From: a virus | Taxonomy: Duplodnaviria > Caudoviricetes | Strand: one strand, 5' to 3' | Length of the DNA: 55,385 nucleotides | IMG/VR virus record: IMGVR_UViG_3300046804_004030 | Location: 1-55,385 of that record | Shown: in pieces, positions 1 through 55,385 of the stretch | Numbering within the stretch: the first letter of the stretch is position 1 | Layout: each line of letters begins with the position of its first letter | The notes under the pieces: model-generated | Database searches by the model: none | What the model was told of the DNA's origin: nothing | The model's input: only the letters and a program-made list of their open reading frames with translations | Translations under genes and position numbers: made by a program

Positions 1-24
1 GGCCCACGGCGCTACCACGTCAAT

Positions 25-234
25 ATGACCTATTTCAAGAAAAGCGGAAAGTTTTACGATGAAGCGTGGATTAGCGTTCCCGGCGACATGGAATTACATC
101 AGATCTGGGAGTTGGTCCGTAGGATGCGCAGCGAAGGAAGGCTGGAGGGCCTTGTAGAAGGCGCTGGCCGGGAATTCATGATTCTCGTCAACGTACCAGG
201 CCATCGCCACGAACACCCTCACCTAATTGTCTGA
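25..234 (+). CDS. hypothetical phage protein (may start upstream of the window)
   Basis: ORF whose stop overlaps the next start (TGATG). Confidence 0.5.
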   Translation: MTYFKKSGKFYDEAWISVPGDMELHQIWELVRRMRSEGRLEGLVEGAGREFMILVNVPGHRHEHPHLIV

Positions 235-554
235 TGACAGAAATTACCCCCAAAACCTGGAGCGTATCACTTCTTGCAAGAGAAATCGAAAACGCTTCTG
301 CTGGTTCAGAAAACTTCAACACCGTCTTGGTCCACCCCGAAATCATTGAAAGGGATTTCAAGCTGTGTTGCAAAGAAGAGCGTGAGTATGACTGGAGATC
401 GCTGTCTCCCACTTATAGAGTTACGTGCAAAAAAGGGCTGTGGATGGTAGAGGGCGCCGATCAGGAATATGTCAAAAGTCAGGCAAGGCACTATTTCATC
501 CAGTACTGGCCTGATGGCGAGTATGACGACATTCTCGATGCCGTGGAGGAGTAA
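234..554 (+). CDS. hypothetical phage protein
   Basis: 106-aa ORF in a tightly packed + strand operon. Confidence 0.6.
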   Translation: MTEITPKTWSVSLLAREIENASAGSENFNTVLVHPEIIERDFKLCCKEEREYDWRSLSPTYRVTCKKGLWMVEGADQEYVKSQARHYFIQYWPDGEYDDILDAVEE

Positions 555-555
555 G

Positions 556-768
556 GTGTCCAAAGTTAATTGCTCTTGCTGTGGCAAGCAGATCGTCGAG
601 TATCAGGTTCCACGGTATGACAAATATTGCGCACCGGCCAAAAATGCAAAGCCTCTCGGCACCGGCAGATGGTGTTGCGGCTACTGCGGAGAAGACCTTG
701 ATGAACACGGATTATTTCCCGAGGAAAAGCATCTAGCCTATGAGCTTTATGGACTGCCACTGTCATGA
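556..768 (+). CDS. small Zn-ribbon-like protein
   Basis: GTG start just after the upstream stop; CSCC...CGYC cysteine pairs; ATGA overlap with next gene. Confidence 0.55.
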   Translation: MSKVNCSCCGKQIVEYQVPRYDKYCAPAKNAKPLGTGRWCCGYCGEDLDEHGLFPEEKHLAYELYGLPLS

Positions 769-1121
769 GAGTCATCATCGCCGGATCTCGCGACATCGCT
801 GATCCACGGGCACTACAAGCTGCCCTGCAGGAAGTTGACTGGCGAATCACGCAGGTCGTCTGTGGCATGGCCCGTGGTGCCGACAAGCTCGGATACGACT
901 GGGCCAAAGCCAATAACATTCCGATCGCCGAGTTTCCTGCAGACTGGAATCGGTATGGCAAAAGTGCTGGCCACAGGCGCAATGCCGAGATGGCCAAAAA
1001 TGCTGATGCGTTGCTCGCGCTATGGGATGGTCAAAGTCGCGGCACGAACAACATGATCTATCTCGCTGCCTGCCACAACCTAAAGGTTCACATCTTTAAT
1101 CCATTTGACAGAGAAAAATGA
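765..1121 (+). CDS. SLOG-superfamily (DUF2493/YspA-like) nucleotide-binding protein
   Basis: Motifs RVIIAGSRD, VVCGMARGAD, FPADWNRYGKSAGHRRNAEM, LWDGQSRGT. Confidence 0.85.
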   Translation: MRVIIAGSRDIADPRALQAALQEVDWRITQVVCGMARGADKLGYDWAKANNIPIAEFPADWNRYGKSAGHRRNAEMAKNADALLALWDGQSRGTNNMIYLAACHNLKVHIFNPFDREK

Positions 1122-1381
1122 TGAATCGAGTTCAGGTCCTACTGCCAAGGCCGATTCCATTTACGGAGCGCCAGCCAAGCCTTGCTGATTGCGACCAAAG
1201 CGGCAAGGTATGGGTTGGTCATTGGAACAGATCTATCAGTCATAATAGGTGGATATGGACACTGATTGATCTGGGGAAGCTTGAAATATGGAGATCGTCA
1301 ATGCTGGCGACTCATTTTACGCCTGGCTTTACACGAGCGCTGCCGACAACACTCTTCAATCCGTTTGGCAACAAGGAATGA
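1118..1381 (+). CDS. hypothetical protein, PIP..ER.P / THW.P modular family
   Basis: RPIPFTERQPSLADCD...THFTP...ALP resembles the C-termini of 6043..6723 and 28757..29377. Confidence 0.6.
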   Translation: MMNRVQVLLPRPIPFTERQPSLADCDQSGKVWVGHWNRSISHNRWIWTLIDLGKLEIWRSSMLATHFTPGFTRALPTTLFNPFGNKE

Positions 1382-1641
1382 TGGCTCGTCTTATTGAATT
1401 TCAGGTTCAGCACGTTTATGCCATCGGCAGTCGGCGGCGCGAATGTCATGGTCACGGAGATTATTCCGATGAGCTTGCTATTCGCCAGTGCGTAACTAGC
1501 AACTGGCCCGCTTGTGATTTTGCGCCTTTGTTTGCGAGCGAAGAGGCTGCATGGAAATGGATCAGGCATAATCCGCAATTTGGACCTGGGCTAGAACCTG
1601 TCAGACTAAGCTACATTGCTACAGTTGATAAAGAGGAATGA
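1378..1641 (+). CDS. hypothetical protein
   Basis: ATGA overlaps at both ends. Confidence 0.55.
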   Translation: MMARLIEFQVQHVYAIGSRRRECHGHGDYSDELAIRQCVTSNWPACDFAPLFASEEAAWKWIRHNPQFGPGLEPVRLSYIATVDKEE

Positions 1642-1862
1642 CTATGGCCCTTATGCGTGATGTCCTTGGCGACCTAGAGTCATTCGCTAGGGATGATGTA
1701 ATGCCGGTCGCTATCGAGCTTGGCGCAGCTGAATACGAAGAGGGCATCCAAGACTACTTGATTCAAGAGCTTTCAGGTGTAAGTCTTTTATTTGGCTTTG
1801 TCGTAAGTCAAAGAGAAGGCGTACAAAGTGGAAGGTTCTATCTGTTTAGCGAGAGAAATTAA
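1638..1862 (+). CDS. hypothetical protein
   Basis: AAGAGGA upstream; operon packing. Confidence 0.55.
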   Translation: MTMALMRDVLGDLESFARDDVMPVAIELGAAEYEEGIQDYLIQELSGVSLLFGFVVSQREGVQSGRFYLFSERN

Positions 1863-1864
1863 CC

Positions 1865-2110
1865 ATGGAAATCATTCAAACCATCATCGAAGATCTCAAG
1901 TTTTATCAAGAAATGGACCTCACGCCAACCGAAATACTTTTCGGAGAAAAGGCGTGGAGGGAAGTGATGCAAGAGGCTGCGAGCCGCTCTTTGTTTCTTT
2001 TTGATGCCAGCAATGTTCAGGGCGGCAAGCTTTTTGGCGTGAACGTCAGACTTGAGCCTAAATTTGCCCCATGGGCAAGAAGCTACAGATTTAAGGAAGC
2101 CCTTGGCTGA
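1865..2110 (+). CDS. hypothetical protein
   Basis: Last gene of the + operon, converging on the tRNA. Confidence 0.55.
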   Translation: MEIIQTIIEDLKFYQEMDLTPTEILFGEKAWREVMQEAASRSLFLFDASNVQGGKLFGVNVRLEPKFAPWARSYRFKEALG

Positions 2111-2117
2111 AAATAAA

Positions 2118-2189
2118 CACCCCCGGTTGGATTTGAACCAACGTAAGACTTCTTAGAAGGAAGTTGCAAGTCCGCTTTGCGACGGGGGC
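2118..2189 (-). tRNA. tRNA-Arg(UCU), CCA not encoded
   Basis: Minus strand folds: acceptor GCCCCCG/CGGGGGT, D-stem GCAA/TTGC, anticodon stem ACTTC/GAAGT with loop CT-TCT-AA, T-arm GTTGG-TTCAAAT-CCAAC. Confidence 0.92.
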
Positions 2190-2223
2190 ATAAAAATGAG
2201 CCTATCGCACAGGCTCAAGCATG

Positions 2224-2568
2224 TCAAGCCTTGTCGGTGTCGCGCAGGAATCGCTCTTGCACGGCATCGGCCGCTTCTTGCAGGCCTGCATCCACCAAAA
2301 ACTGATGGATTCTGGTGGTTTGCTGCTGGCCACCCCAGGCTGCTGCGAGATCCGCGACGTCTTGAAAAGCTGTTTTGCTGGGGTACAGGGCATGAACATT
2401 ATCCCGCCAGCGCAACACCAGCTCATACGACGGAGCTGGTGATCCATTAACGAAGAAAGCTGAAGACATCGCCTGCAGTGCAGACATCCGGCCTTTTTGC
2501 CAGGCAAGCGCAAGTGCAGAATAGCGCTCGTATGGACACTGATCGCCTTCTGTTCTAATGTCGTCCAT
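2224..2568 (-). CDS. hypothetical protein
   Basis: 114-aa ORF codirectional with neighbours. Confidence 0.5.
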   Translation of the reverse strand: MDDIRTEGDQCPYERYSALALAWQKGRMSALQAMSSAFFVNGSPAPSYELVLRWRDNVHALYPSKTAFQDVADLAAAWGGQQQTTRIHQFLVDAGLQEAADAVQERFLRDTDKA

Positions 2569-2597
2569 TGTTTTGTGTGGTAATTTTTATTGATAGG

Positions 2598-3227
2598 TCA
2601 ATCCGTAAACTGCTCCCAGTCGTGAATCCACTGTTCGGGCTTGTAGACAGTCGTGTGAACCCACAATCTTGCGAGTTCTTGATGGGTGTAGTCAAAGCCC
2701 ATCAGTAGCTCGCGAAATTCCTGCTCGTGCTCATCAGGTACAAATTGCATCAGCCGATTCAGGGCCTTGGTTCGATCCCCCAGTACCTCCGCGTGCTGCT
2801 GCACCATCCGCCGCCAGCGGCTGCACAGCGCCTTCAGGGCCTTGTGGGGCACCGTCAGGGCTTCTGGAACGTCCTTCCGGCCCAGGTAGCAGGCGATCAG
2901 ATCGACCGCATCCCATGGCCTGCCGGCGCTGTTCAGGATCGGCCTGGAGTCCTCCACCCGCTTCCGGGTCAGCTCGTCGGTGATCGAGCCGTAATCGCGC
3001 TCATGCAAGCGCCTGAACAACTCCTCAAACTGCAGGAAACTTGCAAATCGCAGCTCACCGGACTTGCCAGATTCAATCACTGACCAGTTACCGTAGCTGA
3101 TCGTATCAAAGCCAGCTTGTCTGGCCCAGTAATAGGCTGTGTACTGCGTCCAGCCTTGCTGAATCCGCCAGTTGCGGATCATGGAGCCAAAACGCTCCTT
3201 GTTTGCTTGGATTTCAGCTTCAGTCAT
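2598..3227 (-). CDS. XRE/HTH_3-like DNA-binding protein
   Basis: FGSMIRNWRIQQGWTQ...ISYGNWSVIESGK matches the XRE helix-turn-helix pattern. Confidence 0.65.
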   Translation of the reverse strand: MTEAEIQANKERFGSMIRNWRIQQGWTQYTAYYWARQAGFDTISYGNWSVIESGKSGELRFASFLQFEELFRRLHERDYGSITDELTRKRVEDSRPILNSAGRPWDAVDLIACYLGRKDVPEALTVPHKALKALCSRWRRMVQQHAEVLGDRTKALNRLMQFVPDEHEQEFRELLMGFDYTHQELARLWVHTTVYKPEQWIHDWEQFTD

Positions 3228-3918
3228 TTTGGTATTTTACTCCATGGTTATCTGGGATCATGACAAGTTCAGTTTTTTCGTGTAAGTCACTGAGCGGCAC
3301 AAAACCGGCTCCGTCCCAGATACCAAATCCAAGCCCACGCTCGCCTGTATCTGGATTTGTGTAAAGACGGGCAAGTGATTTCATTGGTTCGTGTGGCGAA
3401 GAAACCCAGTAGAAACCATCTTCAAGCTCGTAGATGGGATTTTCTTCGTCAGACCCTGCTTCTTTAAGCTTGCGCAGGGCATCCTCCGCAGCATCCACCC
3501 TTTCAAGTAGCTCGTTGGTGCACCTAAAAAGTACATCTTTGACATACGCAAGCTGATTATGCGTATCAACAAGACAAGATGCAATTGATTCAATTGTGTG
3601 TCTATTTCCGTTCGGCCGAGTAGATACGGAAACCAGTCTAACCGTGTTCCAATCCAAATCGGATGCCTCTTCAAGCGGCTCTTGTTCATTCATTTGGTTT
3701 GGCTCCATCTTGCTTTTTGTTGCCGATTGGCCATCAAGTTCATTGGCAATGTCAAAAATAAGTTCCCCGTCGTGATCGCTGATCATATTCGGCGCTAGTA
3801 CGCGAAGCGCAGCTGCAAGCTTGTCCCCATAGTCAATGAAGACGCCAGCTTCTTCCAGATTAAAGGCTTCCCAGATCTTGTTCGCAAGGTTGCTGAGGGG
3901 CTTTTTGTTGTTAGTCAT
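3220..3918 (-). CDS. hypothetical multi-module protein (start taken at MTNNKKP)
   Basis: N-terminal LS..A..I..A / AAALR / IA.EL module shared with 30417..30632; start overlaps upstream stop. Confidence 0.55.
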   Translation of the reverse strand: MTNNKKPLSNLANKIWEAFNLEEAGVFIDYGDKLAAALRVLAPNMISDHDGELIFDIANELDGQSATKSKMEPNQMNEQEPLEEASDLDWNTVRLVSVSTRPNGNRHTIESIASCLVDTHNQLAYVKDVLFRCTNELLERVDAAEDALRKLKEAGSDEENPIYELEDGFYWVSSPHEPMKSLARLYTNPDTGERGLGFGIWDGAGFVPLSDLHEKTELVMIPDNHGVKYQND

Positions 3919-4291
3919 TGTTGAGTTCCTCAAGCTTTGTTTTTGCAAGCGCCATGCCTCGGCGTGACTTAGATAGCTGATACTCAAGTATTGCAATGCG
4001 TCGTTTCTGTCTTGCAACGTAGGACTCAAGGGCGTCTTTTTCGTTGTCATGAGCGAAGCGTTTACGGGCTTTTGCAAGTATGAACTTGAACTTTGGCCGC
4101 CAATACCAGCTTTGCGGTGAAATCCATGCGCCTTTCGGAGTGATAGAAGTGACGACGTACTCTTCTTTTGAAAGAGCAACGCGGCCAGTACCATCATCCA
4201 TGTCGCCATCGTAATCATGAGACGCGTAGACGACCTCTCTATATCTAAAGAGGATCTGTTTTTCTGTGAATTGAGGGTTTTCTTCAGCCAT
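3911..4291 (-). CDS. hypothetical protein
   Basis: GGGAG upstream of MAEENP; overlaps neighbours. Confidence 0.6.
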   Translation of the reverse strand: MAEENPQFTEKQILFRYREVVYASHDYDGDMDDGTGRVALSKEEYVVTSITPKGAWISPQSWYWRPKFKFILAKARKRFAHDNEKDALESYVARQKRRIAILEYQLSKSRRGMALAKTKLEELNND

Positions 4292-4541
4292 CTCCCTTCT
4301 CCATGTGTCGCGCAATGCAAAGCAGATCAGGCGCGTAAATACATCCCATTGAGTTTTGGCATTGATTAACTGCTTCGCGTAGCGCTGCGGCAATCATTTC
4401 CTCTTGGGAGACCTCCCTGTTGCGAAAATCCGCCAATTCACAAGCAGCTGTAATAATGGCCTCCGCTTTGCGCTTAATCATTGCTCTTGCGGCGCGTGTT
4501 ACCCAGTCAGTCATTGGATCAGTCATCGGGGAGCGAGTCAA
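4284..4541 (-). CDS. hypothetical protein, AAALR module family
   Basis: IAAALREA...IARHME similar to 30417 and 7312 ORFs. Confidence 0.55.
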   Translation of the reverse strand: MTRSPMTDPMTDWVTRAARAMIKRKAEAIITAACELADFRNREVSQEEMIAAALREAVNQCQNSMGCIYAPDLLCIARHMEKGDG

Positions 4542-4890
4542 TGAGTGCGCGAAGCTTGTTGTAAGCCTCTTGTTTTTCGTGCATGGTCAGATTGTGATAG
4601 ATGCCGGCATCAAGAAGATTGCGGGCCTCGTACTTTGTTGGCAATAATTTTGGTGCAAGAATTGCGCGAAGCTGTTTGACAAGGAAATGCTTGTCTATCA
4701 GTCTCGGATCGCCGGTTGCTGCTCGATCGGAATAGGCTTCCCGTATTAGGTCAAGGCAAGCGTTAAGCATCTGATTGGCGCCCCATTGAGCAGCCTTGAT
4801 CAAGATCAGATCAACACAGTCGCCATTAGTCTTTAGCTCTTGGCACCAGTTATGGATTTTGTCGGGAGGAGGCGTGATTGGATGAGTCAT
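4519..4890 (-). CDS. hypothetical protein, HPITPPP/AAQWGA family
   Basis: MTHPITPPP...AAQWGANQMLNAC...SLPDD; paralogous to 4922..5221. Confidence 0.65.
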   Translation of the reverse strand: MTHPITPPPDKIHNWCQELKTNGDCVDLILIKAAQWGANQMLNACLDLIREAYSDRAATGDPRLIDKHFLVKQLRAILAPKLLPTKYEARNLLDAGIYHNLTMHEKQEAYNKLRALIDSLPDD

Positions 4891-4921
4891 GATTTTGAAT
4901 TAACAGGGATGGTGGCGGTGA

Positions 4922-5221
4922 TTAGTCGCCTGGCAGGGCTTCCAGTGCCTCCTGGATGTCGTCAAAGTCTTCATCGCTGCCGACACCAAGCTTGACGCGA
5001 TCAAGAAGTGCGATAAGCGCACGTTGCTTCAGGCTTGGCTGCCTGCACTTTTTTCGCATCAATCTGGCTGCACCACGGGAGACGTAGAGCGACACGTGCT
5101 CACAGCATCTATCAAGCTGCCAGTCGGCCACCTCCTTGACGACATCTTGGCAGCTGGACGCCTGATGCGACCATTTCTGGATTAGCTGTTCAGGTGGATA
5201 GCTGTTGTTCGATTGAGTCAT
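4922..5221 (-). CDS. hypothetical protein, paralogue of 4519..4890
   Basis: YPPEQLIQKW...ADWQLDRCC...PSLKQRAL...ALPGD. Confidence 0.65.
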   Translation of the reverse strand: MTQSNNSYPPEQLIQKWSHQASSCQDVVKEVADWQLDRCCEHVSLYVSRGAARLMRKKCRQPSLKQRALIALLDRVKLGVGSDEDFDDIQEALEALPGD

Positions 5222-5252
5222 GACTTGGTTTTGTGGATTTGCGTTGATTCGG

Positions 5253-5576
5253 TCAGTCTTTCATCGGCCAGCCCATTTTGATAAGCGCCTCATTGAGTGA
5301 ATTGCCATCATACCAGACATTTGCAAGCCAGCGACCGAAGGAATCCTTGCGGACGGTATGGACGATGATTTCATTGGCAGGCCACAGGCGAGATGCGGTG
5401 GCATGGGTGGCTCCAACGTATCCAGCTTCTCCCTTTTCGGGAGTGTCAACGCCAAGCAGCCGTAAGCGCTGCCTGGTCCTGATCTTGTCAAATCCGAGGT
5501 CAATGTCAACGTCAATCGTGTCGCCATCAATAACGCGCACAAGCTCGACGCGGTAGTGGTAAAGCTTTTCGTTCAC
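5253..5576 (-). CDS. thermonuclease (staphylococcal nuclease-like)
   Basis: RVIDGDT, RLRLLGVDTPE, KDSFGRWLA, SLNEALI motifs. Confidence 0.9.
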   Translation of the reverse strand: MNEKLYHYRVELVRVIDGDTIDVDIDLGFDKIRTRQRLRLLGVDTPEKGEAGYVGATHATASRLWPANEIIVHTVRKDSFGRWLANVWYDGNSLNEALIKMGWPMKD

Positions 5577-5788
5577 GGTTCTACCTCAAGATAAATTCCA
5601 TGATTGAAATGCCGTGGCCTAGCGGGCTCCCTGCGAGGAAGATCAAACACTTCCTTGCCGTAAATAAGCTCTGACGAAACCTGGATAGAATCAACTGCCA
5701 AGCCAGTCTTAGCAGAAAAATCGTCCATGGCTTTTTTGATCGCTCTTTCGAGCAGCCGCTTTTCTTCTTTTGCCTGCTGGATGTCCAT
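5573..5788 (-). CDS. hypothetical protein
   Basis: GTGA overlap with the nuclease gene. Confidence 0.55.
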   Translation of the reverse strand: MDIQQAKEEKRLLERAIKKAMDDFSAKTGLAVDSIQVSSELIYGKEVFDLPRREPARPRHFNHGIYLEVEP

Positions 5789-5794
5789 AATGCT

Positions 5795-6046
5795 TCAGAT
5801 CAATTTAATTTCAGTGATGGCTCCCGTGTCTTGATTGACAAAGGAAAGCCGTTGGTTGGTTTCTTCGCAGCGCTTGGCCATCAAATAAATGGCAATGCCC
5901 TTGCGAATACTGTCTGACATACTGATGCCATACTTGTTCTTCAATTCACGCAATGCAGAAATGGTTGTGCGGCTGGCGCGAAAGTGAATTCGTTCATTAA
6001 GGCGCTTGGTGTCGAGTATTGCTGGAATGTCGTCGTCAGGAATCAT
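5795..6046 (-). CDS. ribbon-helix-helix (CopG-like) protein
   Basis: RIHFRAS...ALRELKNKYGISMSDSIRKGI pattern. Confidence 0.6.
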   Translation of the reverse strand: MIPDDDIPAILDTKRLNERIHFRASRTTISALRELKNKYGISMSDSIRKGIAIYLMAKRCEETNQRLSFVNQDTGAITEIKLI

Positions 6047-6723
6047 TTGTTTTCCGAGTCTTTTTGAGGAATAGGCAGCGCCCAGTGGGGGAGCCAATGA
6101 GTCCACTCATCGAACACGTAGTAGTTCTCGGGCGGATAAATCAACTCCCAGCACTCCGCACCTTGCTGCCAATGCCAGCACTCACCCCTACCAGTTGTGC
6201 AATCCTTCTCCTCTGGCTTTCGCTCGCCCAATGGGATAGGGGCGATGGCGGGGCGGCCCCAGCGGGCAATGGCTCGTTGAATCAGGTCGAGAAGTGCATC
6301 GTCCTCATGGCGCCACTCGGTCGGAGCAATGACAACTCCCCAAGTTCTGTCATTGCGCAACCACTGCAGGATCTCCTCATACGTCGGCCCCACCGGCTCC
6401 AGCTGTGCCACCTCAGCAGCATTTAACGCAGCAATCACATCTTCAATCGGCTGCATCACGCCATCTTTCAGGATGGCAGCACCGTCCCCGCAGACACCTT
6501 CTGTCCAGATGGGGCGCTCTGTTGACTCGGGTTGAGCATTTGTATCATGTAGATACTCTTCAACGGCTTCCTTTGTAGCTAAAAATCCGTTCATTGTTGC
6601 TGACTCTGGTGCGCGGGCCTGCAAGGCAGCAATAGCTTCGGCTTCAATATGCGGTGGAACGCTGTTGCCAGTTTTGTGAGCGTGGATGTAGATGGACAGG
6701 TAGTAGGCGGGATCAGTGGTCAT
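6043..6723 (-). CDS. modular hypothetical protein with C-terminal ARWGRPAI/THWLP module (DUF551-like)
   Basis: ARWGRPAIAPIPLGERKP...ECWHW...THWLPHWALP. Confidence 0.65.
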   Translation of the reverse strand: MTTDPAYYLSIYIHAHKTGNSVPPHIEAEAIAALQARAPESATMNGFLATKEAVEEYLHDTNAQPESTERPIWTEGVCGDGAAILKDGVMQPIEDVIAALNAAEVAQLEPVGPTYEEILQWLRNDRTWGVVIAPTEWRHEDDALLDLIQRAIARWGRPAIAPIPLGERKPEEKDCTTGRGECWHWQQGAECWELIYPPENYYVFDEWTHWLPHWALPIPQKDSENK

Positions 6724-7319
6724 GAGTTGTCGTCAGCAGTTGGAAGTGGAAGCGCCCAAAGTGGCAGCCAGTATTGATAGCCGAATCTACCAATAAGCCG
6801 CCAATGAGTTCGTTTCCAGCAAAGGTGAGCATCAAGCCCCCAGACAAGGCCATCCTCGTCAGCGTCATCTGCTGTAGGCGGCTCTTTGGCGAAAGACCTA
6901 GGTTTTTGCAGCGCGGTTGAGCTGACACGCGGATCAGTTGCAACTTGTACGTCCCAGGCAATCAGGTCATTTAACGCCTTGCGCGGATTTGAGTAATGCT
7001 CTTTTTGCAGTATGTGACTGCAGACAAGTGCATCAATCAATTCAGCTTTCCAAGGATTAAGTTGCTCGGATTCGATAGCAGCGGCGATACCAGCACCCCA
7101 ACCAGCGGCATAGCCCTCTTTGTAAACAAAGAAAGCATCGCCACGGTGGTAAGCGGGGACTTCTAGTTCATCGCAGTCAAGAGTCGGTGGCTCTGGTTTT
7201 GCAAGTTCTGTGCGGGCGCGTAGTAATAGCCCAGCTAAGAGCGGATGACAGGCAATGTCTTCAACAGAATCAAACGCGGCTAAAAGCTCAGCACATAAAG
7301 AACGAAATACATCAGTCAT
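6720..7319 (-). CDS. modular hypothetical protein (FRSLCAEL N-terminus, WLP.WALP C-terminus)
   Basis: Modules shared with 26004..26360 and 6043..6723. Confidence 0.65.
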   Translation of the reverse strand: MTDVFRSLCAELLAAFDSVEDIACHPLLAGLLLRARTELAKPEPPTLDCDELEVPAYHRGDAFFVYKEGYAAGWGAGIAAAIESEQLNPWKAELIDALVCSHILQKEHYSNPRKALNDLIAWDVQVATDPRVSSTALQKPRSFAKEPPTADDADEDGLVWGLDAHLCWKRTHWRLIGRFGYQYWLPLWALPLPTADDNS

Positions 7320-7647
7320 TCGTTTCCTCCGGCTTGTAGGGACCAGTCAGTTGACCGTTTTCATTAATCACACCCATTTCCATCAGGAATTGCTTGGCGG
7401 CAGCTTTATCGCCAGCCAGGGCACGATCCAGCAAGGTCGGGGCTTCAAGCTCAAGTACAAGGTCTTCCAGCGTTGAAACCGGAACACCGGTCAAGCTCTC
7501 GCCTTCGCCATCGCAATAAGCCTGGAAGGCGTAGGCAACATGCCTCAGCACATTGGCAATGCCATGGCGGGTGTCCTCACCCTCTCCAAACTCTTCAATC
7601 AACCGCTGAGCGCGGCTTGTCAGGTGATCAGTGTTGCTGTCGGTCAT
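7312..7647 (-). CDS. hypothetical protein
   Basis: Overlapping operon packing; related to 30417 family. Confidence 0.6.
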   Translation of the reverse strand: MTDSNTDHLTSRAQRLIEEFGEGEDTRHGIANVLRHVAYAFQAYCDGEGESLTGVPVSTLEDLVLELEAPTLLDRALAGDKAAAKQFLMEMGVINENGQLTGPYKPEETND

Positions 7648-7651
7648 TTTG

Positions 7652-7948
7652 TCAAAGAATTGCCGTAGAATGAAATTTCAGGTAATCAAGTGCCTCAATG
7701 TTCTCGGGCTTAAATAGGTTCCACGCCTGATGATCAAAAACAATTGCGGAAAATCTTTGGCCTAAAACTTTTTCTCTTCTCAACCATGACAGCGACCTAA
7801 TCAACAGATCTTCGCGATCAATTCTTTTTGCAAGCTGGCGTGGATAATGCAGATCAACGTTCGGCCATACAAATATGGCGCCTTTGGGAGCGTCTAGCAT
7901 TTGCCGCGTTGTGCGACCGGTTTGGCGATCCACTACATAATCAATCAT
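7652..7948 (-). CDS. hypothetical protein, possible degenerate P-loop fragment
   Basis: RQTGRTT and later IVFDH resemble Walker A/B remnants. Confidence 0.5.
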   Translation of the reverse strand: MIDYVVDRQTGRTTRQMLDAPKGAIFVWPNVDLHYPRQLAKRIDREDLLIRSLSWLRREKVLGQRFSAIVFDHQAWNLFKPENIEALDYLKFHSTAIL

Positions 7949-8160
7949 TTTGCCTCAATACGAAGATCAAGAAAAAGTGCATCCATGGCTGTCACCTTTG
8001 GCCCCGTTGTCAGGCGATTGAAGGCATCAGCCTCCATTTTTGCTGAAAACAGGGTAAAAGCAATGACGCAAGCAAAGAATCCGATTGGGACAAGGATAAA
8101 GCTGTAGGTCAGTGCTTCTTGCCAAAGCCGTTGCAGCTGGCTGTGCTTACGCTCTGTCAT
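7945..8160 (-). CDS. small single-pass membrane protein
   Basis: Hydrophobic FILVPIGFFACVIAFTLF. Confidence 0.55.
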   Translation of the reverse strand: MTERKHSQLQRLWQEALTYSFILVPIGFFACVIAFTLFSAKMEADAFNRLTTGPKVTAMDALFLDLRIEAK

Positions 8161-8829
8161 GCGTTGGTTGCAGGTTGTCCACCGGTTCCCCGGCACCAGA
8201 ATTGTAGCACCTTTTGTCCGCACAGGTGTCCGCACAAATCCGAGGCCCCTCACCCCAAGCGCGGCGGGGACAGACAGGGCATCCCAAGCAGAGATTGACA
8301 GGGGAGTGGTGGCTCTCTGGGCTCCGGGCCTGCTCCTGCACCGGGCAGGTTCTTGCGTCGGCAGGAATCTATAAGACCACGACCGGACAAGTCCTCATGG
8401 AAATACCGGAAAAAATTTCAGCCCAGCACTTCTAGCAATTCCAGAATCTTGAACTTTTTGTTGGTGGGAGCTTTGTGGAAGCTGCCGGGGGTTGTGATGG
8501 CTTATTTGTGATGTGCGTGGGTTCACCAATTAAAGCGAAGCCGAAAATGATGGAGGAGCGTGACAACTTTCAAAACAAAGTGGCTTGTAGCGACTAGGGG
8601 AAAACCGGCGTTGGACTAATTTGTATGTCAAGTAAAATATAAGGAGTCTTTGTGGGAAAGGGGAAAAAACCTCGGAAGGACGGGGTGCCAACTACCGGCT
8701 CCAGGGATACCCCACCCCGGCCAACTTACCGGCCGAAAGTGTAAACTAACGGCCGACTGGTAGTTTACATTTAACGCCTAGTTTCCTGACGAAGCTGCCA
8801 GCTCACAGCGTAAGGTTGCGCAACGATCA

Positions 8830-8925
8830 TAAAAGGAAGGGCGAGTAAAAGGAAGCCGGCAACATTAACGGCGAGACTAGAAAGTTTCACGATAGAAAGG
8901 AAGGTTAGAAAGGAGGATAGAAAGG
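8830..8925. repeat. six TA(G)AAAG(G)-type short repeats
   Basis: Copies at 8830, 8846, 8878, 8893, 8906, 8918. Confidence 0.6.
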
Positions 8926-8945
8926 GAGCCTAAGGTTAGGCTCCC
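8921..8945 (-). terminator. probable intrinsic terminator
   Basis: GGGAGCCTAA/TTAGGCTCCC inverted repeat followed by TTTCT on minus strand, just after the stop of 8960..9658. Confidence 0.65.
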
Positions 8946-8959
8946 GGTTAAGGTTAAGG

Positions 8960-9658
8960 TCAATCGGTCAGCGAGTCGCTCAGATGCACAGTCTGACCGT
9001 TGATGTAAGCGTAACGACCCGACGCTTCAGCCAGTGCACCCAACAGGGTGATGTTGGCTTGCTGTTCATTCTGAAGACATTTCCAAGACTTTAACTTCTC
9101 GCCAATGGCGGCAATGGTTGGATTGCCCATGGCCTGCAGGATACGGAGCAATGGGAGTCCCTCGCCAGCGGCCATGCTCGGCACCCTGCCCTCCATGCCG
9201 TGGATGAGGCGCAGCATGAACTGAGCAGAGGGGCGACCGCCTGCCTGAGGCGTGGGGATCGGCTGCGACAGCCGGTCTAGGTCGTTTGGGCAGGCTGCCA
9301 GTGACCACGGGAGGGGTGGCAGGGTGACGGTCACGCCGTCAACCGTACGGCGGCGCACCTTCCTCTCGCGGGGGGCACTGACAGGCAGGCTGAAGCCGAT
9401 ACGCTCAGCCGCTGCGACGACAGCCGGCGACCATTCCAGCGCCACACGGGAGGGTCCAGAGACGACCTTGCCGCCACCCTTGCCACTGGCTGGAATGGTT
9501 TGGTAGTCCATGTCTGCGAAGGGGTCGCCTTCAAGGTCTGAGGGGTCAGCCTGAGGGGTCTGCGCCACGATCGGCGGCTGCTCGGCCGCCTGCTCGGCCG
9601 CCTTGATGATCCGCACCGGACCGGCGGGGGTGGATTGGGAACGCTTGCGAGTTGCCAT
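8960..9658 (-). CDS. hypothetical protein with low-complexity N-terminus
   Basis: 232-aa ORF with CCAACC leader, own promoter-like sequence and terminator. Confidence 0.7.
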   Translation of the reverse strand: MATRKRSQSTPAGPVRIIKAAEQAAEQPPIVAQTPQADPSDLEGDPFADMDYQTIPASGKGGGKVVSGPSRVALEWSPAVVAAAERIGFSLPVSAPRERKVRRRTVDGVTVTLPPLPWSLAACPNDLDRLSQPIPTPQAGGRPSAQFMLRLIHGMEGRVPSMAAGEGLPLLRILQAMGNPTIAAIGEKLKSWKCLQNEQQANITLLGALAEASGRYAYINGQTVHLSDSLTD

Positions 9659-9717
9659 GGTTGGAACTTGTAAAGGGAACGCCGGGGGGAGCCTATGGCT
9701 CCGCCACCGGTTCGCAC

Positions 9718-9745
9718 ACTATACAACCAAACCAGCAGGATGCAA
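9718..9745 (-). promoter_or_regulatory. putative sigma70 promoter
   Basis: Minus strand TTGCAT-N16-TATAGT upstream of 8960..9658. Confidence 0.45.
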
Positions 9746-10162
9746 CGGTCCAAGCGCCCAATACTTTATAGATTCTGCGATCAGTGAACCTATCACCTCA
9801 CCTTAGGCGCAGCCAGTATCGGCAGCGAAGCGGAAACTGTAACTTACCTGCCAGGCAGTAAAGTTAAGCTATCTCCACTGTAGGTTACGCTCGATTGTAA
9901 CTGTAACCTCGCGCAGTGTCACCGCGTTACAGTTACGCTAGCCTGTCAGACTTTATAGGTTAGCCTCTCACCTTAGCCTGTAACGTTGCCGTTGTTAGTT
10001 GTAGTTGTTAGCTTAGGATTGCGGCTCGGATAGTGACACCAACACTTCGCACCTTAGTCTGTAAGTTACCGTGCCAGTCTGGCAGGTTAGCTTGCGTCGC
10101 AAGTTACCTATAGTTTAGTTTAGTTTGCATGTTGCTCGACTTAATTAAGTCCCCAGGATAGG

Positions 10163-10547
10163 TAACATTTAAGATACTTAGCAAGATGCCGCATGTTAGT
10201 TAATCTTACAACTTAGCTAACATTTAAGATGGCAGCTCAGATGTTGCATGTTAGTTAATTCGACAAGTCAGCTAACATTTAAGATATCCAGGAGATCACC
10301 GCTATTTAGTTAATCTGACAAGTTACCTAACATTTAAGATACTGGGCTAATCGTTGCATGTTAGTTAATCTGACAGATTAGGTAGCATTTAAGATTCCCA
10401 GGGAATCGCTGTTAGTTAGTTAATGTGTCAAGTTAGCTAGTGTTTAAGATAGTTAGCTAATCGTTGTATGTTAGTTAATCCTGCAAGTTAATTAGCTATT
10501 AAGATAGTTAGTGAGTCCTTGTTAGTTAGTTAATCGAGCAACTTAGT
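10163..10547. repeat. 7 tandem 55-bp units with invariant TTAAGAT and TTAGTTAAT boxes
   Basis: Unit starts at 10163, 10218, 10273, 10328, 10383, 10438, 10493; exact 55-bp period with no indels. Confidence 0.95.
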
Positions 10548-10611
10548 TAGTGTTCCTGGGCTGGTTAGTTGGCTACTAGCTTGGTTAGCTAACGGTGCTA
10601 GTTAGTTAGCG

Positions 10612-10835
10612 TGAATGCCAGTTAGTCAATGATGAATGTTAGTTAATGATGAATGCAACTTAGTCAGTAGATGAATGGCCTTAGTCAGTGAATGAATGCA
10701 GTTGGTCATGAATGGCAGTTAGTCAGCATGAATGGCGTTTTAGTAAGTGAATGGCTTTTGTAGGTGAATGGCCATTCAAGCAGTTATGAATGGCCTTTGT
10801 TAGTTAGCTATGAATGGCAGTTACTCATGAATGGC
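10612..10835. repeat. about 12 TGAATG(GC) repeats at 16-24 bp spacing, iteron-like
   Basis: TGAATG at 10612, 10633, 10650, 10672, 10693, 10709, 10729, 10748, 10765, 10787, 10811, 10828; many followed by TTAGTCA/TTAGTTA. Confidence 0.9.
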
Positions 10836-11312
10836 AGTCTCGTCCCTGCGGTTCCTATGTAAGTCAAGGTGAATGCAGTTATCAACTGGCTTCTTTTTGT
10901 TTTCTCTGTGAAGCTGCACAGCCTCATCGAAGCACTTAACCAGGAACCCTCGTTTCTTACCAGAGCCACACACCAGGAAGTTAGGGTTAATGATGTGATA
11001 CTTATCTCTTGTTCTGTAGTCAATGAATGGCAGCATTAGTTCTTCCTCCTTGAGGCGTTTAAGTGACAGAACAACGTGATTAGCTTTCTTTTCAATCAAG
11101 TCAGCAACAGCGGCACAGGTAGCTCTGCATCTACCACTGCGCCAGTCAGTCAATGAAATGAACGCAAGTAAGACAGTAATGTCACGATGTTGAATAGCAC
11201 CAGAAGCTGCCAAGTTAACCAACCTAGAAAGCTCAGCAGCGCCAATACGAAAGAAGTTACTTGAGTCATCTTCAAAGCTTTGTTCGTTAGCAGGTGGTGG
11301 ATTGTCAGTCAC
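10821..11312 (-). CDS. winged-HTH protein, RepL-like replication initiator candidate
   Basis: TVLLAFI, TCAAVADLIEKKANHVVLSLKRLKE (HTH), YHIINPNF..CG as in RepL-type proteins. Confidence 0.5.
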   Translation of the reverse strand: MTDNPPPANEQSFEDDSSNFFRIGAAELSRLVNLAASGAIQHRDITVLLAFISLTDWRSGRCRATCAAVADLIEKKANHVVLSLKRLKEEELMLPFIDYRTRDKYHIINPNFLVCGSGKKRGFLVKCFDEAVQLHRENKKKPVDNCIHLDLHRNRRDETAIHE

Positions 11313-11602
11313 CTGGAAGGCCTCCTCAGGTAGGGTGGATTGTTAAGGAACACAACAGCCCAGTCATACCAATGAGTCTCATAGTGCTCATGGGTGAGAC
11401 TGAGTCAATGTAGCCCCTGCTCAGCCTAGTGAGTCACTCAACGTTTTACGCGCCACTCTTATTCTCTTAAATAGTTAACAGACAAACGGCCTGGGGGCCT
11501 CCTTAACGGTGGTCGGGCTGACCTTTCTCAGATTGGTCGTGCAGTCAGTGGGTCAGGGAAGTAGCGAAACGCCTGACCCAGTTACCTATAAACTCTGGCG
11601 CC

Positions 11603-12427
11603 TTAATCAACTTCGGCTTCTTCGATAGCCGCTAGCAGCTGATCCACACCGAGAGCATTGCCCTGTAAGTTTTTACCGACCTCAGCTAGCTTTGCGGCAG
11701 AATTAAGTAGCGAAGGCAAGTCTCTGGTGTCTAGGTCCTGGTCACTATCCAGCATGTTAGTTAGCTTGCGGTTTGCCAAGTAGGCAATACGTGCAGCACT
11801 TAAGCTAAGCTGCTGACCTATCGTTTCCTGTTGCTCACGGTACTCCTCTAGCTTCCTAAGATGGAGCTTATGACGCTCTCCCTCCACCTCAGCCATCCGC
11901 TTGCTAAGCTGGTACCTGTCGAAGTCAGCCGCTCTCTGTAACCAGTTGTTACGTGTTGCGATCTTACGAACCTTATCTAATCCTAAATTTGTAATCTGCG
12001 ATACATATGTTAGTGTACGCCCCCCTCCACACCTAACAAAACAACTGAACAATTCAAATTCTTTGTCAGTCTCAGTTGGTGCAAGGACACTATTTTTAAG
12101 CCAAGTAGCATTAAGGTTAGGGGACCTGTCGGTCTGGTTGGTTAGGTTTTGAGGTTCCGAGAAGGTGTTGCTTTGGTTAACGGCATTTTCTACATAGCTG
12201 GAGGTACTAGTCAGTGAGTGGGTGGGTTCCTGGGGGTCTTGGTCAACTTCTGTAAACTCCTCTTCTACATACTCAATAGTGTCCTCAAGGTTAGTATCCT
12301 CATCATCTTCATACTCACCGAACTCATTTACCTTTCTAAGCCTGCCATCGGCGAACTTGGTGGCGTCCTTTTCAATACGTTCGGCGGAATCCAGTAAGTC
12401 TTCAAAGTCAAAATCTGAAGCCGGCAC
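11603..12427 (-). CDS. terminase small subunit-like HTH protein
   Basis: ETDKEFELF...GGGRTL..VS...VRKIATRNNWLQRAADFD followed by coiled coil, a pattern seen in phage TerS-like proteins; acidic N-terminus. Confidence 0.5.
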   Translation of the reverse strand: MPASDFDFEDLLDSAERIEKDATKFADGRLRKVNEFGEYEDDEDTNLEDTIEYVEEEFTEVDQDPQEPTHSLTSTSSYVENAVNQSNTFSEPQNLTNQTDRSPNLNATWLKNSVLAPTETDKEFELFSCFVRCGGGRTLTYVSQITNLGLDKVRKIATRNNWLQRAADFDRYQLSKRMAEVEGERHKLHLRKLEEYREQQETIGQQLSLSAARIAYLANRKLTNMLDSDQDLDTRDLPSLLNSAAKLAEVGKNLQGNALGVDQLLAAIEEAEVD

Positions 12428-12488
12428 GGTTTGTTAGCGATGGCCTCAGTATTCTATCGGCTCAGTTAGCTAAACGTCAATGGATACT

Positions 12489-12522
12489 AAAAAACCCGGC
12501 GCGGTTTGTGGACCGGCCGGGT
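12489..12522 (-). terminator. intrinsic terminator ending the small-gene operon
   Basis: ACCCGGC...GCCGGGT hairpin with T-tract on the minus strand. Confidence 0.8.
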
Positions 12523-12558
12523 CAGTTATTTATTGAAACTCAACAAATAAATCTAAAG

Positions 12559-12822
12559 TTACGCAGACTGCACAGCAGCTAAGTCGTCTTTCAAGATAAG
12601 GCGAAGTGCAGTATCAATGTGACTATCATTAAGATACTTATGTAGGTCTTTAACGAAACCTTCTGGCAGATACTTACGGGAAGCATGAAATACATCCCAG
12701 CGCCAGCGTTCCTTGCTAAGCCCATTGTCAACATAGGCTTGCAGTGTTGAGTCAGGATGAGCTTCCTTAACTTTGGCAATGGCGTCAGTCAGTGCCACGA
12801 GATGTTCGGACTTGATCTTCAT
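12559..12822 (-). CDS. hypothetical protein
   Basis: RWRWDVF...YLNDSHIDTALR; coding-like. Confidence 0.7.
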   Translation of the reverse strand: MKIKSEHLVALTDAIAKVKEAHPDSTLQAYVDNGLSKERWRWDVFHASRKYLPEGFVKDLHKYLNDSHIDTALRLILKDDLAAVQSA

Positions 12823-12994
12823 TGTTAGTAAATGAGCTTGGTTGGTTTGCGCCTATGCTTAGGCTTAGTCTTTTTGACTACTTTGTAGCATAATCCCTTA
12901 CCTGGAATGTCAGCTACAGTAACCTTACGGTCACTACTTAACCGGCTCTCAATGGAGTCAAGTTCATCCAAGTTTCGGATGGGTCTCCAATTAG

Positions 12995-13219
12995 TCATTG
13001 CTCCTCCTTAACAGTAAAGAACACCTTGCCATTTAGTGTGACGCCATCACGCCAAGTCAAGTAAATACAACTGTTATTAAGCAAGCACTTAATAAAGTAT
13101 TGACCGATGTTATCTTTGACAACTTGGTAAGCCAACGTATCGGCATACACTGCCTTTCCTTCGTCAACAGCTTGGCGAATAGCGTTGGCTTCGCTTGGCA
13201 AGTAAATGTAGTCGTTCAC
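12995..13219 (-). CDS. hypothetical protein
   Basis: GTGA overlap with upstream gene. Confidence 0.6.
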   Translation of the reverse strand: MNDYIYLPSEANAIRQAVDEGKAVYADTLAYQVVKDNIGQYFIKCLLNNSCIYLTWRDGVTLNGKVFFTVKEEQ

Positions 13220-13704
13220 TTGGTAAACTCCCTCAGTTGGCTTTTGATGTCAGCTACCTTGGCTTCCAGCTCACTTAGCTCAGTCATCTTCTGAACCACC
13301 TCCTCCAACGTGTAGTCAGTGCGGAAGTTGGCCAAGTCAGGCAAGCCAGTGATCGACGTGCCATCACAGTTACCATCCAGCCGGCACACGGTAAACTCCT
13401 GCTTTACATAGTCAACACTATACTCACTCAACCTGTAAGTGGTATCTACCGTTGCATACACACTGTAAGCTGAGTAGTTAAATACAATCCTGAACTCAGT
13501 ATCTAATCCCTCTCGGCTAATCAGTGGATCAATAACAGCAGCTACCTGCTTCGTCCATTGCCTGTAAGGCGTGACTTTAATCACCTTCTTGCCCACGAAG
13601 GGCTGAAGCAACTTAGCGAACTCAGCTTGAAGTTCGTTAGCCTTAGCATTAACTTTGTTGCGGGTGTCAACTTTGCGTTGCAGTCGGTCAGTGTCGATGT
13701 TCAT
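13216..13704 (-). CDS. hypothetical protein
   Basis: 162 aa, CCAACC-rich leader. Confidence 0.7.
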   Translation of the reverse strand: MNIDTDRLQRKVDTRNKVNAKANELQAEFAKLLQPFVGKKVIKVTPYRQWTKQVAAVIDPLISREGLDTEFRIVFNYSAYSVYATVDTTYRLSEYSVDYVKQEFTVCRLDGNCDGTSITGLPDLANFRTDYTLEEVVQKMTELSELEAKVADIKSQLREFTK

Positions 13705-13734
13705 GTCAGTTAGTCAGTTGGTTGGGTTAGTTGG

Positions 13735-13911
13735 TCAGACCGCGAGGCGCATGAACTTACGCTTAAGCGAAGTCAGCTTGACACGCAGTTTGGCGTGACG
13801 CTTGAAGCAATTAGTCAAAACGACATGGTTATCGGTCAACTCAGTTACGCGCCACCGAACACCAGTAGAATCTTGCCAAACAGTGCTAAGCAGGGAATTG
13901 TCAGTTTGCAT
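13735..13911 (-). CDS. small hypothetical protein (58 aa, not in ORF track)
   Basis: Read by hand: MQTDNSLLSTVWQDSTGVRWRV...RLAV; fills the gap between neighbours. Confidence 0.55.
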   Translation of the reverse strand: MQTDNSLLSTVWQDSTGVRWRVTELTDNHVVLTNCFKRHAKLRVKLTSLKRKFMRLAV

Positions 13912-13938
13912 TGGTAATCACCTAGTTGGTTAAGTTGG

Positions 13939-14199
13939 TCAGAAGCGAATAGCAGTCTTTATGCCTTGCTCAACGTAGCGATCAAGCTCCGCGAACAAGT
14001 CCTCCTTAGCAGCGGTTACTGTCGGATAATACTTAGGTGCCTGCCGCCTGAACTCACTGAAGAAGTGAGCGTAGCTAAAGCGGTCGCCTAGAGTGCTATA
14101 AAGCACTGCCGCCAACTTAGTGTCAGAGCCGTCATCCATAAAGACGTGCTCAACATAGCCAGCAGCTTCTGCGACACGTTGAGTGGTGAACTTGGTCAT
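13939..14199 (-). CDS. hypothetical protein
   Basis: Start taken at MTKFTT. Confidence 0.6.
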   Translation of the reverse strand: MTKFTTQRVAEAAGYVEHVFMDDGSDTKLAAVLYSTLGDRFSYAHFFSEFRRQAPKYYPTVTAAKEDLFAELDRYVEQGIKTAIRF

Positions 14200-14331
14200 C
14201 TTCGTTGTCCCTTGGGTAGTAATCACGGTCGGTGAAGTAAGCGTTCGATACTTCGTCAGCCATACAGTCAGAATCCAGCCAAGGAAACAAAGCGGTTTCC
14301 TGAGCCAGCTGTTCACAGTCAATGCTCATGA

Positions 14332-14628
14332 TTAAAAAGTTTGCACGATCAAGTTAAGTTCGTCCTTCAGTCGGTCAAGATCACTGTTAAGAACAAAGCC
14401 GCCTTCTTCCTCAGCATGGCAGAGGATGCTACGAAGTTGGCGAATGTCATCTTCGCTAGTCATCGTGATGTTAATAGTGATTGAGACCTGAGACTTAAAA
14501 GTGATTGCCATTGGTTTGTAAGTTAAGGATTTAGTGAGCCAACACGGAAGGGAATTTTGCTTAATAGTCAGTCGATGCTCGTCATCAAAGATGGATGGAG
14601 CATTAGTCCCAAGGAAAACGTCGGTCAT
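14332..14628 (-). CDS. hypothetical protein; N-terminus duplicated in 15961..16275
   Basis: MTDVFLGTNAPSIFDDEHRLTIK; alternative start at MAITFKSQ. Confidence 0.5.
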   Translation of the reverse strand: MTDVFLGTNAPSIFDDEHRLTIKQNSLPCWLTKSLTYKPMAITFKSQVSITINITMTSEDDIRQLRSILCHAEEEGGFVLNSDLDRLKDELNLIVQTF

Positions 14629-14647
14629 ACGGAAACGTAGATAGTCT

Positions 14648-14854
14648 TCATTGGTTGGTTGGTGAAGGCGATTGGCTAGCAGGTTGGGCAACGTACACAG
14701 TCGGCGACCACACTCGGTCAGCCTGGACAGCATTGTTATCAGCTACCCACTGCTTGAACTCAGTGAGCACTGGCAGGTTACTGCAATCCTTGGGACACTT
14801 AACTTCCCCGCAGTACATCGAAGTACAACAGGTTGGGTAGGCACGAGTTTGCAT
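14648..14854 (-). CDS. small Cys-rich protein
   Basis: CCTSMYCGEVKCPKDC; CCAACC leader. Confidence 0.6.
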   Translation of the reverse strand: MQTRAYPTCCTSMYCGEVKCPKDCSNLPVLTEFKQWVADNNAVQADRVWSPTVYVAQPASQSPSPTNQ

Positions 14855-14882
14855 GGTTGGTCAGCGATGGGGTGACAGTCAG

Positions 14883-15107
14883 TCAGGCGTGAACGTAGTC
14901 TTGGTGGCCGATGCTGAAGCCATCAGCCATGTAGATACCAATGACCTCATCTTGGTCATCAATAATGCAGGCGTTGGGATAGAAGATCCACCAGCTACCG
15001 ATGTTGTTCATTCTGTCAACTGCCTGACGAAAGGTAGCGAAGTCACCTTCGCGAACATAGTCGTCAAGGAACTTGGCTACGCCGTCAGCAATGCGAGTTG
15101 CGGTCAT
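14883..15107 (-). CDS. hypothetical protein
   Basis: Codirectional ORF. Confidence 0.55.
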   Translation of the reverse strand: MTATRIADGVAKFLDDYVREGDFATFRQAVDRMNNIGSWWIFYPNACIIDDQDEVIGIYMADGFSIGHQDYVHA

Positions 15108-15180
15108 AACGTCGTCACCGCAGAAGAAGCATAAAGTGAACATGACTGATAAGTTAGTGAAAGTGATTGGTCAGCGCTGC

Positions 15181-15552
15181 TCAGCTAGCAAGCGGCAGCG
15201 GATTGTAATTCTCGTCAACGTCGTCAATCAACTCAAACGACGGACAGTGAGTCAACAGGAAAGTTTCTTGGTAGCCTGCGACAACGTAGTCGGCGTATCG
15301 CTTGATGAGTTCCATCGTTCGATGGTTGTCAAGCAAGTCAGGAAACTCACCGAGATTAAAGTAAGTTACTGATTCTTTCTCGCCCATGTAGTAAGCAACT
15401 CGCTTGAAGATCAGTGAGAGTCCGTCAACAAAGAACTCACAGTCATAGCGATAGTCATAACCATCACTCACAGTAAACGAGTCAGTGTAGTAACTGTTCG
15501 GCTCTGGGTTGCTGAACTGCGAGGAGTGACGCCAATTAAGGATGATTGCCAT
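15181..15552 (-). CDS. acidic hypothetical protein
   Basis: AACCAAC leader; D/E/Y-rich. Confidence 0.7.
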   Translation of the reverse strand: MAIILNWRHSSQFSNPEPNSYYTDSFTVSDGYDYRYDCEFFVDGLSLIFKRVAYYMGEKESVTYFNLGEFPDLLDNHRTMELIKRYADYVVAGYQETFLLTHCPSFELIDDVDENYNPLPLAS

Positions 15553-15586
15553 GTTGGTTAGGGGCGAAGTTTGTGAAGGTTGTTGG

Positions 15587-15925
15587 TCAGCTAAGCTTTG
15601 CTACTGTTGCTCCGTAGTAAGCCTGAGCGTGGTCAGCCGCACCGCTGTCAATAGATAGCAGCGCAATCGGCTTACTACACTCAATCGCCCAACTACCTGC
15701 ACCAGTCTCCTGAACAAAGTCATAAAAGCTCTGGAGCGAAGTGAACCGCATGGCAACACTGTCAGTTGGGAATGGACCCAACCTTACAGCTGCGTGACGC
15801 AAGTAAGCCGACTTCCTTTGCTTAGCTGCTGCATCCCTTAGCTTTTGTTTCTCAAGCTCAGCTTCTCGCTCAATCTCAGCTAATCGTTCCTTGCGCCAGT
15901 CATCATAAACAAAGTCAGTTGCCAT
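15587..15925 (-). CDS. hypothetical protein
   Basis: Flanked by 26-bp near-identical intergenic repeats. Confidence 0.7.
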   Translation of the reverse strand: MATDFVYDDWRKERLAEIEREAELEKQKLRDAAAKQRKSAYLRHAAVRLGPFPTDSVAMRFTSLQSFYDFVQETGAGSWAIECSKPIALLSIDSGAADHAQAYYGATVAKLS

Positions 15926-15960
15926 GTCAGTGGAAGAACGAAGTTCGTGAGGGTTGCTGG

Positions 15961-16275
15961 TCAGTTAGCTTGCTGACTCAGCCAGGTCGAAGCCGCAAAT
16001 AAACAGCGAACCACTGTCTTGTACTTACCTGTCCAGATAGGTTGCGGACGCTTGACCGCAGCCCAGTTACTGTTTAGTTCAGCTGGATCATACAGCTGGA
16101 TAAAGAACTTATCTTCCAGCTCAGTGTTGCGACCAACATAGCCAACAACTTCCTGCTTGTAGTTACGGATCTCGTAACTTGCAAAAGGTGCTGGCCAGTC
16201 AGACGGCTTAATAGTCAGTCGATGCTCGTCAGCAAAGACAGGTGGAACGTTGGTTCCGAAGGGAACGTTAGTCAT
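15961..16275 (-). CDS. hypothetical protein
   Basis: MTNVPFGTNVPPVFADEHRLTIK. Confidence 0.65.
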   Translation of the reverse strand: MTNVPFGTNVPPVFADEHRLTIKPSDWPAPFASYEIRNYKQEVVGYVGRNTELEDKFFIQLYDPAELNSNWAAVKRPQPIWTGKYKTVVRCLFAASTWLSQQAN

Positions 16276-16280
16276 GGCGA

Positions 16281-16622
16281 TCACTTAAAACAGTAAGCGA
16301 TGGAACCGTCAGGCTCATGAGTGAAAGAAGTAGTCAGCTTCACAAGCTGGTTACGCTGCTCAAGAAGCGAGTCAGTGTAGAGAAGATGGTTAGATGGCAG
16401 GAATCCATACCAAACTCGCCCGTCAGGCAGCTTGGAACTGGAAGCATTGCAAACAACCAGCCACTTGTTAATTACTGCGATCAGCTGCTTATCCTTGTCA
16501 AGCAGCTGGATAGTACGCTTAAGCGTACGGTAGTAACCGGTTGCCGTGCCGGTAGGATCAAACAGCGACTCAACGAACTCGCGATCGTTTGCAGCAAACT
16601 TAACACCGTTAATAGTAATCAT
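16281..16622 (-). CDS. hypothetical protein
   Basis: MITINGVKFAAND... Confidence 0.7.
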   Translation of the reverse strand: MITINGVKFAANDREFVESLFDPTGTATGYYRTLKRTIQLLDKDKQLIAVINKWLVVCNASSSKLPDGRVWYGFLPSNHLLYTDSLLEQRNQLVKLTTSFTHEPDGSIAYCFK

Positions 16623-16680
16623 TGAACCAGAAACGAAGTGAGTGAAGCGCCGGTTTAACGCCAACCGGCAACGCGCTTAG

Positions 16681-17055
16681 TCAACTGTTGATCTGTCCGT
16701 CAGCATTGATGCAGACATACATACCCTGCAACCAGCCAACAATGTTCCCGCTGGGAAGGTAGTAAGTCGTGCCAGCCACGTTGACAATCTTCTGTTCGTA
16801 GCTGAAGTTCTCAATCAACTTGCTGATCGGAGTGTTCTTCAGGCTGTCGTAAGTCAGCGTCCGCAGCGCCAACGTACGCCACTGCTGCTCAGTGACCATC
16901 CACGGATTGTTTGCTACGTTCCAGCCACCGGGACCAAAGTCCCAAGCATTGCCAGTCAGCTTGTAACCACCTTGATTACCAAGCTTGACGATCAGCTTGT
17001 AGGTAGCGTTGTCAGCGTGCTTGAGTTCCGTGTAGTCAGCGAAGACGGTTGCCAT
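16681..17055 (-). CDS. hypothetical protein
   Basis: Leader shares 21 bp with that of the upstream gene. Confidence 0.7.
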   Translation of the reverse strand: MATVFADYTELKHADNATYKLIVKLGNQGGYKLTGNAWDFGPGGWNVANNPWMVTEQQWRTLALRTLTYDSLKNTPISKLIENFSYEQKIVNVAGTTYYLPSGNIVGWLQGMYVCINADGQINS

Positions 17056-17096
17056 AGTCAGTGAACTCCGTTGGTTGTTGTGGATTGATCGGCAAG

Positions 17097-17459
17097 TCAG
17101 TCAACGCCAAGCAAGTCAGACCAGTCAGCGGCGTTCATCGGTCGGTCAGCTTGCCGAGGCTGACAGTTAGTCAGCCATTGGACGCGCATCAGTAAGTCTC
17201 CTTCATAGAAAACTACGTTGCCGGCACCGTGAATCACGGCAGGATCGTCAGTAACGCTCTCAATCAGTGGAGCGTGATACGAAGTCAGCCTCCGACGAAC
17301 TACGTTGCCGGCATCGGTACGGTACTCAATCTGTTGAGTGGTTTCACGCTGAGGCAACTCAGTCAGCCAGTAAGAACCGGCGAACTCAGTCATGTCGCCA
17401 ACATACAAAGTGTTGGCAATGCAGTGAAGGCTGCTGAAGTTACGGATGGAGGCTTGCAT
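17097..17459 (-). CDS. hypothetical protein, first gene after the 17.6-kb promoter
   Basis: MQASIRNF... Confidence 0.7.
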   Translation of the reverse strand: MQASIRNFSSLHCIANTLYVGDMTEFAGSYWLTELPQRETTQQIEYRTDAGNVVRRRLTSYHAPLIESVTDDPAVIHGAGNVVFYEGDLLMRVQWLTNCQPRQADRPMNAADWSDLLGVD

Positions 17460-17570
17460 GTCAGTGAACTCCGTTGGTTGGTGAGCGCAACTAACCACCA
17501 ACTAAGTCGGTGACTCAGCTGGTTAGTTAGCTACAGGCAGGAGAGGCTACACCTCTCCCCCATGCCCACA

Positions 17571-17627
17571 ATTATACAGCATCACGGCCCTTAGTGCCAT
17601 CCTTTGCTTCGATTCTGTAACATTAGC
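17571..17627 (-). promoter_or_regulatory. sigma70-type promoter with upstream GCTAATGTTACA box
   Basis: TATAAT at 17571-17576, TGGCAC 17 bp upstream, box at 17616-17627. Confidence 0.7.
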
Positions 17628-17899
17628 TATGGCCGGTTTCTAAATAGCTAGATCGGCTCTGGTCCGCAGTAGAACCGCCTAGGCTTAGCGTTTCTGCTCA
17701 GCGAAAGGGCCTGCTGGCCTTAGCGTTCTGCGGCCCTGTGAGCAGCCTGGCCCCAGATCCGCAGTCAGCTACCGATCAGCTCAGTCAGCCGTCTTCCCGG
17801 CCCGGCTACCGACCACTGGCAGCGTCATTAGCGATCGACTCGCGTAGTCAGCTGGATAGTGACAGCTGCAGCAGGGCCAGACCACATGACGCCGGTTAG

Positions 17900-18178
17900 T
17901 CAGCGACGCACCGGCTCACTTTCCATGATCTCGACCTCACCCTTCCAGGTATTGACCAAGATCATTGCCGCACCGAAGTCAATCTTGCGGTCAGCCAGCA
18001 GCTTGCCACTTGAGTTACGGCACTGATAAACGAACTTATCAGACTTACCTGTCGTATCAGCATTGCGAGTAATTTGATGCGACAGGTCAGTTACCTTGTC
18101 GTAATTAGTGGCCTTGTAGATACCGTGCAGCCACTTGAAACCAGCTTGGTTGCACTTGACATTAACTTGTTCAGTCAT
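17900..18178 (-). CDS. hypothetical protein
   Basis: Start overlaps upstream stop. Confidence 0.6.
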   Translation of the reverse strand: MTEQVNVKCNQAGFKWLHGIYKATNYDKVTDLSHQITRNADTTGKSDKFVYQCRNSSGKLLADRKIDFGAAMILVNTWKGEVEIMESEPVRR

Positions 18179-18674
18179 GGGAAGTAAAGTGAACGATGAT
18201 AGTTTGACACCAATAAAGTGTACCACTATTGTCGGGTACGCAGGTAGCCGCAGTCAAATAGTCAGGAAGCCCAGGTAAGTGAACGTCCATGACCGAAGAA
18301 AGAAACACAGGGCCAACTTTCTCAGCCCCGAGCGCAAATAAGCTGCGCCCTCCCTGAATAATTAGATAGCCGATCCAGTTCAGGTAGTAACCGCGCTCCT
18401 CGTCATCAGCAATGAATCCAGGATTGTCAGATACCATTGCCGATGCCCAGTCAGCCGGGACAACATACTGACGCTCTGCCGTGCCAACCTCCTCGACGAG
18501 GTAGGCAGTGAAGGCCCTGTACGCAGCCAGAATCTCCCGCTCAGTGAGGTTATCAACTGAATCAGTGAACAACTCGGCTGCGTAGGCAGTGAATAGCTCA
18601 CGCAGCCTTTCCGTTTCCTCAAAGTCACCAAACTCCTTGGTAACCAAGTCAGCAAACGGAGTATTCTGGATCAT
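18171..18674 (-). CDS. hypothetical protein
   Basis: ATGA overlap; 167 aa. Confidence 0.7.
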   Translation of the reverse strand: MIQNTPFADLVTKEFGDFEETERLRELFTAYAAELFTDSVDNLTEREILAAYRAFTAYLVEEVGTAERQYVVPADWASAMVSDNPGFIADDEERGYYLNWIGYLIIQGGRSLFALGAEKVGPVFLSSVMDVHLPGLPDYLTAATCVPDNSGTLYWCQTIIVHFTSHD

Positions 18675-19213
18675 GGAAAATAGCCATCGTGCCAGCTTTG
18701 TGATTCCTCAATCTGAGCCAGGAACCTGTCGCACATTAGCTTAGCCTTCTCGCCCGACAAAGTTTGTGGATCGCTGTCAAAGTTGAGTGGTCCGTGGTAG
18801 TCAGCTAGAGACTTGTAGGCAGATGCCAGGGTAACAGGGTCGCTAGATAGCAAGTCAACAACAAGCTTATCAAAGCTGCTGCCAATGAACTCAGCAACAC
18901 TACTAAGGCTGGCGCAGTTACCAAACCATGCACATAAGTTAGGATGAAATCTGTTGTCGCTTACCCCGATCCATCCGAGCGCACTACTGGATTGGTCGTC
19001 AACAACTGACATAACCTGCTTAACCGCAGTAAGCCGCTCAAGCCGAATGCTGTAAGCTAGCCTGCTCTCAGATGAGTCATCTGAGTCGGTCATCACAATT
19101 AGCTCGGGGCAGTAGATACCACGCCTGTCAACCAAGACAAGCGCGCCACCATGTTCGTAAGGATCGACGTCACCGATGTTAGCGACGCACCAGTAAGAAG
19201 GTTGCTGAGTCAT
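18671..19213 (-). CDS. hypothetical protein
   Basis: NIGDVDPYEHGG...YHGPLNFD; 180 aa. Confidence 0.7.
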   Translation of the reverse strand: MTQQPSYWCVANIGDVDPYEHGGALVLVDRRGIYCPELIVMTDSDDSSESRLAYSIRLERLTAVKQVMSVVDDQSSSALGWIGVSDNRFHPNLCAWFGNCASLSSVAEFIGSSFDKLVVDLLSSDPVTLASAYKSLADYHGPLNFDSDPQTLSGEKAKLMCDRFLAQIEESQSWHDGYFP

Positions 19214-19508
19214 TGTTGGTTAGGATTGAAGTCAGGGTCAACTTTCTGAATCAGTGCAGCAACTGCTTGACCAAGCAGGTCAATGTTGTCAAGCGCCTTG
19301 CTTAACTTGGCTTCCAGGTCACTGATGCGACCATCAAAGTCAGCAAGCTCTTGCACTAGCTCGGGGAATGGTCAGGCTGCTCGTCGCCAAGTGTGTAACG
19401 ACGATGCCAGCAAACCATAGTGCCGACATTGTACCACTCACGCGAGCTCTCAGCAAAGTCATCTTGCCTGATCTCGATAGTCAGGTTGCCGTGCTTGATG
19501 GTTTCCAT
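19210..19508 (-). pseudogene. apparently truncated gene followed by an out-of-frame orphan tail
   Basis: 19508-19356 encodes METIKHG...CWHRRYTLGDEQPDHSPS; the -1 frame continues FPELVQELADF...NPNQQ to 19210. Confidence 0.35.
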
Positions 19509-19513
19509 GTCAG

Positions 19514-19681
19514 TTAGTTGTTGTAGGGATTGGCCCAGGAAGTCACCTGCTGGTCAGTAATCAGCCCGTCACGGTGCAGGCAGTCAATGAAAATGCACCA
19601 TGCCTCGCCAGCAGCTGGCTTGTCAGTCTTGTCGAAAGTAAACCGTTGATTGAACTCTCGTCTAGCTTGCTTGTAAGTCAT
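19514..19681 (-). CDS. small hypothetical protein (55 aa, not in ORF track)
   Basis: MTYKQARREF...EAWCIFIDCLHRDGLITDQQVTSWANP; ATGA overlap. Confidence 0.65.
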   Translation of the reverse strand: MTYKQARREFNQRFTFDKTDKPAAGEAWCIFIDCLHRDGLITDQQVTSWANPYNN

Positions 19682-19965
19682 CGGAGATCATCGTTGTTTT
19701 CTTCAGCCAGCCAGTCATAAACCCAGCGAGCAAGCTCAGCGAGGCTGCCGTAACGAGCCTCGCGTTCGACCATTGTCCAGTAAGTCAGCGAAGTGTACTT
19801 AACAAACCACTGCTCATCGTTAAGGACAACGAAACAAGCTGGCTTCTTATCGTCGGCATCAAACCAGTCAGGCTCAATGCAGTTTTCTTCGGCAATGCGC
19901 GAAGCGTAGAACTCAGCGCATGGAACTTCCTTAGCAGAAGCAAGAAAGCTATCGAAGTCAGTCAT
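19678..19965 (-). CDS. acidic hypothetical protein
   Basis: Overlapping operon packing. Confidence 0.65.
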   Translation of the reverse strand: MTDFDSFLASAKEVPCAEFYASRIAEENCIEPDWFDADDKKPACFVVLNDEQWFVKYTSLTYWTMVEREARYGSLAELARWVYDWLAEENNDDLR

Positions 19966-20266
19966 TGTCATCATCAACAGTGAGGACGTAGTAGTAGCCA
20001 ACATGATCGCTACCGCGAGCAACTACCTTCATCTTGGACAGGAAGCCAGTCGAGAAAGGCTTGTCAGTGAACCGCTCCATCCACTTAGTCAGTGCAGCAT
20101 CGTGACCGTCAGTACTGCTGTATGGCGCAGGAATCCTGACCTGCCACTTAGTTTCCGAGTCGCGCTGGTGAGTGGCGAAGTAGTGAAGCGAGCCGCGATA
20201 GTAGCGACACTCAGTCTTGACACAGACACCGACAAGTAAGTCAGTGATCGGCGGAATGGTTTGCAT
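19958..20266 (-). CDS. hypothetical protein
   Basis: CCAACCAACCAACGACC leader. Confidence 0.7.
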   Translation of the reverse strand: MQTIPPITDLLVGVCVKTECRYYRGSLHYFATHQRDSETKWQVRIPAPYSSTDGHDAALTKWMERFTDKPFSTGFLSKMKVVARGSDHVGYYYVLTVDDDND

Positions 20267-20295
20267 GGTCGTTGGTTGGTTGGGGTGGGGCGAAG

Positions 20296-20529
20296 TCAGG
20301 CCAGATGACCGAAGGGAACTGGGATTGGCGGCTTCTCAATAGTCGGCCGCACTACCTTGCTAACTGATCTGTCTTTCCAGTTAGCGCAGCAGCGCGTACT
20401 GATGTAGTACCTTGCCGCAGGATCAGCCATCTGATACTCAGTTAGCATCTTTCTGGCTAGCAAGCGATACGGAAACTCATCGACGGTCTCCAGATAGCGA
20501 CTGTCTTTGCGTTGGATGTAGTAACTCAT
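20296..20529 (-). CDS. hypothetical protein
   Basis: YIQRKD..LETVDEF...YYISTRCCANW. Confidence 0.7.
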   Translation of the reverse strand: MSYYIQRKDSRYLETVDEFPYRLLARKMLTEYQMADPAARYYISTRCCANWKDRSVSKVVRPTIEKPPIPVPFGHLA

Positions 20530-20738
20530 TTGTCAAGCTCAGTCAGCTTGTCAACGTTGATGACTTGCTCAAGATCAATGCCGTTGGTCACTGTCAGATC
20601 GAAACGATCATTGTCAGTACCATCGCGAAGATTCTCAAGTTCTTCCTCAGTCAACTTCTCAACATTGATAAGAAAGGCAGTATCAAGTGAGAAGTAGCTG
20701 CCATCAGTGGACAGCACAACGTAGTCAGCGAAGTCCAT
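20526..20738 (-). CDS. small highly acidic protein
   Basis: D/E-rich 70 aa; first gene after the 20.8-kb promoter. Confidence 0.65.
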   Translation of the reverse strand: MDFADYVVLSTDGSYFSLDTAFLINVEKLTEEELENLRDGTDNDRFDLTVTNGIDLEQVINVDKLTELDK

Positions 20739-20805
20739 AGTGAGCGAAGTAGGTGACTTAGTTAGCGAGTGCGACTGCGGGATACACTCTCCCCATCGCC
20801 CTCTA

Positions 20806-20862
20806 ATTGTACCGCAACAGGGCTAAATGGTCAAATTCGTGTTGCGTAGTTGTAACATTAGC
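20806..20862 (-). promoter_or_regulatory. sigma70-type promoter with upstream GCTAATGTTACA box
   Basis: TTGACC (20829-20834)-N17-TACAAT (20806-20811); box at 20851-20862. Confidence 0.8.
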
Positions 20863-20920
20863 GGCTGGGCTGATCCTACATACTTTTACCGGACTCTTCC
20901 CGTAGCAGAAGCTGAGTCGC

Positions 20921-21526
20921 TTAGTCAGCAAGAGATCCCAATTGCTCAGCCATTGCCTCTGCGATACCCAGATAAGTTCTCGACCTATTCTTCTGACGAT
21001 CTTTTCCTGGTGCTTCCCAGTGAACCTTAGCTTTCTCGGATGAGTGCATACCGATCATCCGCTCAGATACGTTATTTGACGCACGCAGCAAGGGAAGCCC
21101 CTTTAGCCACAAGCATGTCCCTTTCCTTTCTGGATGGCCATGGTGGAAAGGTTGAATCTTTTGCGTATAAGCCGTCTGATTACTTAGCCGCTCTCTTGCG
21201 TAGCCGTGCATGATTGGATTCTCAATGCAGATCCTTGGACAGGGATGATCAAGGAATAAGTTAAAGAAGTTGACCGCATCAATCATCTTCTCCCATCGCC
21301 CACTTACTCTCTTGAGCCATTGCACACCGCTCTGGGCGAGGTAGGTACAAGGAGGAAAAGCGATAATCAGGTCCCAGTCTTGACTAAGTAAGTCACGAAC
21401 GTCGCCAACGTAGTGAGGCCCCGGCGACTCAGTTTCAAGAATGTCACACGAGATGGCATCATGACCGCGCTTAATAAACGCATCACGCACTCTGCCACTA
21501 AACTCGCAAGCAACTAAAACCTTCAT
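20921..21526 (-). CDS. short DNA cytosine-5 methyltransferase-like protein
   Basis: VLVACEFSG (motif I variant), DAISCDI, DLIIAFPPC (catalytic PC), IENP, RSRTY.GIA.AMA.Q. Confidence 0.8.
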   Translation of the reverse strand: MKVLVACEFSGRVRDAFIKRGHDAISCDILETESPGPHYVGDVRDLLSQDWDLIIAFPPCTYLAQSGVQWLKRVSGRWEKMIDAVNFFNLFLDHPCPRICIENPIMHGYARERLSNQTAYTQKIQPFHHGHPERKGTCLWLKGLPLLRASNNVSERMIGMHSSEKAKVHWEAPGKDRQKNRSRTYLGIAEAMAEQLGSLAD

Positions 21527-22038
21527 GAGTCTCCTGGTAGGGTTGGCAGCTTTCTACGCTTAGCCAGCGTAGCAACAATCTCTTCCATTGTCATCTTATT
21601 CATACAGTCCCACTCATTAGTTTGTATCACCTTCCACAAGCAAGGTGGCATACTTTTCTCAGAGAAGCTAAACTGGTAAAAGTCACCCAGTCCGTCAAGA
21701 CACAGAACAAACTGCTTGGCTCGCTGCTTCGCTTCGTACGCTAGATAGTGAAGCTCGATCCACTTGAGCAACTTAAGTTGCGTACCTTCGTAGCGATCGA
21801 CCTTGTGGTCAGGAACAGCGTTCTCCCAGCCTTCCTCTAGCTTGACTGGTTTGTCATTCAGCTTGGTGCCCTGCTTAGCTGCATACCACTCAAGTACGTC
21901 AACCATCTGTGAGTTATTAGACCACTCAAAGATGTCAGGAGCGATGAAAGCTACCTTGCGACCATTGGCGACAAGGTTGCAAGTATGTCCACCAGGGCAG
22001 CGACGGACACCGCGAACCTCAAGAATGATGTTCCTCAT
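21523..22038 (-). CDS. hypothetical protein
   Basis: ATGA overlaps at both ends. Confidence 0.7.
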   Translation of the reverse strand: MRNIILEVRGVRRCPGGHTCNLVANGRKVAFIAPDIFEWSNNSQMVDVLEWYAAKQGTKLNDKPVKLEEGWENAVPDHKVDRYEGTQLKLLKWIELHYLAYEAKQRAKQFVLCLDGLGDFYQFSFSEKSMPPCLWKVIQTNEWDCMNKMTMEEIVATLAKRRKLPTLPGDS

Positions 22039-22538
22039 TTAATAAGATCAGAATACTTAGGTAGTGATTCAAGCTTGATAGCTGGTGACTTAGCTTGACG
22101 CCAAGCGACGATTGGCGAGTGGTGCCATGTGCCAAGCCACACTGAAGCGAGCTTAGTTGCTGGCACCTCGTCAATGTAGTCATCATTGACACGTTCCCAC
22201 TTATAGAAAACGATGTCAACGACAGCGCCAATAGATGCTTGGCCAGCTAAGTCCCAGCATACAAAGTCAATAGCGTTCAACTTTCTGAACGAAAGATTCT
22301 TGTACCAGCTATCGGCAGTTACCGTAAGAGCCCGCTCACTAATGAACTTAGTGTGCTGAGCCTCTAAGCGTGGCGCAGAAAAGTAACTTTCATCAGAATG
22401 TGGGTCGTAGCCTGCTGGTAGTAAGCAAACCTTGGCAGCCCGGAAAGCCAAGCGTTCCTTGTTACCAAGAAAGCTCTTGACTTCCTGAAGCCGCTCAACA
22501 GTTTCCTTGCGCGTGAAGCGAAGTGAGTTACGCCGCAT
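22035..22538 (-). CDS. hypothetical protein
   Basis: 167 aa, operon packing. Confidence 0.6.
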   Translation of the reverse strand: MRRNSLRFTRKETVERLQEVKSFLGNKERLAFRAAKVCLLPAGYDPHSDESYFSAPRLEAQHTKFISERALTVTADSWYKNLSFRKLNAIDFVCWDLAGQASIGAVVDIVFYKWERVNDDYIDEVPATKLASVWLGTWHHSPIVAWRQAKSPAIKLESLPKYSDLIK

Positions 22539-22776
22539 ACTCAGTTACACAGTCAGGGCGACCGAGCTTAGTGGCGAAGACGTGAGCAATGGACCTTCCA
22601 GCCGATGGACATAAGTCTTCGATCTTGCCTAATCTAAGATCGCTTGACCAGTGAGCTATCGGACCGAGAAAGCCACCGAGCCTCCATGTATCTAGGTGAG
22701 TTAGGCCATACCCGTAAGCCTGGTACTCCGCCCAAGTAACTAAGCGGCCTGCTTGACTCAGCTTGTAGAGTGGCAT
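22528..22776 (-). CDS. hypothetical protein
   Basis: Operon packing. Confidence 0.55.
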   Translation of the reverse strand: MPLYKLSQAGRLVTWAEYQAYGYGLTHLDTWRLGGFLGPIAHWSSDLRLGKIEDLCPSAGRSIAHVFATKLGRPDCVTEYAA

Positions 22777-22778
22777 AA

Positions 22779-23210
22779 TCAGACTCGGATGTTGTCAAAG
22801 GTCAGGTAAATCTTGCCGTTGTCACCAACGTCAGCATGAATCTCACCATACTTTTTGGCAAGTTTGTCAAGGATGCTGCCTACTTCTTCTGGCCAGTCAG
22901 ACTCCTCCCAGAAGCCGCAGCCATGACCGTTAGCAGTCATGATGAAGTCACGCTCAGTCTGATAGTCACTATTAGCTGTGCCAGTGTAGAAGTCATCAAT
23001 AGATGACCAGTCATCACCGATCTTCTCAGTGATCTCCTTCTCAGCCTCCTCAACGAAAGACTGAAAGCGCCTGCTTAGCTCCTGTAGGGAGTCAGCATCA
23101 ATGTCCTCAGGTGTGTAGTTAGCGTCAAGTGGCTCACCACCTGACTCGTCCGCGTTGTCAGTTTCTGACCAGAGCAGTGTTTCTGCAAGTTGACGAAGTG
23201 ACGGGTTCAT
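22779..23210 (-). CDS. acidic phage protein with DF..T.NGHG.GFW motif
   Basis: ETLLWS, DFIMTANGHGCGFWE, VGDNGKIY. Confidence 0.75.
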   Translation of the reverse strand: MNPSLRQLAETLLWSETDNADESGGEPLDANYTPEDIDADSLQELSRRFQSFVEEAEKEITEKIGDDWSSIDDFYTGTANSDYQTERDFIMTANGHGCGFWEESDWPEEVGSILDKLAKKYGEIHADVGDNGKIYLTFDNIRV

Positions 23211-23434
23211 TGCTCGTTGTTAATAGCTTGGGCCATGTAAACAGTACGGCCAGCTACCGTACACATACCGCAGTCAGTCAGATGAATCAGTCCGCGACGT
23301 TCAAGTGACTTAGCGATCTTGATGCTTAGCCGGTCGGCTGGAACATAGAAGCGAGCGTCAGGATAGGGAGCACGCTGTATGAAGTTAAGCATCTGCCGCT
23401 GCAGATAACCAAGTCCAGCAGTTGGGTTAGTCAT
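23207..23434 (-). CDS. small winged-helix-like protein
   Basis: LQRQMLNF...IAKSLERRGLIHL. Confidence 0.55.
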   Translation of the reverse strand: MTNPTAGLGYLQRQMLNFIQRAPYPDARFYVPADRLSIKIAKSLERRGLIHLTDCGMCTVAGRTVYMAQAINNEQ

Positions 23435-23802
23435 GCAGCCGCCTCGTTAGCTTGCGACTTCTGCCACGAAGCAATCTCTTGGATGCGATCGTGAATCTCG
23501 TTGATGATGTCGTTAGCAAGCTCCTTGCAGTTAGTGCGCTTCATCACCGAACAAGTGAACCATTCGGGATGACCATAGGCACCACCAGTGAAACTGTTGT
23601 CACCAGTCTGGTAGTTCCAGCTAATTGACGCAGCCTCAAAGTCAAAGGTGCAGCCGATAGTTACCTCGATACCAGGAATGTCACCATCACCCGTCTCAAT
23701 CAGCGTGTCAGTGCCGATGTCTTGCTTGAGCCCGCGAAACAGTGAGTAGAGATCCTTGCGAAGCTGAGGAACATCGCCAAGGATAGTCAGATTGCCTTTC
23801 AT
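23431..23802 (-). CDS. hypothetical protein
   Basis: WNYQTGDNSFTGGAYGHPEW; CAACCAACC leader. Confidence 0.7.
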   Translation of the reverse strand: MKGNLTILGDVPQLRKDLYSLFRGLKQDIGTDTLIETGDGDIPGIEVTIGCTFDFEAASISWNYQTGDNSFTGGAYGHPEWFTCSVMKRTNCKELANDIINEIHDRIQEIASWQKSQANEAAA

Positions 23803-23821
23803 GGTTGGTTGCGGTAGTAGA

Positions 23822-24172
23822 TCAGGCAGCGTAGTTACCAAGCTCGAACTCCTGAAGCTCGCCGTGCGCGATAGCAACGCAGGCTCCAGTGATTAGCTTG
23901 CTGCGATTGTTAATCAGCCACTGAGTCTTGAAGGTATCGCGCTCAGGAAACGCTTTCCAGAACCAGTGCGTAGCAAACTCAACGCAAGCGGCTGACGCAA
24001 GCGGAAGGTAGCTGTTGACTGAATGAGCAACAGGCGTAGTTACCTTGTAAATAGACTCAAGCTCACGCCTCAGCGCGTTCCACTGGTTGCCATCGCAGTT
24101 CTCAAGGTAGATAATCAGTGAGTTAAGACAGTCAGCATAAAGCTGCTTGTCGTAGTTAGCGAACGCAGTCAT
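23822..24172 (-). CDS. hypothetical protein (start at MTAFANY)
   Basis: Lies downstream of the extended -10 at 24225. Confidence 0.65.
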   Translation of the reverse strand: MTAFANYDKQLYADCLNSLIIYLENCDGNQWNALRRELESIYKVTTPVAHSVNSYLPLASAACVEFATHWFWKAFPERDTFKTQWLINNRSKLITGACVAIAHGELQEFELGNYAA

Positions 24173-24224
24173 GAAGTTAGCGTTTCGTTGGACAGCAGCG
24201 CAAGGCTTCGCCCGCGCATGACTC

Positions 24225-24233
24225 ATTATATCA
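24225..24233 (-). promoter_or_regulatory. extended -10 promoter TGaTATAAT
   Basis: Perfect TGnTATAAT on minus strand; TGTCACA at 24271 at almost the same offset as the box in the 17.6 and 20.8 kb promoters. Confidence 0.6.
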
Positions 24234-24484
24234 TGTAAGAATCCTGCGCGGTGGATAGTATGAAAAATAGTGTCACACGATCTGCTGCTTAGCAGTCGCA
24301 TGAGTCTCATAGCTGAAAGCCGATGCTCTCAATAGGACCGCCGCAGTGGTCGCAGCGAAGTACGCAGCCAGTGCGATTAACTTGGTCAGTCAGCACACGC
24401 CAGTTCTTACTCAGTGCAAAGTTGCTACGCTCCTTGCCACAGCAGTCAGCGCAAATCTTTCTGCGGTCAGCCGTGTAGACGTAT

Positions 24485-24733
24485 CTAAACCTTTGCTTGG
24501 TTACGAAAATGAGATCGGTTAATCTCAGGGTTTGGGATGCAGTCGTCATCAATACTGTCCTTGATTCGTTTGTAAAGCTTTCTCATTCGTTTCTGACATT
24601 CCTGCCAGGCTTCTTGCTTAGGTGGCTTGTCACCATCCCATAGCATTCCTACATAGTGAGGACCAGCGCGGTAAAGAAACTTGATGCACACAAGAAGCAA
24701 GCGCTTTTCAAAGTTGGAGAACTCCATTGTCAT
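24485..24733 (-). CDS. hypothetical protein
   Basis: Operon packing. Confidence 0.5.
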   Translation of the reverse strand: MTMEFSNFEKRLLLVCIKFLYRAGPHYVGMLWDGDKPPKQEAWQECQKRMRKLYKRIKDSIDDDCIPNPEINRSHFRNQAKV

Positions 24734-25418
24734 CAGGCAGGTGTTCAGTCAAGATGGATTCAATCTGTTTCCAGTCAACAGCTTTCTCAATATTTGCCTT
24801 CGCTTCCTTTCTGATGTCCGCCAGCTCAGGCTCATCGAACTCCCTACTTAGGATGCTGCACAGCTCAGCCATGAACATCTCATTGCGCATTGAATCAATG
24901 CGATCCTTCACGGTTATCGCCTTCTTCTTATCCGGCGACCGTGAGTATTCTTGGATAGTGAACACCTTATGAATGGCGCTATCAACGTCAAGCAATGCGT
25001 TGATTTGCGCATCGTTGAGGCCAACTTGCTTCGCTTGAATGGCGATTTTTGCCCTGGCAACGTTGTTAAGTGAAACGCGCCAAGTTACCTCTCGTTTAAT
25101 CAGCTTGTAGAACGAGTTGTAGACGGCAATCTTTTTAGCAAGCTGCTTTAGCCTCCACTCAACACGCTCTCGCGACTCACCTTCATGGAGTCCAGTTTGC
25201 TGAAGCTCGTCATTCAGCGTTTCGACTGCTTTGAACATTGACTGACGTGCGCAGTAAACCTCATGATACAAAGCACGCAGCTCGTCAACATGAATGGTTG
25301 CCAGCTCACTAACCAAGACAGTTCGACCAAGAGCCTCGCTGTTTACCTTGAAGATGTGTGAGTAGTTTTTATCAGGATTCTCAGCCTGTTCTCTCATCGC
25401 TGCGGTAAGCGTTGTCAT
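24708..25418 (-). CDS. helical hypothetical protein
   Basis: 236 aa, ATGA overlap. Confidence 0.7.
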   Translation of the reverse strand: MTTLTAAMREQAENPDKNYSHIFKVNSEALGRTVLVSELATIHVDELRALYHEVYCARQSMFKAVETLNDELQQTGLHEGESRERVEWRLKQLAKKIAVYNSFYKLIKREVTWRVSLNNVARAKIAIQAKQVGLNDAQINALLDVDSAIHKVFTIQEYSRSPDKKKAITVKDRIDSMRNEMFMAELCSILSREFDEPELADIRKEAKANIEKAVDWKQIESILTEHLPDDNGVLQL

Positions 25419-25987
25419 GCAATTAGTTCAGATACGGATTTGTAGAGCTCGTCAAGCGTTCCTTTGTTGTCAATCTGGTGATTCCAGCCAGCAAAAGAAG
25501 CAAGGTCAATGTCAGACTGGTGAATGTCCTGCAGGCCAACTCTCCTTTCTTGCCGAACAACCTTGACAAGAAGGAAGCCCTTGCGCATCAGAAGTGCAGC
25601 TTCGTTGCGGAAGCGCATGTCATCAACGCAGATAGGCGCACGCGATGAATGACGATCAAACTTCTGCTCAAAAGCGTCAAGCCAGGTTGACTCTTTGATA
25701 AGCTTGCGCCCCCATTCTGTACCAAGCGTGCGAGCAAGGTGGCGATAGCTTTTGCCAACGCCAGGAATTGGCTGTTCCTTGGCTTGCCTGCAGTAATAGT
25801 CAATCTCTTCCATGGAAAGTCCATGGTGCATCAGGAAAGTCTCAATCATCTCCAGCAATGGAGACGCAAAGCTAAGTATCTCGTAGCCATAGTTAGCCGC
25901 AAGATAAGTTGCAATAGTGGACTTACCTTGCTGAGGTGTTGGACTCCAAAGTGCAATGTGCTTGAATGGCTTTTTTGCTTTAGTCAT
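25415..25987 (-). CDS. deoxynucleoside monophosphate kinase
   Basis: QGKSTIA P-loop, SFASPL, RTLGTEWGR, DDMRFRNEA, HQSD, IDNKGT. Confidence 0.9.
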   Translation of the reverse strand: MTKAKKPFKHIALWSPTPQQGKSTIATYLAANYGYEILSFASPLLEMIETFLMHHGLSMEEIDYYCRQAKEQPIPGVGKSYRHLARTLGTEWGRKLIKESTWLDAFEQKFDRHSSRAPICVDDMRFRNEAALLMRKGFLLVKVVRQERRVGLQDIHQSDIDLASFAGWNHQIDNKGTLDELYKSVSELIA

Positions 25988-26003
25988 GTCTTGAATGGCG
26001 TTT

Positions 26004-26360
26004 TCAGGAAAGTAGTTTCTCAAAAAGCTTGACAAGCACAACAGCCGGCCATACAGCTCCCATCAATAGTTTCTGATAAACAGGAACAGAGCTTGGAATA
26101 GCCCAAGTAAAACAAGCAGCACCAAAAGCAAGAAAGCAGCCCAGTGGGTCGAGCCTGTATTTGAATGGCATTTCCGTTAAAAAAGCGCCTTGAATGGGGT
26201 TTTCTGTCAGAGCTTCCTTGATCCTTTGCCTAATGTCCTGCCAAGCGTCAAAGGCGGCATTGTCTCTGTCGTAAAAACTTAAATGAGAGAAGTTGTACTT
26301 ACCTTGGCCTTCATTGTATGCAAGGACTTCTGCGCAAAGTTCGCGAAACATGCTGCTCAT
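26004..26360 (-). CDS. modular protein: FRELCAE N-terminus plus two C-terminal TM helices
   Basis: N-terminus shared with 6720..7319; hydrophobic C-terminus. Confidence 0.6.
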   Translation of the reverse strand: MSSMFRELCAEVLAYNEGQGKYNFSHLSFYDRDNAAFDAWQDIRQRIKEALTENPIQGAFLTEMPFKYRLDPLGCFLAFGAACFTWAIPSSVPVYQKLLMGAVWPAVVLVKLFEKLLS

Positions 26361-26361
26361 C

Positions 26362-26895
26362 TTATTGATCTCCGGTTGCGTGATAGCCCTGTGGAGTCAG
26401 CGCAGCAAACTCTTCATCGCTGAGGCGATTGCTATCAGCAATCTCCAGTGAAGGAAGATGGCCTGGATAGCTCAGCAGCGGCTCCACGTACTCGGGATCC
26501 AGCGTCGTGAAGGGGCTGGAATAGCCTCCCAGCAGGTCAACGGACTCAAGCTCCCGGTAGTAGCGCAACCGGGCTTCCCGCGCCTTCTGGGCCAGGGGGA
26601 GAGCGTTTTGCTGCCGCTCCAGCAGTGACTCAGGCAGGCCTTGATCCCGAATGTAAATCCTGAGGCCCATGAGCATCCAGTGGCGATCTGCAATACCCCG
26701 TTTCACAAGTTCATAAAACATGCGGGAAGTTGTCGGGAAGCCATCGTCCGGGAAAGCGGCTACAGAAACAAGTTCACCCGCTTTCGGCAAAAACTCTTCC
26801 TCAACCTGTTTGTCAAGGATCAATGCTTGAGCGCCATACAAGTGAGCCCTTGCGGTAGTGCAGTTACGGATCTGAACAGAAAGCTTGTAGTCCAT
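26362..26895 (-). CDS. hypothetical protein, paralogue of 30943..31278
   Basis: TARAHLYGA ... ARLRYYREL. Confidence 0.65.
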   Translation of the reverse strand: MDYKLSVQIRNCTTARAHLYGAQALILDKQVEEEFLPKAGELVSVAAFPDDGFPTTSRMFYELVKRGIADRHWMLMGLRIYIRDQGLPESLLERQQNALPLAQKAREARLRYYRELESVDLLGGYSSPFTTLDPEYVEPLLSYPGHLPSLEIADSNRLSDEEFAALTPQGYHATGDQ

Positions 26896-26898
26896 TGA

Positions 26899-27207
26899 TT
26901 AGTGAGTGGTGTTTGCAGTTGCTCGGCGGATCATTAGAACAGATCCTCCGCCAGATTCAATTGATTCAGCAATCCCGATCTTTGCCAGCCATTGCATAGC
27001 AATTAGCAGATCATGCTCTTGCTCCCATTCAACGCCGGCAAGCTTAATGGCAAAGCCAAAGCTAAGAAGTGCCTCGGTTGGACGCTTCCATTGCAGCGGA
27101 AGTGCAAGGCTTAATTTCGCCTTGTTGGCATTAAGCCATTCATCTGAACCAAGCGTTGGCTTGAGTCTTGCCGCTGAGGCGAGAATCTTGCCCCTGTTGT
27201 CTGACAT
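26899..27207 (-). CDS. hypothetical protein
   Basis: Operon packing. Confidence 0.55.
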   Translation of the reverse strand: MSDNRGKILASAARLKPTLGSDEWLNANKAKLSLALPLQWKRPTEALLSFGFAIKLAGVEWEQEHDLLIAMQWLAKIGIAESIESGGGSVLMIRRATANTTH

Positions 27208-27839
27208 AATTTATTAAACTGGGTTGGGTCAATACGGCGCCAGTGATAGCCAGCGCATGTACCGTTGATCCGCATGGCAGAATGAATGCCCTGTGGCGTG
27301 ACATAAAGCGCCTTGGCCGCAGCCCTGACGCTTGGGAAGATTCTACCAGATTCAATCGCCTGTACTGCCGTCCCAGAGCCCTTTCGCCTCGGGAAACGCG
27401 CTGCAATGGAATCCGCCAGGTCGGCATCCTCCAGTAACAGGAACAATCTGTCACGTTCGATGCCGCCGAACAGCTCTGGCTGCTCTTTGGCCAACTTAAC
27501 AAGATCGGAACGCCTAAAAAACCTTGGGTCGCAATGCTTTCCAGAATGGATAGTTGGAACGTAGCTACGTTCAGCCCATCTCTGGGGAATGTCGATTGCA
27601 ACGTCGAGTATTTCGGCGATCTTTCCTGAAGTAAGAAAGCATCCTTCAGCTTGCCTGGAGATTTTGTTTCTTGAACAAGCATTGAGCACGGCGGACTTTG
27701 TTCTTACCGGAAAACCAGCTCTCTTGGCCCAGCGATTGTAAGTTTCAATCACCTTTGGCGTGTAAGTAGAGCCTGCGATTGCCTCAAGTGAGGCGAGTTC
27801 TTCTGGCGTCCAAGGAATTCCGTTCAAGGCACCATCCAA
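27111..27839 (-). CDS. multi-HTH DNA-binding protein with NUMOD1-like C-terminal domain
   Basis: PWTPEE; LTSGKIAEILDV; VQAIESGRIFPSVRAAAKAL...CAGYHWRRI. Confidence 0.7.
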   Translation of the reverse strand: MDGALNGIPWTPEELASLEAIAGSTYTPKVIETYNRWAKRAGFPVRTKSAVLNACSRNKISRQAEGCFLTSGKIAEILDVAIDIPQRWAERSYVPTIHSGKHCDPRFFRRSDLVKLAKEQPELFGGIERDRLFLLLEDADLADSIAARFPRRKGSGTAVQAIESGRIFPSVRAAAKALYVTPQGIHSAMRINGTCAGYHWRRIDPTQFNKLCQTTGARFSPQRQDSSQRLVQMNGLMPTRRN

Positions 27840-28219
27840 GCTTGACGAGAAATACCAGGGTGAATAAGCTCACGCCTATCAGCAAGTCGCCTCATGGCAC
27901 GACTAAGGCGATGGCGCCAGATTTGTCTTCCTGCTGCGTTGATAGGTTTAAGATCAGCCGGAGAAAGCTGAACTCCACCTTCTTCAACCCAAGAAAACAC
28001 ATCTTTTGACCTAAAAATCTCACCGCTTGGGTGGTTTTTGATCCAATGCTCACGAATTAAAGCGCTCCAAGCACTAACATCCAGCGCATCGCTCAACGTT
28101 CTTGCTCCTCCTGTTGTTTTTCGTGGCCAATCTCTTGAAGCAGGTAAAGCCCAAAACCAACATGGCTGGCAATAGCGTGCTTTCCAGGGGGCGAATTTGG
28201 AAAACTCTGCTTCCACCAA
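27824..28219 (-). CDS. hypothetical winged-helix-like protein (true start probably internal)
   Basis: WRHRLSRAMRRL...ELIHPG...W. Confidence 0.5.
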   Translation of the reverse strand: MVEAEFSKFAPWKARYCQPCWFWALPASRDWPRKTTGGARTLSDALDVSAWSALIREHWIKNHPSGEIFRSKDVFSWVEEGGVQLSPADLKPINAAGRQIWRHRLSRAMRRLADRRELIHPGISRQAWMVP

Positions 28220-28250
28220 TCGCGAAACTTTGATTCAAGTTGAGATTCGT

Positions 28251-28718
28251 TCATTGCTGAGTTGAAGTTTGTTCAAAGTTAGAGCAGTAGGAAGCGAATG
28301 TCAAGCCCTCCTCAATGGGGTCAACATGGCCAAGTCCACATGGATCTTTTTCGACAGTGGTGTAATGAATACACTTCCTACAAGTTTTTCTACCAGGCTT
28401 TGTCTTGTCCTTGAACCTCGGAATCTCTGGATGAACATTAGGATGCAGCTCACCTCTGCGAATTTTGCCGACAGTTGACAGTGAACAACCATGGCGAGCC
28501 GACAAGACAGTCTGAGGGGCTTTTGTTGTCAGGATGTCAAAAATTATGTCATCAGAAAGCCTGACGGCTGGTACGGACGTAGGAGGTTTTTCACCGTTCC
28601 AGATAGTCCACCGATGCCCACAATCCTTGCAGCAAAAGCGGCGGCGAATGTCACCACCTTTCTTTCGACGCATGTCAGCGACATACGCTCTGCCACTACA
28701 TTTTTCGCATGGGGTCAT
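28251..28718 (-). CDS. Zn-ribbon (NrdR N-terminus-like) plus HTH protein
   Basis: CEKC...RRRFCCKDCGHRWT; LSARHGCSLSTVGKIRRG; C-terminal CRKC..C..C. Confidence 0.75.
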   Translation of the reverse strand: MTPCEKCSGRAYVADMRRKKGGDIRRRFCCKDCGHRWTIWNGEKPPTSVPAVRLSDDIIFDILTTKAPQTVLSARHGCSLSTVGKIRRGELHPNVHPEIPRFKDKTKPGRKTCRKCIHYTTVEKDPCGLGHVDPIEEGLTFASYCSNFEQTSTQQ

Positions 28719-28756
28719 GTTACAACTGGCTAAACATTAAGTTGCATCAAGCCGTG

Positions 28757-29377
28757 TCAGGGGGTGGGGAACGGCAGGGCGTGGGCGGGGAGCCAGTGTG
28801 ACCACTCCATCCACTTGAGAGGCGGACGCGGAAGCAGATCCCATCGCTCTGCGCCGGCATGAAACCACCAGCACTCGCCCTCGTCGCTGCACTCTGCGTC
28901 GTACGGCAGCCGCTCGCTCACCGGGATGGGGGTGATGGCGGGGCGGCCCCAGCGGGCGAGGGCGTCCGCAGCGGCGTGGAATATCCTCGGCGCGTGCCAT
29001 TCGGGCTTGTGGATGATCGTGTCCGGCCCTGGATAGTTGCGGCAGAAATACGCGGTGAAGCTGGCCAGGGCTTCATCCGTCAGCCCCACCGGCTCCGGCT
29101 GGGGCGGCACCAGGATGCTGCGGCCTTCATGCTGAACGACCTGCATCATCGTCGTCTGGTCGCAGGGGATCGGCGTGAACTCCACCGGCTCCGGCTGGGC
29201 CAGGCGCTCCAACAGGTCTGCAACGCGGCTGTACCGGCACTGTTCCTCTGGGTTGTGCTCACCAGCCAGCTCGCGCATGGAGCGCAGCCACTCCACCAGC
29301 TCTGCCACCTCTCCCTCGGCGGCCGGGCCCGGCTGGGCTAGGGAATTGTTCGTGTTAAATGGTTGGTTGTTAGACAT
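28757..29377 (-). CDS. modular hypothetical protein with ARWGRPAI/HWLP module (DUF551-like)
   Basis: ARWGRPAITPIPVSERLP...ECWWF...SHWLPAHALP. Confidence 0.7.
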   Translation of the reverse strand: MSNNQPFNTNNSLAQPGPAAEGEVAELVEWLRSMRELAGEHNPEEQCRYSRVADLLERLAQPEPVEFTPIPCDQTTMMQVVQHEGRSILVPPQPEPVGLTDEALASFTAYFCRNYPGPDTIIHKPEWHAPRIFHAAADALARWGRPAITPIPVSERLPYDAECSDEGECWWFHAGAERWDLLPRPPLKWMEWSHWLPAHALPFPTP

Positions 29378-29816
29378 GAGCGATAAGAGATGGGTGGGCA
29401 AATTGGTCTTGAAGTTCAAGGGCAGCTTTTGCGTAGGCCGCTGCAGCTTCTTCTGGTGTAGCAAAAGTCCCCAAAAGCCTATTGCGTCCATTGCGATCTT
29501 GGATCTGCGCACGCCACTTGCCATAGTGGGGTGAAACACCTTTCAATCCGCACTTGTTAGTGACAAGGACAGGGCGGTTGTACTGATTCTGAGTCCTGGT
29601 AGCCAATCGCAAGTTTTTTATCCTGTCGTCATTCTTGATTCCGTTAATGTGGTCTACTTCCATTTCTCCGGGCTCGCCATTGAAGAAACACCAGACAATG
29701 CGATGCCTCTTGTAACTGGCCCCGTTGACCCTGATTCCGTGGTAGCCGTTTTGCTGTAGCCAGCCGGCGGGCTTGTTCAGGTCGATTTGGCTGTTATGGC
29801 GACGTTTCCAAAACAA
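29370..29816 (-). CDS. HNH endonuclease with AP2-like domain (homing endonuclease type), start uncertain
   Basis: HRIVW, VDHINGIKNDDRIKNLR, NQYN, KGVS...WRAQI...LGTFATPEEAAAAY. Confidence 0.88.
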   Translation of the reverse strand: MFWKRRHNSQIDLNKPAGWLQQNGYHGIRVNGASYKRHRIVWCFFNGEPGEMEVDHINGIKNDDRIKNLRLATRTQNQYNRPVLVTNKCGLKGVSPHYGKWRAQIQDRNGRNRLLGTFATPEEAAAAYAKAALELQDQFAHPSLIAHV

Positions 29817-30064
29817 TGCACCATCGGAAGCAGTGGGCCATAGGGCTTGTCGTCGCTGAGATCGTCAGCATTGACTGTCTCAATGTCTTTCCACTCTCCG
29901 CCGCGCTGGCTCCATCCCTGCGTCCAGGTGAAATACCCCTGGAGCTTGAGATGGGTCGCACCCTCCTCGGTGCGATAGCGGACGAGTCGGTAGACATCGG
30001 GCACTCTCTTGTCGGTTCGCGCAGCAGTGATCTGAAGCTCCGTGGTGACTTGCTGGTTGTCCAT
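29777..30064 (-). CDS. hypothetical protein
   Basis: GGAGGA upstream. Confidence 0.6.
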   Translation of the reverse strand: MDNQQVTTELQITAARTDKRVPDVYRLVRYRTEEGATHLKLQGYFTWTQGWSQRGGEWKDIETVNADDLSDDKPYGPLLPMVHCFGNVAITAKST

Positions 30065-30156
30065 GTTCTTAGTCCTCCTGTCCTGTAGTGGTTTGCGGCC
30101 CGCCCTTCAGTTCGGCGGCGATGGCGAAAAGTTGGCTGCGGATCCAGCGGTCAGAT

Positions 30157-30420
30157 TTAAGCATCAGATTCAGCGGAGAACACGCATTGGAAAACGTGCA
30201 CATCGCCGTCGTTCCACCAGGCTTCACCAAAGCGGTTGTGGTGGTCAGGGAGCTTGTGCGGGAATGGTGCATCCACTTTGTAGATGACAGTGCGGCCAAC
30301 CTTTATCGCCCAGGCCATTGCAGCCGAAAGCGTGTTGAAACCCCTTACTGGTGCTTTGATGTAGCCGGTTGCGCGATAAAGCCGCGCTTTTTTGGGTGTA
30401 GTGGCGTGATACAAGATCAT
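30157..30420 (-). CDS. hypothetical protein
   Basis: MILYHATT...; ATGA overlap. Confidence 0.65.
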   Translation of the reverse strand: MILYHATTPKKARLYRATGYIKAPVRGFNTLSAAMAWAIKVGRTVIYKVDAPFPHKLPDHHNRFGEAWWNDGDVHVFQCVFSAESDA

Positions 30421-30632
30421 TGCTTGCCCTCCAGTTCGGCGGCGATATGGTCCAGAAAATCCGATGATGCTTCAATGCCTTCCATGTACTTCGGATGGCA
30501 GATGTCGCCAATTAGGCTCGTGATTCGATATGAAGCAGCGCGGAGGGCGGCGGCGGCGATTTCATCGGCTGGCGCTGGACTGATCTCCGTGATGGCATCC
30601 AGCACCGCTTGCGCAGCGGGGGAGAGGCTCAC
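30417..30632 (-). CDS. hypothetical protein, LSPAAQAVLDA/AAALR family
   Basis: LSPAAQAVLDA...IAAAALRAA...IAAELEG. Confidence 0.7.
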   Translation of the reverse strand: MSLSPAAQAVLDAITEISPAPADEIAAAALRAASYRITSLIGDICHPKYMEGIEASSDFLDHIAAELEGKQ

Positions 30633-30946
30633 GGCTCCACCTCTGCTGGTTTCTTCATGCCCTTGATGTTTTCGTAGCGGCTATTTGTCAGCTCCAGTTG
30701 GCGACGGGCGGCCTTGACTGCATCTTCCTCTCTCTGCAACAGAAATGCGTGTGCTTCCTCCCATGTGTCGTGATAGGCGTGCGTTTGAGAGAGTTTGTTT
30801 TCGCGCTCCGGTTGTGGCAGGTGGCGACCATCCTTTTGCCAGAGATCAGTGAGCAGCCAGACAGAACACTTGGTTTCCTTGGCGCACTCAACACGCCGGA
30901 TCCTGTCTCTCCAATCGGTGCGCCACTTGATGATGGATTGCGTCAC
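30629..30946 (-). CDS. hypothetical protein
   Basis: GTGA overlaps. Confidence 0.65.
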   Translation of the reverse strand: MTQSIIKWRTDWRDRIRRVECAKETKCSVWLLTDLWQKDGRHLPQPERENKLSQTHAYHDTWEEAHAFLLQREEDAVKAARRQLELTNSRYENIKGMKKPAEVEP

Positions 30947-31278
30947 GGTTCCACCCCCAGCCGCTCAGCGGCCTCCCAGCGGTGGCCCACCAGGGCCTGG
31001 GCGGCGGCGACTTCCCGCCAGTAGCGGCGGCGGGCGGCGGCGGCACAACGCCACGCCAACTTGTAAGCATCCCAAGCCGGCAGCCATACCGCTTGAAACT
31101 CCTTAGTGGCACCTTCAATGCCACCAGGATGCGCAAATGCGTCTGTAAGGTCTGGCGGCTCGGGGATCAAGGCTCTGGCCTCTCGGACCAGTCGCCCCAA
31201 CTCCGCCGCCTCAGCCCCAGCCAGATGCGCCCTGGCGGTGATGCTGCGGCAGAGGGCTAGACGGAGATCGTGGTTCAT
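30943..31278 (-). CDS. hypothetical protein, paralogue of 26362..26895
   Basis: TARAHLAGA ... ARRRYWREV. Confidence 0.65.
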   Translation of the reverse strand: MNHDLRLALCRSITARAHLAGAEAAELGRLVREARALIPEPPDLTDAFAHPGGIEGATKEFQAVWLPAWDAYKLAWRCAAAARRRYWREVAAAQALVGHRWEAAERLGVEP

Positions 31279-31378
31279 CGAAACATCCTCCAGGTGATAG
31301 CGGTAAAGCAGCCGATCATCGTCAGCGGGACGATCAGGTCCAGTGCCTGAGACGCGATCTGTGGCCAGGTGGCGTCAG

Positions 31379-31789
31379 TCATCGCTGTTGCTCCAGCGTT
31401 GAACATTCGTTTTGCGCATTCATTAGGTTCTCGTGTGATACAGACTCTGACGGGCATCCGCCAGATGGATCCACAATAGCACCAGTAGGGCTGATCTGCA
31501 AAGGAGCGGCCCACAGCTCAAATGCACGCTGCACCAGTGGCACGATCTGCCACGGGACGCCATCGGGGAAGAATTCGTCGGCGAGCTGCAGGATCTGGCG
31601 CTGGGTCGGCTGTGGGCTGATGGCTGGCTTGGCGGCAAACAATGCAATACCGGCGCGAAGAAACTTACCTGGGCTCACAGGTTCATAACCAATGACGACA
31701 TCAGTGCCGTCTGGCTGTGTGTGGTGAATTTCTTGGCGAATTGAATTGAAGAGTTCCTGAGCCTGCTCATCGGTTGGGTAAATAGTCAT
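31379..31789 (-). CDS. hypothetical protein
   Basis: Start at MTIYPTDEQ. Confidence 0.55.
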   Translation of the reverse strand: MTIYPTDEQAQELFNSIRQEIHHTQPDGTDVVIGYEPVSPGKFLRAGIALFAAKPAISPQPTQRQILQLADEFFPDGVPWQIVPLVQRAFELWAAPLQISPTGAIVDPSGGCPSESVSHENLMNAQNECSTLEQQR

Positions 31790-31805
31790 TGCGAAATCCA
31801 CCCGA

Positions 31806-32705
31806 TCAAGCTTTCGCCCAGTCAATGCAAATCGCCGGATGAAGTGTGCCATCAACAATAGCTTCGGCAACGTGCGAGCGATCCTTATGTGCCATCGCCT
31901 TGACCAGGGACTGGATCAGGCTTTCGCGCATCAGCTCGGCCTCAATCTGCACCTCATTCACCGGCTCGGCCTCTACGCGGGCCTCCAGCTCCATCGCACG
32001 CTGCTCTGCCTCCTGGGCTCGCCGCTCAGCTTCCTCAGCCCGCTGCTCAGCCTCTGCGGCAACCTCCTGACGGATCCGCTCGATCCGCTCAGCCTCCTCC
32101 TTTGCAGCCTTCTCAGCACGGAGAACTTCAAGCTCGGCCTGCTCAGCTTCCCTGATACGAAGTTCGTCCAAGAGCTGCTTAAGCTTCTCCTCGGCCTCGG
32201 CTTGGCGATTAACGCCAGCCTTACTGAACTCTTCAAGACTCTCAACATCAATAGCCGCAAGTTCAAGCAAACGCTCCTGGGCTTCAGCTAATGTCGTCAC
32301 TCCTTCCGTAAGTTGAGCGATCCTATCAAGGACGGCTCGGTGCGCAGCAATACGCGCCTCCTCCCTGGCTTCAATCGCCTTGATCTCCCTGTCGTGCGGC
32401 TCAATCAACCTGAGAACAGATGCCTCAAGCTCTTTGGCAGCAGCGTCAACGGCTCTGCCACGCTGAAGGTGAACATCTTTTGCGGCCTTGCGAGCACGCT
32501 CAATAGATGCTTTGATCTTGCGAAGCTCTGCAACCCATGAACGAGCCTGCCTGTTACCTTGCTTTGACTCGTAGTCAAACTGCTTGGTCAGCGACTGTTC
32601 AGCTGCAATCGCAATGTCATGCTGAAGTGCCTCAAACCTACTGATTGCTTGAATTTCTTCTTCAAAAACAATTGAAGTGACTTCCTGTGCTTGGGTTGAT
32701 GTCAT
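31806..32705 (-). CDS. coiled-coil phage protein
   Basis: FDYESKQGNRQARSWVAELRKIKASIERARK followed by E/A/R-rich helix. Confidence 0.75.
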   Translation of the reverse strand: MTSTQAQEVTSIVFEEEIQAISRFEALQHDIAIAAEQSLTKQFDYESKQGNRQARSWVAELRKIKASIERARKAAKDVHLQRGRAVDAAAKELEASVLRLIEPHDREIKAIEAREEARIAAHRAVLDRIAQLTEGVTTLAEAQERLLELAAIDVESLEEFSKAGVNRQAEAEEKLKQLLDELRIREAEQAELEVLRAEKAAKEEAERIERIRQEVAAEAEQRAEEAERRAQEAEQRAMELEARVEAEPVNEVQIEAELMRESLIQSLVKAMAHKDRSHVAEAIVDGTLHPAICIDWAKA

Positions 32706-32905
32706 TGGTTTTGCTGAGTGGTTAAATTAAGGTGTTCGCCAAGAACCTTGATGTGCATTCGTATGACATAATTTTTAAGGGTTTTTTCGTCATTAGTCAG
32801 ATCAAGTCCCCACTTTTCTTTAGCCCTGATAATGTCAACTACATCGTCTACAAAATCTGCAGGAGTCTGCAAAAACTCCTCGTAAGTCAAACAGCGGTTT
32901 GCCAT
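32702..32905 (-). CDS. hypothetical protein
   Basis: ATGA overlap. Confidence 0.55.
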   Translation of the reverse strand: MANRCLTYEEFLQTPADFVDDVVDIIRAKEKWGLDLTNDEKTLKNYVIRMHIKVLGEHLNLTTQQNQ

Positions 32906-32908
32906 TTT

Positions 32909-33643
32909 CTAGACAACCACTTGAGGAAGAATCTTACTGGTTTCATCACTGGTGAAAACGGATTCGGGATCTACTGGTGTGAACTCGCGCAAAAAGCTGC
33001 CGATTGAGCTTCTAAAAGTTTTTCCCTCTGGAGTTCTTCCAATAACTCGATAGCCACCGTAAACAACAACAAACAGGCCCCGGTCCTCGTGTCTAATTTG
33101 TCGCCAAACCGAACCAGTCTTGACCCTTGGTGAGGGAGGCTCCTTCGGCTTTTCTTTGACAACTTCTGCAATTGCCCGTTCAGCCCGAATCCTGTCCCCA
33201 AGCCCCTGCCAACCTTCTTTGTTTAAGAGTGCGCAACAAGCTTCGCGCTCAACACGCATTTCATGTTGCTGGAGCAGCGCCAAACCCTCAAAAGCATAGT
33301 CCTCGGCTTGCTTATAGGTTAGCGTGCCATCGTCTTCTTGATAGCGATATGTATGATCGCCCATTCTGATACGAATGGCATAAAGCGCCTCAATAGCAGC
33401 GTGTTCGGCGGCAAGACGAGCAAGCTCGTAAGCAGCCGCCTCGGGCTTATCTTCAGTGCCAAACAGCTGCTGGCACCATTCATCAACAAGCTCAAACAGT
33501 TCTTCGCGCAGAAAAGCAGGTGGCCCCTGCTCAGGAAATGAAGAAGTTGAGGTAGTCATTGAAGCTCCAGACAAAAGCGAAGTTTCCTGGGATTTCCCAG
33601 CTTGATCGGTCGTGGAGTGTTCCATCGGCATTAAATTGTTCAA
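32909..33643 (-). CDS. hypothetical protein (start uncertain)
   Basis: ELVDEW...EREACC resembles the 4519 family. Confidence 0.55.
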   Translation of the reverse strand: MNNLMPMEHSTTDQAGKSQETSLLSGASMTTSTSSFPEQGPPAFLREELFELVDEWCQQLFGTEDKPEAAAYELARLAAEHAAIEALYAIRIRMGDHTYRYQEDDGTLTYKQAEDYAFEGLALLQQHEMRVEREACCALLNKEGWQGLGDRIRAERAIAEVVKEKPKEPPSPRVKTGSVWRQIRHEDRGLFVVVYGGYRVIGRTPEGKTFRSSIGSFLREFTPVDPESVFTSDETSKILPQVVV

Positions 33644-33788
33644 TCATGTAGCGGCCTTGGTTATGCCAGTAGAGGCGGCCAATGTGACCACCTTCGGCAC
33701 CTATCTCAATGAAAGCTTGGTCTTCTGGCTCATGTAATTTGCTGCAGTCTTCAAGGCTTAGGTATTCAAGCGGATCTTTCCACATCAC
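33531..33788 (-). CDS. hypothetical protein
   Basis: GTGA overlap. Confidence 0.5.
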   Translation of the reverse strand: MMWKDPLEYLSLEDCSKLHEPEDQAFIEIGAEGGHIGRLYWHNQGRYMIEQFNADGTLHDRSSWEIPGNFAFVWSFNDYLNFFIS

Positions 33789-34066
33789 TTAACGCGCTCT
33801 TGTTTTGATTCCAGCCAAAGAAGTACGGCTTCATTGGTGAAAACCGTTGTAATCATCAAGCCGGAAAAAAGCGTAAGAGCAGCCATCAACACGATTCCGC
33901 TTGTTCGCTGACTACTTTGCTGCCGCTCCTTAGCAGCAAGATACTGCCAGAGAACCTCACGCTGATGCTGGTGGCCTTTATCCCAGCTATCATGTCGGCC
34001 AAGATGATGATCCTTCTTAATGTTTACCGGATGGCGTGAATTCAGAAAACCCAGTGATGTTGGCAT
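33785..34066 (-). CDS. membrane protein
   Basis: GIVLMAALTLFSGLMITTVF. Confidence 0.5.
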   Translation of the reverse strand: MPTSLGFLNSRHPVNIKKDHHLGRHDSWDKGHQHQREVLWQYLAAKERQQSSQRTSGIVLMAALTLFSGLMITTVFTNEAVLLWLESKQERVK

Positions 34067-34392
34067 TTTGGTGTCTTGACTTAAAGGATTCAATTGATCG
34101 CTCAACTGTCCAGTCTGAAGGGGATACCCATTCAATCTCTTCCTTGATTGCGTGTCCATGCTCAGCAGTTGTGTAGTAGATTGTTAGGATTGGCATAAAA
34201 TTACCATGATCGCTGACTGCGAAGAGATGGATTTCGCTCCTCAACAGTCAGAGACGGATGCTCATCAAAATCCGCTGGATCAGGATCCAGGTCATCGTCA
34301 TAGCATTTCGGTGGATCATCAACCTCATCGAAACCCATGGCACACCATTCGTCCTCAGAAATCAGATGCCTTGGTGACATTGTTGTGATAGA

Positions 34393-34719
34393 TCAGGGTT
34401 GTGGTAGTGGTGGAAGCGGCTCCCATAAAAACTGAAGGTCGCTTTTTACTTTGAGCGAGAATGCAGCTCCGTCATCAGAAACAGCAAGAACTAGCCCGTT
34501 AGCTGTAATGAGCTGGGCTATCTTGCGAGTTGGTCGCTTTTTGGCTTCTTTGATAGGCATTGCTTCGTGAATACGTATCCAAGGCTGATATGGAAGTACG
34601 CAATCCCATTTGACAACGCGAAAGCCGGGATCTTCACCGTCCGCCTGAACAAGAACATCTCCGTCGTCATCACCGTCTTCAACTGTCGGAGGTGGATAGG
34701 TGATCCATGGGCCTGCCAT
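34393..34719 (-). CDS. hypothetical protein
   Basis: WITYPPPTVEDGDDDGDVLV...WEPLPPLPQP; TGATG overlap. Confidence 0.65.
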   Translation of the reverse strand: MAGPWITYPPPTVEDGDDDGDVLVQADGEDPGFRVVKWDCVLPYQPWIRIHEAMPIKEAKKRPTRKIAQLITANGLVLAVSDDGAAFSLKVKSDLQFLWEPLPPLPQP

Positions 34720-35144
34720 CAGCCCCCCTCCTGATAGGTGTCCTCGGGGGCGGCGATAAACGGCGCCCTGAGGTCGCTGGCGGGCATCCAGCAGGTCACG
34801 CCATGGAAGGGCTCCTCCTGCAGGTGCCAGGCGGCGTTGTAGGGCTCTCCGGTGTACTCGTCGGCCCGATGCGGCACGCCCCACCAGACGCGGCCAGAGC
34901 CGTCCCGATCCTTGGGCTCTGGCATGGCATCGACAATCTCCGTGATGCGACGGCAATCGGTCCAGGTGTAAGGAACCTGGCCTTCGCCACCGTACTTGCC
35001 AACAATTTCAGGGAATGCGTCGCAGAGACGGCTGAAGTTGACGGGATCTGCAGCAATCATCGCGGCTGCCAGCTTGCTGACAAAGTTGCCGCCAGTCTGC
35101 ATGTTCTCAACAAGCGGAAACTTGTTGACTGTGATCTGGTTCAT
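34719..35144 (-). CDS. two-module hypothetical protein
   Basis: GGNFVSKLAAAMIAADPVN..RLCDAFPE plus C-terminal PEPKDRDGSGRVW...TCWMP module. Confidence 0.7.
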   Translation of the reverse strand: MNQITVNKFPLVENMQTGGNFVSKLAAAMIAADPVNFSRLCDAFPEIVGKYGGEGQVPYTWTDCRRITEIVDAMPEPKDRDGSGRVWWGVPHRADEYTGEPYNAAWHLQEEPFHGVTCWMPASDLRAPFIAAPEDTYQEGG

Positions 35145-35208
35145 TGGAGTAGGTTGGTTGGGCTGCCTGCTTGCAGCTATTGAATCTTACAGGTTCTAGG
35201 ACGAGCCG

Positions 35209-35754
35209 TCAAGCACCATCCGAGAACATCTTGACTTTACCATAAGTTGCCATTTCAGCAAGCTCACGGTAGGTGATCGGGATGACCTCTCCATTCCTGG
35301 TATCGGTTTTGACAATCAGGTAGCAGTGTTTGTCGCGACCAGCATTAAACAGCTGCTGGAAGCTGGCATTGCACTGAAACCTGTATGCCTCGCCATACCA
35401 GCGGCTAAAGAGCATCTGGATCGGAGCAATTCTTGCATTTGGCCCCGATAACCATTTGTGGCGATCAGAAACCTTGCAATAAGCTGGTGTCAGATAGCTT
35501 CCCATCTGACCAACAATCCAGTAGCAATAGCAGCCGGCTGGAATGTTTTTCAGCTTTTCTTTGTCATGGATGGCAACATCCGTCCAGTTGTGCTGGATGA
35601 TGGATTCCGCCTCCAGCATCATTTTTTCATGGAGCGTGCGCGGGCGAACCTGCTGACGCTCGACTTCGTGGTACGAGTAGATGGAGCTGAGATCGACTGG
35701 TTGCATGGCCTCCGATGACAACTCATAAATGGTAGCACCTCCAAGGCCTTGCAC
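35209..35754 (-). CDS. hypothetical protein
   Basis: 181-aa ORF. Confidence 0.6.
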   Translation of the reverse strand: MQGLGGATIYELSSEAMQPVDLSSIYSYHEVERQQVRPRTLHEKMMLEAESIIQHNWTDVAIHDKEKLKNIPAGCYCYWIVGQMGSYLTPAYCKVSDRHKWLSGPNARIAPIQMLFSRWYGEAYRFQCNASFQQLFNAGRDKHCYLIVKTDTRNGEVIPITYRELAEMATYGKVKMFSDGA

Positions 35755-35789
35755 GCGAGCACTGGACCAGCCGTTGCAAATTTTAATCT

Positions 35790-36329
35790 CTACAGCTCTG
35801 GGACGACCGGCAGATCAAGGTTTGGGTAGAAGCGCTTATCCGAAAGCCTTCTCCAGTTATTGAGCACATTACCTATCGGCTCAAACGGCTCAGTCAGTAT
35901 GTAACCCATCCCAGAATACGGACTCAGCCAGTCAGCTACCAAGTTGTTGACGTAGACCCTTGGATACTCATGTTTGGTACCAATCCAGATGCAGCCATGG
36001 TCAACCGGCCTACAACCTTCAATAAAACGAACAAATGGATAAAACGCTCCCTCGTGAGCAAACTTAGGCGTCTTAAACTTGCCGCCCCAGCCAAGCTCAG
36101 CAACTTTCTTGAAGTGCTCAGAAAAGTATTCGCCGTAAACAAATTTCAGCTTACACAGTTTCTCAATTTCGCTATTTGACTGATAGCAGTCCTTGAGTTT
36201 GATTCTCAGGCTGCGATCCGGGCAGAGCGACTTTTTGCAAAGTGCAATTCTGTTGTCGGTCTGGGTTGACGTGAATAGCGGCCATCCAGTTGGCGAGTAT
36301 CGCTGGTGATACTGGACAGCTCTTGCCAT
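35790..36329 (-). CDS. hypothetical protein (start uncertain)
   Basis: Codirectional ORF. Confidence 0.5.
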   Translation of the reverse strand: MARAVQYHQRYSPTGWPLFTSTQTDNRIALCKKSLCPDRSLRIKLKDCYQSNSEIEKLCKLKFVYGEYFSEHFKKVAELGWGGKFKTPKFAHEGAFYPFVRFIEGCRPVDHGCIWIGTKHEYPRVYVNNLVADWLSPYSGMGYILTEPFEPIGNVLNNWRRLSDKRFYPNLDLPVVPEL

Positions 36330-36820
36330 GGCCTTGGTTTCTGGAATGGATTGGCAGCAATATACTCCTCCTGTTCACGCTGACCTGGCTTCAGGAAAAT
36401 CAGTCGAAGCAAGAAGTGGTTTAGCTCCCTTGTGTACTGCTGTGGATCAAGCAATTCAAGCCATTCAAGGACTTCACGACTTTTGTTCGCGCAATCAACC
36501 CAGTATTTCCTGACAGAAGCAGCCTCTTCCTGGGATATTGTTCTTGCAATCATGCCAGAAAACGGACAGATAAACTCATTAACGTTTGGGGCGCCGTAGC
36601 CACGAACCGAATAATACTGATACCACTTCCATCTTGCGCGCCTTGAAGCTTTCTCAATCTGCACTGTCAAAAGCATCTTAACGTTGTAGATAGCTCGATA
36701 CTTCCAGAGCGCCGTGCCATGCCTAGCTCGTTTGCCGACCGGCACCGGAGGCCTGTTGTCTTCAGGGACAAGCAGGATGCGATACGGAAACCTCTCTCGG
36801 CCCTTGACCGTTCTTGGCAC
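36206..36820 (-). CDS. basic hypothetical protein
   Basis: 204-aa ORF. Confidence 0.55.
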   Translation of the reverse strand: MPRTVKGRERFPYRILLVPEDNRPPVPVGKRARHGTALWKYRAIYNVKMLLTVQIEKASRRARWKWYQYYSVRGYGAPNVNEFICPFSGMIARTISQEEAASVRKYWVDCANKSREVLEWLELLDPQQYTRELNHFLLRLIFLKPGQREQEEYIAANPFQKPRPWQELSSITSDTRQLDGRYSRQPRPTTELHFAKSRSARIAA

Positions 36821-36854
36821 GCTTCAACTGTCAACTTAATGGTAAGATAGCGCC

Positions 36855-37061
36855 ATGGAACGCGCTTCTTACCGCTTCGTGGTTTTCAGGGGAGACAGCT
36901 TCCCTGCAGCTGGCCGCCTTGACGACTGGAGCGGTGGCAATGCGTCAGCACTTCGCCATCTGGAAGCGCTGTATCCAGACTGGACTCAAATCACCCTGCA
37001 AAAAGTAAAAGATGCTCAAGCTTGCGGACTCAGAGAAGAAAGAGATCTCTGCAGCGTTTGA
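36855..37061 (+). CDS. hypothetical protein
   Basis: Preceded by TGGTAAGAT extended -10-like sequence. Confidence 0.45.
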   Translation: MERASYRFVVFRGDSFPAAGRLDDWSGGNASALRHLEALYPDWTQITLQKVKDAQACGLREERDLCSV

Positions 37062-37266
37062 AGAGGCAGAGAAGGCGGTCATCGCTGCTGGCGAAGCGAT
37101 GGAAAAACTAATGCAAACACTTGAGCAAAAAGCTGCATGTGTCAGCATGAAAAAAGTTGACCACCTCAGGAACATCTCGGTTCCAGTCGGGGCCAACTGT
37201 TTCAAACTGCAGTGCCAGCGCTACAAAATTCAGGAAATGATGAAGCTCAGTCGAGTCTTTGAGTAA
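37012..37266 (+). CDS. hypothetical protein
   Basis: Converges on the MazG-like gene with abutting stops. Confidence 0.45.
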   Translation: MLKLADSEKKEISAAFEEAEKAVIAAGEAMEKLMQTLEQKAACVSMKKVDHLRNISVPVGANCFKLQCQRYKIQEMMKLSRVFE

Positions 37267-37692
37267 TTAAACGAGATCTGATAGGTCAGGGGGCTGATAG
37301 TTCGGCCCCTTCAACACCTTGCCGTCTTCTCGATACACAGGCTTGCCATTTTCGTCAAGCTTGCTCATGTTTGACTTGAAAACCCGGCACATTGCAGCTT
37401 CTAGGTCAACACCAAGAAACGCAGCCATTTGCTCGCAGACAAAGGCAAGGTCAGATAACTCCTTAATAACCTGCTCCTTAAACGCATAAAGAGCTTCTTC
37501 GTCGGTGCTGCTGTTGCTGGCAGAGACCCAGGCGTCCAAGGCTTCCTTAAACTCATTTCCCTCTTCTTCAATCAGACTGAGCTGCATTGTGAGATCAGGC
37601 AGCATTGCGTCAGGCACTTTTGCGGTGCCCGGTGCAATCACTACCTGGTTGAAGACACGGCGAAACTCAACAGCTTGCTCGGTGCGGTTCAT
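37267..37692 (-). CDS. MazG-like / PRA-PH family NTP pyrophosphohydrolase
   Basis: LIEEEGNE, KELSDL, VFKSNMSKL...REDGKVLKGPNY. Confidence 0.9.
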   Translation of the reverse strand: MNRTEQAVEFRRVFNQVVIAPGTAKVPDAMLPDLTMQLSLIEEEGNEFKEALDAWVSASNSSTDEEALYAFKEQVIKELSDLAFVCEQMAAFLGVDLEAAMCRVFKSNMSKLDENGKPVYREDGKVLKGPNYQPPDLSDLV

Positions 37693-37947
37693 TGCGGGGC
37701 TTGAGCTGGGTTCTTGATGCTGGAGGTGATAGTACGCCAGCTGTTACCGAAACTGTCGCCAAAACGTGCGCGAGTTCGCCACCAAAGACGAACAAAGTTG
37801 CGACGTTCGCTGCGTGGCATCTTGTTCCAGTTAGCCGCAAGATAAGCAGCTTCGGCGCGTTGCAGATCTGTACGCGTTGATTGGGTCATCAGTAGATAAA
37901 AAGATGGCCCCGGTTTCCCGAGGCCGTTTGCCATTTAGGCGATCAGA

Positions 37948-38562
37948 TCACAGATCCAGATCGGCTTCTTCTTCGTCACCTTCAGCATCGAAGTCAACTT
38001 CGGCCTGCTCGGCGACTTCCTTGACGCCAGCGGTGATGATGATCTGGCCGGGGGCAGCCTCGATCTTCACGTAGCTGTCAACGTCTTCACCAAACGGGAA
38101 GCCAGCGATGGAGGTATGGCGACCGCCAACAACAATGTTGCCGGTTTTGCCGATCTTCACAACCGGGCTGCGGTTGGTGCGGCGATGCGAACGCACAGGA
38201 GCCGCAAGCTTCACGCCAGACAGAGCTTCAAGCGAAGCAGTCAGGAAAGCGTTGGAATCGGCGGCGGTAACACGAACTTCGACAGCGCCGGTAGCGTTAT
38301 CGGTGATCTCGGTGTAGAAACCGCAGGCCTTGGCCACCGCATCAAGCGGCTGGCCTTCCATGGCGGTCATGGTTGCCTTGATCTGATCCAGGGGCAGCGG
38401 AGTGCCTTTGGTGCGAGTCGTGGCGGCAGTCTTCTCGGCGGGAGCTTCAGACATTTGTTCGGGACTGGGACTATCAGTGATGGGGATTTCAGCCGTTTCG
38501 ACTTCGGCTGCTTTTCGGCTGGGCAACGTCGGTTCCTTTGGACGACCCAGAAATCCTACCAT
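37948..38562 (-). CDS. cyanobacterial AbrB-like (cyAbrB) transcription regulator; probable start at 38454
   Basis: AKACGFY, FLTASLEALSGVKL, KTGNIVVGGRHT...G...VKIE align with cyAbrB motifs. Confidence 0.65.
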   Translation of the reverse strand: MVGFLGRPKEPTLPSRKAAEVETAEIPITDSPSPEQMSEAPAEKTAATTRTKGTPLPLDQIKATMTAMEGQPLDAVAKACGFYTEITDNATGAVEVRVTAADSNAFLTASLEALSGVKLAAPVRSHRRTNRSPVVKIGKTGNIVVGGRHTSIAGFPFGEDVDSYVKIEAAPGQIIITAGVKEVAEQAEVDFDAEGDEEEADLDL

Positions 38563-38592
38563 GACAGATCACGGTTCTGCAAGGTGCCGGCC

Positions 38593-38988
38593 TCACTTTT
38601 TTTGAGGAGGCGCCCACGGCAGCAGGTACAGGAACACCTGCTGGTTGTCTGTTGGCGCCGGCTGCCACCAGATCAGGGCGCCTGGAACGCGTGCGCACCG
38701 ATCATCCACCAAAACCCCAGCCTTAACAGCTGCATCAAGCACAGCCCCTGACAGGTTGTCAACATCGCTCCGGCCATGGCCATGCAACTCGATCCCCACC
38801 AGAGCGTGTTCCAAGGGCGGACGGCCTTGCCATTGCTCGCGGAGTGAGGCCTGGGAGGCCGCCAGCCAGGCCCTGTACTTACCAGATGTGTATGACCGGC
38901 CCATGCCCTGACGAGGCCGCTCCTTAGGCTGCAACGGGCCTGCCAGGCGCAGGGTGAGCCACTCATGCCCACTCGGGCTCGGCTGCAT
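38593..38988 (-). CDS. rusA: RusA-family Holliday junction resolvase
   Basis: PKERPR, DVDNLSGAVLDA, GVLVDDR. Confidence 0.85.
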   Translation of the reverse strand: MQPSPSGHEWLTLRLAGPLQPKERPRQGMGRSYTSGKYRAWLAASQASLREQWQGRPPLEHALVGIELHGHGRSDVDNLSGAVLDAAVKAGVLVDDRCARVPGALIWWQPAPTDNQQVFLYLLPWAPPQKK

Positions 38989-39721
38989 AAACGTCAGCAG
39001 CAGCGGATGAATCCCTTGCCCCGGCTGCACGCGCATCAGCGCATTGCTCCAACAGTTTCAATGCAAGGATCCTAGACTTACCTGGGCCAAAGCGCTCGAA
39101 TAGCAGTCTACCAACTTCCTCAACTTGAAGAGTCGTTGGATTCCTGAATACACTGATTGGCTTAAGTGCCTGCTTTTTCTCACCGTATCCATGTGCGTAA
39201 TAACATTCCTGTACGTCCTTGTACTTTCTTCCTGGTCCTATGTCAGCCAGTGAATCTGGCTGCATCTGATACAAAAACTTTACCGTTCTGTAGTCAATAA
39301 TCTTGTTAAATTTCTTCTTTTTTCTGTTTCTTGCAATCTCCCTGATTAACCTTCTGTACTCAAAGAATGACTCGGGGAAGCAAAAAGTGTGATCTTCTTT
39401 TCTTAACCAATCAACGAACTTGTAAGCATATTTGTTTTTGGACTTTTCCTTAAGCGCTGACTTGGTAACTGCGACAATAAACTCACCAAGATCCCTGATG
39501 CCAAGTCCGTAATAAACGCTATGAACAAAATCTTTGATACCTTTCAGCTTAACTTCTTTTCCACGCATAGTTGTATAACCATGGTGAACATTGGCTTCAA
39601 CGATTTTTAGCATCGTCATGAAAAAAGGCTCCGAATCTTGCCCCGCCATGACGGTTGCAAGATGGAGCCTCGCATCCTCTACAAGCATTGCCTCGTAGAA
39701 GGGATCGCCTTTGTTAAGCAT
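38963..39721 (-). CDS. hypothetical protein
   Basis: 252 aa inside the recombination operon. Confidence 0.7.
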   Translation of the reverse strand: MLNKGDPFYEAMLVEDARLHLATVMAGQDSEPFFMTMLKIVEANVHHGYTTMRGKEVKLKGIKDFVHSVYYGLGIRDLGEFIVAVTKSALKEKSKNKYAYKFVDWLRKEDHTFCFPESFFEYRRLIREIARNRKKKKFNKIIDYRTVKFLYQMQPDSLADIGPGRKYKDVQECYYAHGYGEKKQALKPISVFRNPTTLQVEEVGRLLFERFGPGKSRILALKLLEQCADARAAGARDSSAAADVYAAEPEWA

Positions 39722-39756
39722 TGACTATTTTCAGAAAGCTTAACGGTTTAGGTGTA

Positions 39757-40149
39757 TCAGAACGGAACTTCGTCTTCTTCGGGATCTGGCTGACTGCGCT
39801 TAGCAGACATTGGAGAACCACCTGGCTTATCACCGCCAAGCAACGTGAAGTTCATGCAACGAAGCGTAGGGGTGACATTTTTTTTGCCATCCTTCTCCCA
39901 CTCGTCAATCGCAAGCTCGCCGCTAACGATAATTTGCGTGCCTTTCTTCACGTAGTCACTGACGACCTGGGCTTGCTTGCCCCAAACTTCAACACGCACC
40001 CACATGGGAGCGGGCTTGGGATCACCCTTTTTGCCGTACTTATCAACGGCAATATTGAACTTGGCAACAGAGTTGCCGCCATTGAGAGCTTTCAGCTCAG
40101 CATCGCTACCAGCGCGACCGCTGAACGTACAGGAGTTAAATGAGGCCAT
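39757..40149 (-). CDS. ssb: single-stranded DNA-binding protein
   Basis: GRAGSDAE, FNIAVD, VEVWGKQA, KKGTQIIVSGEL, acidic tail EDEVPF. Confidence 0.95.
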   Translation of the reverse strand: MASFNSCTFSGRAGSDAELKALNGGNSVAKFNIAVDKYGKKGDPKPAPMWVRVEVWGKQAQVVSDYVKKGTQIIVSGELAIDEWEKDGKKNVTPTLRCMNFTLLGGDKPGGSPMSAKRSQPDPEEDEVPF

Positions 40150-40166
40150 TGGCTGGGGGCAGTAGG

Positions 40167-40568
40167 TCAAAGTGACAGTTCATCATCGCCCGAAGGCGAG
40201 CCGTTGTCAATACCTTCGTCAAGGTTGTAGCCCTTGGGAAGCTCGGGCTTGAAGGCTGGCGAGAAGCCAAGCTTTGGCGGAAGCGTGAAAAATGCGTCCC
40301 GCAAGTAGATGTGACAGCACTTCACGCCATCTTTTCTGACCCTTGGCATGATGCGACTTATAGAGCCAGTCATTGTCATGTAGTCATTAGCGCGAACGTA
40401 GTCAAGGAGAAGAGTGATTTTTCTTCCGTAAAAGCGGCCTTGCGCATAATGCACCTCTCGGCCGCCAAGATTTATTTTCAGAATAAGATCCGAGTAACGA
40501 CCATACTCGCCATTCTTTTCCTCAGGATTTTCAACGACGTATCCATCAAAGTTAGCGGAAATTGGCAC
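40167..40568 (-). CDS. divergent second SSB-like OB-fold protein
   Basis: DGYVVENPE, RFYGRK, DYVRANDYMTMTGSI parallel SSB strands; acidic tail DDELSL. Confidence 0.6.
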   Translation of the reverse strand: MPISANFDGYVVENPEEKNGEYGRYSDLILKINLGGREVHYAQGRFYGRKITLLLDYVRANDYMTMTGSISRIMPRVRKDGVKCCHIYLRDAFFTLPPKLGFSPAFKPELPKGYNLDEGIDNGSPSGDDELSL

Positions 40569-40570
40569 TG

Positions 40571-41341
40571 TCAGACAGCCTCAATTTTTTTACGAGGAAA
40601 GGGTGAGTTTTCTAGCTCCTGATAAATCTTAAAGCGCTCGATAAACTCATTAGCATATTCCCTAATCTTTTCGATTGGCTCAACGAAAAGGGTAGGCTCG
40701 CACCAGTCATAGCAAGCGCAAATAACCATCTGCTCAATCGGCGGGTACTCACCAGTTTCTTTTGCGTAAATGTTATGCGCAAGTGTGTACGCACTCATCT
40801 GTACGAAACCTTCATGAAACCTGCTGCGAGGCTTACGCTTCTTCTGAACGCCCTCCTCAAGGTGTGATCTTGAGCTTTTCCAGTCCCATACCGTGTATTT
40901 CTGATTCCACCACAGCCTGATGTCAGGCTTGCCGGCAAAACCGTAGGGACAGTAAAGCGGCTCCTCAATAATCATATTTCCATTTGCCAAGCCAGGCCAC
41001 GCATCGCAAGCGCCAGCATTGGAATCACGCATATCCCGTAGCAATGGCTCCAGGTAGTGCATGTATGCAGCAATGTTGTGATGCGTCAGTTCCTCAACTG
41101 TTGGCGCATCTTCTACATGCTTTTGGCGGCCTCCAGTAAGGAAGCCCTCTGCCATGTAATGAACAATGGTGCCACGACGCTGGGCCTTTTCAAGAATTTC
41201 CTGATAATTTGGCTCGCGCTCCTGCCAAATACCAAGACCCTTGGCTTTGGCTGGATGGAAGATAGGCATTGTCTTGCCAAGGATTGTTGAAATCCTTGCG
41301 TATTCCAGCCCATCCTTTTCGTAAAACTCATGATTAGACAT
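40571..41341 (-). CDS. PD-(D/E)XK exonuclease
   Basis: RISTILG, RGTIVH, FAGKPD, VWDWKSS, QMSAY. Confidence 0.85.
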   Translation of the reverse strand: MSNHEFYEKDGLEYARISTILGKTMPIFHPAKAKGLGIWQEREPNYQEILEKAQRRGTIVHYMAEGFLTGGRQKHVEDAPTVEELTHHNIAAYMHYLEPLLRDMRDSNAGACDAWPGLANGNMIIEEPLYCPYGFAGKPDIRLWWNQKYTVWDWKSSRSHLEEGVQKKRKPRSRFHEGFVQMSAYTLAHNIYAKETGEYPPIEQMVICACYDWCEPTLFVEPIEKIREYANEFIERFKIYQELENSPFPRKKIEAV

Positions 41342-42107
41342 TCAGTGCCTCCTGAGCAGCAGACTGTAGATCGGCAATGGAAGGGGCCTGCACCTCTTCC
41401 GTTACGCGCACAACCTGATCGCCTTTGCTGTTCTGGCCGGCATTCAGCTTGACGGCATATTCAGCTGTCAGATTCTGAAGCAGCTTGCCACGGATACTTT
41501 CCTTGACCTCCTCCCATTTGCCAACACCAAGAATTACCTTCAGAGCTGCAATGCCAGTCCTGTTGATACCAACGGACTCCATTTTTTCGGTAAGCCTTGA
41601 AATAAACTCAGCATTGATGCGATCCATGTCAGATACCTGCATCTGACTCGGGGGCGCATCTTCAACGGCTCGCTGATCCTTGTCGTACAGCGCAAGGCCA
41701 AACGGGTTGCCAAAGGTCATGGCAGCCCTCTTCATTGCATCAGTTGCCGCTTCCTTGATTGCGGATTCGTGAGCAAGGCCGAGATCAACGTCAATGCCGT
41801 GACCAGCGCCAACACCTTCACGGCAAACGCCGCCAACATTGAGCTTGATACGAGCAATGTAAGAAACGCCCCAACCGTCTTTTTGCTGACGACCAATCTT
41901 CCTTTCGGCTTCATTGACGCATTTGATTTCGATAATGTCCTGATTCCATCCATCAAAACCAAAGATGCGGTTCATCTCACGGATGACCCACCATCCTTCA
42001 ACATAAGAGAGCTTCCTGCCACTCTGCTCACGTTGCTTGACGACCTGAGCTGATAGCGAGCCCTTCAGTTCATCGTTTTGATGATCGGAGAAAATTCCAG
42101 GTTTCAT
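41334..42107 (-). CDS. Rad52/22-family (Sak-like) ssDNA annealing protein
   Basis: LSYVEGWWVIREMNRIFGFDGW, REGVGAG, AIKEAATDAMKRAAMTFGNPFGLALYD. Confidence 0.92.
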   Translation of the reverse strand: MKPGIFSDHQNDELKGSLSAQVVKQREQSGRKLSYVEGWWVIREMNRIFGFDGWNQDIIEIKCVNEAERKIGRQQKDGWGVSYIARIKLNVGGVCREGVGAGHGIDVDLGLAHESAIKEAATDAMKRAAMTFGNPFGLALYDKDQRAVEDAPPSQMQVSDMDRINAEFISRLTEKMESVGINRTGIAALKVILGVGKWEEVKESIRGKLLQNLTAEYAVKLNAGQNSKGDQVVRVTEEVQAPSIADLQSAAQEALNV

Positions 42108-42173
42108 CGGCGGGGGTGGTTGGGGCTGTGTTTGACACGGATTCTATCATGCCAGAAGCCATGCAAGCAACCC

Positions 42174-42482
42174 TTGAGCACCACCGCATCCACGCAACTC
42201 AACCGGATCTTGCGGACCACGGCCAATCTGCTGTTTGAAAAGGGTGAAGATGCTGCAAACGTCATCAACTTGCTACAGGGTTTTGTTGCTCCATCTATGG
42301 TAAGAAAGTGGCACCAACGCTACCAAGAGCTGCACGGACTGGCCGGCGCTGATACCAGTAAGCGCGACATTCGCAGATTACCGATGCCACCCATCGCGTT
42401 TCAGACTGTTGAGCTGAAGACAATGGAGCGGCTACTTGAACAACCACCGGCCGAGGATGACGCGGTAGAGCCTGACTGGTGA
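42174..42482 (+). CDS. hypothetical protein (TTG start)
   Basis: Coding-like part of ORF 42078..42482. Confidence 0.5.
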   Translation: MSTTASTQLNRILRTTANLLFEKGEDAANVINLLQGFVAPSMVRKWHQRYQELHGLAGADTSKRDIRRLPMPPIAFQTVELKTMERLLEQPPAEDDAVEPDW

Positions 42483-42498
42483 TCGCAGCTAGGGTTCC

Positions 42499-42717
42499 TT
42501 GGCCAGGGGTGAGATGGCGCAAGCCGATCGACGCCCGTATTCACAAGGAACTGCTGTGGAGAAAACTGTCAAAATTCCCGAGCAAGTGTGCGCAGTTCTT
42601 AATGACATCGCAAAAATCAGGCGCACCATTCTTGAGAATGCTCCACAGTGTCTCCCGCTCTTGGCTCCGATCATCGTTGACGCAGAGGATCACCTGCATT
42701 CACTGTACCCTGGCTGA
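42499..42717 (+). CDS. hypothetical protein
   Basis: Follows previous + gene. Confidence 0.4.
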   Translation: MARGEMAQADRRPYSQGTAVEKTVKIPEQVCAVLNDIAKIRRTILENAPQCLPLLAPIIVDAEDHLHSLYPG

Positions 42718-42960
42718 CTTACGCCTGGCCTGAGTCCTGGCCTTATTCTTGGTACTGTTTTTTTGTTTCAGGATCTCCTGCATCTGGGCCTTGATCCTGT
42801 CGATCTCGGCCTGATTCTTCTTGTCGCGCACAGCCTGCAGCGCCTCTTGATAGCCTGGGGCTTCAAGGTCTGGTCGCTCCGCAAAGATCGCAGACCAATC
42901 CGGTGCAGAAGACTTTCTAAGTTCAGCCATCAATCCTCCTGAGTGTTTCATCAAAAACAA
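42700..42960 (-). CDS. hypothetical protein
   Basis: DWSAIFAERPDLEAPGYQEA; AGGAGG before MAELRK. Confidence 0.6.
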   Translation of the reverse strand: MFLMKHSGGLMAELRKSSAPDWSAIFAERPDLEAPGYQEALQAVRDKKNQAEIDRIKAQMQEILKQKNSTKNKARTQARRKSARVQ

Positions 42961-44401
42961 TAGAGCTTTGTAGATCTATGGCACAACGAAGTGTGCCGCA
43001 AACGCCATGACGGTTCTTTGCGACACTAATTGCAAGCTCATAGGGATCCTTTGATTCATCGTAATAAGCCGGTCTTAGCATGAACATAACAATATCGGCG
43101 TCTTCTTCAATGCGGCCGGAAGCACGCAAGTCAGAGAGTGTCGGCATCTTATCTGTTCTACTTTCAACACCGCGATTGACCTGACTTAACAGGAAAATGT
43201 CAATGCCAGCTCTAACGGCAAGTTGCTTAAGCGCTCTTGTGACATGACCAATGTTTGACGCTTCTGTATTATTGGCGTCACCAGAGCATCCTTCAATTAG
43301 CTGAAGATAGTCAATAAATACTGCAGATAGCTTGGGCCTTGTTTTAGATAACAAAACGACTTTTGAGGAAATGCCGCCAATGCTCTCGGATGAAGCATCA
43401 TAAATATGGAATCTATTAACAAAAGGAGAATTACGATAGCTCTCAAGCCTCTCGCGTTGATCAGTTGTGTAGCTGCGTTGCCTCAAGTTGTGCGAACGAA
43501 TTGGATTTGTCAGATTCTTGGACATGCTTAAGTTCAAATAGTCATAGCAAGAAATTGCTTTGTACTGAACTTGTCTTTTAGACATTTCAAGACTAAAGAA
43601 AGCAACATCTCCGTGTGAATCAGCCAGCTGCGTGGCAAGAGAGATGGCAATCGTGCTCTTGCCCATCGCTGGCCTTGCAGCAACGACAATCAATCGACCC
43701 GAGTAAGGAGAATTTCTTGAAGCAATGCCACCCTGTATCGCCTCGTCAAGAACCTGCAAGCCAGTGCTGATGGCAATTCCTTGCGGCAGTGGGGCAAGAA
43801 GTTCATCAACAGATGACTGCCAGTCATCATCCTTGCGATCTATCAGCGATATATTATTCCAGGTATCGTGCTGAGCCTCAATAAGTTTTGGAATCTTATC
43901 GAGAATACTGTCTACATCTGGAGGAGCGTTAAAAATATCAAGCATCTCCTCCGAGTTTTGAATCATCTGACGCCTTATCAGCTTGAGGCGCCAAACAGGA
44001 AGGATTGATTCAAAGTTTTGAACAGAGTAAAAGATAGATGGCGAGTTGAGTACGCCTTCTATAAGCTCGCACTCTTTTTCATGCCCACGAATTTTGAGCA
44101 CACGCTCTGCCATAACGGCAATGCTGCCAGGAAGCAGAAACTGAGATTTCGTCGTTCCAGCAAAAAACTTCTTAATTACAAAGAATATTGCCTTCCTGTG
44201 AACTTCGGTAAACCAACTGTCATCAATCGTTGAGAAGACTTTCATGAGTCCCTCTACGTCGCCCTTATTGGGCTCTCCCTCAAGCAAAAAGCAAGACGAA
44301 GCAAGAAAGCAGGTCTCAAATTCGTCAGTATCCCATGTCTGAATACCGCTGAGAAGATCTTCAAGTGTCTTCTCTAGTGACTTTTGACCTTTCTGGCTCA
44401 T
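42923..44401 (-). CDS. dnaB: replicative DNA helicase, DnaB family
   Basis: AARPAMGKST, FFSLEM, FIDYLQLI, LLSQVNR, DLRASGRIEEDAD, KNRHG. Confidence 0.97.
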   Translation of the reverse strand: MSQKGQKSLEKTLEDLLSGIQTWDTDEFETCFLASSCFLLEGEPNKGDVEGLMKVFSTIDDSWFTEVHRKAIFFVIKKFFAGTTKSQFLLPGSIAVMAERVLKIRGHEKECELIEGVLNSPSIFYSVQNFESILPVWRLKLIRRQMIQNSEEMLDIFNAPPDVDSILDKIPKLIEAQHDTWNNISLIDRKDDDWQSSVDELLAPLPQGIAISTGLQVLDEAIQGGIASRNSPYSGRLIVVAARPAMGKSTIAISLATQLADSHGDVAFFSLEMSKRQVQYKAISCYDYLNLSMSKNLTNPIRSHNLRQRSYTTDQRERLESYRNSPFVNRFHIYDASSESIGGISSKVVLLSKTRPKLSAVFIDYLQLIEGCSGDANNTEASNIGHVTRALKQLAVRAGIDIFLLSQVNRGVESRTDKMPTLSDLRASGRIEEDADIVMFMLRPAYYDESKDPYELAISVAKNRHGVCGTLRCAIDLQSSIVFDETLRRIDG

Positions 44402-45066
44402 TTCAGTGTATAGCTGATTTCAGACATTGCTGGCTTAAAGGACTTTCCATGTTTTTCTTTTGCCAGCTTATCTACTGTATCTTTATAGCCAGCAAAGCCA
44501 AGAGACTGCCAGGACTTTTCAGCAGCAAGTTCGCAAAGCTCTGCAATAACTTTCTGATCCCTTGCGTATCTCAGTGCCGTTATGGACCTGGACGTGATTT
44601 CCCACTCCAGAGACGGATGGGCCTTCAGGCGCCTCGCCAGCCACCGCTCCAGCAGCTCTCGATGGGGCTCCAGCCATGGCTCAAGGGCAATGGGCTCAGC
44701 CGGTGCCGATGGCCTGCTGGAGCGCCTCCTGGGGGCCTGCGGGATGAGCTGGTCGGCCAGATCCGGCAGATCGGTGAAGACGTAGAAAGCCTCTCCATTT
44801 TCAGAAAACTTTTTCAAGTAACCAAGTGAAAGCAGTTCCCTGAGAGCTTCGCTAATAACTTTCGCGTCTTCACTTCCATGTGAAGCGATCCAGTTTTTAG
44901 TGAAAGATTTTGTCGAAGAAAGACAAGTCAAAAGCACACCCTTTGCGGTGTAGCTCATTGAAGTGTTAGATAGCAATGAACTCCTGACAACAACAAAATC
45001 AGCAGCACTTGACTTGGCAGAAAACATCGGCTGGCACTGTTTCTTGCCAGAAGCTTCCCGAGGCAT
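44398..45066 (-). CDS. putative replication initiator (HTH) upstream of DnaB
   Basis: MSYTAKGVLL...ISEALRELLSLGYL; lambdoid O-P-like position. Confidence 0.6.
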   Translation of the reverse strand: MPREASGKKQCQPMFSAKSSAADFVVVRSSLLSNTSMSYTAKGVLLTCLSSTKSFTKNWIASHGSEDAKVISEALRELLSLGYLKKFSENGEAFYVFTDLPDLADQLIPQAPRRRSSRPSAPAEPIALEPWLEPHRELLERWLARRLKAHPSLEWEITSRSITALRYARDQKVIAELCELAAEKSWQSLGFAGYKDTVDKLAKEKHGKSFKPAMSEISYTLK

Positions 45067-45096
45067 GTAGTATCGTCCTGTTGGTTGGGCAGGGCC

Positions 45097-45288
45097 TCAG
45101 CGAGTTTCGCTGGGGTCTTTTTCTATTCCGTAGTGCTTGTCAAGAGAAACCTTGACTTGCTTGATGGCACTAAGCCAGCTTGAAAATGCAAGCGAACAGG
45201 CGTGAGAGAAGCTGATACCGCGCTTTTCCGCCTCCGCTGACATTTTTTCGTAAACGTCATCATGTATGTAGATGTTTTTCTTTGCCAT
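45097..45288 (-). CDS. ribbon-helix-helix regulator
   Basis: KKNIYIHDDVYEKMSAEAEKRGISFS. Confidence 0.7.
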   Translation of the reverse strand: MAKKNIYIHDDVYEKMSAEAEKRGISFSHACSLAFSSWLSAIKQVKVSLDKHYGIEKDPSETR

Positions 45289-45315
45289 AGGCTTGCTGAC
45301 AGATCAACTTGAAAG

Positions 45316-45344
45316 AAGGTAGCACCTCTGTCTGGATCCGTCAA
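45316..45344 (-). promoter_or_regulatory. sigma70 promoter for the replication operon
   Basis: TTGACG-N17-TACCTT with TG extension, in a divergent intergenic gap. Confidence 0.6.
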
Positions 45345-45404
45345 CCCCCTTGCCATGGTGCCACAAACCTGTAAAGATGGGCTTGCTCAATACGCTCAAC
45401 CAAC

Positions 45405-45695
45405 ATGGAGCCTATCAAGCCAGTTCCAAAAAAAGTCGAACCACGAAGAATCGTTCCAGGCAAGCCGACAATACAGCCAACCGAATTCAAGGTCGGCGAT
45501 GGCGTTTACGCACGCTATCACGGTGACAGAATCCTACAAATTGTAGGAGTTGCCAAAGTGAACACCCCTGCCCCGCACTACATCTGCGAGCTTGACGGGG
45601 AAAAATACATCATCCCCAAGATGCACCTCTCAACAAGAAGCCTGCTTTCAGAAGTGGAAGGTGGCAACCGCCGTCAACTTCAACTTCCTGTTTAA
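45405..45695 (+). CDS. SH3/KOW-like small protein
   Basis: FKVGDGVY...PHYICE; CAACCAAC leader. Confidence 0.6.
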   Translation: MEPIKPVPKKVEPRRIVPGKPTIQPTEFKVGDGVYARYHGDRILQIVGVAKVNTPAPHYICELDGEKYIIPKMHLSTRSLLSEVEGGNRRQLQLPV

Positions 45696-45696
45696 C

Positions 45697-46062
45697 ATGG
45701 AAAAACTGAAAGAAGCGGCAGAAATCTTTGAAGATATGCTGCCCGCCTCGCTCGGCAAACCAATCATCCTAAGCACAAAAACCGCGCCAATAGTTTTTGC
45801 TGCATTTTACACGCCAGCAATGCACACGATTGAAAGCGGCCAAAAGATTCTGGGATCCGAGTTCAGGCTTTGGCATACAAATGAAACCCTCAGAAGAAAT
45901 GGAACATTGGCTGGAATTGTTGGAGTCTCAAAAGGCGTACCAGCAACAATCGTATGCGCACTTAACGAGCACGGAACGACGGGTGATATGATCAAACCCT
46001 ACGCAAAGCTAATCCTCGCAATGATGGATCACTTTGCTGATGGCAAAACTGAAGTAATCTAA
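45697..46062 (+). CDS. hypothetical protein
   Basis: Start 2 nt after upstream stop. Confidence 0.6.
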   Translation: MEKLKEAAEIFEDMLPASLGKPIILSTKTAPIVFAAFYTPAMHTIESGQKILGSEFRLWHTNETLRRNGTLAGIVGVSKGVPATIVCALNEHGTTGDMIKPYAKLILAMMDHFADGKTEVI

Positions 46063-46081
46063 AAACATCGCAAAACACACA

Positions 46082-46699
46082 ATGCTTAAAAACGACCGCT
46101 GGATCAAGGAACAAGCCGAAAAGGGGATGATCACTCCCTTTGTGAAAACACTCGTGCGCGAGGTTCTGCCATACGACGAAAATCGCGGACTTTATCGAGA
46201 CAACACGGTTGGCGTACTTTCTTACGGCCCGAGTTCTTTTGGGTATGACTGTCGCCTGAGTCCCGATGATTTCAAGATTTTTATGCACGTACCTGGCACT
46301 GTGATGAATCCCAAGAGATTCAATCCGGCCAACCTGCAACAAGCTCAGCTACATAGCGATGACGACGGAGATTTTTTTATTCTCCCGGCTCATACCTATG
46401 GCCTGGGTGTTGCAATTGAAAAACTTAGAGTACCATCAAACATAACAGTTATCTGTCTTGGTAAGTCCACGATGGCCAGGCTAGGTATAATTATCAACAC
46501 AACTCCAGCTGAAGCAGGCTGGGAAGGACATCTAACGCTTGAGTTCAGCAACAGCAGTGGGGCAGACTGCCGCGTTTACGCAAATGAGGGCATCTGCCAA
46601 CTGCTATTTCTTGAAGGGGAGCCATGCGAAACCTCGTATAGCGATAGAAATGGGAAGTATCAACACCAACCCTGCAATGTAGTTACAGCGAGGATCTGA
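46082..46699 (+). CDS. dcd: dCTP deaminase
   Basis: LSYGPSSFGYD, LGKSTMARLGII, TPAEAGWEGHLTLE, YANEGICQ. Confidence 0.95.
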   Translation: MLKNDRWIKEQAEKGMITPFVKTLVREVLPYDENRGLYRDNTVGVLSYGPSSFGYDCRLSPDDFKIFMHVPGTVMNPKRFNPANLQQAQLHSDDDGDFFILPAHTYGLGVAIEKLRVPSNITVICLGKSTMARLGIIINTTPAEAGWEGHLTLEFSNSSGADCRVYANEGICQLLFLEGEPCETSYSDRNGKYQHQPCNVVTARI

Positions 46700-46779
46700 G
46701 CAGGTTAAGGCACCTTGCAGGTTGCGCACGCCGGGGTTGGGCTAGTAGGGTGATCCCCGAACACCGCAGCCCCTTTTTC

Positions 46780-47499
46780 ATGGATCCACGGTTCCGGGTG
46801 GAGACGATCGCGGCAACGCCCGAGCCGAATCGGCTGGTCTGGCGGGCGCTACACACCGACTACTCAGAAGATTTCATCGCTGACCAAGAAGCGCCAGATG
46901 AAGGAAGGGCCGGTGAAATCTTTATCAAGAGACTTCTAAGTGCAGATCGCGGGCACTTTGGATGCGTAGAGCATCCGCAAATCTCATTTGCTGTTGGATG
47001 GTTTCCGCATTCCGTGATGCAACAGGCTCGTACACATCGCGTATCAGTTAGTTTCGATGTAATGTCGGGGCGCTATACGGGACAAAGAATTCTTGACGTA
47101 GTAAGCGGTAAACGGGAACTTGAGGAAGTCTTCTATCTTAGGCCACTAGGCAACTACTCGGACAGACAGGGCAAGAAATATGAGTACACCGAAGATTGGC
47201 GTGCGTTCGATCTGAAGGAGTGCATGAACGCTGCACGCATCTACGCCGATAAGATTGCAGAAGGCTTCGCCGAAGAACATGCAAGGGGTATGGTTCCCTT
47301 TGATTTCAGGCAACACTTTGTCGTCAGCTTCAATGCTCGCTCGCTGTGCCACTTTCTTGATTTGCGTAGCAAGGCTGATGCACAGATCGAGATCCGCTGG
47401 CTTTGTGAGTTGCTCATGCCGAAATTCAAGGAATGGATGCCTGAGCTTGCCGAATGGTACGCCAGCCACAGATATGGAAAAGCGAGGCTGGCACCATGA
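46780..47499 (+). CDS. thyX: flavin-dependent thymidylate synthase
   Basis: GHFGCVEH, QARTHRVSVSFDVMSGRY, EHARG, NARSL.HFLDLR...AQIEIR. Confidence 0.95.
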   Translation: MDPRFRVETIAATPEPNRLVWRALHTDYSEDFIADQEAPDEGRAGEIFIKRLLSADRGHFGCVEHPQISFAVGWFPHSVMQQARTHRVSVSFDVMSGRYTGQRILDVVSGKRELEEVFYLRPLGNYSDRQGKKYEYTEDWRAFDLKECMNAARIYADKIAEGFAEEHARGMVPFDFRQHFVVSFNARSLCHFLDLRSKADAQIEIRWLCELLMPKFKEWMPELAEWYASHRYGKARLAP

Positions 47500-48437
47500 C
47501 ATGCGAAGACTACTTAAGGGATATAGGCCGCGTGCCTTTGCTGACAAGCGAAGAAGAGATTGTCCTTGGCAATAGTGTCCAGACCATGATTCGCCTGCTA
47601 GAGGGCAAGGGTGTCACCCATCAGCTTTCGGCAAGCAATCTTGACGAAGCACTGGAGCAACTCAACGGCCAGGAGAGGCGAATCGTCAGGAATGGGCTGA
47701 GAGCAAGAAACCGCATGGTTTCAGCTAACATGCGTCTTGTAGTTGCCATAGCAAAGAAGTACGTCAATAAACAGGTTCACATGACAATGCAAGATCTGAT
47801 CCAAGAAGGTGCGATCGGTCTTGCAAGAGCTGCTGAAAAGTTTGACCCAGCGCGAGGATACAAGTTTTCCACCTACGCCTATCTGTGGATCAAGCAGGGG
47901 ATGACGAGGGGATGCGAAGCCCAGGAGGGAATGATCAAGCTCCCGGCGCATCTCCAGCGACTAATCAGGAAGGCTGCTGAGGTGCGGATTCGCCTGGCTG
48001 CAAAGCTTGGCAGAGAGCCAAGCTTCAAAGAACTGTCGGATGAGATGGGTGAAGCTGATCACGACAAGCTGAGAAGCATCATCTCAATGCACATGCTGAT
48101 GTCACCGGCAATTATTTCGATTGACATCAAGGCAGAAGGAAATGATAGGTCATTCCTGTCGCTGTCTGATATTTTGAATACAGATGACGAAAGTGAAATT
48201 AGAGAGTCAGAAGAAGACGCATCAAAGCTAAACTTTGTAATGCTTGCAATTCAGGCTCTTGATCCAGTTGACAGAGAGCTAATTACGAGAAAGTACGGGA
48301 TTGGCTGCGAACCAGTTTCTATCAAAGAACTTGCAAGAATGACAGAGCTTGCGCCGCAGGTGATACGAGAGCGACAGCAGCTGGCAGCAGCAAAGATTCG
48401 ATATGTGGTTACGAGCTTTGTAGCGCCAGCTATTTGA
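47496..48437 (+). CDS. RpoD/RpoS-family sigma70 factor
   Basis: YLRDIGRVPLLTSEEE, ANMRLVVAIAKKY, DLIQEGAIGLARAAEKFDPARGYKFSTYAYLWIKQ; region 4 HTH. Confidence 0.95.
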   Translation: MTCEDYLRDIGRVPLLTSEEEIVLGNSVQTMIRLLEGKGVTHQLSASNLDEALEQLNGQERRIVRNGLRARNRMVSANMRLVVAIAKKYVNKQVHMTMQDLIQEGAIGLARAAEKFDPARGYKFSTYAYLWIKQGMTRGCEAQEGMIKLPAHLQRLIRKAAEVRIRLAAKLGREPSFKELSDEMGEADHDKLRSIISMHMLMSPAIISIDIKAEGNDRSFLSLSDILNTDDESEIRESEEDASKLNFVMLAIQALDPVDRELITRKYGIGCEPVSIKELARMTELAPQVIRERQQLAAAKIRYVVTSFVAPAI

Positions 48438-48831
48438 AAGATTGCCTCCGACCAGCTTCGGAGGACTTTTTGCCAGGGCCGGCTATCAGGAAGAAACTGG
48501 CTGGATCCTGAACCTGGCAGCGAACCGCCCCGAACATTTCCAGAACGGTAACAAATTCAAGATAGCACAAAGCCCAACAGCCACCGGAGGGGAACTGCTG
48601 GGCTTTGGCAGGGCTTCGTGCTGACCGCTCCTGTGGTGACGCCCGGTGGCGCCGGAGCATGGGGCCGGCAGATGCTGGAGCCAAGGTAGCCCATCCAGCC
48701 CAGAAGGAGGTACGATGGCCTGCAACGCCTCAAAAAGAAGGGGGCTCCCGGCGAACCGAGAACCCCCTTCAAAAACCAGAACCGCTGAGTTTTGCCGACG
48801 CTGCGGGATCTGGGTTGTCAGAACAGGTCCA

Positions 48832-50250
48832 ATGTTACCCGCTCCACCGCCCAAACCGCAATCCCCCTTCGAGCAATGGCTCAGGGCTGCCCACAGCAGC
48901 GAGTGGCTTGAGGTCATCGAGCGGCACGAGAGCACCGGCTGGTCCTCGATCAGGAAGCCGTTCACGATCGACGGGCTGGTCAAGCACTTCTTCAACCCAG
49001 ACTTTGTAAGTGGTCTGAGGCAGGAAAAGCTTGTGCGTTACGGCGTTGCAGATATTGACTGCAAGCCGGACTCTGCAAGTATCTACTGGAACAAGTTTGC
49101 AAAGAGTCCTGAACTGATCGAGCTGGAGCGCAGAGCCGAGCAGATCGGCTGCCGGGTGTCGCTCCTCAGAAGCAGCCATTCAGGCGGCCTGCACGTCTTC
49201 GTGAGCTTCCCCGAGGCGATCCATGCCTGGCTGGCCCACTGGCTCATGCTGTGGCTCCTGGAGGCCTCTGGGATGACCGTGAAGGCGGGTCAGGCCGAGG
49301 TGTTCCCCAGCCGGATCGACTACCGCTCTGACGGGCAGCGAGCCCGCAGCAATGGCTTCCGTCTGCCGGGTCAGGAGGGCAGCGCCCTGATCGTGGCCGA
49401 GTCCTTCTACGAGGGGGCGGACACGATCTACGGACAGCTGCTTGATGACCTTGAAAATACCGAAAATTGCGGGAAGTGGAAAAGGGCGCTCAGTAAGTGC
49501 AAAGAGTTCAGGTACTTCAGGTTAAAAGCCGAAAGAGACTTCGACAGAACAGGTGTAAGGCCTGAAACTGACATCGAATGGAAAGAGGGCGGAAACAGCA
49601 ACGAGATACTGCGCAGGATTACAACAATTGTTCGGATGGCCAATCGCAATATTAAGTGCGCAATCCAGCTTGGCAGAATCATTCGCGATGTTGCGATGAG
49701 CGCACCAGGCTTCAATCAGTTTGCATCTGAAGAAACCAAAAAAGACTTGATGCGCGAGCGTGGTAGCTGGGGTGAAAGGTGGGCCAAGTCATCACTTAGT
49801 AAGCAGTTCTGTGGAATGCTTGCATCTTGTGAGCGTGATAGCGGCAGAAACGAGCGACTTTACAGAGAAAGCGAAGACAAGCTCAAAGAACTTTCAGAAA
49901 AGCATCCAGAGTCATCTACATGGAGCAAGAGGAAGGTGGCCAGGGAGAGCGGCCTTGCCAGAGGAACGGTTGACAAGCACTGGGAATACTGGCTTTCCCT
50001 ACCGGTCCACACCCCCTCTAATAACGGTGGGGGTCAGTTAAATACAGATAAGAATTTATCCTTAGAGAGAAATTTGGCTCCTGAGGGGGAAAAAGCTGGA
50101 GTCATCAACGAGATTGTAGACCAGTTTTGGAGTATTTTCACGGAACAAGACCTCAATGAATTTGATTGCATGATAAAAAGTCAACGACTTCATGAAGAAA
50201 GGAAGCGAAGTAGGCGTAAGCAAAGTTGGCCAGTAAATTTTTGCACGTAA
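48832..50250 (+). CDS. archaeo-eukaryotic primase (AEP)-like replication protein with C-terminal HTH; ORF open from 48646
   Basis: VADIDCK (DxD), RSSHSGGLHVF, EVFP, FRLP; SKRKVARESGLARGTV. Confidence 0.75.
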   Translation: MLPAPPPKPQSPFEQWLRAAHSSEWLEVIERHESTGWSSIRKPFTIDGLVKHFFNPDFVSGLRQEKLVRYGVADIDCKPDSASIYWNKFAKSPELIELERRAEQIGCRVSLLRSSHSGGLHVFVSFPEAIHAWLAHWLMLWLLEASGMTVKAGQAEVFPSRIDYRSDGQRARSNGFRLPGQEGSALIVAESFYEGADTIYGQLLDDLENTENCGKWKRALSKCKEFRYFRLKAERDFDRTGVRPETDIEWKEGGNSNEILRRITTIVRMANRNIKCAIQLGRIIRDVAMSAPGFNQFASEETKKDLMRERGSWGERWAKSSLSKQFCGMLASCERDSGRNERLYRESEDKLKELSEKHPESSTWSKRKVARESGLARGTVDKHWEYWLSLPVHTPSNNGGGQLNTDKNLSLERNLAPEGEKAGVINEIVDQFWSIFTEQDLNEFDCMIKSQRLHEERKRSRRKQSWPVNFCT

Positions 50251-50300
50251 CCGTGTGAGAATTTACGCTTAACAGCGTGTAATCAATTTGAACAACAACC

Positions 50301-50777
50301 ATGAAAATGCAACGACAACTAAAGCATGAAGATCCAGCTGCTTATCAGCCACTTGCGATTGCGATCAAACAATCAAAATGCTTGCCGCCGCATGTAAGTG
50401 GACTTGAGGTTTACAACGCATTTAGGTTTGCATTTGGCTATGAACCAGAGCGCAATAAAGAAGATCGCTGTATTTACACGCAAACGCAGCTTGAAATTGT
50501 TGCAGAAACCTGTTCAATTGAAAAAATTTATTTGTCGGAGCTAGAGCAGTGGCGAAAACTTCTTCCTTTGGCTGGTTGTCAATCTCGCAGAGCTGCAATG
50601 CACAAGCTTTCAAAAATCGGTAGTGATGGATGGCTGCTTCGTTGCAGCTACAAGCGCGGCAAGCTCTGGCTTTGCAAGGAAGACGCTGAGCAGCTTTGTT
50701 ACGTGAAGCGGGGTGGGTATGGATCAGTTCCGATCCGGTGGTCACTGCCAACGGTGCTCGGTCCTGTAGCCTCTTGA
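50301..50777 (+). CDS. hypothetical protein
   Basis: ACAACAACC leader; 158 aa. Confidence 0.6.
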   Translation: MKMQRQLKHEDPAAYQPLAIAIKQSKCLPPHVSGLEVYNAFRFAFGYEPERNKEDRCIYTQTQLEIVAETCSIEKIYLSELEQWRKLLPLAGCQSRRAAMHKLSKIGSDGWLLRCSYKRGKLWLCKEDAEQLCYVKRGGYGSVPIRWSLPTVLGPVAS

Positions 50778-50982
50778 AGGCGCTTCAAGCGCTCCGCATG
50801 GCCTGGGACAGCCCCCACAGCACCCAGGCCCCCTGCCGGGGCTCCTGCAGGCCGCTCAGACAGCACAAAGCCCCCGGCGGGAACCGGAGGCCTTGGCGGG
50901 TGCGTCCAACTGGCGGATCGTGCTGCAGTTCACCGCGAGTTGAGTGCAAGGATAGCTTACATGCAAATGTCCCGCCTGTCAA

Positions 50983-51270
50983 TCAGGTATCAAGCTGGAG
51001 TCCACCAAAGGCCAGACGACGCAGAATCTTCTCCTCCACCGGATCTCGCCATTCACCTTGCGGCAGGTTCCTCACTTGATCGGTGCGTTCACTCCTGATT
51101 GCTGCCGTTCCATCTGCAAGGAACTCCAGTAGCAGAAACCCGTCATGCCAGGTTCCCCTGCCATCTCGTACCTGGACTGGTACTGGATCAATCAGTGAAT
51201 CGACCACGTTCGTCGCGTCTGCGCCTAGGACGATTAGCACGGGTTGGCGGCGTGCGACGACGCACTTCAT
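50983..51270 (-). CDS. hypothetical protein (start probably internal)
   Basis: PVQVRDGRGTWHDGF...EWRDP. Confidence 0.45.
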   Translation of the reverse strand: MKCVVARRQPVLIVLGADATNVVDSLIDPVPVQVRDGRGTWHDGFLLLEFLADGTAAIRSERTDQVRNLPQGEWRDPVEEKILRRLAFGGLQLDT

Positions 51271-51424
51271 ACGGAAACAACTCCTGAGCCATGTGAAGCA
51301 GGAGCTGCAGCACGTAATTCTCCCTGAGAGGGCTCATCGCAATTCCTTCAGAAGCGAAAAACAGAGCCCATCCAGCCAACTCAAGTGCCTGAGTCGCATT
51401 TTCCGGTGTTATGTCAATGCTCAT
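51188..51424 (-). CDS. small hypothetical protein
   Basis: WALFFASEGIAMSPLRENYVLQLLL; ATGA overlap. Confidence 0.6.
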   Translation of the reverse strand: MSIDITPENATQALELAGWALFFASEGIAMSPLRENYVLQLLLHMAQELFPYEVRRRTPPTRANRPRRRRDERGRFTD

Positions 51425-51807
51425 TGTTGCTCCTGGGTAGTGTCGTTTCTTTCTTGAAGTCTTTCAGCGTTGAAGCCAACGCCAACCAAGGAAAGGATAG
51501 CTACCAGTAGTGCCCCCCAGGAGACAATTTGACTAACCGACCACTTTGCAGTCTCTGTTCCACCCTTTCTGTTGGCGTCGGAGACGATCAAGCTGTCAAC
51601 TTTATCAGACAATCCTTTGATATGATCTGCTGTTACCATATTTCTTTCAAGCTCAACCTGGCGCTTTTCAAGTGATTCAACTCGCGTCATGAACGCAGTT
51701 GTACTCGCTTGATTTTGTGAAATAATATTTTGCAGGCCTGTAATCAGGCCCTCTAGTCTACCAAGTCTGTCAACGATGGCAAGCATCGGACTGTCAGAAT
51801 CATTCAT
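51421..51807 (-). CDS. coiled-coil membrane protein, holin/XhlA-like
   Basis: Coiled coil plus C-terminal TM helix IVSWGALLVAILSLVGVGF, after tail genes. Confidence 0.55.
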   Translation of the reverse strand: MNDSDSPMLAIVDRLGRLEGLITGLQNIISQNQASTTAFMTRVESLEKRQVELERNMVTADHIKGLSDKVDSLIVSDANRKGGTETAKWSVSQIVSWGALLVAILSLVGVGFNAERLQERNDTTQEQQ

Positions 51808-51904
51808 GGCAGTCAGCGACGCCTCTCTTGACGCACCCTAGCTTGACTCTGCAGCACTTTACTTTTCTTTGCAGCAGGCTGCTTCTTCTTCGTCGCTTTC
51901 TGCC

Positions 51905-52345
51905 TTATGGCTTTTCCGGCCAAGTGACCTGCCAAGGAAATCCCTGCTGACTTGGTACGTCCCTAAGTTCTTGGCGATATTCAGCCCAAGCTTCTTTATC
52001 TGCTGTTGAGTCGACAAGTTGGGTCCAGTCTGTTTGCGCCAAAAGACCATTGCGATGTGCTCTGACTTCAGAGGCCTTGCGTTCCGTTCTGTCTGCAATC
52101 TCTTCTTCAGTTGCCGGCTCAATAGCCCACTGCTGAGTTAAAACGTTGTCAATCCAGTCAGGCCAAGCCTCGGACAGGTTTTCATTGTAATTGACAGATG
52201 GTCGCGGAACCTGAACAACAAGCTCGTAGCCATCCGGTGCCTCAAATGGAATCGAGAAACTTGTGTTTGGAAAGCGCTGAATAATGTCACCGGCATACAC
52301 CGGGTATTCAGCCACTGCTCCGTTTTCAACCTTTGCGTATGTCAT
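51905..52345 (-). CDS. tail fibre assembly chaperone
   Basis: RAHRNGLLAQTDWTQ...WAEYRQELRDVP.Q.GFPW.V.WP. Confidence 0.85.
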   Translation of the reverse strand: MTYAKVENGAVAEYPVYAGDIIQRFPNTSFSIPFEAPDGYELVVQVPRPSVNYNENLSEAWPDWIDNVLTQQWAIEPATEEEIADRTERKASEVRAHRNGLLAQTDWTQLVDSTADKEAWAEYRQELRDVPSQQGFPWQVTWPEKP

Positions 52346-53607
52346 GCGATGATTACTGCGTTTTGCGAAAGTGTCCCAGCTGTTTCTGACAGTGTTGGCG
52401 TTCCCGCTGTAAGGCTGGACGTTGACGAAGTGAGTGCAAGTGAGAAGCTTGCGAGGCTTGTAGCAGAATTTATCGCCGTTCCAGCTTCATAAGTATAGCT
52501 GCCAAACGATCCAGTCCCGGCCCCATTTGCGCGCAGTTTACAGGTAAATATTTTATTGATTGAGGGGAATGTGCCAATAACACATATTTCATCGGCTTGG
52601 CCAACGGAAATGTCGGAGGCTGTAATGGTGGCACCAGTGTAAGCAAGAAATCTTTGCCACTGGAGAACTCCAGAGCTGTCATATTTTGCGATGACTATTT
52701 TGCCGTCAAAAGATCCGACCACCACTGGTGCGTTACCGCTTGAAATTGCTATCGAGGATCCCGAGTTATTTGTCGCTCCACCGCTCAATGCACGCTGCCA
52801 CTGAAGAGTTCCCAGGGAGTCATACTTTGCAATCAAAATATCCGTAAATCCAGCCCTGACGGAATCTGTTGAGCCAATGATGTAGACACCAGATGCGGCA
52901 TCAACGGCAACATTGTTTATGGTCCCGTTGCTGTTGGAAGTTCCTATCTTCCTTTGCCACTGGAGAGTGCCAGATGTGTCGTATTTTGCAAGAAAGCTAT
53001 CGAGAGGACCTGTCCCGCTGACCCCGGAAATGTAGACATTGGCCAACGAATCAACGGCAAGGCCAGAGTACCCCCTTGCGTTAGTAATGGTTCTCTGCCA
53101 AACTATTGATCCAGCTGAGTCGAACTTTGAAATATACGCCCTCTGCGGGGAGGCATTTATGTACCCAGAAAGGTAAATGTTGGAGGAGCTATCAATTCCT
53201 ATGGCAGCAGCTACGTCTATCAGTGATGGAAGATTCAGGAATCTTTGATATTGGAGAACTCCAGAGCTGTCATATTTTGCAAATGTTGAGACAAAGGTTG
53301 CGCCATCAATCGTTCCATAGTTGTAGCCAGAGATATATGAATTCCCCAAAGAGTCAATAGCAATTTTTGTGACATCATTTTGAGACGGTGAACCAAAAAC
53401 TCTTTGCCAGACCTGGTATCCGTTAGTGTTAAGCTTAAACGTGTATTGATACAGCGAATTGACAAAGCAGCCATACACATCGCCATTGCTGGCAATTTTC
53501 ACGCTTTTTCCCTCTGTGTTGCCTGTTCCAGTGATTTCAGAGATCCAGTAGCCAGTGGGCGCCTGGCCGCCGCTCATAAAAATCAGCTCACGTGTCAGTC
53601 GGTCCAT
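52342..53607 (-). CDS. beta-propeller (SBBP-like repeat) virion-associated protein
   Basis: Repeated IAVDS.GN.YI.G...AKYDSSG.LQWQR blades. Confidence 0.8.
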   Translation of the reverse strand: MDRLTRELIFMSGGQAPTGYWISEITGTGNTEGKSVKIASNGDVYGCFVNSLYQYTFKLNTNGYQVWQRVFGSPSQNDVTKIAIDSLGNSYISGYNYGTIDGATFVSTFAKYDSSGVLQYQRFLNLPSLIDVAAAIGIDSSSNIYLSGYINASPQRAYISKFDSAGSIVWQRTITNARGYSGLAVDSLANVYISGVSGTGPLDSFLAKYDTSGTLQWQRKIGTSNSNGTINNVAVDAASGVYIIGSTDSVRAGFTDILIAKYDSLGTLQWQRALSGGATNNSGSSIAISSGNAPVVVGSFDGKIVIAKYDSSGVLQWQRFLAYTGATITASDISVGQADEICVIGTFPSINKIFTCKLRANGAGTGSFGSYTYEAGTAINSATSLASFSLALTSSTSSLTAGTPTLSETAGTLSQNAVIIA

Positions 53608-55385
53608 CAGTTTGTGTAGTTAATTTGACTTGAGGCTCTCCATCTAACTCCACCATCATCAGTTATGAAAGTGAAGAGATGAGTTTTGCCAGACGTAAGT
53701 GAAGGGGCAGTGCCAGAGGGCCACTCTACACCGCTGAACCAAGTAATGGCCCCACTCGTATGAACGACTTCAAAAGTAAAGCTGTATGCCCTGCTGGCTG
53801 GAACATTGCTAACGGTGAAAGTAACAGAGGAAGAGATCGTTTTCGTGAAGTAGTTGCCAGCCGAACAGTCAATGTTCAGCGATGGGACGGCGACTGGAAC
53901 CTGCGCATAGGTGCCATTGACATCAAGATCTGTATTGGCCACTGCACTTGCTTGGCCAACGGCAACTGAGCCCGTTGTTGCAATGTTGCCAGTTGTGTTG
54001 ATATTGCCATAGGTGATAGCGGCACCGCTGACCTTGCCTGGAGTTGTAATGTTGCCAAGCTTGCCCTGATCAATTGAGCCAGCCAACATATCGTTGGTGA
54101 CTGTTCCGCTATCAGCACTTGTAATGATGGTCCCACTGACGTTGGGGGCCGTCAGCGTTCTTGAGGCTGAAAGCGACGCGGGAACGATCTCAAGCACGAA
54201 TGAACCAGTGCCACCGCCGCGACCGCGAAGCAGAATGCCGTCCTGCGTTGCAGCTTGCCTGAAGGTCTGGCCGGTTACATTCGTGAAGGTATTGGCACCA
54301 GTGAAAGCATTATTGCTGGCAGTGCCAATGCCATCGGTGATTCCGTAGCCAGAAAGAGTTGTTGGCTTATTGGCAAGATTCGCAAAAAGATACCCCGTGC
54401 AATAGATAAGATTTCCAGACTGAGGTGTATCAAGAACTGGTGATGTAAAAGTTGGGCCATTGCTGAGCACCACGCTGCCGATTCCCGTGCTGGTGGTGAC
54501 ACCGGTTCCCCCGTTTGCCACGGCCAGGGTGCCAGCCAGCGTCACGGCGCCCGTAGAGGCCGAGGACGGGGTGAGCCCGGTCGTCCCACCCGAGAAGCTG
54601 CTAACGCCTGCCACAGCCGCTGCTGGCGCCGCCCAGGTGCCGTCCGCCCGCAGGAAGTTCGTGGTCCCGCCGCCGCTCGCGGGGGTCAAGCCGGCAAGGG
54701 TGCTTCCGAACAGCGGGATCTCAGCATCCGATCCGGTGCTGCTTTCGATCGTCCTGTTGTATCCAGACCATGTAAGATTGGTTGGAACATTGACTTGTGC
54801 GCCGGTTTCAATTCCGTTAAGCTTTACCTTGTCGGCACCGCTCATGCTTCCAGCGGCACTGGTTGTTGCAGCGCTAATTGAGACGACTGGCGTTGATCCA
54901 CTGGTAACAGAGATCGGCGCAACACCGCTGATACTTGTGATCGCAACAGAGCTTGAGAATGAAATAACCCCGGTATTTGAGTCGTAAGTTAGATCGCCGC
55001 TAGCGCTGATTGCATTACGGGCACGCGCCTGCGTAAAGTACAGATTTGACGCTCCTTCTGTGATCGCATCCGAATTCGTTGGAATTGCCGAGGTCGGTAG
55101 CAGGCTGGTTGGAATCTTGCCACCAGAATCCAGCCTCGCAAGGCCGTTGGCGACGTTCATCGAAAGGGAGATATTCCTTACAAAAGTCCAGTCACCGTTG
55201 CCATCTTTTGTGGCAATTCCGCTAACAGAAAAAGGCTGGCCAGACTCTGATGTTACGTTTGTAACATACCTGCTGCCGGTGAATTCCTTGACAGCAAATT
55301 GAGTTGGCGCTGTATTCGCATCAACTTGACCAGTAGACGCAACAAGGGACGTATTGTTGCTGATCTCCCGCAGCTGTGTCCCAAC
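53607..55385 (-). CDS. tail fibre protein, 5-prime end beyond the window
   Basis: Frame open to window end; GLARLDSGGKIP, ITEGASNLYFT, LAVANGGTG, KPTTLSGYGITD fibre modules. Confidence 0.85.
   Translation of the reverse strand, partial: VGTQLREISNNTSLVASTGQVDANTAPTQFAVKEFTGSRYVTNVTSESGQPFSVSGIATKDGNGDWTFVRNISLSMNVANGLARLDSGGKIPTSLLPTSAIPTNSDAITEGASNLYFTQARARNAISASGDLTYDSNTGVISFSSSVAITSISGVAPISVTSGSTPVVSISAATTSAAGSMSGADKVKLNGIETGAQVNVPTNLTWSGYNRTIESSTGSDAEIPLFGSTLAGLTPASGGGTTNFLRADGTWAAPAAAVAGVSSFSGGTTGLTPSSASTGAVTLAGTLAVANGGTGVTTSTGIGSVVLSNGPTFTSPVLDTPQSGNLIYCTGYLFANLANKPTTLSGYGITDGIGTASNNAFTGANTFTNVTGQTFRQAATQDGILLRGRGGGTGSFVLEIVPASLSASRTLTAPNVSGTIITSADSGTVTNDMLAGSIDQGKLGNITTPGKVSGAAITYGNINTTGNIATTGSVAVGQASAVANTDLDVNGTYAQVPVAVPSLNIDCSAGNYFTKTISSSVTFTVSNVPASRAYSFTFEVVHTSGAITWFSGVEWPSGTAPSLTSGKTHLFTFITDDGGVRWRASSQINYTN

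Follow-up and report, generated by a model that had tools for sequence, protein, structure and literature searches.

A dense, strand-oriented CTGACT-type word fills a block of small leftward genes in a Caudoviricetes contig

The stretch analysed here, referred to as the window, comprises all 55,385 nt of the viral record IMGVR_UViG_3300046804_004030 (Duplodnaviria; Caudoviricetes). It contains a compositional block of about 32 short genes, all read leftward on the minus strand and mostly without known families, together with a repeat-rich non-coding tail (Table 1). Thirteen of the 15 block proteins searched in PHROGs and/or Pfam could be placed in no family, and none of this set emerged as a candidate nuclease or RNA-binding protein. 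The 274-aa protein, which resembles a terminase small subunit in part of its length, matched nothing in Pfam, NCBIfam or PDB. The methyltransferase-like gene belongs to a group found across many viral contigs, with 575 confirmed relatives, and its density of the word described below (5.0/kb) puts it in the bottom three of the block genes. Three sigma-70-type promoters are predicted within the block on the sense strand, which suggests that it may be transcribed by the host RNA polymerase. Leaders in the block lack a Shine-Dalgarno sequence and consist of CCAA/CTAA/CTGA 4-mers with stops in every frame; that at 13705-13734 is an example, several spacers resemble it, and the word often stands right before start codons, as ..CTGAC ATG. 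On the right, the signal stops at two genes with neither an intergenic gap nor a promoter call, and orthologues of these genes mark the same boundary in relatives. Block and transcription unit are not obviously the same, as the right edge, at about 24.55 kb, lies inside a gap-free gene array.

Table 1. Features of the block and its borders, in window coordinates
Feature	Position	Strand	Description and basis
Compositional block	9750-24552	-	About 32 small genes and a 1.1-kb non-coding tail; density, boundary fit, ORFs, shuffles
Block, coding part	10861-24552	-	Word counts on both strands
Non-coding stretch	9750-10140	.	Rich in GTAAC/GTTAC words, both orientations
Tandem array	10159-10550	.	55 bp x 7, 72-73% matches; GTTAGTTAAT and AACATTTAAGAT in each unit
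Repeat array	10602-10860	.	Some 12 repeats, 17-21 bp each, of TGAATG(G)C plus AGTTAGTCAG
274-aa protein	11603-12427	-	N-terminal half acidic; PHROG 6299 'terminase small subunit' matched over residues 118-269 (E 1.3e-11)
Predicted sigma-70-type promoter	12451-12480	-	TTGACG-18-TAGAAT; scan; just downstream of the putative hairpin
Putative GC hairpin, then T-run	~12489-12521		Read from the sequence by eye; the scan did not call it
Leader/spacer example	13705-13734	-	CCAA/CTAA/CTGA 4-mers, CCAACTAACCCAACCAACTGACTAACTGAC then ATG; stops in three frames
Similar spacers	13912-13938, 15144-15180, 15553-15586, 15926-15960, 17056-17096		Sequence inspection
Predicted sigma-70-type promoter	17571-17600	-	TGcTGTATAAT, preceded by GCTAATGTTACA as at 20806-20834; scan
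Predicted sigma-70-type promoter	20806-20834	-	TTGACC-17-TACAAT, preceded by GCTAATGTTACA; scan; within gap 20267-20920
201-aa protein	20921-21526	-	PHROG 757 'DNA methyltransferase', E 5e-54
Two genes just past the right boundary	24485-24733 and 24708-25418	-	ORFs, density

The preliminary description of this DNA had proposed that positions 8740-24500 are saturated with a degenerate palindrome, (G/C)TNA(G/C) or STNAS, often in the form RSTNASY, and are poor in long A/T runs. The regional excess is borne out. STNAS occurs at 24-54 per kb in the bins within 9-25 kb and at 5-18 per kb in every other bin, against a chance level of 15.6/kb, and a two-boundary likelihood fit (8701-24650) places the limits of STNAS within about 0.2 kb of those proposed. 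Inside the fitted limits there are 538 occurrences in 15,950 nt (33.7/kb), compared with 429 in 39,435 nt elsewhere (10.9/kb). The RSTNASY form is likewise enriched, at 12-29/kb inside (6/kb in the edge bin, 9-10 kb) and 0-8/kb outside. Runs of at least five A or T are indeed rarer, with 8 inside (0.54/kb) and 126 outside (3.18/kb), as are G or C runs of that length (0.27/kb versus 0.96/kb). When the strand-specific form of the word is fitted, the limits become 9901-24500, with 16.5/kb inside and 3.7/kb outside. Since the GC-rich ORF at 8960-9658 is without signal, the true left edge lies at about 9.75 kb.

The excess consists almost entirely of CTNAC read on the coding (minus) strand; the word class is asymmetric. 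In sense orientation, CTNAC reaches 15.3/kb in the block (about 15-16) and 3.7/kb outside, while its complement GTNAG, at 3.6/kb in the block, stays at the chance level of 3.9/kb; read on the plus strand, the 9-25 kb interval holds 245 GTNAG and 57 CTNAC. The coding strand of the 32 genes carries 159 CTNAC, 42 GTNAG, 67 GTNAC and 91 CTNAG. The core of the word is RCTGACT, with CTAACT beside it. CTGACT occurs 61 times in sense and twice in antisense in the 13.7 kb of coding part, a bias of about 30 to 1 at about 19 times chance; the corresponding counts are 114/17 for TGACT, 112/13 for CTGAC and 27/1 for GCTGACT. The conserved core spans 6-7 nt with weak flanks, and most of the roughly 180 CT[GA]AC sites lie within genes. 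Words also recur at a 4-base lag, with ACT followed by ACT at 2.7 times expectation at lag 4. Elsewhere in the contig, minus-strand genes at 24.5-45 kb show no sense bias (35 sense, 27 antisense), and the plus-strand gene block has 5 sense and 7 antisense words; transcription or coding in general therefore does not account for the word.

These counts divide the earlier interpretation. A regional mark running through genes and spacers alike stands, but the palindrome, the dimeric binding protein and the footprint on double-stranded DNA are not supported: a palindromic site needs equal strand counts, the signal is one-stranded, and a 4-base word lag is at odds with a dimer bound to B-DNA. STNAS and RSTNASY are the symmetric-looking shadow of one-strand words. 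It is scarcely credible, in consequence, that the block consists of low-specificity palindromic sites for a dimeric protein or of the footprint of regional modification or repair. The palindromic subclasses are mildly enriched (GTNAC 6.1/kb and CTNAG 8.2/kb, or 1.6-2.1 times the chance level of 3.9/kb, against 1.8 and 2.8/kb outside), GTAAC and GTTAC occur in both orientations at 9.75-10.14 kb, with eight GTNAC in 9751-10000, and the block contains a methyltransferase-like gene. However, most of the signal is not palindromic, and within genes GTNAC and CTNAG rise only z 2-4 above shuffles (z 2.3 and z 2.0, respectively, under the strictest). The methyltransferase-like gene is, moreover, common in unrelated phages, and among 97 loci scanned, most of them found through that gene, only the phage's relatives and the pentapeptide-repeat genes of one locus (L024) approach the density of the block.

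The contribution of codon choice was assessed in 32 ORFs totalling 11,958 nt, picked by hand rather than by a gene caller. The 359 STNAS observed compare with 218.7 expected from a codon shuffle, 261.0 from a within-gene synonymous shuffle (z 8.9) and 282.9 when amino acids, codon usage and dinucleotides are all preserved (z 8.6). Expressed per kb, the steps run from 10.9 for outside genes through 18.3, 21.8 and 23.7 for the three shuffles to the observed 30.0. About two thirds of the excess thus stems from codon usage, amino-acid order and junction dinucleotides, and one third survives the strictest shuffle, under which CTNAC stands at 159 against 109.2 expected (z 8.7). CTNAC exceeds its own shuffles in 27 of the 32 genes, at least 30 different tripeptides encode the word, and CTGACT is in excess in both possible frames (frame 0, 18 versus 6.8 expected; frame 1, 28 versus 9.8). 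In spacers, CTNAC occurs 30 times against 10.0 expected from a dinucleotide shuffle, and GTNAG twice. The array region at 9750-10820 holds 66 STNAS against 22.2 expected. The preliminary description had allowed that the enrichment might vanish once preferred codons were controlled for and be missing from intergenic DNA; instead it persists under codon, dicodon-type and dinucleotide controls and is present in spacers and promoter gaps (STNAS 57 versus 28.0, dinucleotide shuffle, z 6.1).

The block has a codon style of its own. Compared with the rest of the contig, the share among synonyms is 0.56 versus 0.27 for ACT, 0.50 versus 0.33 for GCT, 0.67 versus 0.44 for GAC and 0.83 versus 0.57 for AAG, and that of AGA plus AGG is 0.27 versus 0.40; a tRNA-Arg(TCT) is encoded outside the block, and its codon is used less within it. 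The preference for ACT, GCT, GAC, AAC and AAG is T7-like. TpA is not avoided at codon junctions, T is strongly preferred before GAC or GAG, and the dinucleotides AC, TA and CT stand at 1.21, 0.79 and 1.36, against 0.80, 0.52 and 1.10 in the rest. The dipeptides LT, TD and AD each occur at about 1.5 times expectation inside the block only, and stop codons read TGA-C or TAA-C in 17 of 32 genes. Across the 32 genes, the fraction of preferred codons shows no correlation with how far a gene exceeds its synonymous shuffle (rho 0.14, p 0.45).

This style raises the possibility that the word is a by-product of codon usage and codon-pair bias for host translation, with frameshift-proofing and no selection on any word, an account that seems unlikely overall. 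Few slippery runs and many off-frame stops would together amount to frameshift-proofing; homopolymers are 6-fold depleted, and TGA in the -1 frame occurs 277 times against 192 expected from synonymous shuffling (z 9.3). The two thirds of the excess reproduced by the nulls also favour it, as does the fact that CTGACT chains the five most favoured dinucleotides (CT 1.36, TG 1.31, GA 1.14, AC 1.21), and third positions inside words are no more conserved than those of the same codons elsewhere (14/93 versus 57/284, p 0.36). Against it are the CTNAC excess under the strictest null, the enrichment in codon-free spacers and the presence of the word in both frames. Stop-creating junctions are not uniformly favoured, and a pure hidden-stop reading fails, with T before GAA at 17 versus 28 and T before GAT at 40 versus 34. 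Off-frame TAG shows no excess over the synonymous shuffle. The refined ambush model stresses +1 (PMC5909447), but the off-frame excess found here is in the -1 frame. T7 closely resembles the block in codon preferences and dinucleotide signature, and its STNAS density, 22.8/kb, is above chance, but it lacks the word excess: against synonymous shuffles its counts are 161/154.9 for CTNAC, 49/38.4 for TGACT and 13/13.0 for CTGACT, and its genome has no regional peak. Codon style alone therefore does not make the word.

Comparison with relatives bears on how the pattern is kept. Block genes are syntenic orthologues in relatives, with 40-84% protein identity, the same block standing in the same place. 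At this distance, the codon shift recurs in a relative, as do the leading words, though only about half as densely, with CTNAC at 7.2 versus 3.2/kb, TGACT at 52 to 15 and CTGAC at 51 to 12; its CTGACT counts are 11 to 3 in the block and 14 to 12 in the remaining 41.7 kb. A relative at 92% identity carries the full version of the pattern (CTNAC 10-21/kb). In conserved four-fold codons, third-base identity is 0.43 against 0.30 expected from marginals. Synonymous sites are thus largely randomised between lineages, so the bias must be actively maintained; density is conserved, and individual sites are not detectably so. Foreign origin of a block not yet ameliorated, or a chimeric assembly, is largely refuted and very improbable. 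The block's dinucleotides do differ from the rest of the contig and resemble those of T7, yet an unmaintained relic would have faded, and orthologous genes occupy the same place in the relatives. Source-sample contigs also bridge both boundaries (7335-10109 and 24141-26999), although they come from the same sample and are not independent.

Because every gene of the block lies on one strand, RNA-level and DNA-level reading of the word look alike. At the DNA level, the word could be a polar signal, Chi-like or translocase-orienting, that protects or processes DNA next to a genome terminus; a nuclease or helicase would enter at a genome end beside the array region and read one strand. This we consider distinctly unlikely. 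RecBCD meets Chi from the 3' side of Chi, and an enzyme arriving from the left would meet 5'-CTGACT-3' in the same Chi-like way. The strand bias and density fit such a signal, and the block adjoins the 1.1-kb repeat-rich non-coding region, which is conserved in a relative: the array at 10602-10860, whose sense-strand reading gives CTGACTAACT and GCCATTCA and which overlaps the 3' end of the ORF at 10821-11312, has a matching array in relative G001 (5004-5204). The sense-strand RNA fold of the array at 10159-10550 has a z of -2.2. Source-sample contig depth doubles over about 7335-11968 (74-75 versus 27-38 in the flanks), a segment that could be a collapsed terminal repeat. The preliminary description had suggested the first-entering or terminally redundant part of the genome, but this segment reaches no farther than 2.2 kb into the block from the left. 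However, the depth step can also be read as a module shared with a second genome, given alternative continuations at 9830-9837 and 11466, the latter seen in two samples. Known Chi sites lie much farther apart than one per 120-210 nt, and the excess is mostly a matter of which codons meet at junctions, something that a translation-level cause also explains.

Alternatively, the oriented word CUGACU/CUAACU might be an RNA mark of early transcripts read by an RNA-binding protein or endoribonuclease, through which a phage or host factor would set early mRNA lifetime or translation as a class. This is possible, though doubtful. The word is confined to one gene block and to the sense strand, occurs in the presumed transcripts whether coding or not, is frequent directly 5' of starts and at stops, and is kept in density and not in position, which suits a class mark; T4 RegB, acting through GGAG in early mRNAs, offers a precedent (PMC1702504). 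Opposed to this are the absence of a candidate reader among the 15 proteins scanned, 13 of them without a family, and the lack of a visible promoter at the block boundary.

The explanation we favour, with modest confidence, is that an early-type block is written in its own sense-strand style, selected on transcript and translation, and additionally carries an oriented word selected for density. The 9.75-24.55 kb segment would hold early, host-takeover-type genes of a freshwater phage of about 100 kb, with selection acting on the sense strand and not on double-stranded DNA sites. About two thirds of the excess would come from codon and codon-context selection tied to early expression, and the last third from selection acting directly on how densely the oriented word occurs and not on any particular site. 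Strand specificity, frame independence, presence in spacers, survival of all shuffles and recurrence in relatives are observed. We infer the RNA-level constraint, as well as the early class, a label taken solely from gene content and predicted promoters; the host is possibly a cyanobacterium. Several observations speak against this reading: no promoter was called at the right boundary, other gene blocks of the contig lack the sense bias, T7 with its similar codon style has no excess of the word, the excess is uncorrelated with preferred-codon fraction, a pure hidden-stop reading fails, and mRNA is predicted to fold no more weakly than shuffled sequence.

Several known systems share parts of this pattern. 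Chi (GCTGGTGG) and KOPS are short, asymmetric, over-represented and strongly oriented oligomers whose skew is genome-wide and follows replication direction, whereas the present word is confined to 15 kb and 10-50 times denser. Cyanobacterial HIP1 (GCGATCGC) similarly runs through genes at very high density; it is a true palindrome found genome-wide in the host, unlike this asymmetric, regional word, and has 0 copies in the window. T7 carries 36 EcoP15I sites, all in one orientation (PMC3874151), an asymmetric short word on one strand which shows orientation bias without over-representation; here the word is far above chance in one block. Cluster A mycobacteriophage stoperators (PMC9283540) and the oriented intergenic repeats of phage TLS (PMC11447400) are likewise asymmetric sites repeated many times in the direction of transcription, although they are 13-21-bp elements, a few dozen per genome and mostly intergenic, in contrast to a mostly intragenic core of 6-7 nt. 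The ambush hypothesis, which concerns out-of-frame stop codons, is echoed by the off-frame TGA excess and the rarity of slippery runs; here, however, the excess is confined to the -1 frame and to TGA before C or G, and extends to non-coding DNA. T4 RegB targets GGAG in early mRNAs (PMC1702504), often in translation initiation regions, and is comparable as a short sense-strand word of presumed early messages, but the present word is spread through coding sequence and not concentrated at ribosome-binding sites. Finally, distinct early and late codon usage was reported in 50% of 14 phages (Mioduser, Goz & Tuller 2017, PMC5683454). As in the phages described there, one gene block, whose temporal class is here presumptive, has its own synonymous codon usage; unlike them, it shares its bias with non-coding DNA and bears an oriented 6-7-mer, and one third of the excess survives codon and dinucleotide controls.

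Saturation of 8740-24500 with the degenerate palindrome STNAS, proposed in the preliminary description, proved to be a regional enrichment. The words occur at 24-54/kb in every 1-kb bin between 9 and 25 kb, at 5-18/kb elsewhere, and a two-boundary likelihood fit gives 8701-24650 (33.7 vs 10.9/kb), which leaves the proposed limits nearly exact. Because the GC-rich ORF at 8960-9658 carries no signal, the biological left edge of the block lies at about 9.75 kb. The impression that long A/T runs are rarer here is also borne out, with runs of at least five bases at 0.54/kb in the block vs 3.18/kb outside, a six-fold difference; G/C runs are likewise scarcer.

Most of the STNAS excess comes from a single non-palindromic class on a single strand. 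Against a chance rate of 3.9/kb per class, plus-strand GTNAG, which is CTNAC on the minus, coding strand, reaches 15.3/kb in 9-25 kb vs 3.7/kb outside; its complement class, plus-strand CTNAC, stands at 3.6 vs 2.7/kb, GTNAC at 6.1 vs 1.8/kb and CTNAG at 8.2 vs 2.8/kb. The palindrome is not supported on counting by strand (245 plus-strand GTNAG vs 57 plus-strand CTNAC in 9-25 kb), nor is the suggested coat of low-specificity sites for a dimeric protein, as the palindromic subclasses carry little. Under a strict shuffle of the 32 block genes, which preserves amino acids, codon usage and dinucleotides, GTNAC counts 67 vs 56.4 expected (z 2.3) and CTNAG 91 vs 79.7 (z 2.0); CTNAC counts 159 vs 109.2 (z 8.7) and sense GTNAG 42 vs 37.6. 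The sense words most over-represented relative to synonymous shuffles are TGACT (96 vs 46, z 10.6), CTGAC and CTGACT (46 vs 17). In the 13.7-kb coding part of the block, CTGACT occurs 61 times in sense and 2 times in antisense, about 19 times chance with a strand bias of about 30 to 1, and GCTGACT occurs 27 times vs once. The word's flanks contribute just R at -1 and T at +1, giving the oriented core RCTGACT; around CTNAC, conservation is weak (at best T at -3 in 46% and T at +1 in 54%), and the commonest 10-mers appear only 3 times. ACT, GAC, CT and AC repeat with a four-base lag, as in CTGACTGAC, CTAACTAAC and CCAACCAAC, ACT..ACT being 2.7 times expected at lag 4 vs 0.29 at lag 3. Site spacing is otherwise irregular, with a gap coefficient of variation of 1.27 and an excess at lag 4 only. 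A general sense-strand effect is rejected, as the contig's other gene blocks show no sense bias of the word.

The block itself is compact. The minus strand carries all ORFs from 10.8 to 24.55 kb, which encode 50-274 aa and are closely packed; the list of 32 genes is the analysts' own ORF selection. No PHROGs and/or Pfam family was found for 13 of the 15 block proteins scanned, and the two matches are listed in the table with the promoters, arrays and neighboring features. The block may be an early region, judging from its promoters and gene content. A 12-mer, GCTAATGTTACA, precedes both strong internal promoters at a similar distance (17601-17640 and 20840-20880, minus strand) and could be a shared regulator site. 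Most block genes (12400-24552, minus strand) have no Shine-Dalgarno sequence, and their leaders are built from CCAAC, CTAAC and CTGAC; the 10-40 nt upstream of the ATGs are rich in C and A and poor in G, as in CCAACCAACCAACGACC and CTAACCAAC. The listed starts just beyond the block mostly have no Shine-Dalgarno sequence either. Stop codons are TGA-C or TAA-C in 17 of the 32 genes.

Features in and around the leftward gene block (window coordinates)
Feature	Position	Strand or direction	Remark
tRNA-Arg (anticodon TCT)	2117-2190	(-)	one tRNA; outside the block
ORF, 232 aa, ~60% GC	8960-9658	(-)	arrays on one side, strong hairpin terminator (8924-8945) on the other
GTAAC/GTTAC-rich stretch			part of the 1.1-kb non-coding tail
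Tandem array, 55 bp x 7	10159-10550		72-73% matches
Array, ~12-13 units of 17-21 bp	10602-10860		TGAATG(G)C + AGTTAGTCAG
'Terminase small subunit'	11603-12427	(-)	weak match; second of two family matches in the block
Sigma-70-type promoter	12480-12451	leftward	inside the block
Sigma-70-type promoter	17600-17571	leftward	inside the block
Sigma-70-type promoter	20834-20806	leftward	inside the block
PHROG 757 'DNA methyltransferase'	20921-21526	(-)	one of two family matches in the block

Codon adaptation is the usual account of region-specific sequence styles in phage genomes, and here it covers only part of the pattern. Synonymous codon usage differs sharply between the block and the rest of the contig (3,524 vs 6,244 codons) and is T7-like in the block. 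STNAS density is 10.9/kb in genes outside the block; in the 32 block genes it rises to 18.3/kb under a codon shuffle, 21.8/kb under a within-gene synonymous shuffle and 23.7/kb under the strict shuffle, and the observed value is 30.0/kb. The excess accordingly divides into about 39% for codon usage, 19% for amino-acid order, 10% for junction dinucleotides and a remaining 33% that is unexplained. Codon usage alone is rejected as the cause, since a codon shuffle predicts 71 CTNAC vs 159 observed. CTGACT is enriched in two frames (18 vs 6.8 and 28 vs 9.8 expected), so that the excess does not depend on reading frame. Of the 32 genes, 27 show the excess, which has no correlation with the preferred-codon fraction per gene (rho 0.14), and the dipeptides LT, TD and AD each reach about 1.5 times expectation, inside the block only. 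In the 1,393 nt of the block's spacers and promoter gaps there are 30 CTNAC vs 10.0 by dinucleotide shuffle, and 2 GTNAG; the arrays hold 33 CTNAC vs 9.8 expected, their copies not being independent. The regional mark through coding sequence that had been suspected is therefore real, as it is found in genes and spacers and survives codon control; a loss of the signal after such control, together with its absence from intergenic DNA, was looked for and does not occur. A by-product of T7-type composition is rejected as well: the T7 genome has the same dinucleotide signature as the block and STNAS at 22.8/kb, and with the same codon usage it has no word excess. A repeated protein motif is no better as a source, since CTGACT in the window is encoded by at least 30 different tripeptides, none used more than 4 times.

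Selection for hidden stops, the ambush hypothesis, would favor every codon junction that creates an off-frame stop and fits only partly, as stop-creating junctions are unevenly favored. Outside the block (24553-55385 and 1-8253), NNT|ANN junctions are strongly avoided, with -1-frame TAA at 94 vs 157 and TAG at 46 vs 86, whereas inside the block T|A junctions are not avoided (-1-frame TAA 137 vs 125); the TA dinucleotide ratio is 0.52 outside vs 0.79 in the block. There is no off-frame TAG excess inside it. The junctions favored inside are T|GAC (134 vs 76) and T|GAG (86 vs 53), and those not favored are T|GAT (40 vs 34), T|GAA (17 vs 28) and T|AAG (57 vs 56). Since T|GAC and T|GAG are favored but T|GAT and T|GAA are not, a plain hidden-stop explanation fails. 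The refined ambush model (PMC5909447) stresses the +1 frame, whereas the block excess lies in the -1 frame. Selection for unstructured mRNA is likewise rejected, because native 120-nt windows fold more stably than synonymous shuffles, by 2.9 kcal/mol inside the block (24 of 28 genes) and by 2.3 kcal/mol outside it. Nor does the word serve as a -35 element: among 170 [CT]TGAC sites, TANNNT follows 16-18 nt downstream with 0-4 matches per spacer length vs 2.2 expected, and promoter-like sites number 13 vs 15.6 in shuffles.

Related contigs carry the same block in diverged form. In L010, L011, L013, G001 and G002, the boundary genes (72% identity) and at least 20 block genes (40-84%) have orthologues in the same order, and the relatives' block shows a weaker version of the pattern (STNAS 18 vs 11/kb, CTNAC 7.2 vs 3.2/kb, ACT share 0.39 vs 0.22, TGACT z 4.1). 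The five commonest pentamers of a relative's block include TGACT (52 to 15) and CTGAC (51 to 12); along that relative, CTGACT stands at 11 to 3 in the first 9.9 kb vs 14 to 12 in the remaining 41.7 kb, and homopolymers are depleted in the relative's block as well. The syntenic relative G001 shows a codon-usage shift in the same direction. The closer relative L107 (92% identity over one protein) has the full-strength pattern, with CTNAC at 10-21/kb. In 97 other loci the best 3-kb window has a median of 5 CTNAC/kb, and pentapeptide-repeat genes account for the single outlier, L024. This locus is an unrelated 36%-GC phage contig with three such paralogous genes (8440-8700, 8925-9200 and 13565-13800), whose repeats, GCTGACTTG.. 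and GCTAACTTG.., read A-D/N-L-x-G and adjoin its PHROG 757 methyltransferase-like gene.

At conserved four-fold codons, third-base identity between the window and G001 is 0.43 vs 0.30 expected, so the block bias must be actively maintained. A chimera or an unameliorated import is largely ruled out by this maintenance across diverged relatives. At aligned Asp codons, T|GAC co-occurs in the window and G001 with an odds ratio of 3.1-4.0, which is not clearly above the background conservation of third-base T (2.4). In comparison with L107, third positions within the word changed in 12 of 95 cases vs 243 of 1016 others (p 0.011), a difference that vanishes with the same codons outside the word as control (14 of 93 vs 57 of 284, p 0.36). 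Individual sites are apparently not conserved, and the signal acts like a preference for density.

The 1.1 kb of non-coding DNA 3' of the last block gene consists of three parts. The 55-bp array is absent from G001 and varies in copy number or arrangement between samples, with joints that skip 55 and 131 bases and one that goes back 200. Its sense-strand RNA fold reaches just z -2.2, and the array could be a transcribed RNA decoy in an early operon. The 17-bp-spaced array is also found in L105 (G001) at 5004-5204, with AGTTAG-like words after a conserved TGAATG(G)CA core, and is kept between the phages though the proteins beside it share only about 60% identity; the array probably acts in cis, for example as iterons or as a pac-type or partition site. 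The adjoining 274-aa protein has a weak small-terminase-like match. The GC-rich 232-aa ORF matched nothing in PHROGs, Pfam or NCBIfam, and a comparable GC-rich stretch stands in the equivalent place of G001, at about 3000-4100. Logan contigs from the sample that is probably the source show a depth of 74-75 in pieces 7335-10109 and 10080-11383, vs 27-38 from 11969 rightwards and about 43, estimated from the bin mean, left of 7335. Two points, 9830-9837 and 11466, show alternative continuations, the one at 11466 with identical sequence in two samples (X1 and X3). The roughly two-fold depth over about 7335-11968 could reflect a collapsed direct terminal repeat of about 4.6 kb that includes the arrays, or it could come from a module common to a second genome.

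The contig is linear, with 55,385 bases and an estimated completeness of 56%; a related contig of 98,730 bases is consistent with a genome size near 100 kb. Genes on the present contig code for a DnaB-type helicase, a sigma factor, tail-fibre-like proteins, a Rad52-family recombinase, a PD-(D/E)XK nuclease, dCTP deaminase, ThyX and a dNMP kinase. AGA and AGG together account for 0.27 of the Arg codons inside the block vs 0.40 outside, which fits tRNA-Arg(TCT) as a phage tRNA for non-early genes. Near-identical DNA is found in freshwater metagenomes. The best phage matches of the sigma factor are cyanophages, and atlas results point to Cyanobacteriota, as a lead only. ATCGAT, ATGCAT and GCATGC have 0 copies in the whole window vs 9-13 expected each, and ATTAAT (1 vs 8.3), GAGCTC (2 vs 12.3) and GTTAAC (3 vs 12.4) are also avoided; this looks like restriction-site avoidance and is a possible clue to the host. 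An Rfam search at gathering thresholds gave 0 matches. No match was obtained for the sigma factor among genome contigs, for two 4-kb pieces against phages by megablast, or for five proteins in NCBIfam; two block proteins gave no relative in a related-locus search and no PDB sequence hit with E below 0.05.

Taken together, these data fit a constraint on the sense strand of this gene block, which would act most simply through the transcript and its translation in an early phase, and which may combine class-specific codon usage with an oriented word selected for density. Since all block genes share one orientation, a word read on RNA and a word read on one DNA strand are not separable. A tentative proposal, which we consider rather improbable as it stands, is that RCTGACT is an oriented, density-selected signal that labels the host-takeover block, on its sense strand or its transcripts, in a freshwater phage clade with genomes of about 100 kb, either as an RNA class mark or as a Chi-like polar word. 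As RNA, it would be a class mark timing the decay or translation of early messages; as DNA, it would be a very dense Chi-like polar word adjoining a genome end. If the proposal is true, selection on a word of 6-7 nt visibly shapes synonymous sites, dipeptides, stop contexts and spacers across 15 kb. What codon adaptation leaves over is an oriented word found in the presumed early block only and maintained across diverged relatives. With a reader, such a word would offer a small, testable case of a class label carried by early phage genes or by terminus-adjoining DNA, and could help to recognize early modules in uncultivated phages. Without one, the case cautions that a one-strand codon-context bias can look like saturation with a palindrome.

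A full-text literature search returned nothing relevant on early-region, strand-specific over-represented oligonucleotides in phage genomes, and no wider claim is made. Class-specific codon usage of phage genes is a known ingredient (PMC5683454). Stoperators are conserved sites of about 13 bp that are mostly intergenic and have a cognate repressor, whereas the block sites lie mostly in genes and no repressor for the word was identified. The RNA version of the signal would be analogous to the GGAG of RegB, except that it is written through coding sequence. With Chi-like polar oligomers the word shares its asymmetry, over-representation relative to shuffle nulls and strong strand bias, but those oligomers are genome-wide, replication-oriented and matched by a nuclease or translocase of the host, whereas the word is confined to one block. 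The pattern is a variant of known phenomena, a class-specific codon style joined to a strand-skewed oligomer.

Follow-up and report, generated by a model that had tools for sequence, protein, structure and literature searches.

A multi-tier field of directional repeats downstream of the small terminase gene in uncultured freshwater siphoviruses: a candidate packaging-initiation region

Tandem centromeres such as F sopC are built from fixed-length units, every one with a short conserved binding motif, and in both F sopC and TubR/tubC such units lie beside the gene of a small DNA-binding protein. TIGR-Tas arrays have a Nop-domain effector encoded next to them and are transcribed into guide units. 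To our knowledge, no pac site has the form of a multi-tier field of about 0.9 kb. In SPP1, the small terminase subunit (TerS) binds repeated pacL and pacR boxes adjoining its own gene (PMC6316719). [quoted passage not shown] Other papers state that TerS rings present many HTH motifs (PMC4737164), that P22 pac comprises 22 bp (quoted in PMC11447400) and that 11–19 bp can suffice for TerS binding (PMC11417361).

The window analysed here (the whole stretch of 55,385 bp) is a linear IMG/VR virus record with an estimated completeness of 56%. Between about 45 and 2 kb its genes lie on the minus strand and include those of a DnaB helicase, a recombinase, an exonuclease, a methyltransferase and a dNMP kinase; a sigma factor gene is found at 47.5–48.4 kb and the tail and virion genes at 51–55 kb. 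The only tRNA gene detected in the window by a tRNA scan was tRNA-Arg(TCT) at 2117–2190. Two neighbouring paralogous small genes (phrog_32006) lie beside an endonuclease gene (phrog_452) at 4519–5221, and an HNH-AP2 homing-endonuclease-like ORF was identified by eye at 29370–29816 on the minus strand. The 55-bp array that drew attention to this virus is contained in an ORF-free gap of 1.16 kb (9659–10820) with a G+C content of 0.40 as against about 0.50 for the genome and a GC skew of +0.17, and it is one tier of a larger repeat field that occupies this gap.

As an earlier sequence-only reading of this DNA had claimed, the array consists of seven head-to-tail units of exactly 55 bp (10163–10547, minus strand, the first unit starting at 10163), which read approximately ATCTTAAATGTTAGCTAACTTGTCAGATTAACTAACATG plus a diverged tail on the gene strand, and its two boxes, TTAAGAT (unit positions 7–13) and TTAGTTAAT (34–42), are identical in all seven. 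TRF reported the period of 55 together with a higher-order period of 110, and the most alike pairs are units 4 with 6 and 3 with 5. Invariant columns make up 23 of the 55, with longest runs of 9 and 7, a combination that had a frequency of 2 × 10−5 in 100,000 column shuffles. With up to one mismatch allowed, TTAGTTAAT is matched 18 times in the window, where 6.8 matches would be expected (0 of 100 shuffles reached 18); 13 of the 18 are within 10196–10647; the array boxes form clusters nowhere else in the window, and the site is single-copy and directional. Comparison in register revealed a degenerate eighth unit (10548–10602, minus strand, with a transition between tiers extending to 10611) that grades into the neighbouring TGAATG array.

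The other elements of that reading fared unevenly. The seven 16-nt windows have the sequences that it quoted, but they are not unrelated to one another: their pairwise identity is 47.6% (0.476 against a shuffle null of 0.251, with a maximum of 0.354 in 5000 shuffles), and they represent divergent versions of a single sequence and not spacers. The junction dyad ATGTTAGTTAA-N9-TTAGCTAACAT is complementary at 10 of 11 positions at the first junction but decays further along the array (10, 9, 7, 8, 6, 7 and 5 of 11). The palindrome said to cap the array, GACTTAATTAAGTC, is indeed present at 10138–10151 and perfect over 14 bp; five perfect palindromes of this length occur in the window (shuffle mean 3.8). 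It is followed, up to 10166, by CCCAGGATAGGTAAC, which reads GTTACCTATCCTGGG on the gene strand. Both halves of the proposed inverted bracket stand where they had been placed, but they make a weak bracket, as unit 5 contains a further CCCAGG (10397); CCCAGG and CCTGGG are found 14 and 18 times in the window.

The proximal tier of the field (10612–10875) comprises 14 copies of TGAATG(G/C) on the plus strand, that is, of CATTCA on the gene strand, which are spaced by about 17–21 bp, are interleaved with TTAGTCA and overlap the last codons of the gene of a winged-helix (wHTH) protein. The gap holds 40 of the 199 plus-strand TTAG tetranucleotides of the window, also mostly 17–21 bp apart. Read on the gene strand, the order is the wHTH stop codon, the CATTCA array, the 55-bp units, the palindrome, a few conserved single motifs and a promoter-like site. 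One of the single motifs, GGATAGTGA at 10029–10037 (TCACTATCC on the gene strand), is common to several relatives, being present in two copies in locus L099 and located distal to the arrays in L109, L110 and L116; in the last three loci the CTATCC part of GTTACCTATCCTGGG also recurs, past the last copy of the box-1 core described below. The promoter-like site (9894–9936, minus strand) is a sigma-70-like consensus match, GTGACA-17-TACAAT, with 10 of 12 positions, on which a perfect inverted repeat of 11 bp, GTAACTGTAAC-N18-GTTACAGTTAC, is superimposed; the two are candidates for the promoter and operator of the genes that follow the field, and the number of promoter-like sites in the region (3) should be read against 3.4 expected in shuffles. 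By-eye readings of the 55-bp unit itself as sigma-28-like or sigma-70-like found no support in the promoter scan. The gap contains a second perfect 14-bp palindrome, TGAATGGCCATTCA (10765–10778), which is the only spot where the proximal repeat reverses orientation and which scores as a terminator-like hairpin on the plus strand (10770–10795).

Upstream of the field on the gene strand lie two conserved genes. The terS-like gene (11603–12427, minus strand) codes for a protein of 274 aa matching phrog_6299, terminase small subunit (E 1.3e-11), with an acidic N-terminal extension, a conserved HTH and a helical C-terminal half. In tblastn it matched, with 22–27% identity, the annotated terS of the cyanosiphoviruses PSS2, S-CBS2, S-CRES1 and CL131; it has 178 relatives at E<=0.001, and PF10668 is matched by 4 of 34 members of the family. 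Directly downstream of terS, the wHTH gene (10821–11312, minus strand) encodes 163 aa, modelled by AF2 with a mean pLDDT of 76.9 as a wHTH followed by a C-terminal helix. Its best Foldseek matches are MepR/MarR proteins (E 5e-4, with a TM of only 0.30–0.40). Complex prediction for the C-terminal half of TerS with the wHTH protein gave a score of 0.00, which makes no call either way. A homologue 28% identical to the wHTH protein is encoded in the T7-like Synechococcus podovirus S-SRP02 (L103, 3989–4363), where it follows an 880-bp non-coding gap just upstream of maturase B and where tandem arrays are absent.

The sequence-only reading had named the genes on both sides of the array as candidate partners. 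That at 10821–11312 is the conserved wHTH gene beside the field and is retained as a putative partner, but the one at 8960–9658 (orf232, minus strand) is unique to the window and is no partner: it is a G+C-rich strain-specific cargo gene outside the conserved cassette, has no tblastn match among 47 related loci and is lacking in three of the four other populations compared. The G+C content reaches 0.60 in its region (9001–10000). Contigs of populations X3, X5 and X7, from other studies, diverge to the left of about 9830, and in the complete relative G002 a G+C-rich ORF (0.61) comes directly after the arrays. The distal edge of the field looks like a hot spot of cargo insertion.

A profile search with TerS retrieved 45 viral loci, 36 of them distinct, and the same cassette recurs in them: terS, the wHTH gene, the CATTCA array and further arrays, usually 2–5 kb upstream of the large terminase gene terL. 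By HMM, the wHTH gene follows terS in 29 of the 45; the remaining loci shown have a divergent wHTH-like ORF in the same position, bar one incomplete contig. All 44 loci with downstream sequence carry 5–25 sense copies of CATTCA within 2 kb after terS, as against 0–3 antisense copies. Upstream of terS there is no tandem array in 31 of 36 sources and a single weak one in each of the other five. The TerS proteins of the 36 distinct relatives are only 42–60% identical. In many members the first CATTCA repeat encodes the C-terminus of the wHTH protein, which ends in ..LHS, ..IHS or ..IHE. The metagenome loci L099 and L100, with wHTH proteins 70% and 53% identical to that of the window, show terS, the wHTH gene, the TGAATG array and runs of CAGTTAGT, and both contigs stop within the repeats. 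No relative was found in 72,556 plasmids or in genome contigs, megablast of 9000–12000 against phages returned no match, and searches of viral contigs with each of three flanking proteins and with profile A1 yielded no locus; profile A1 against PDB sequences gave nothing below E 0.1.

Beyond the CATTCA tier the arrays vary by lineage. Two or more sense copies of the box-1 core (gene strand: TAAATGTTA) are found in the distal arrays of 16 of the 44 relatives, and four in the window, with only three copies elsewhere across all loci. The earlier question of whether boxes and period persist while the windows turn over can be answered yes for the box-1 core and the linkers, but the period changes, since the TAAATGTTA units of the relatives are 21, 48, 49 and 54 bp long. 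The 49-bp arrays of L140, L138 and L143 share the two-box plan of the window, and the second box is kept in relatives only as a TTAA core. Full TTAAGAT-N20-TTAGTTAAT patterns occurred in 97 stretches of viral contigs and are regarded as chance matches, because no stretch among the 80 listed matched more than once. In six loci (L114, L104, L117, L139, L145 and L148) a further conserved repeat type, C-rich with an A3-T7 run (e.g., CCCACCACCAAATTTTTTTCCCAATTTCAAC) recurs about 2.3–3.7 kb after terS and may represent promoters.

Natural populations, compared across 24 runs that were all kept as assembled DNA contigs, differ by whole units; the comparison gave no site at which many molecules start or stop, something that contigs are unable to reveal. 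The X3 and X5 contigs, from two other studies, have a clean deletion of 55 bp, from 10250 to 10306, by which one unit is lost; nine letters at its joint fit either side, the outcome predicted for an exchange within the repeated TTAGTTAAT box. Contigs of two further studies contain rearranged units with other linkers between the same boxes. The inference of selection on spacing, drawn earlier from the lack of indels, therefore holds within one array but fails across relatives and in view of whole-unit deletion. In the X3 population the terS–wHTH intergenic stretch (11475–11661) and part of the acidic extension (12179–12223) are swapped for unrelated sequence; its arrays are still at least 95% alike despite this replacement. 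The ends of contigs cluster near terS and in the arrays. Their interpretation as physical termini was set aside, and they are read as assembly breaks driven by repeats and microdiversity, given that repeats are lacking upstream of terS and that the contigs break at scattered points.

The large terminase gene lies within the downstream flank in 34 of the 45 loci, starting 2.2–4.9 kb past the end of terS in the 21 loci for which this distance was taken, among the first 25 of 61 entries; in all five long relatives it shares the strand of terS and lies downstream of it. In G002 (complete, 98 kb) the order is terS, the wHTH gene, the arrays, two ORFs, terL, a portal-sized ORF and structural genes; the cumulative GC-skew minimum and divergent promoters of this genome are 18 kb from the cassette. 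In G001, G003 and G004 terL is about 14–28 kb away, and the window has none, either as a whole or in the 11.6 kb downstream of its terS. In the cultured phages PSS2, S-CBS2 and S-CRES1 terS abuts terL, with neither the wHTH gene nor the arrays. The terL genes of the relatives were located with Pfam PF03237 and with a relative's own TerL; tblastn with PSS2 TerL detected none near terS because that protein is too divergent.

A scan for three CCATTCA copies picked out 120 contigs, of which 33 carry a different clade of terL, with 25% identity to the first. In these 33, HMM searches detected neither a terS nor a wHTH homologue, and hhalign of their flanking ORFs against the terS and wHTH profiles indicated no relation. 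In 38 of the 39 loci with terL the array is 1.1–7.5 kb upstream of it on the same strand. The other 78 have neither terL nor the terS/wHTH pair; among the examples examined, long ORFs enclose some of the arrays, and several of the contigs belong to giant-virus bins. In the second lineage (33 of L161–L280; e.g., L191, 4640–4957) the CCATTCA repeats are followed by GTAC-rich repeats, then by a DUF7227 protein (PF23872, E 7e-73) and a phrog_2 large terminase. Homologues of the HNH-AP2 endonuclease-like ORF of the window, found near the arrays of some second-lineage contigs, were considered as a shared binder and rejected; they are mobile genes.

The anatomy of the field, the conservation of its position, orientation and boxes across a phage family and its whole-unit polymorphism are direct observations. 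Of the three models offered by the sequence-only reading, that of phased protein-binding sites (for origin, packaging or partition) gains support from a family-conserved field beside conserved terS and wHTH genes, and the array is best supported as a conserved, directional set of putative protein-binding sites. We tentatively favour, at somewhat less than even confidence, the view that the field, over about 0.9 kb, is a packaging-initiation (pac-type) nucleoprotein recognition region; it is ranked first because of the linkage to terS and terL in two lineages. The 55-bp array would then be the distal tier of a directional direct-repeat field heading a packaging module in which terS, the wHTH gene and the repeat field are followed by optional cargo genes and then by terL and the portal gene. 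The small terminase ring and/or the winged-helix protein may coat the repeats in one orientation, recognising CATTCA in the proximal tier and ATCTTAAATGTTA and ATTAACTAA, the reverse complements of the TTAAGAT and TTAGTTAAT boxes, in the distal one. The resulting large nucleoprotein complex would mark the DNA of the field and give the large terminase its direction. Contacts would be made at the invariant boxes, and the 16-nt and 13-nt stretches would be linkers drifting by point mutation, with unequal crossing-over between box copies gaining or losing whole units. Which protein binds which tier, any cleavage of the DNA and the packaging role itself are what we infer.

Several lines of evidence argue for this packaging reading: the conserved cassette, with the field directly downstream of terS and the wHTH gene in all 44 relatives that have sequence there, the linkage to terL, the second lineage, the conservation of TAAATGTTA, the single-copy directional site, the wHTH homologue of S-SRP02, which lies just upstream of the large terminase in an unrelated podovirus, and the precedents of the SPP1 pac boxes and of TerS rings with their many HTH motifs. 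Against it, characterised pac sites are far smaller than this field, the closest families of the wHTH protein appear to be of replication-initiator types, and terL is distant in the window's own lineage. Moreover, a TerS of the cyanosiphovirus kind needs no such field, since in PSS2, S-CBS2 and S-CRES1 its gene abuts terL.

The second explanation is a replication origin of Rep-like wHTH and iteron type or an initiator-bound fork-arrest site as at SPP1 oriR, which we consider possible but rather unlikely and rank below packaging and above transcriptional control. According to it, the wHTH protein would be a small Rep-like origin binder, the CATTCA repeats starting from its stop codon would be iterons, unwinding or accessory functions would fall to the A+T-rich distal arrays, the 55-bp units among them, and the module would have been inserted together with cargo genes between terS and terL. 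The weak Pfam matches of 33 wHTH members are led by RepL (10) and HTH_36 (6), followed by MarR_2 (5) and Phage_rep_O (2), and the nearest protein-atlas clusters are RepL, HTH_36 and MarR_2 at a score of 0.96; every one of the Pfam matches, however, is below the curated cut-offs (best RepL E 0.0028, HTH_36 E 3.7e-5). The tandem direct repeats adjoin the wHTH gene, the first of them overlapping its last codons in many members, and the putative identity of the protein as an initiator comes from these sub-threshold matches. The lowered G+C content of the field and the very A+T-rich distal arrays of the relatives would also suit an origin, as would the precedent of SPP1 oriR among late genes (PMC6316719) and the lack of the cassette between terS and terL of the cultured relatives, as expected of an inserted module. 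On the other hand, CCATTCA arrays stand upstream of terL in the second lineage, in which no wHTH protein is detectable, and about 30 kb separate the field from the genes for DnaB helicase and recombination. Cumulative GC skew reaches its minimum at the divergent region (45–46 kb in the window, 40–41 kb in G002) and not at the field, a position confounded by gene orientation, and none of the 19 DnaA-box-like matches of the window is in the gap.

Both functions might also be combined. That a single non-coding region couples replication, through an origin or fork arrest, to the initiation of packaging, within a cassette that runs from terS through a Rep-like wHTH gene and an iteron field of several tiers to terL, is a doubtful proposal, and we are equally hesitant to suggest that, so understood, the cassette is a previously undescribed one widespread in freshwater phages; no description of it was found in the literature searched. 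Under this coupling, the presence of CCATTCA in two terminase clades without homologous small genes would imply a common, possibly host-encoded reader.

A transcriptional control region at an early/late boundary, acting as an enhancer, roadblock or titration site through which the wHTH protein or the phage sigma factor governs read-through or activation towards terL, is less probable still. The field does separate a long run of small early-type genes from the block of terL and structural genes, the promoter-like site with its overlapping perfect inverted repeat lies just distal to the field, the wHTH fold matches MarR-type regulators and the phage encodes a sigma factor. But 14 plus at least 7 sites are far above the numbers in known operators, the motifs form one cluster and are absent from the other promoters of the window, and the promoter-like sites do not exceed expectation, with one weak plus-strand match inside the array. 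Whole-unit change of copy number in natural populations would suit a partition centromere (sopC/parC/tubC-like) of a plasmid prophage with the wHTH protein binding it, but this is highly improbable: no ParA, ParM or TubZ-type NTPase was recognised in the 40 window proteins scanned, the window being only about 56% of the genome, and the plasmids and genome contigs searched hold no relative.

We give as little credence to a processed guide-like RNA array (CRISPR/TIGR-like) or a neutral decaying minisatellite, in spite of the regular units combining conserved and variable parts and the frequent contig breaks, as at hypervariable loci: the windows are homologous, the gene-sense strand has no consensus RNA fold, the opposite strand forms only a weak hairpin (−4.5 kcal/mol) with 0 compensatory pairs, Rfam has 0 matches in the window, and neutrality is contradicted by the family-wide conservation of boxes, order and orientation. 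In place of near-identical CRISPR repeats of 21–48 bp separated by unrelated spacers there are invariant runs of only 9 and 7 nt, and the 10 neighbouring proteins scanned gave no Pfam family; among the neighbours scanned there is neither a Cas nor a Nop-domain protein, as had been noted before. The recombinase-like 11-9-11 sites that formed the remaining model likewise find no support, given the fall of arm complementarity from 10/11 to 5/11, the zero compensatory pairs and no recombinase in the 10 neighbouring proteins.

With the tempting CRISPR/TIGR-like reading of the array removed, terS, the wHTH gene, the CATTCA array and the further arrays stand as a conserved and easily recognised cis-acting landmark of abundant uncultured freshwater siphoviruses that are apparently related to cyanophages. 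If the field is the start of packaging or replication, it would offer a handle for the orientation of genomes, for the prediction of transduction and, once the host is cultured, for packaging or shuttle vectors. Its layered architecture, in which a universal repeat is joined by lineage-specific higher-order units, is a natural example of the evolution of iteron arrays, with boxes fixed, linkers drifting and whole units gained and lost.

Among the systems with which the locus may be compared, CRISPR and TIGR arrays are only superficially alike in alternating conserved and variable segments at a fixed period; here the boxes are of 7 and 9 nt, the segments between them derive from a single sequence by divergence, and neither a covarying repeat hairpin nor, among the neighbours scanned, an effector gene accompanies them. 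The sopC-type centromeres differ in that the invariant boxes of our array are direct and not dyad-symmetric, the context is that of a terminase and no NTPase was found in the window proteins scanned. The likeness to iteron origins is closer: as in SPP1 oriL/oriR with gp38, direct repeats are contiguous with the wHTH gene and are followed by A+T-rich sequence, and the lambda ori within O has a comparable iteron layout (PMC11447400). Unlike these origins, the cassette has no adjacent gene of a helicase loader or helicase, its wHTH proteins are only 120–190 aa long with a weak match to initiator families, its copy numbers are far higher, and its proximal repeat is shared with a lineage lacking the wHTH gene. 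In PLE, the satellite of a Vibrio phage, one intergenic region holds both Rep iterons and a packaging signal (PMC11417361, PMC8263062), which offers a precedent for a combined ori and pac region (PMC11417361); PLE is, however, a satellite and not a full phage, has no sequence relation to our locus, and has a pac core of 14 bp within 89 bp. With respect to SPP1 pac (pacL-pacC-pacR), the field is about three times longer, has at least three tiers of different repeats with 7–25 copies per tier, and lies downstream of terS with the wHTH gene between. Yet the two have in common (PMC6316719) repeated boxes beside terS, in a stretch that is non-coding or at the edge of a gene, a place at the head of the packaging operon, and a single-copy, directional site.
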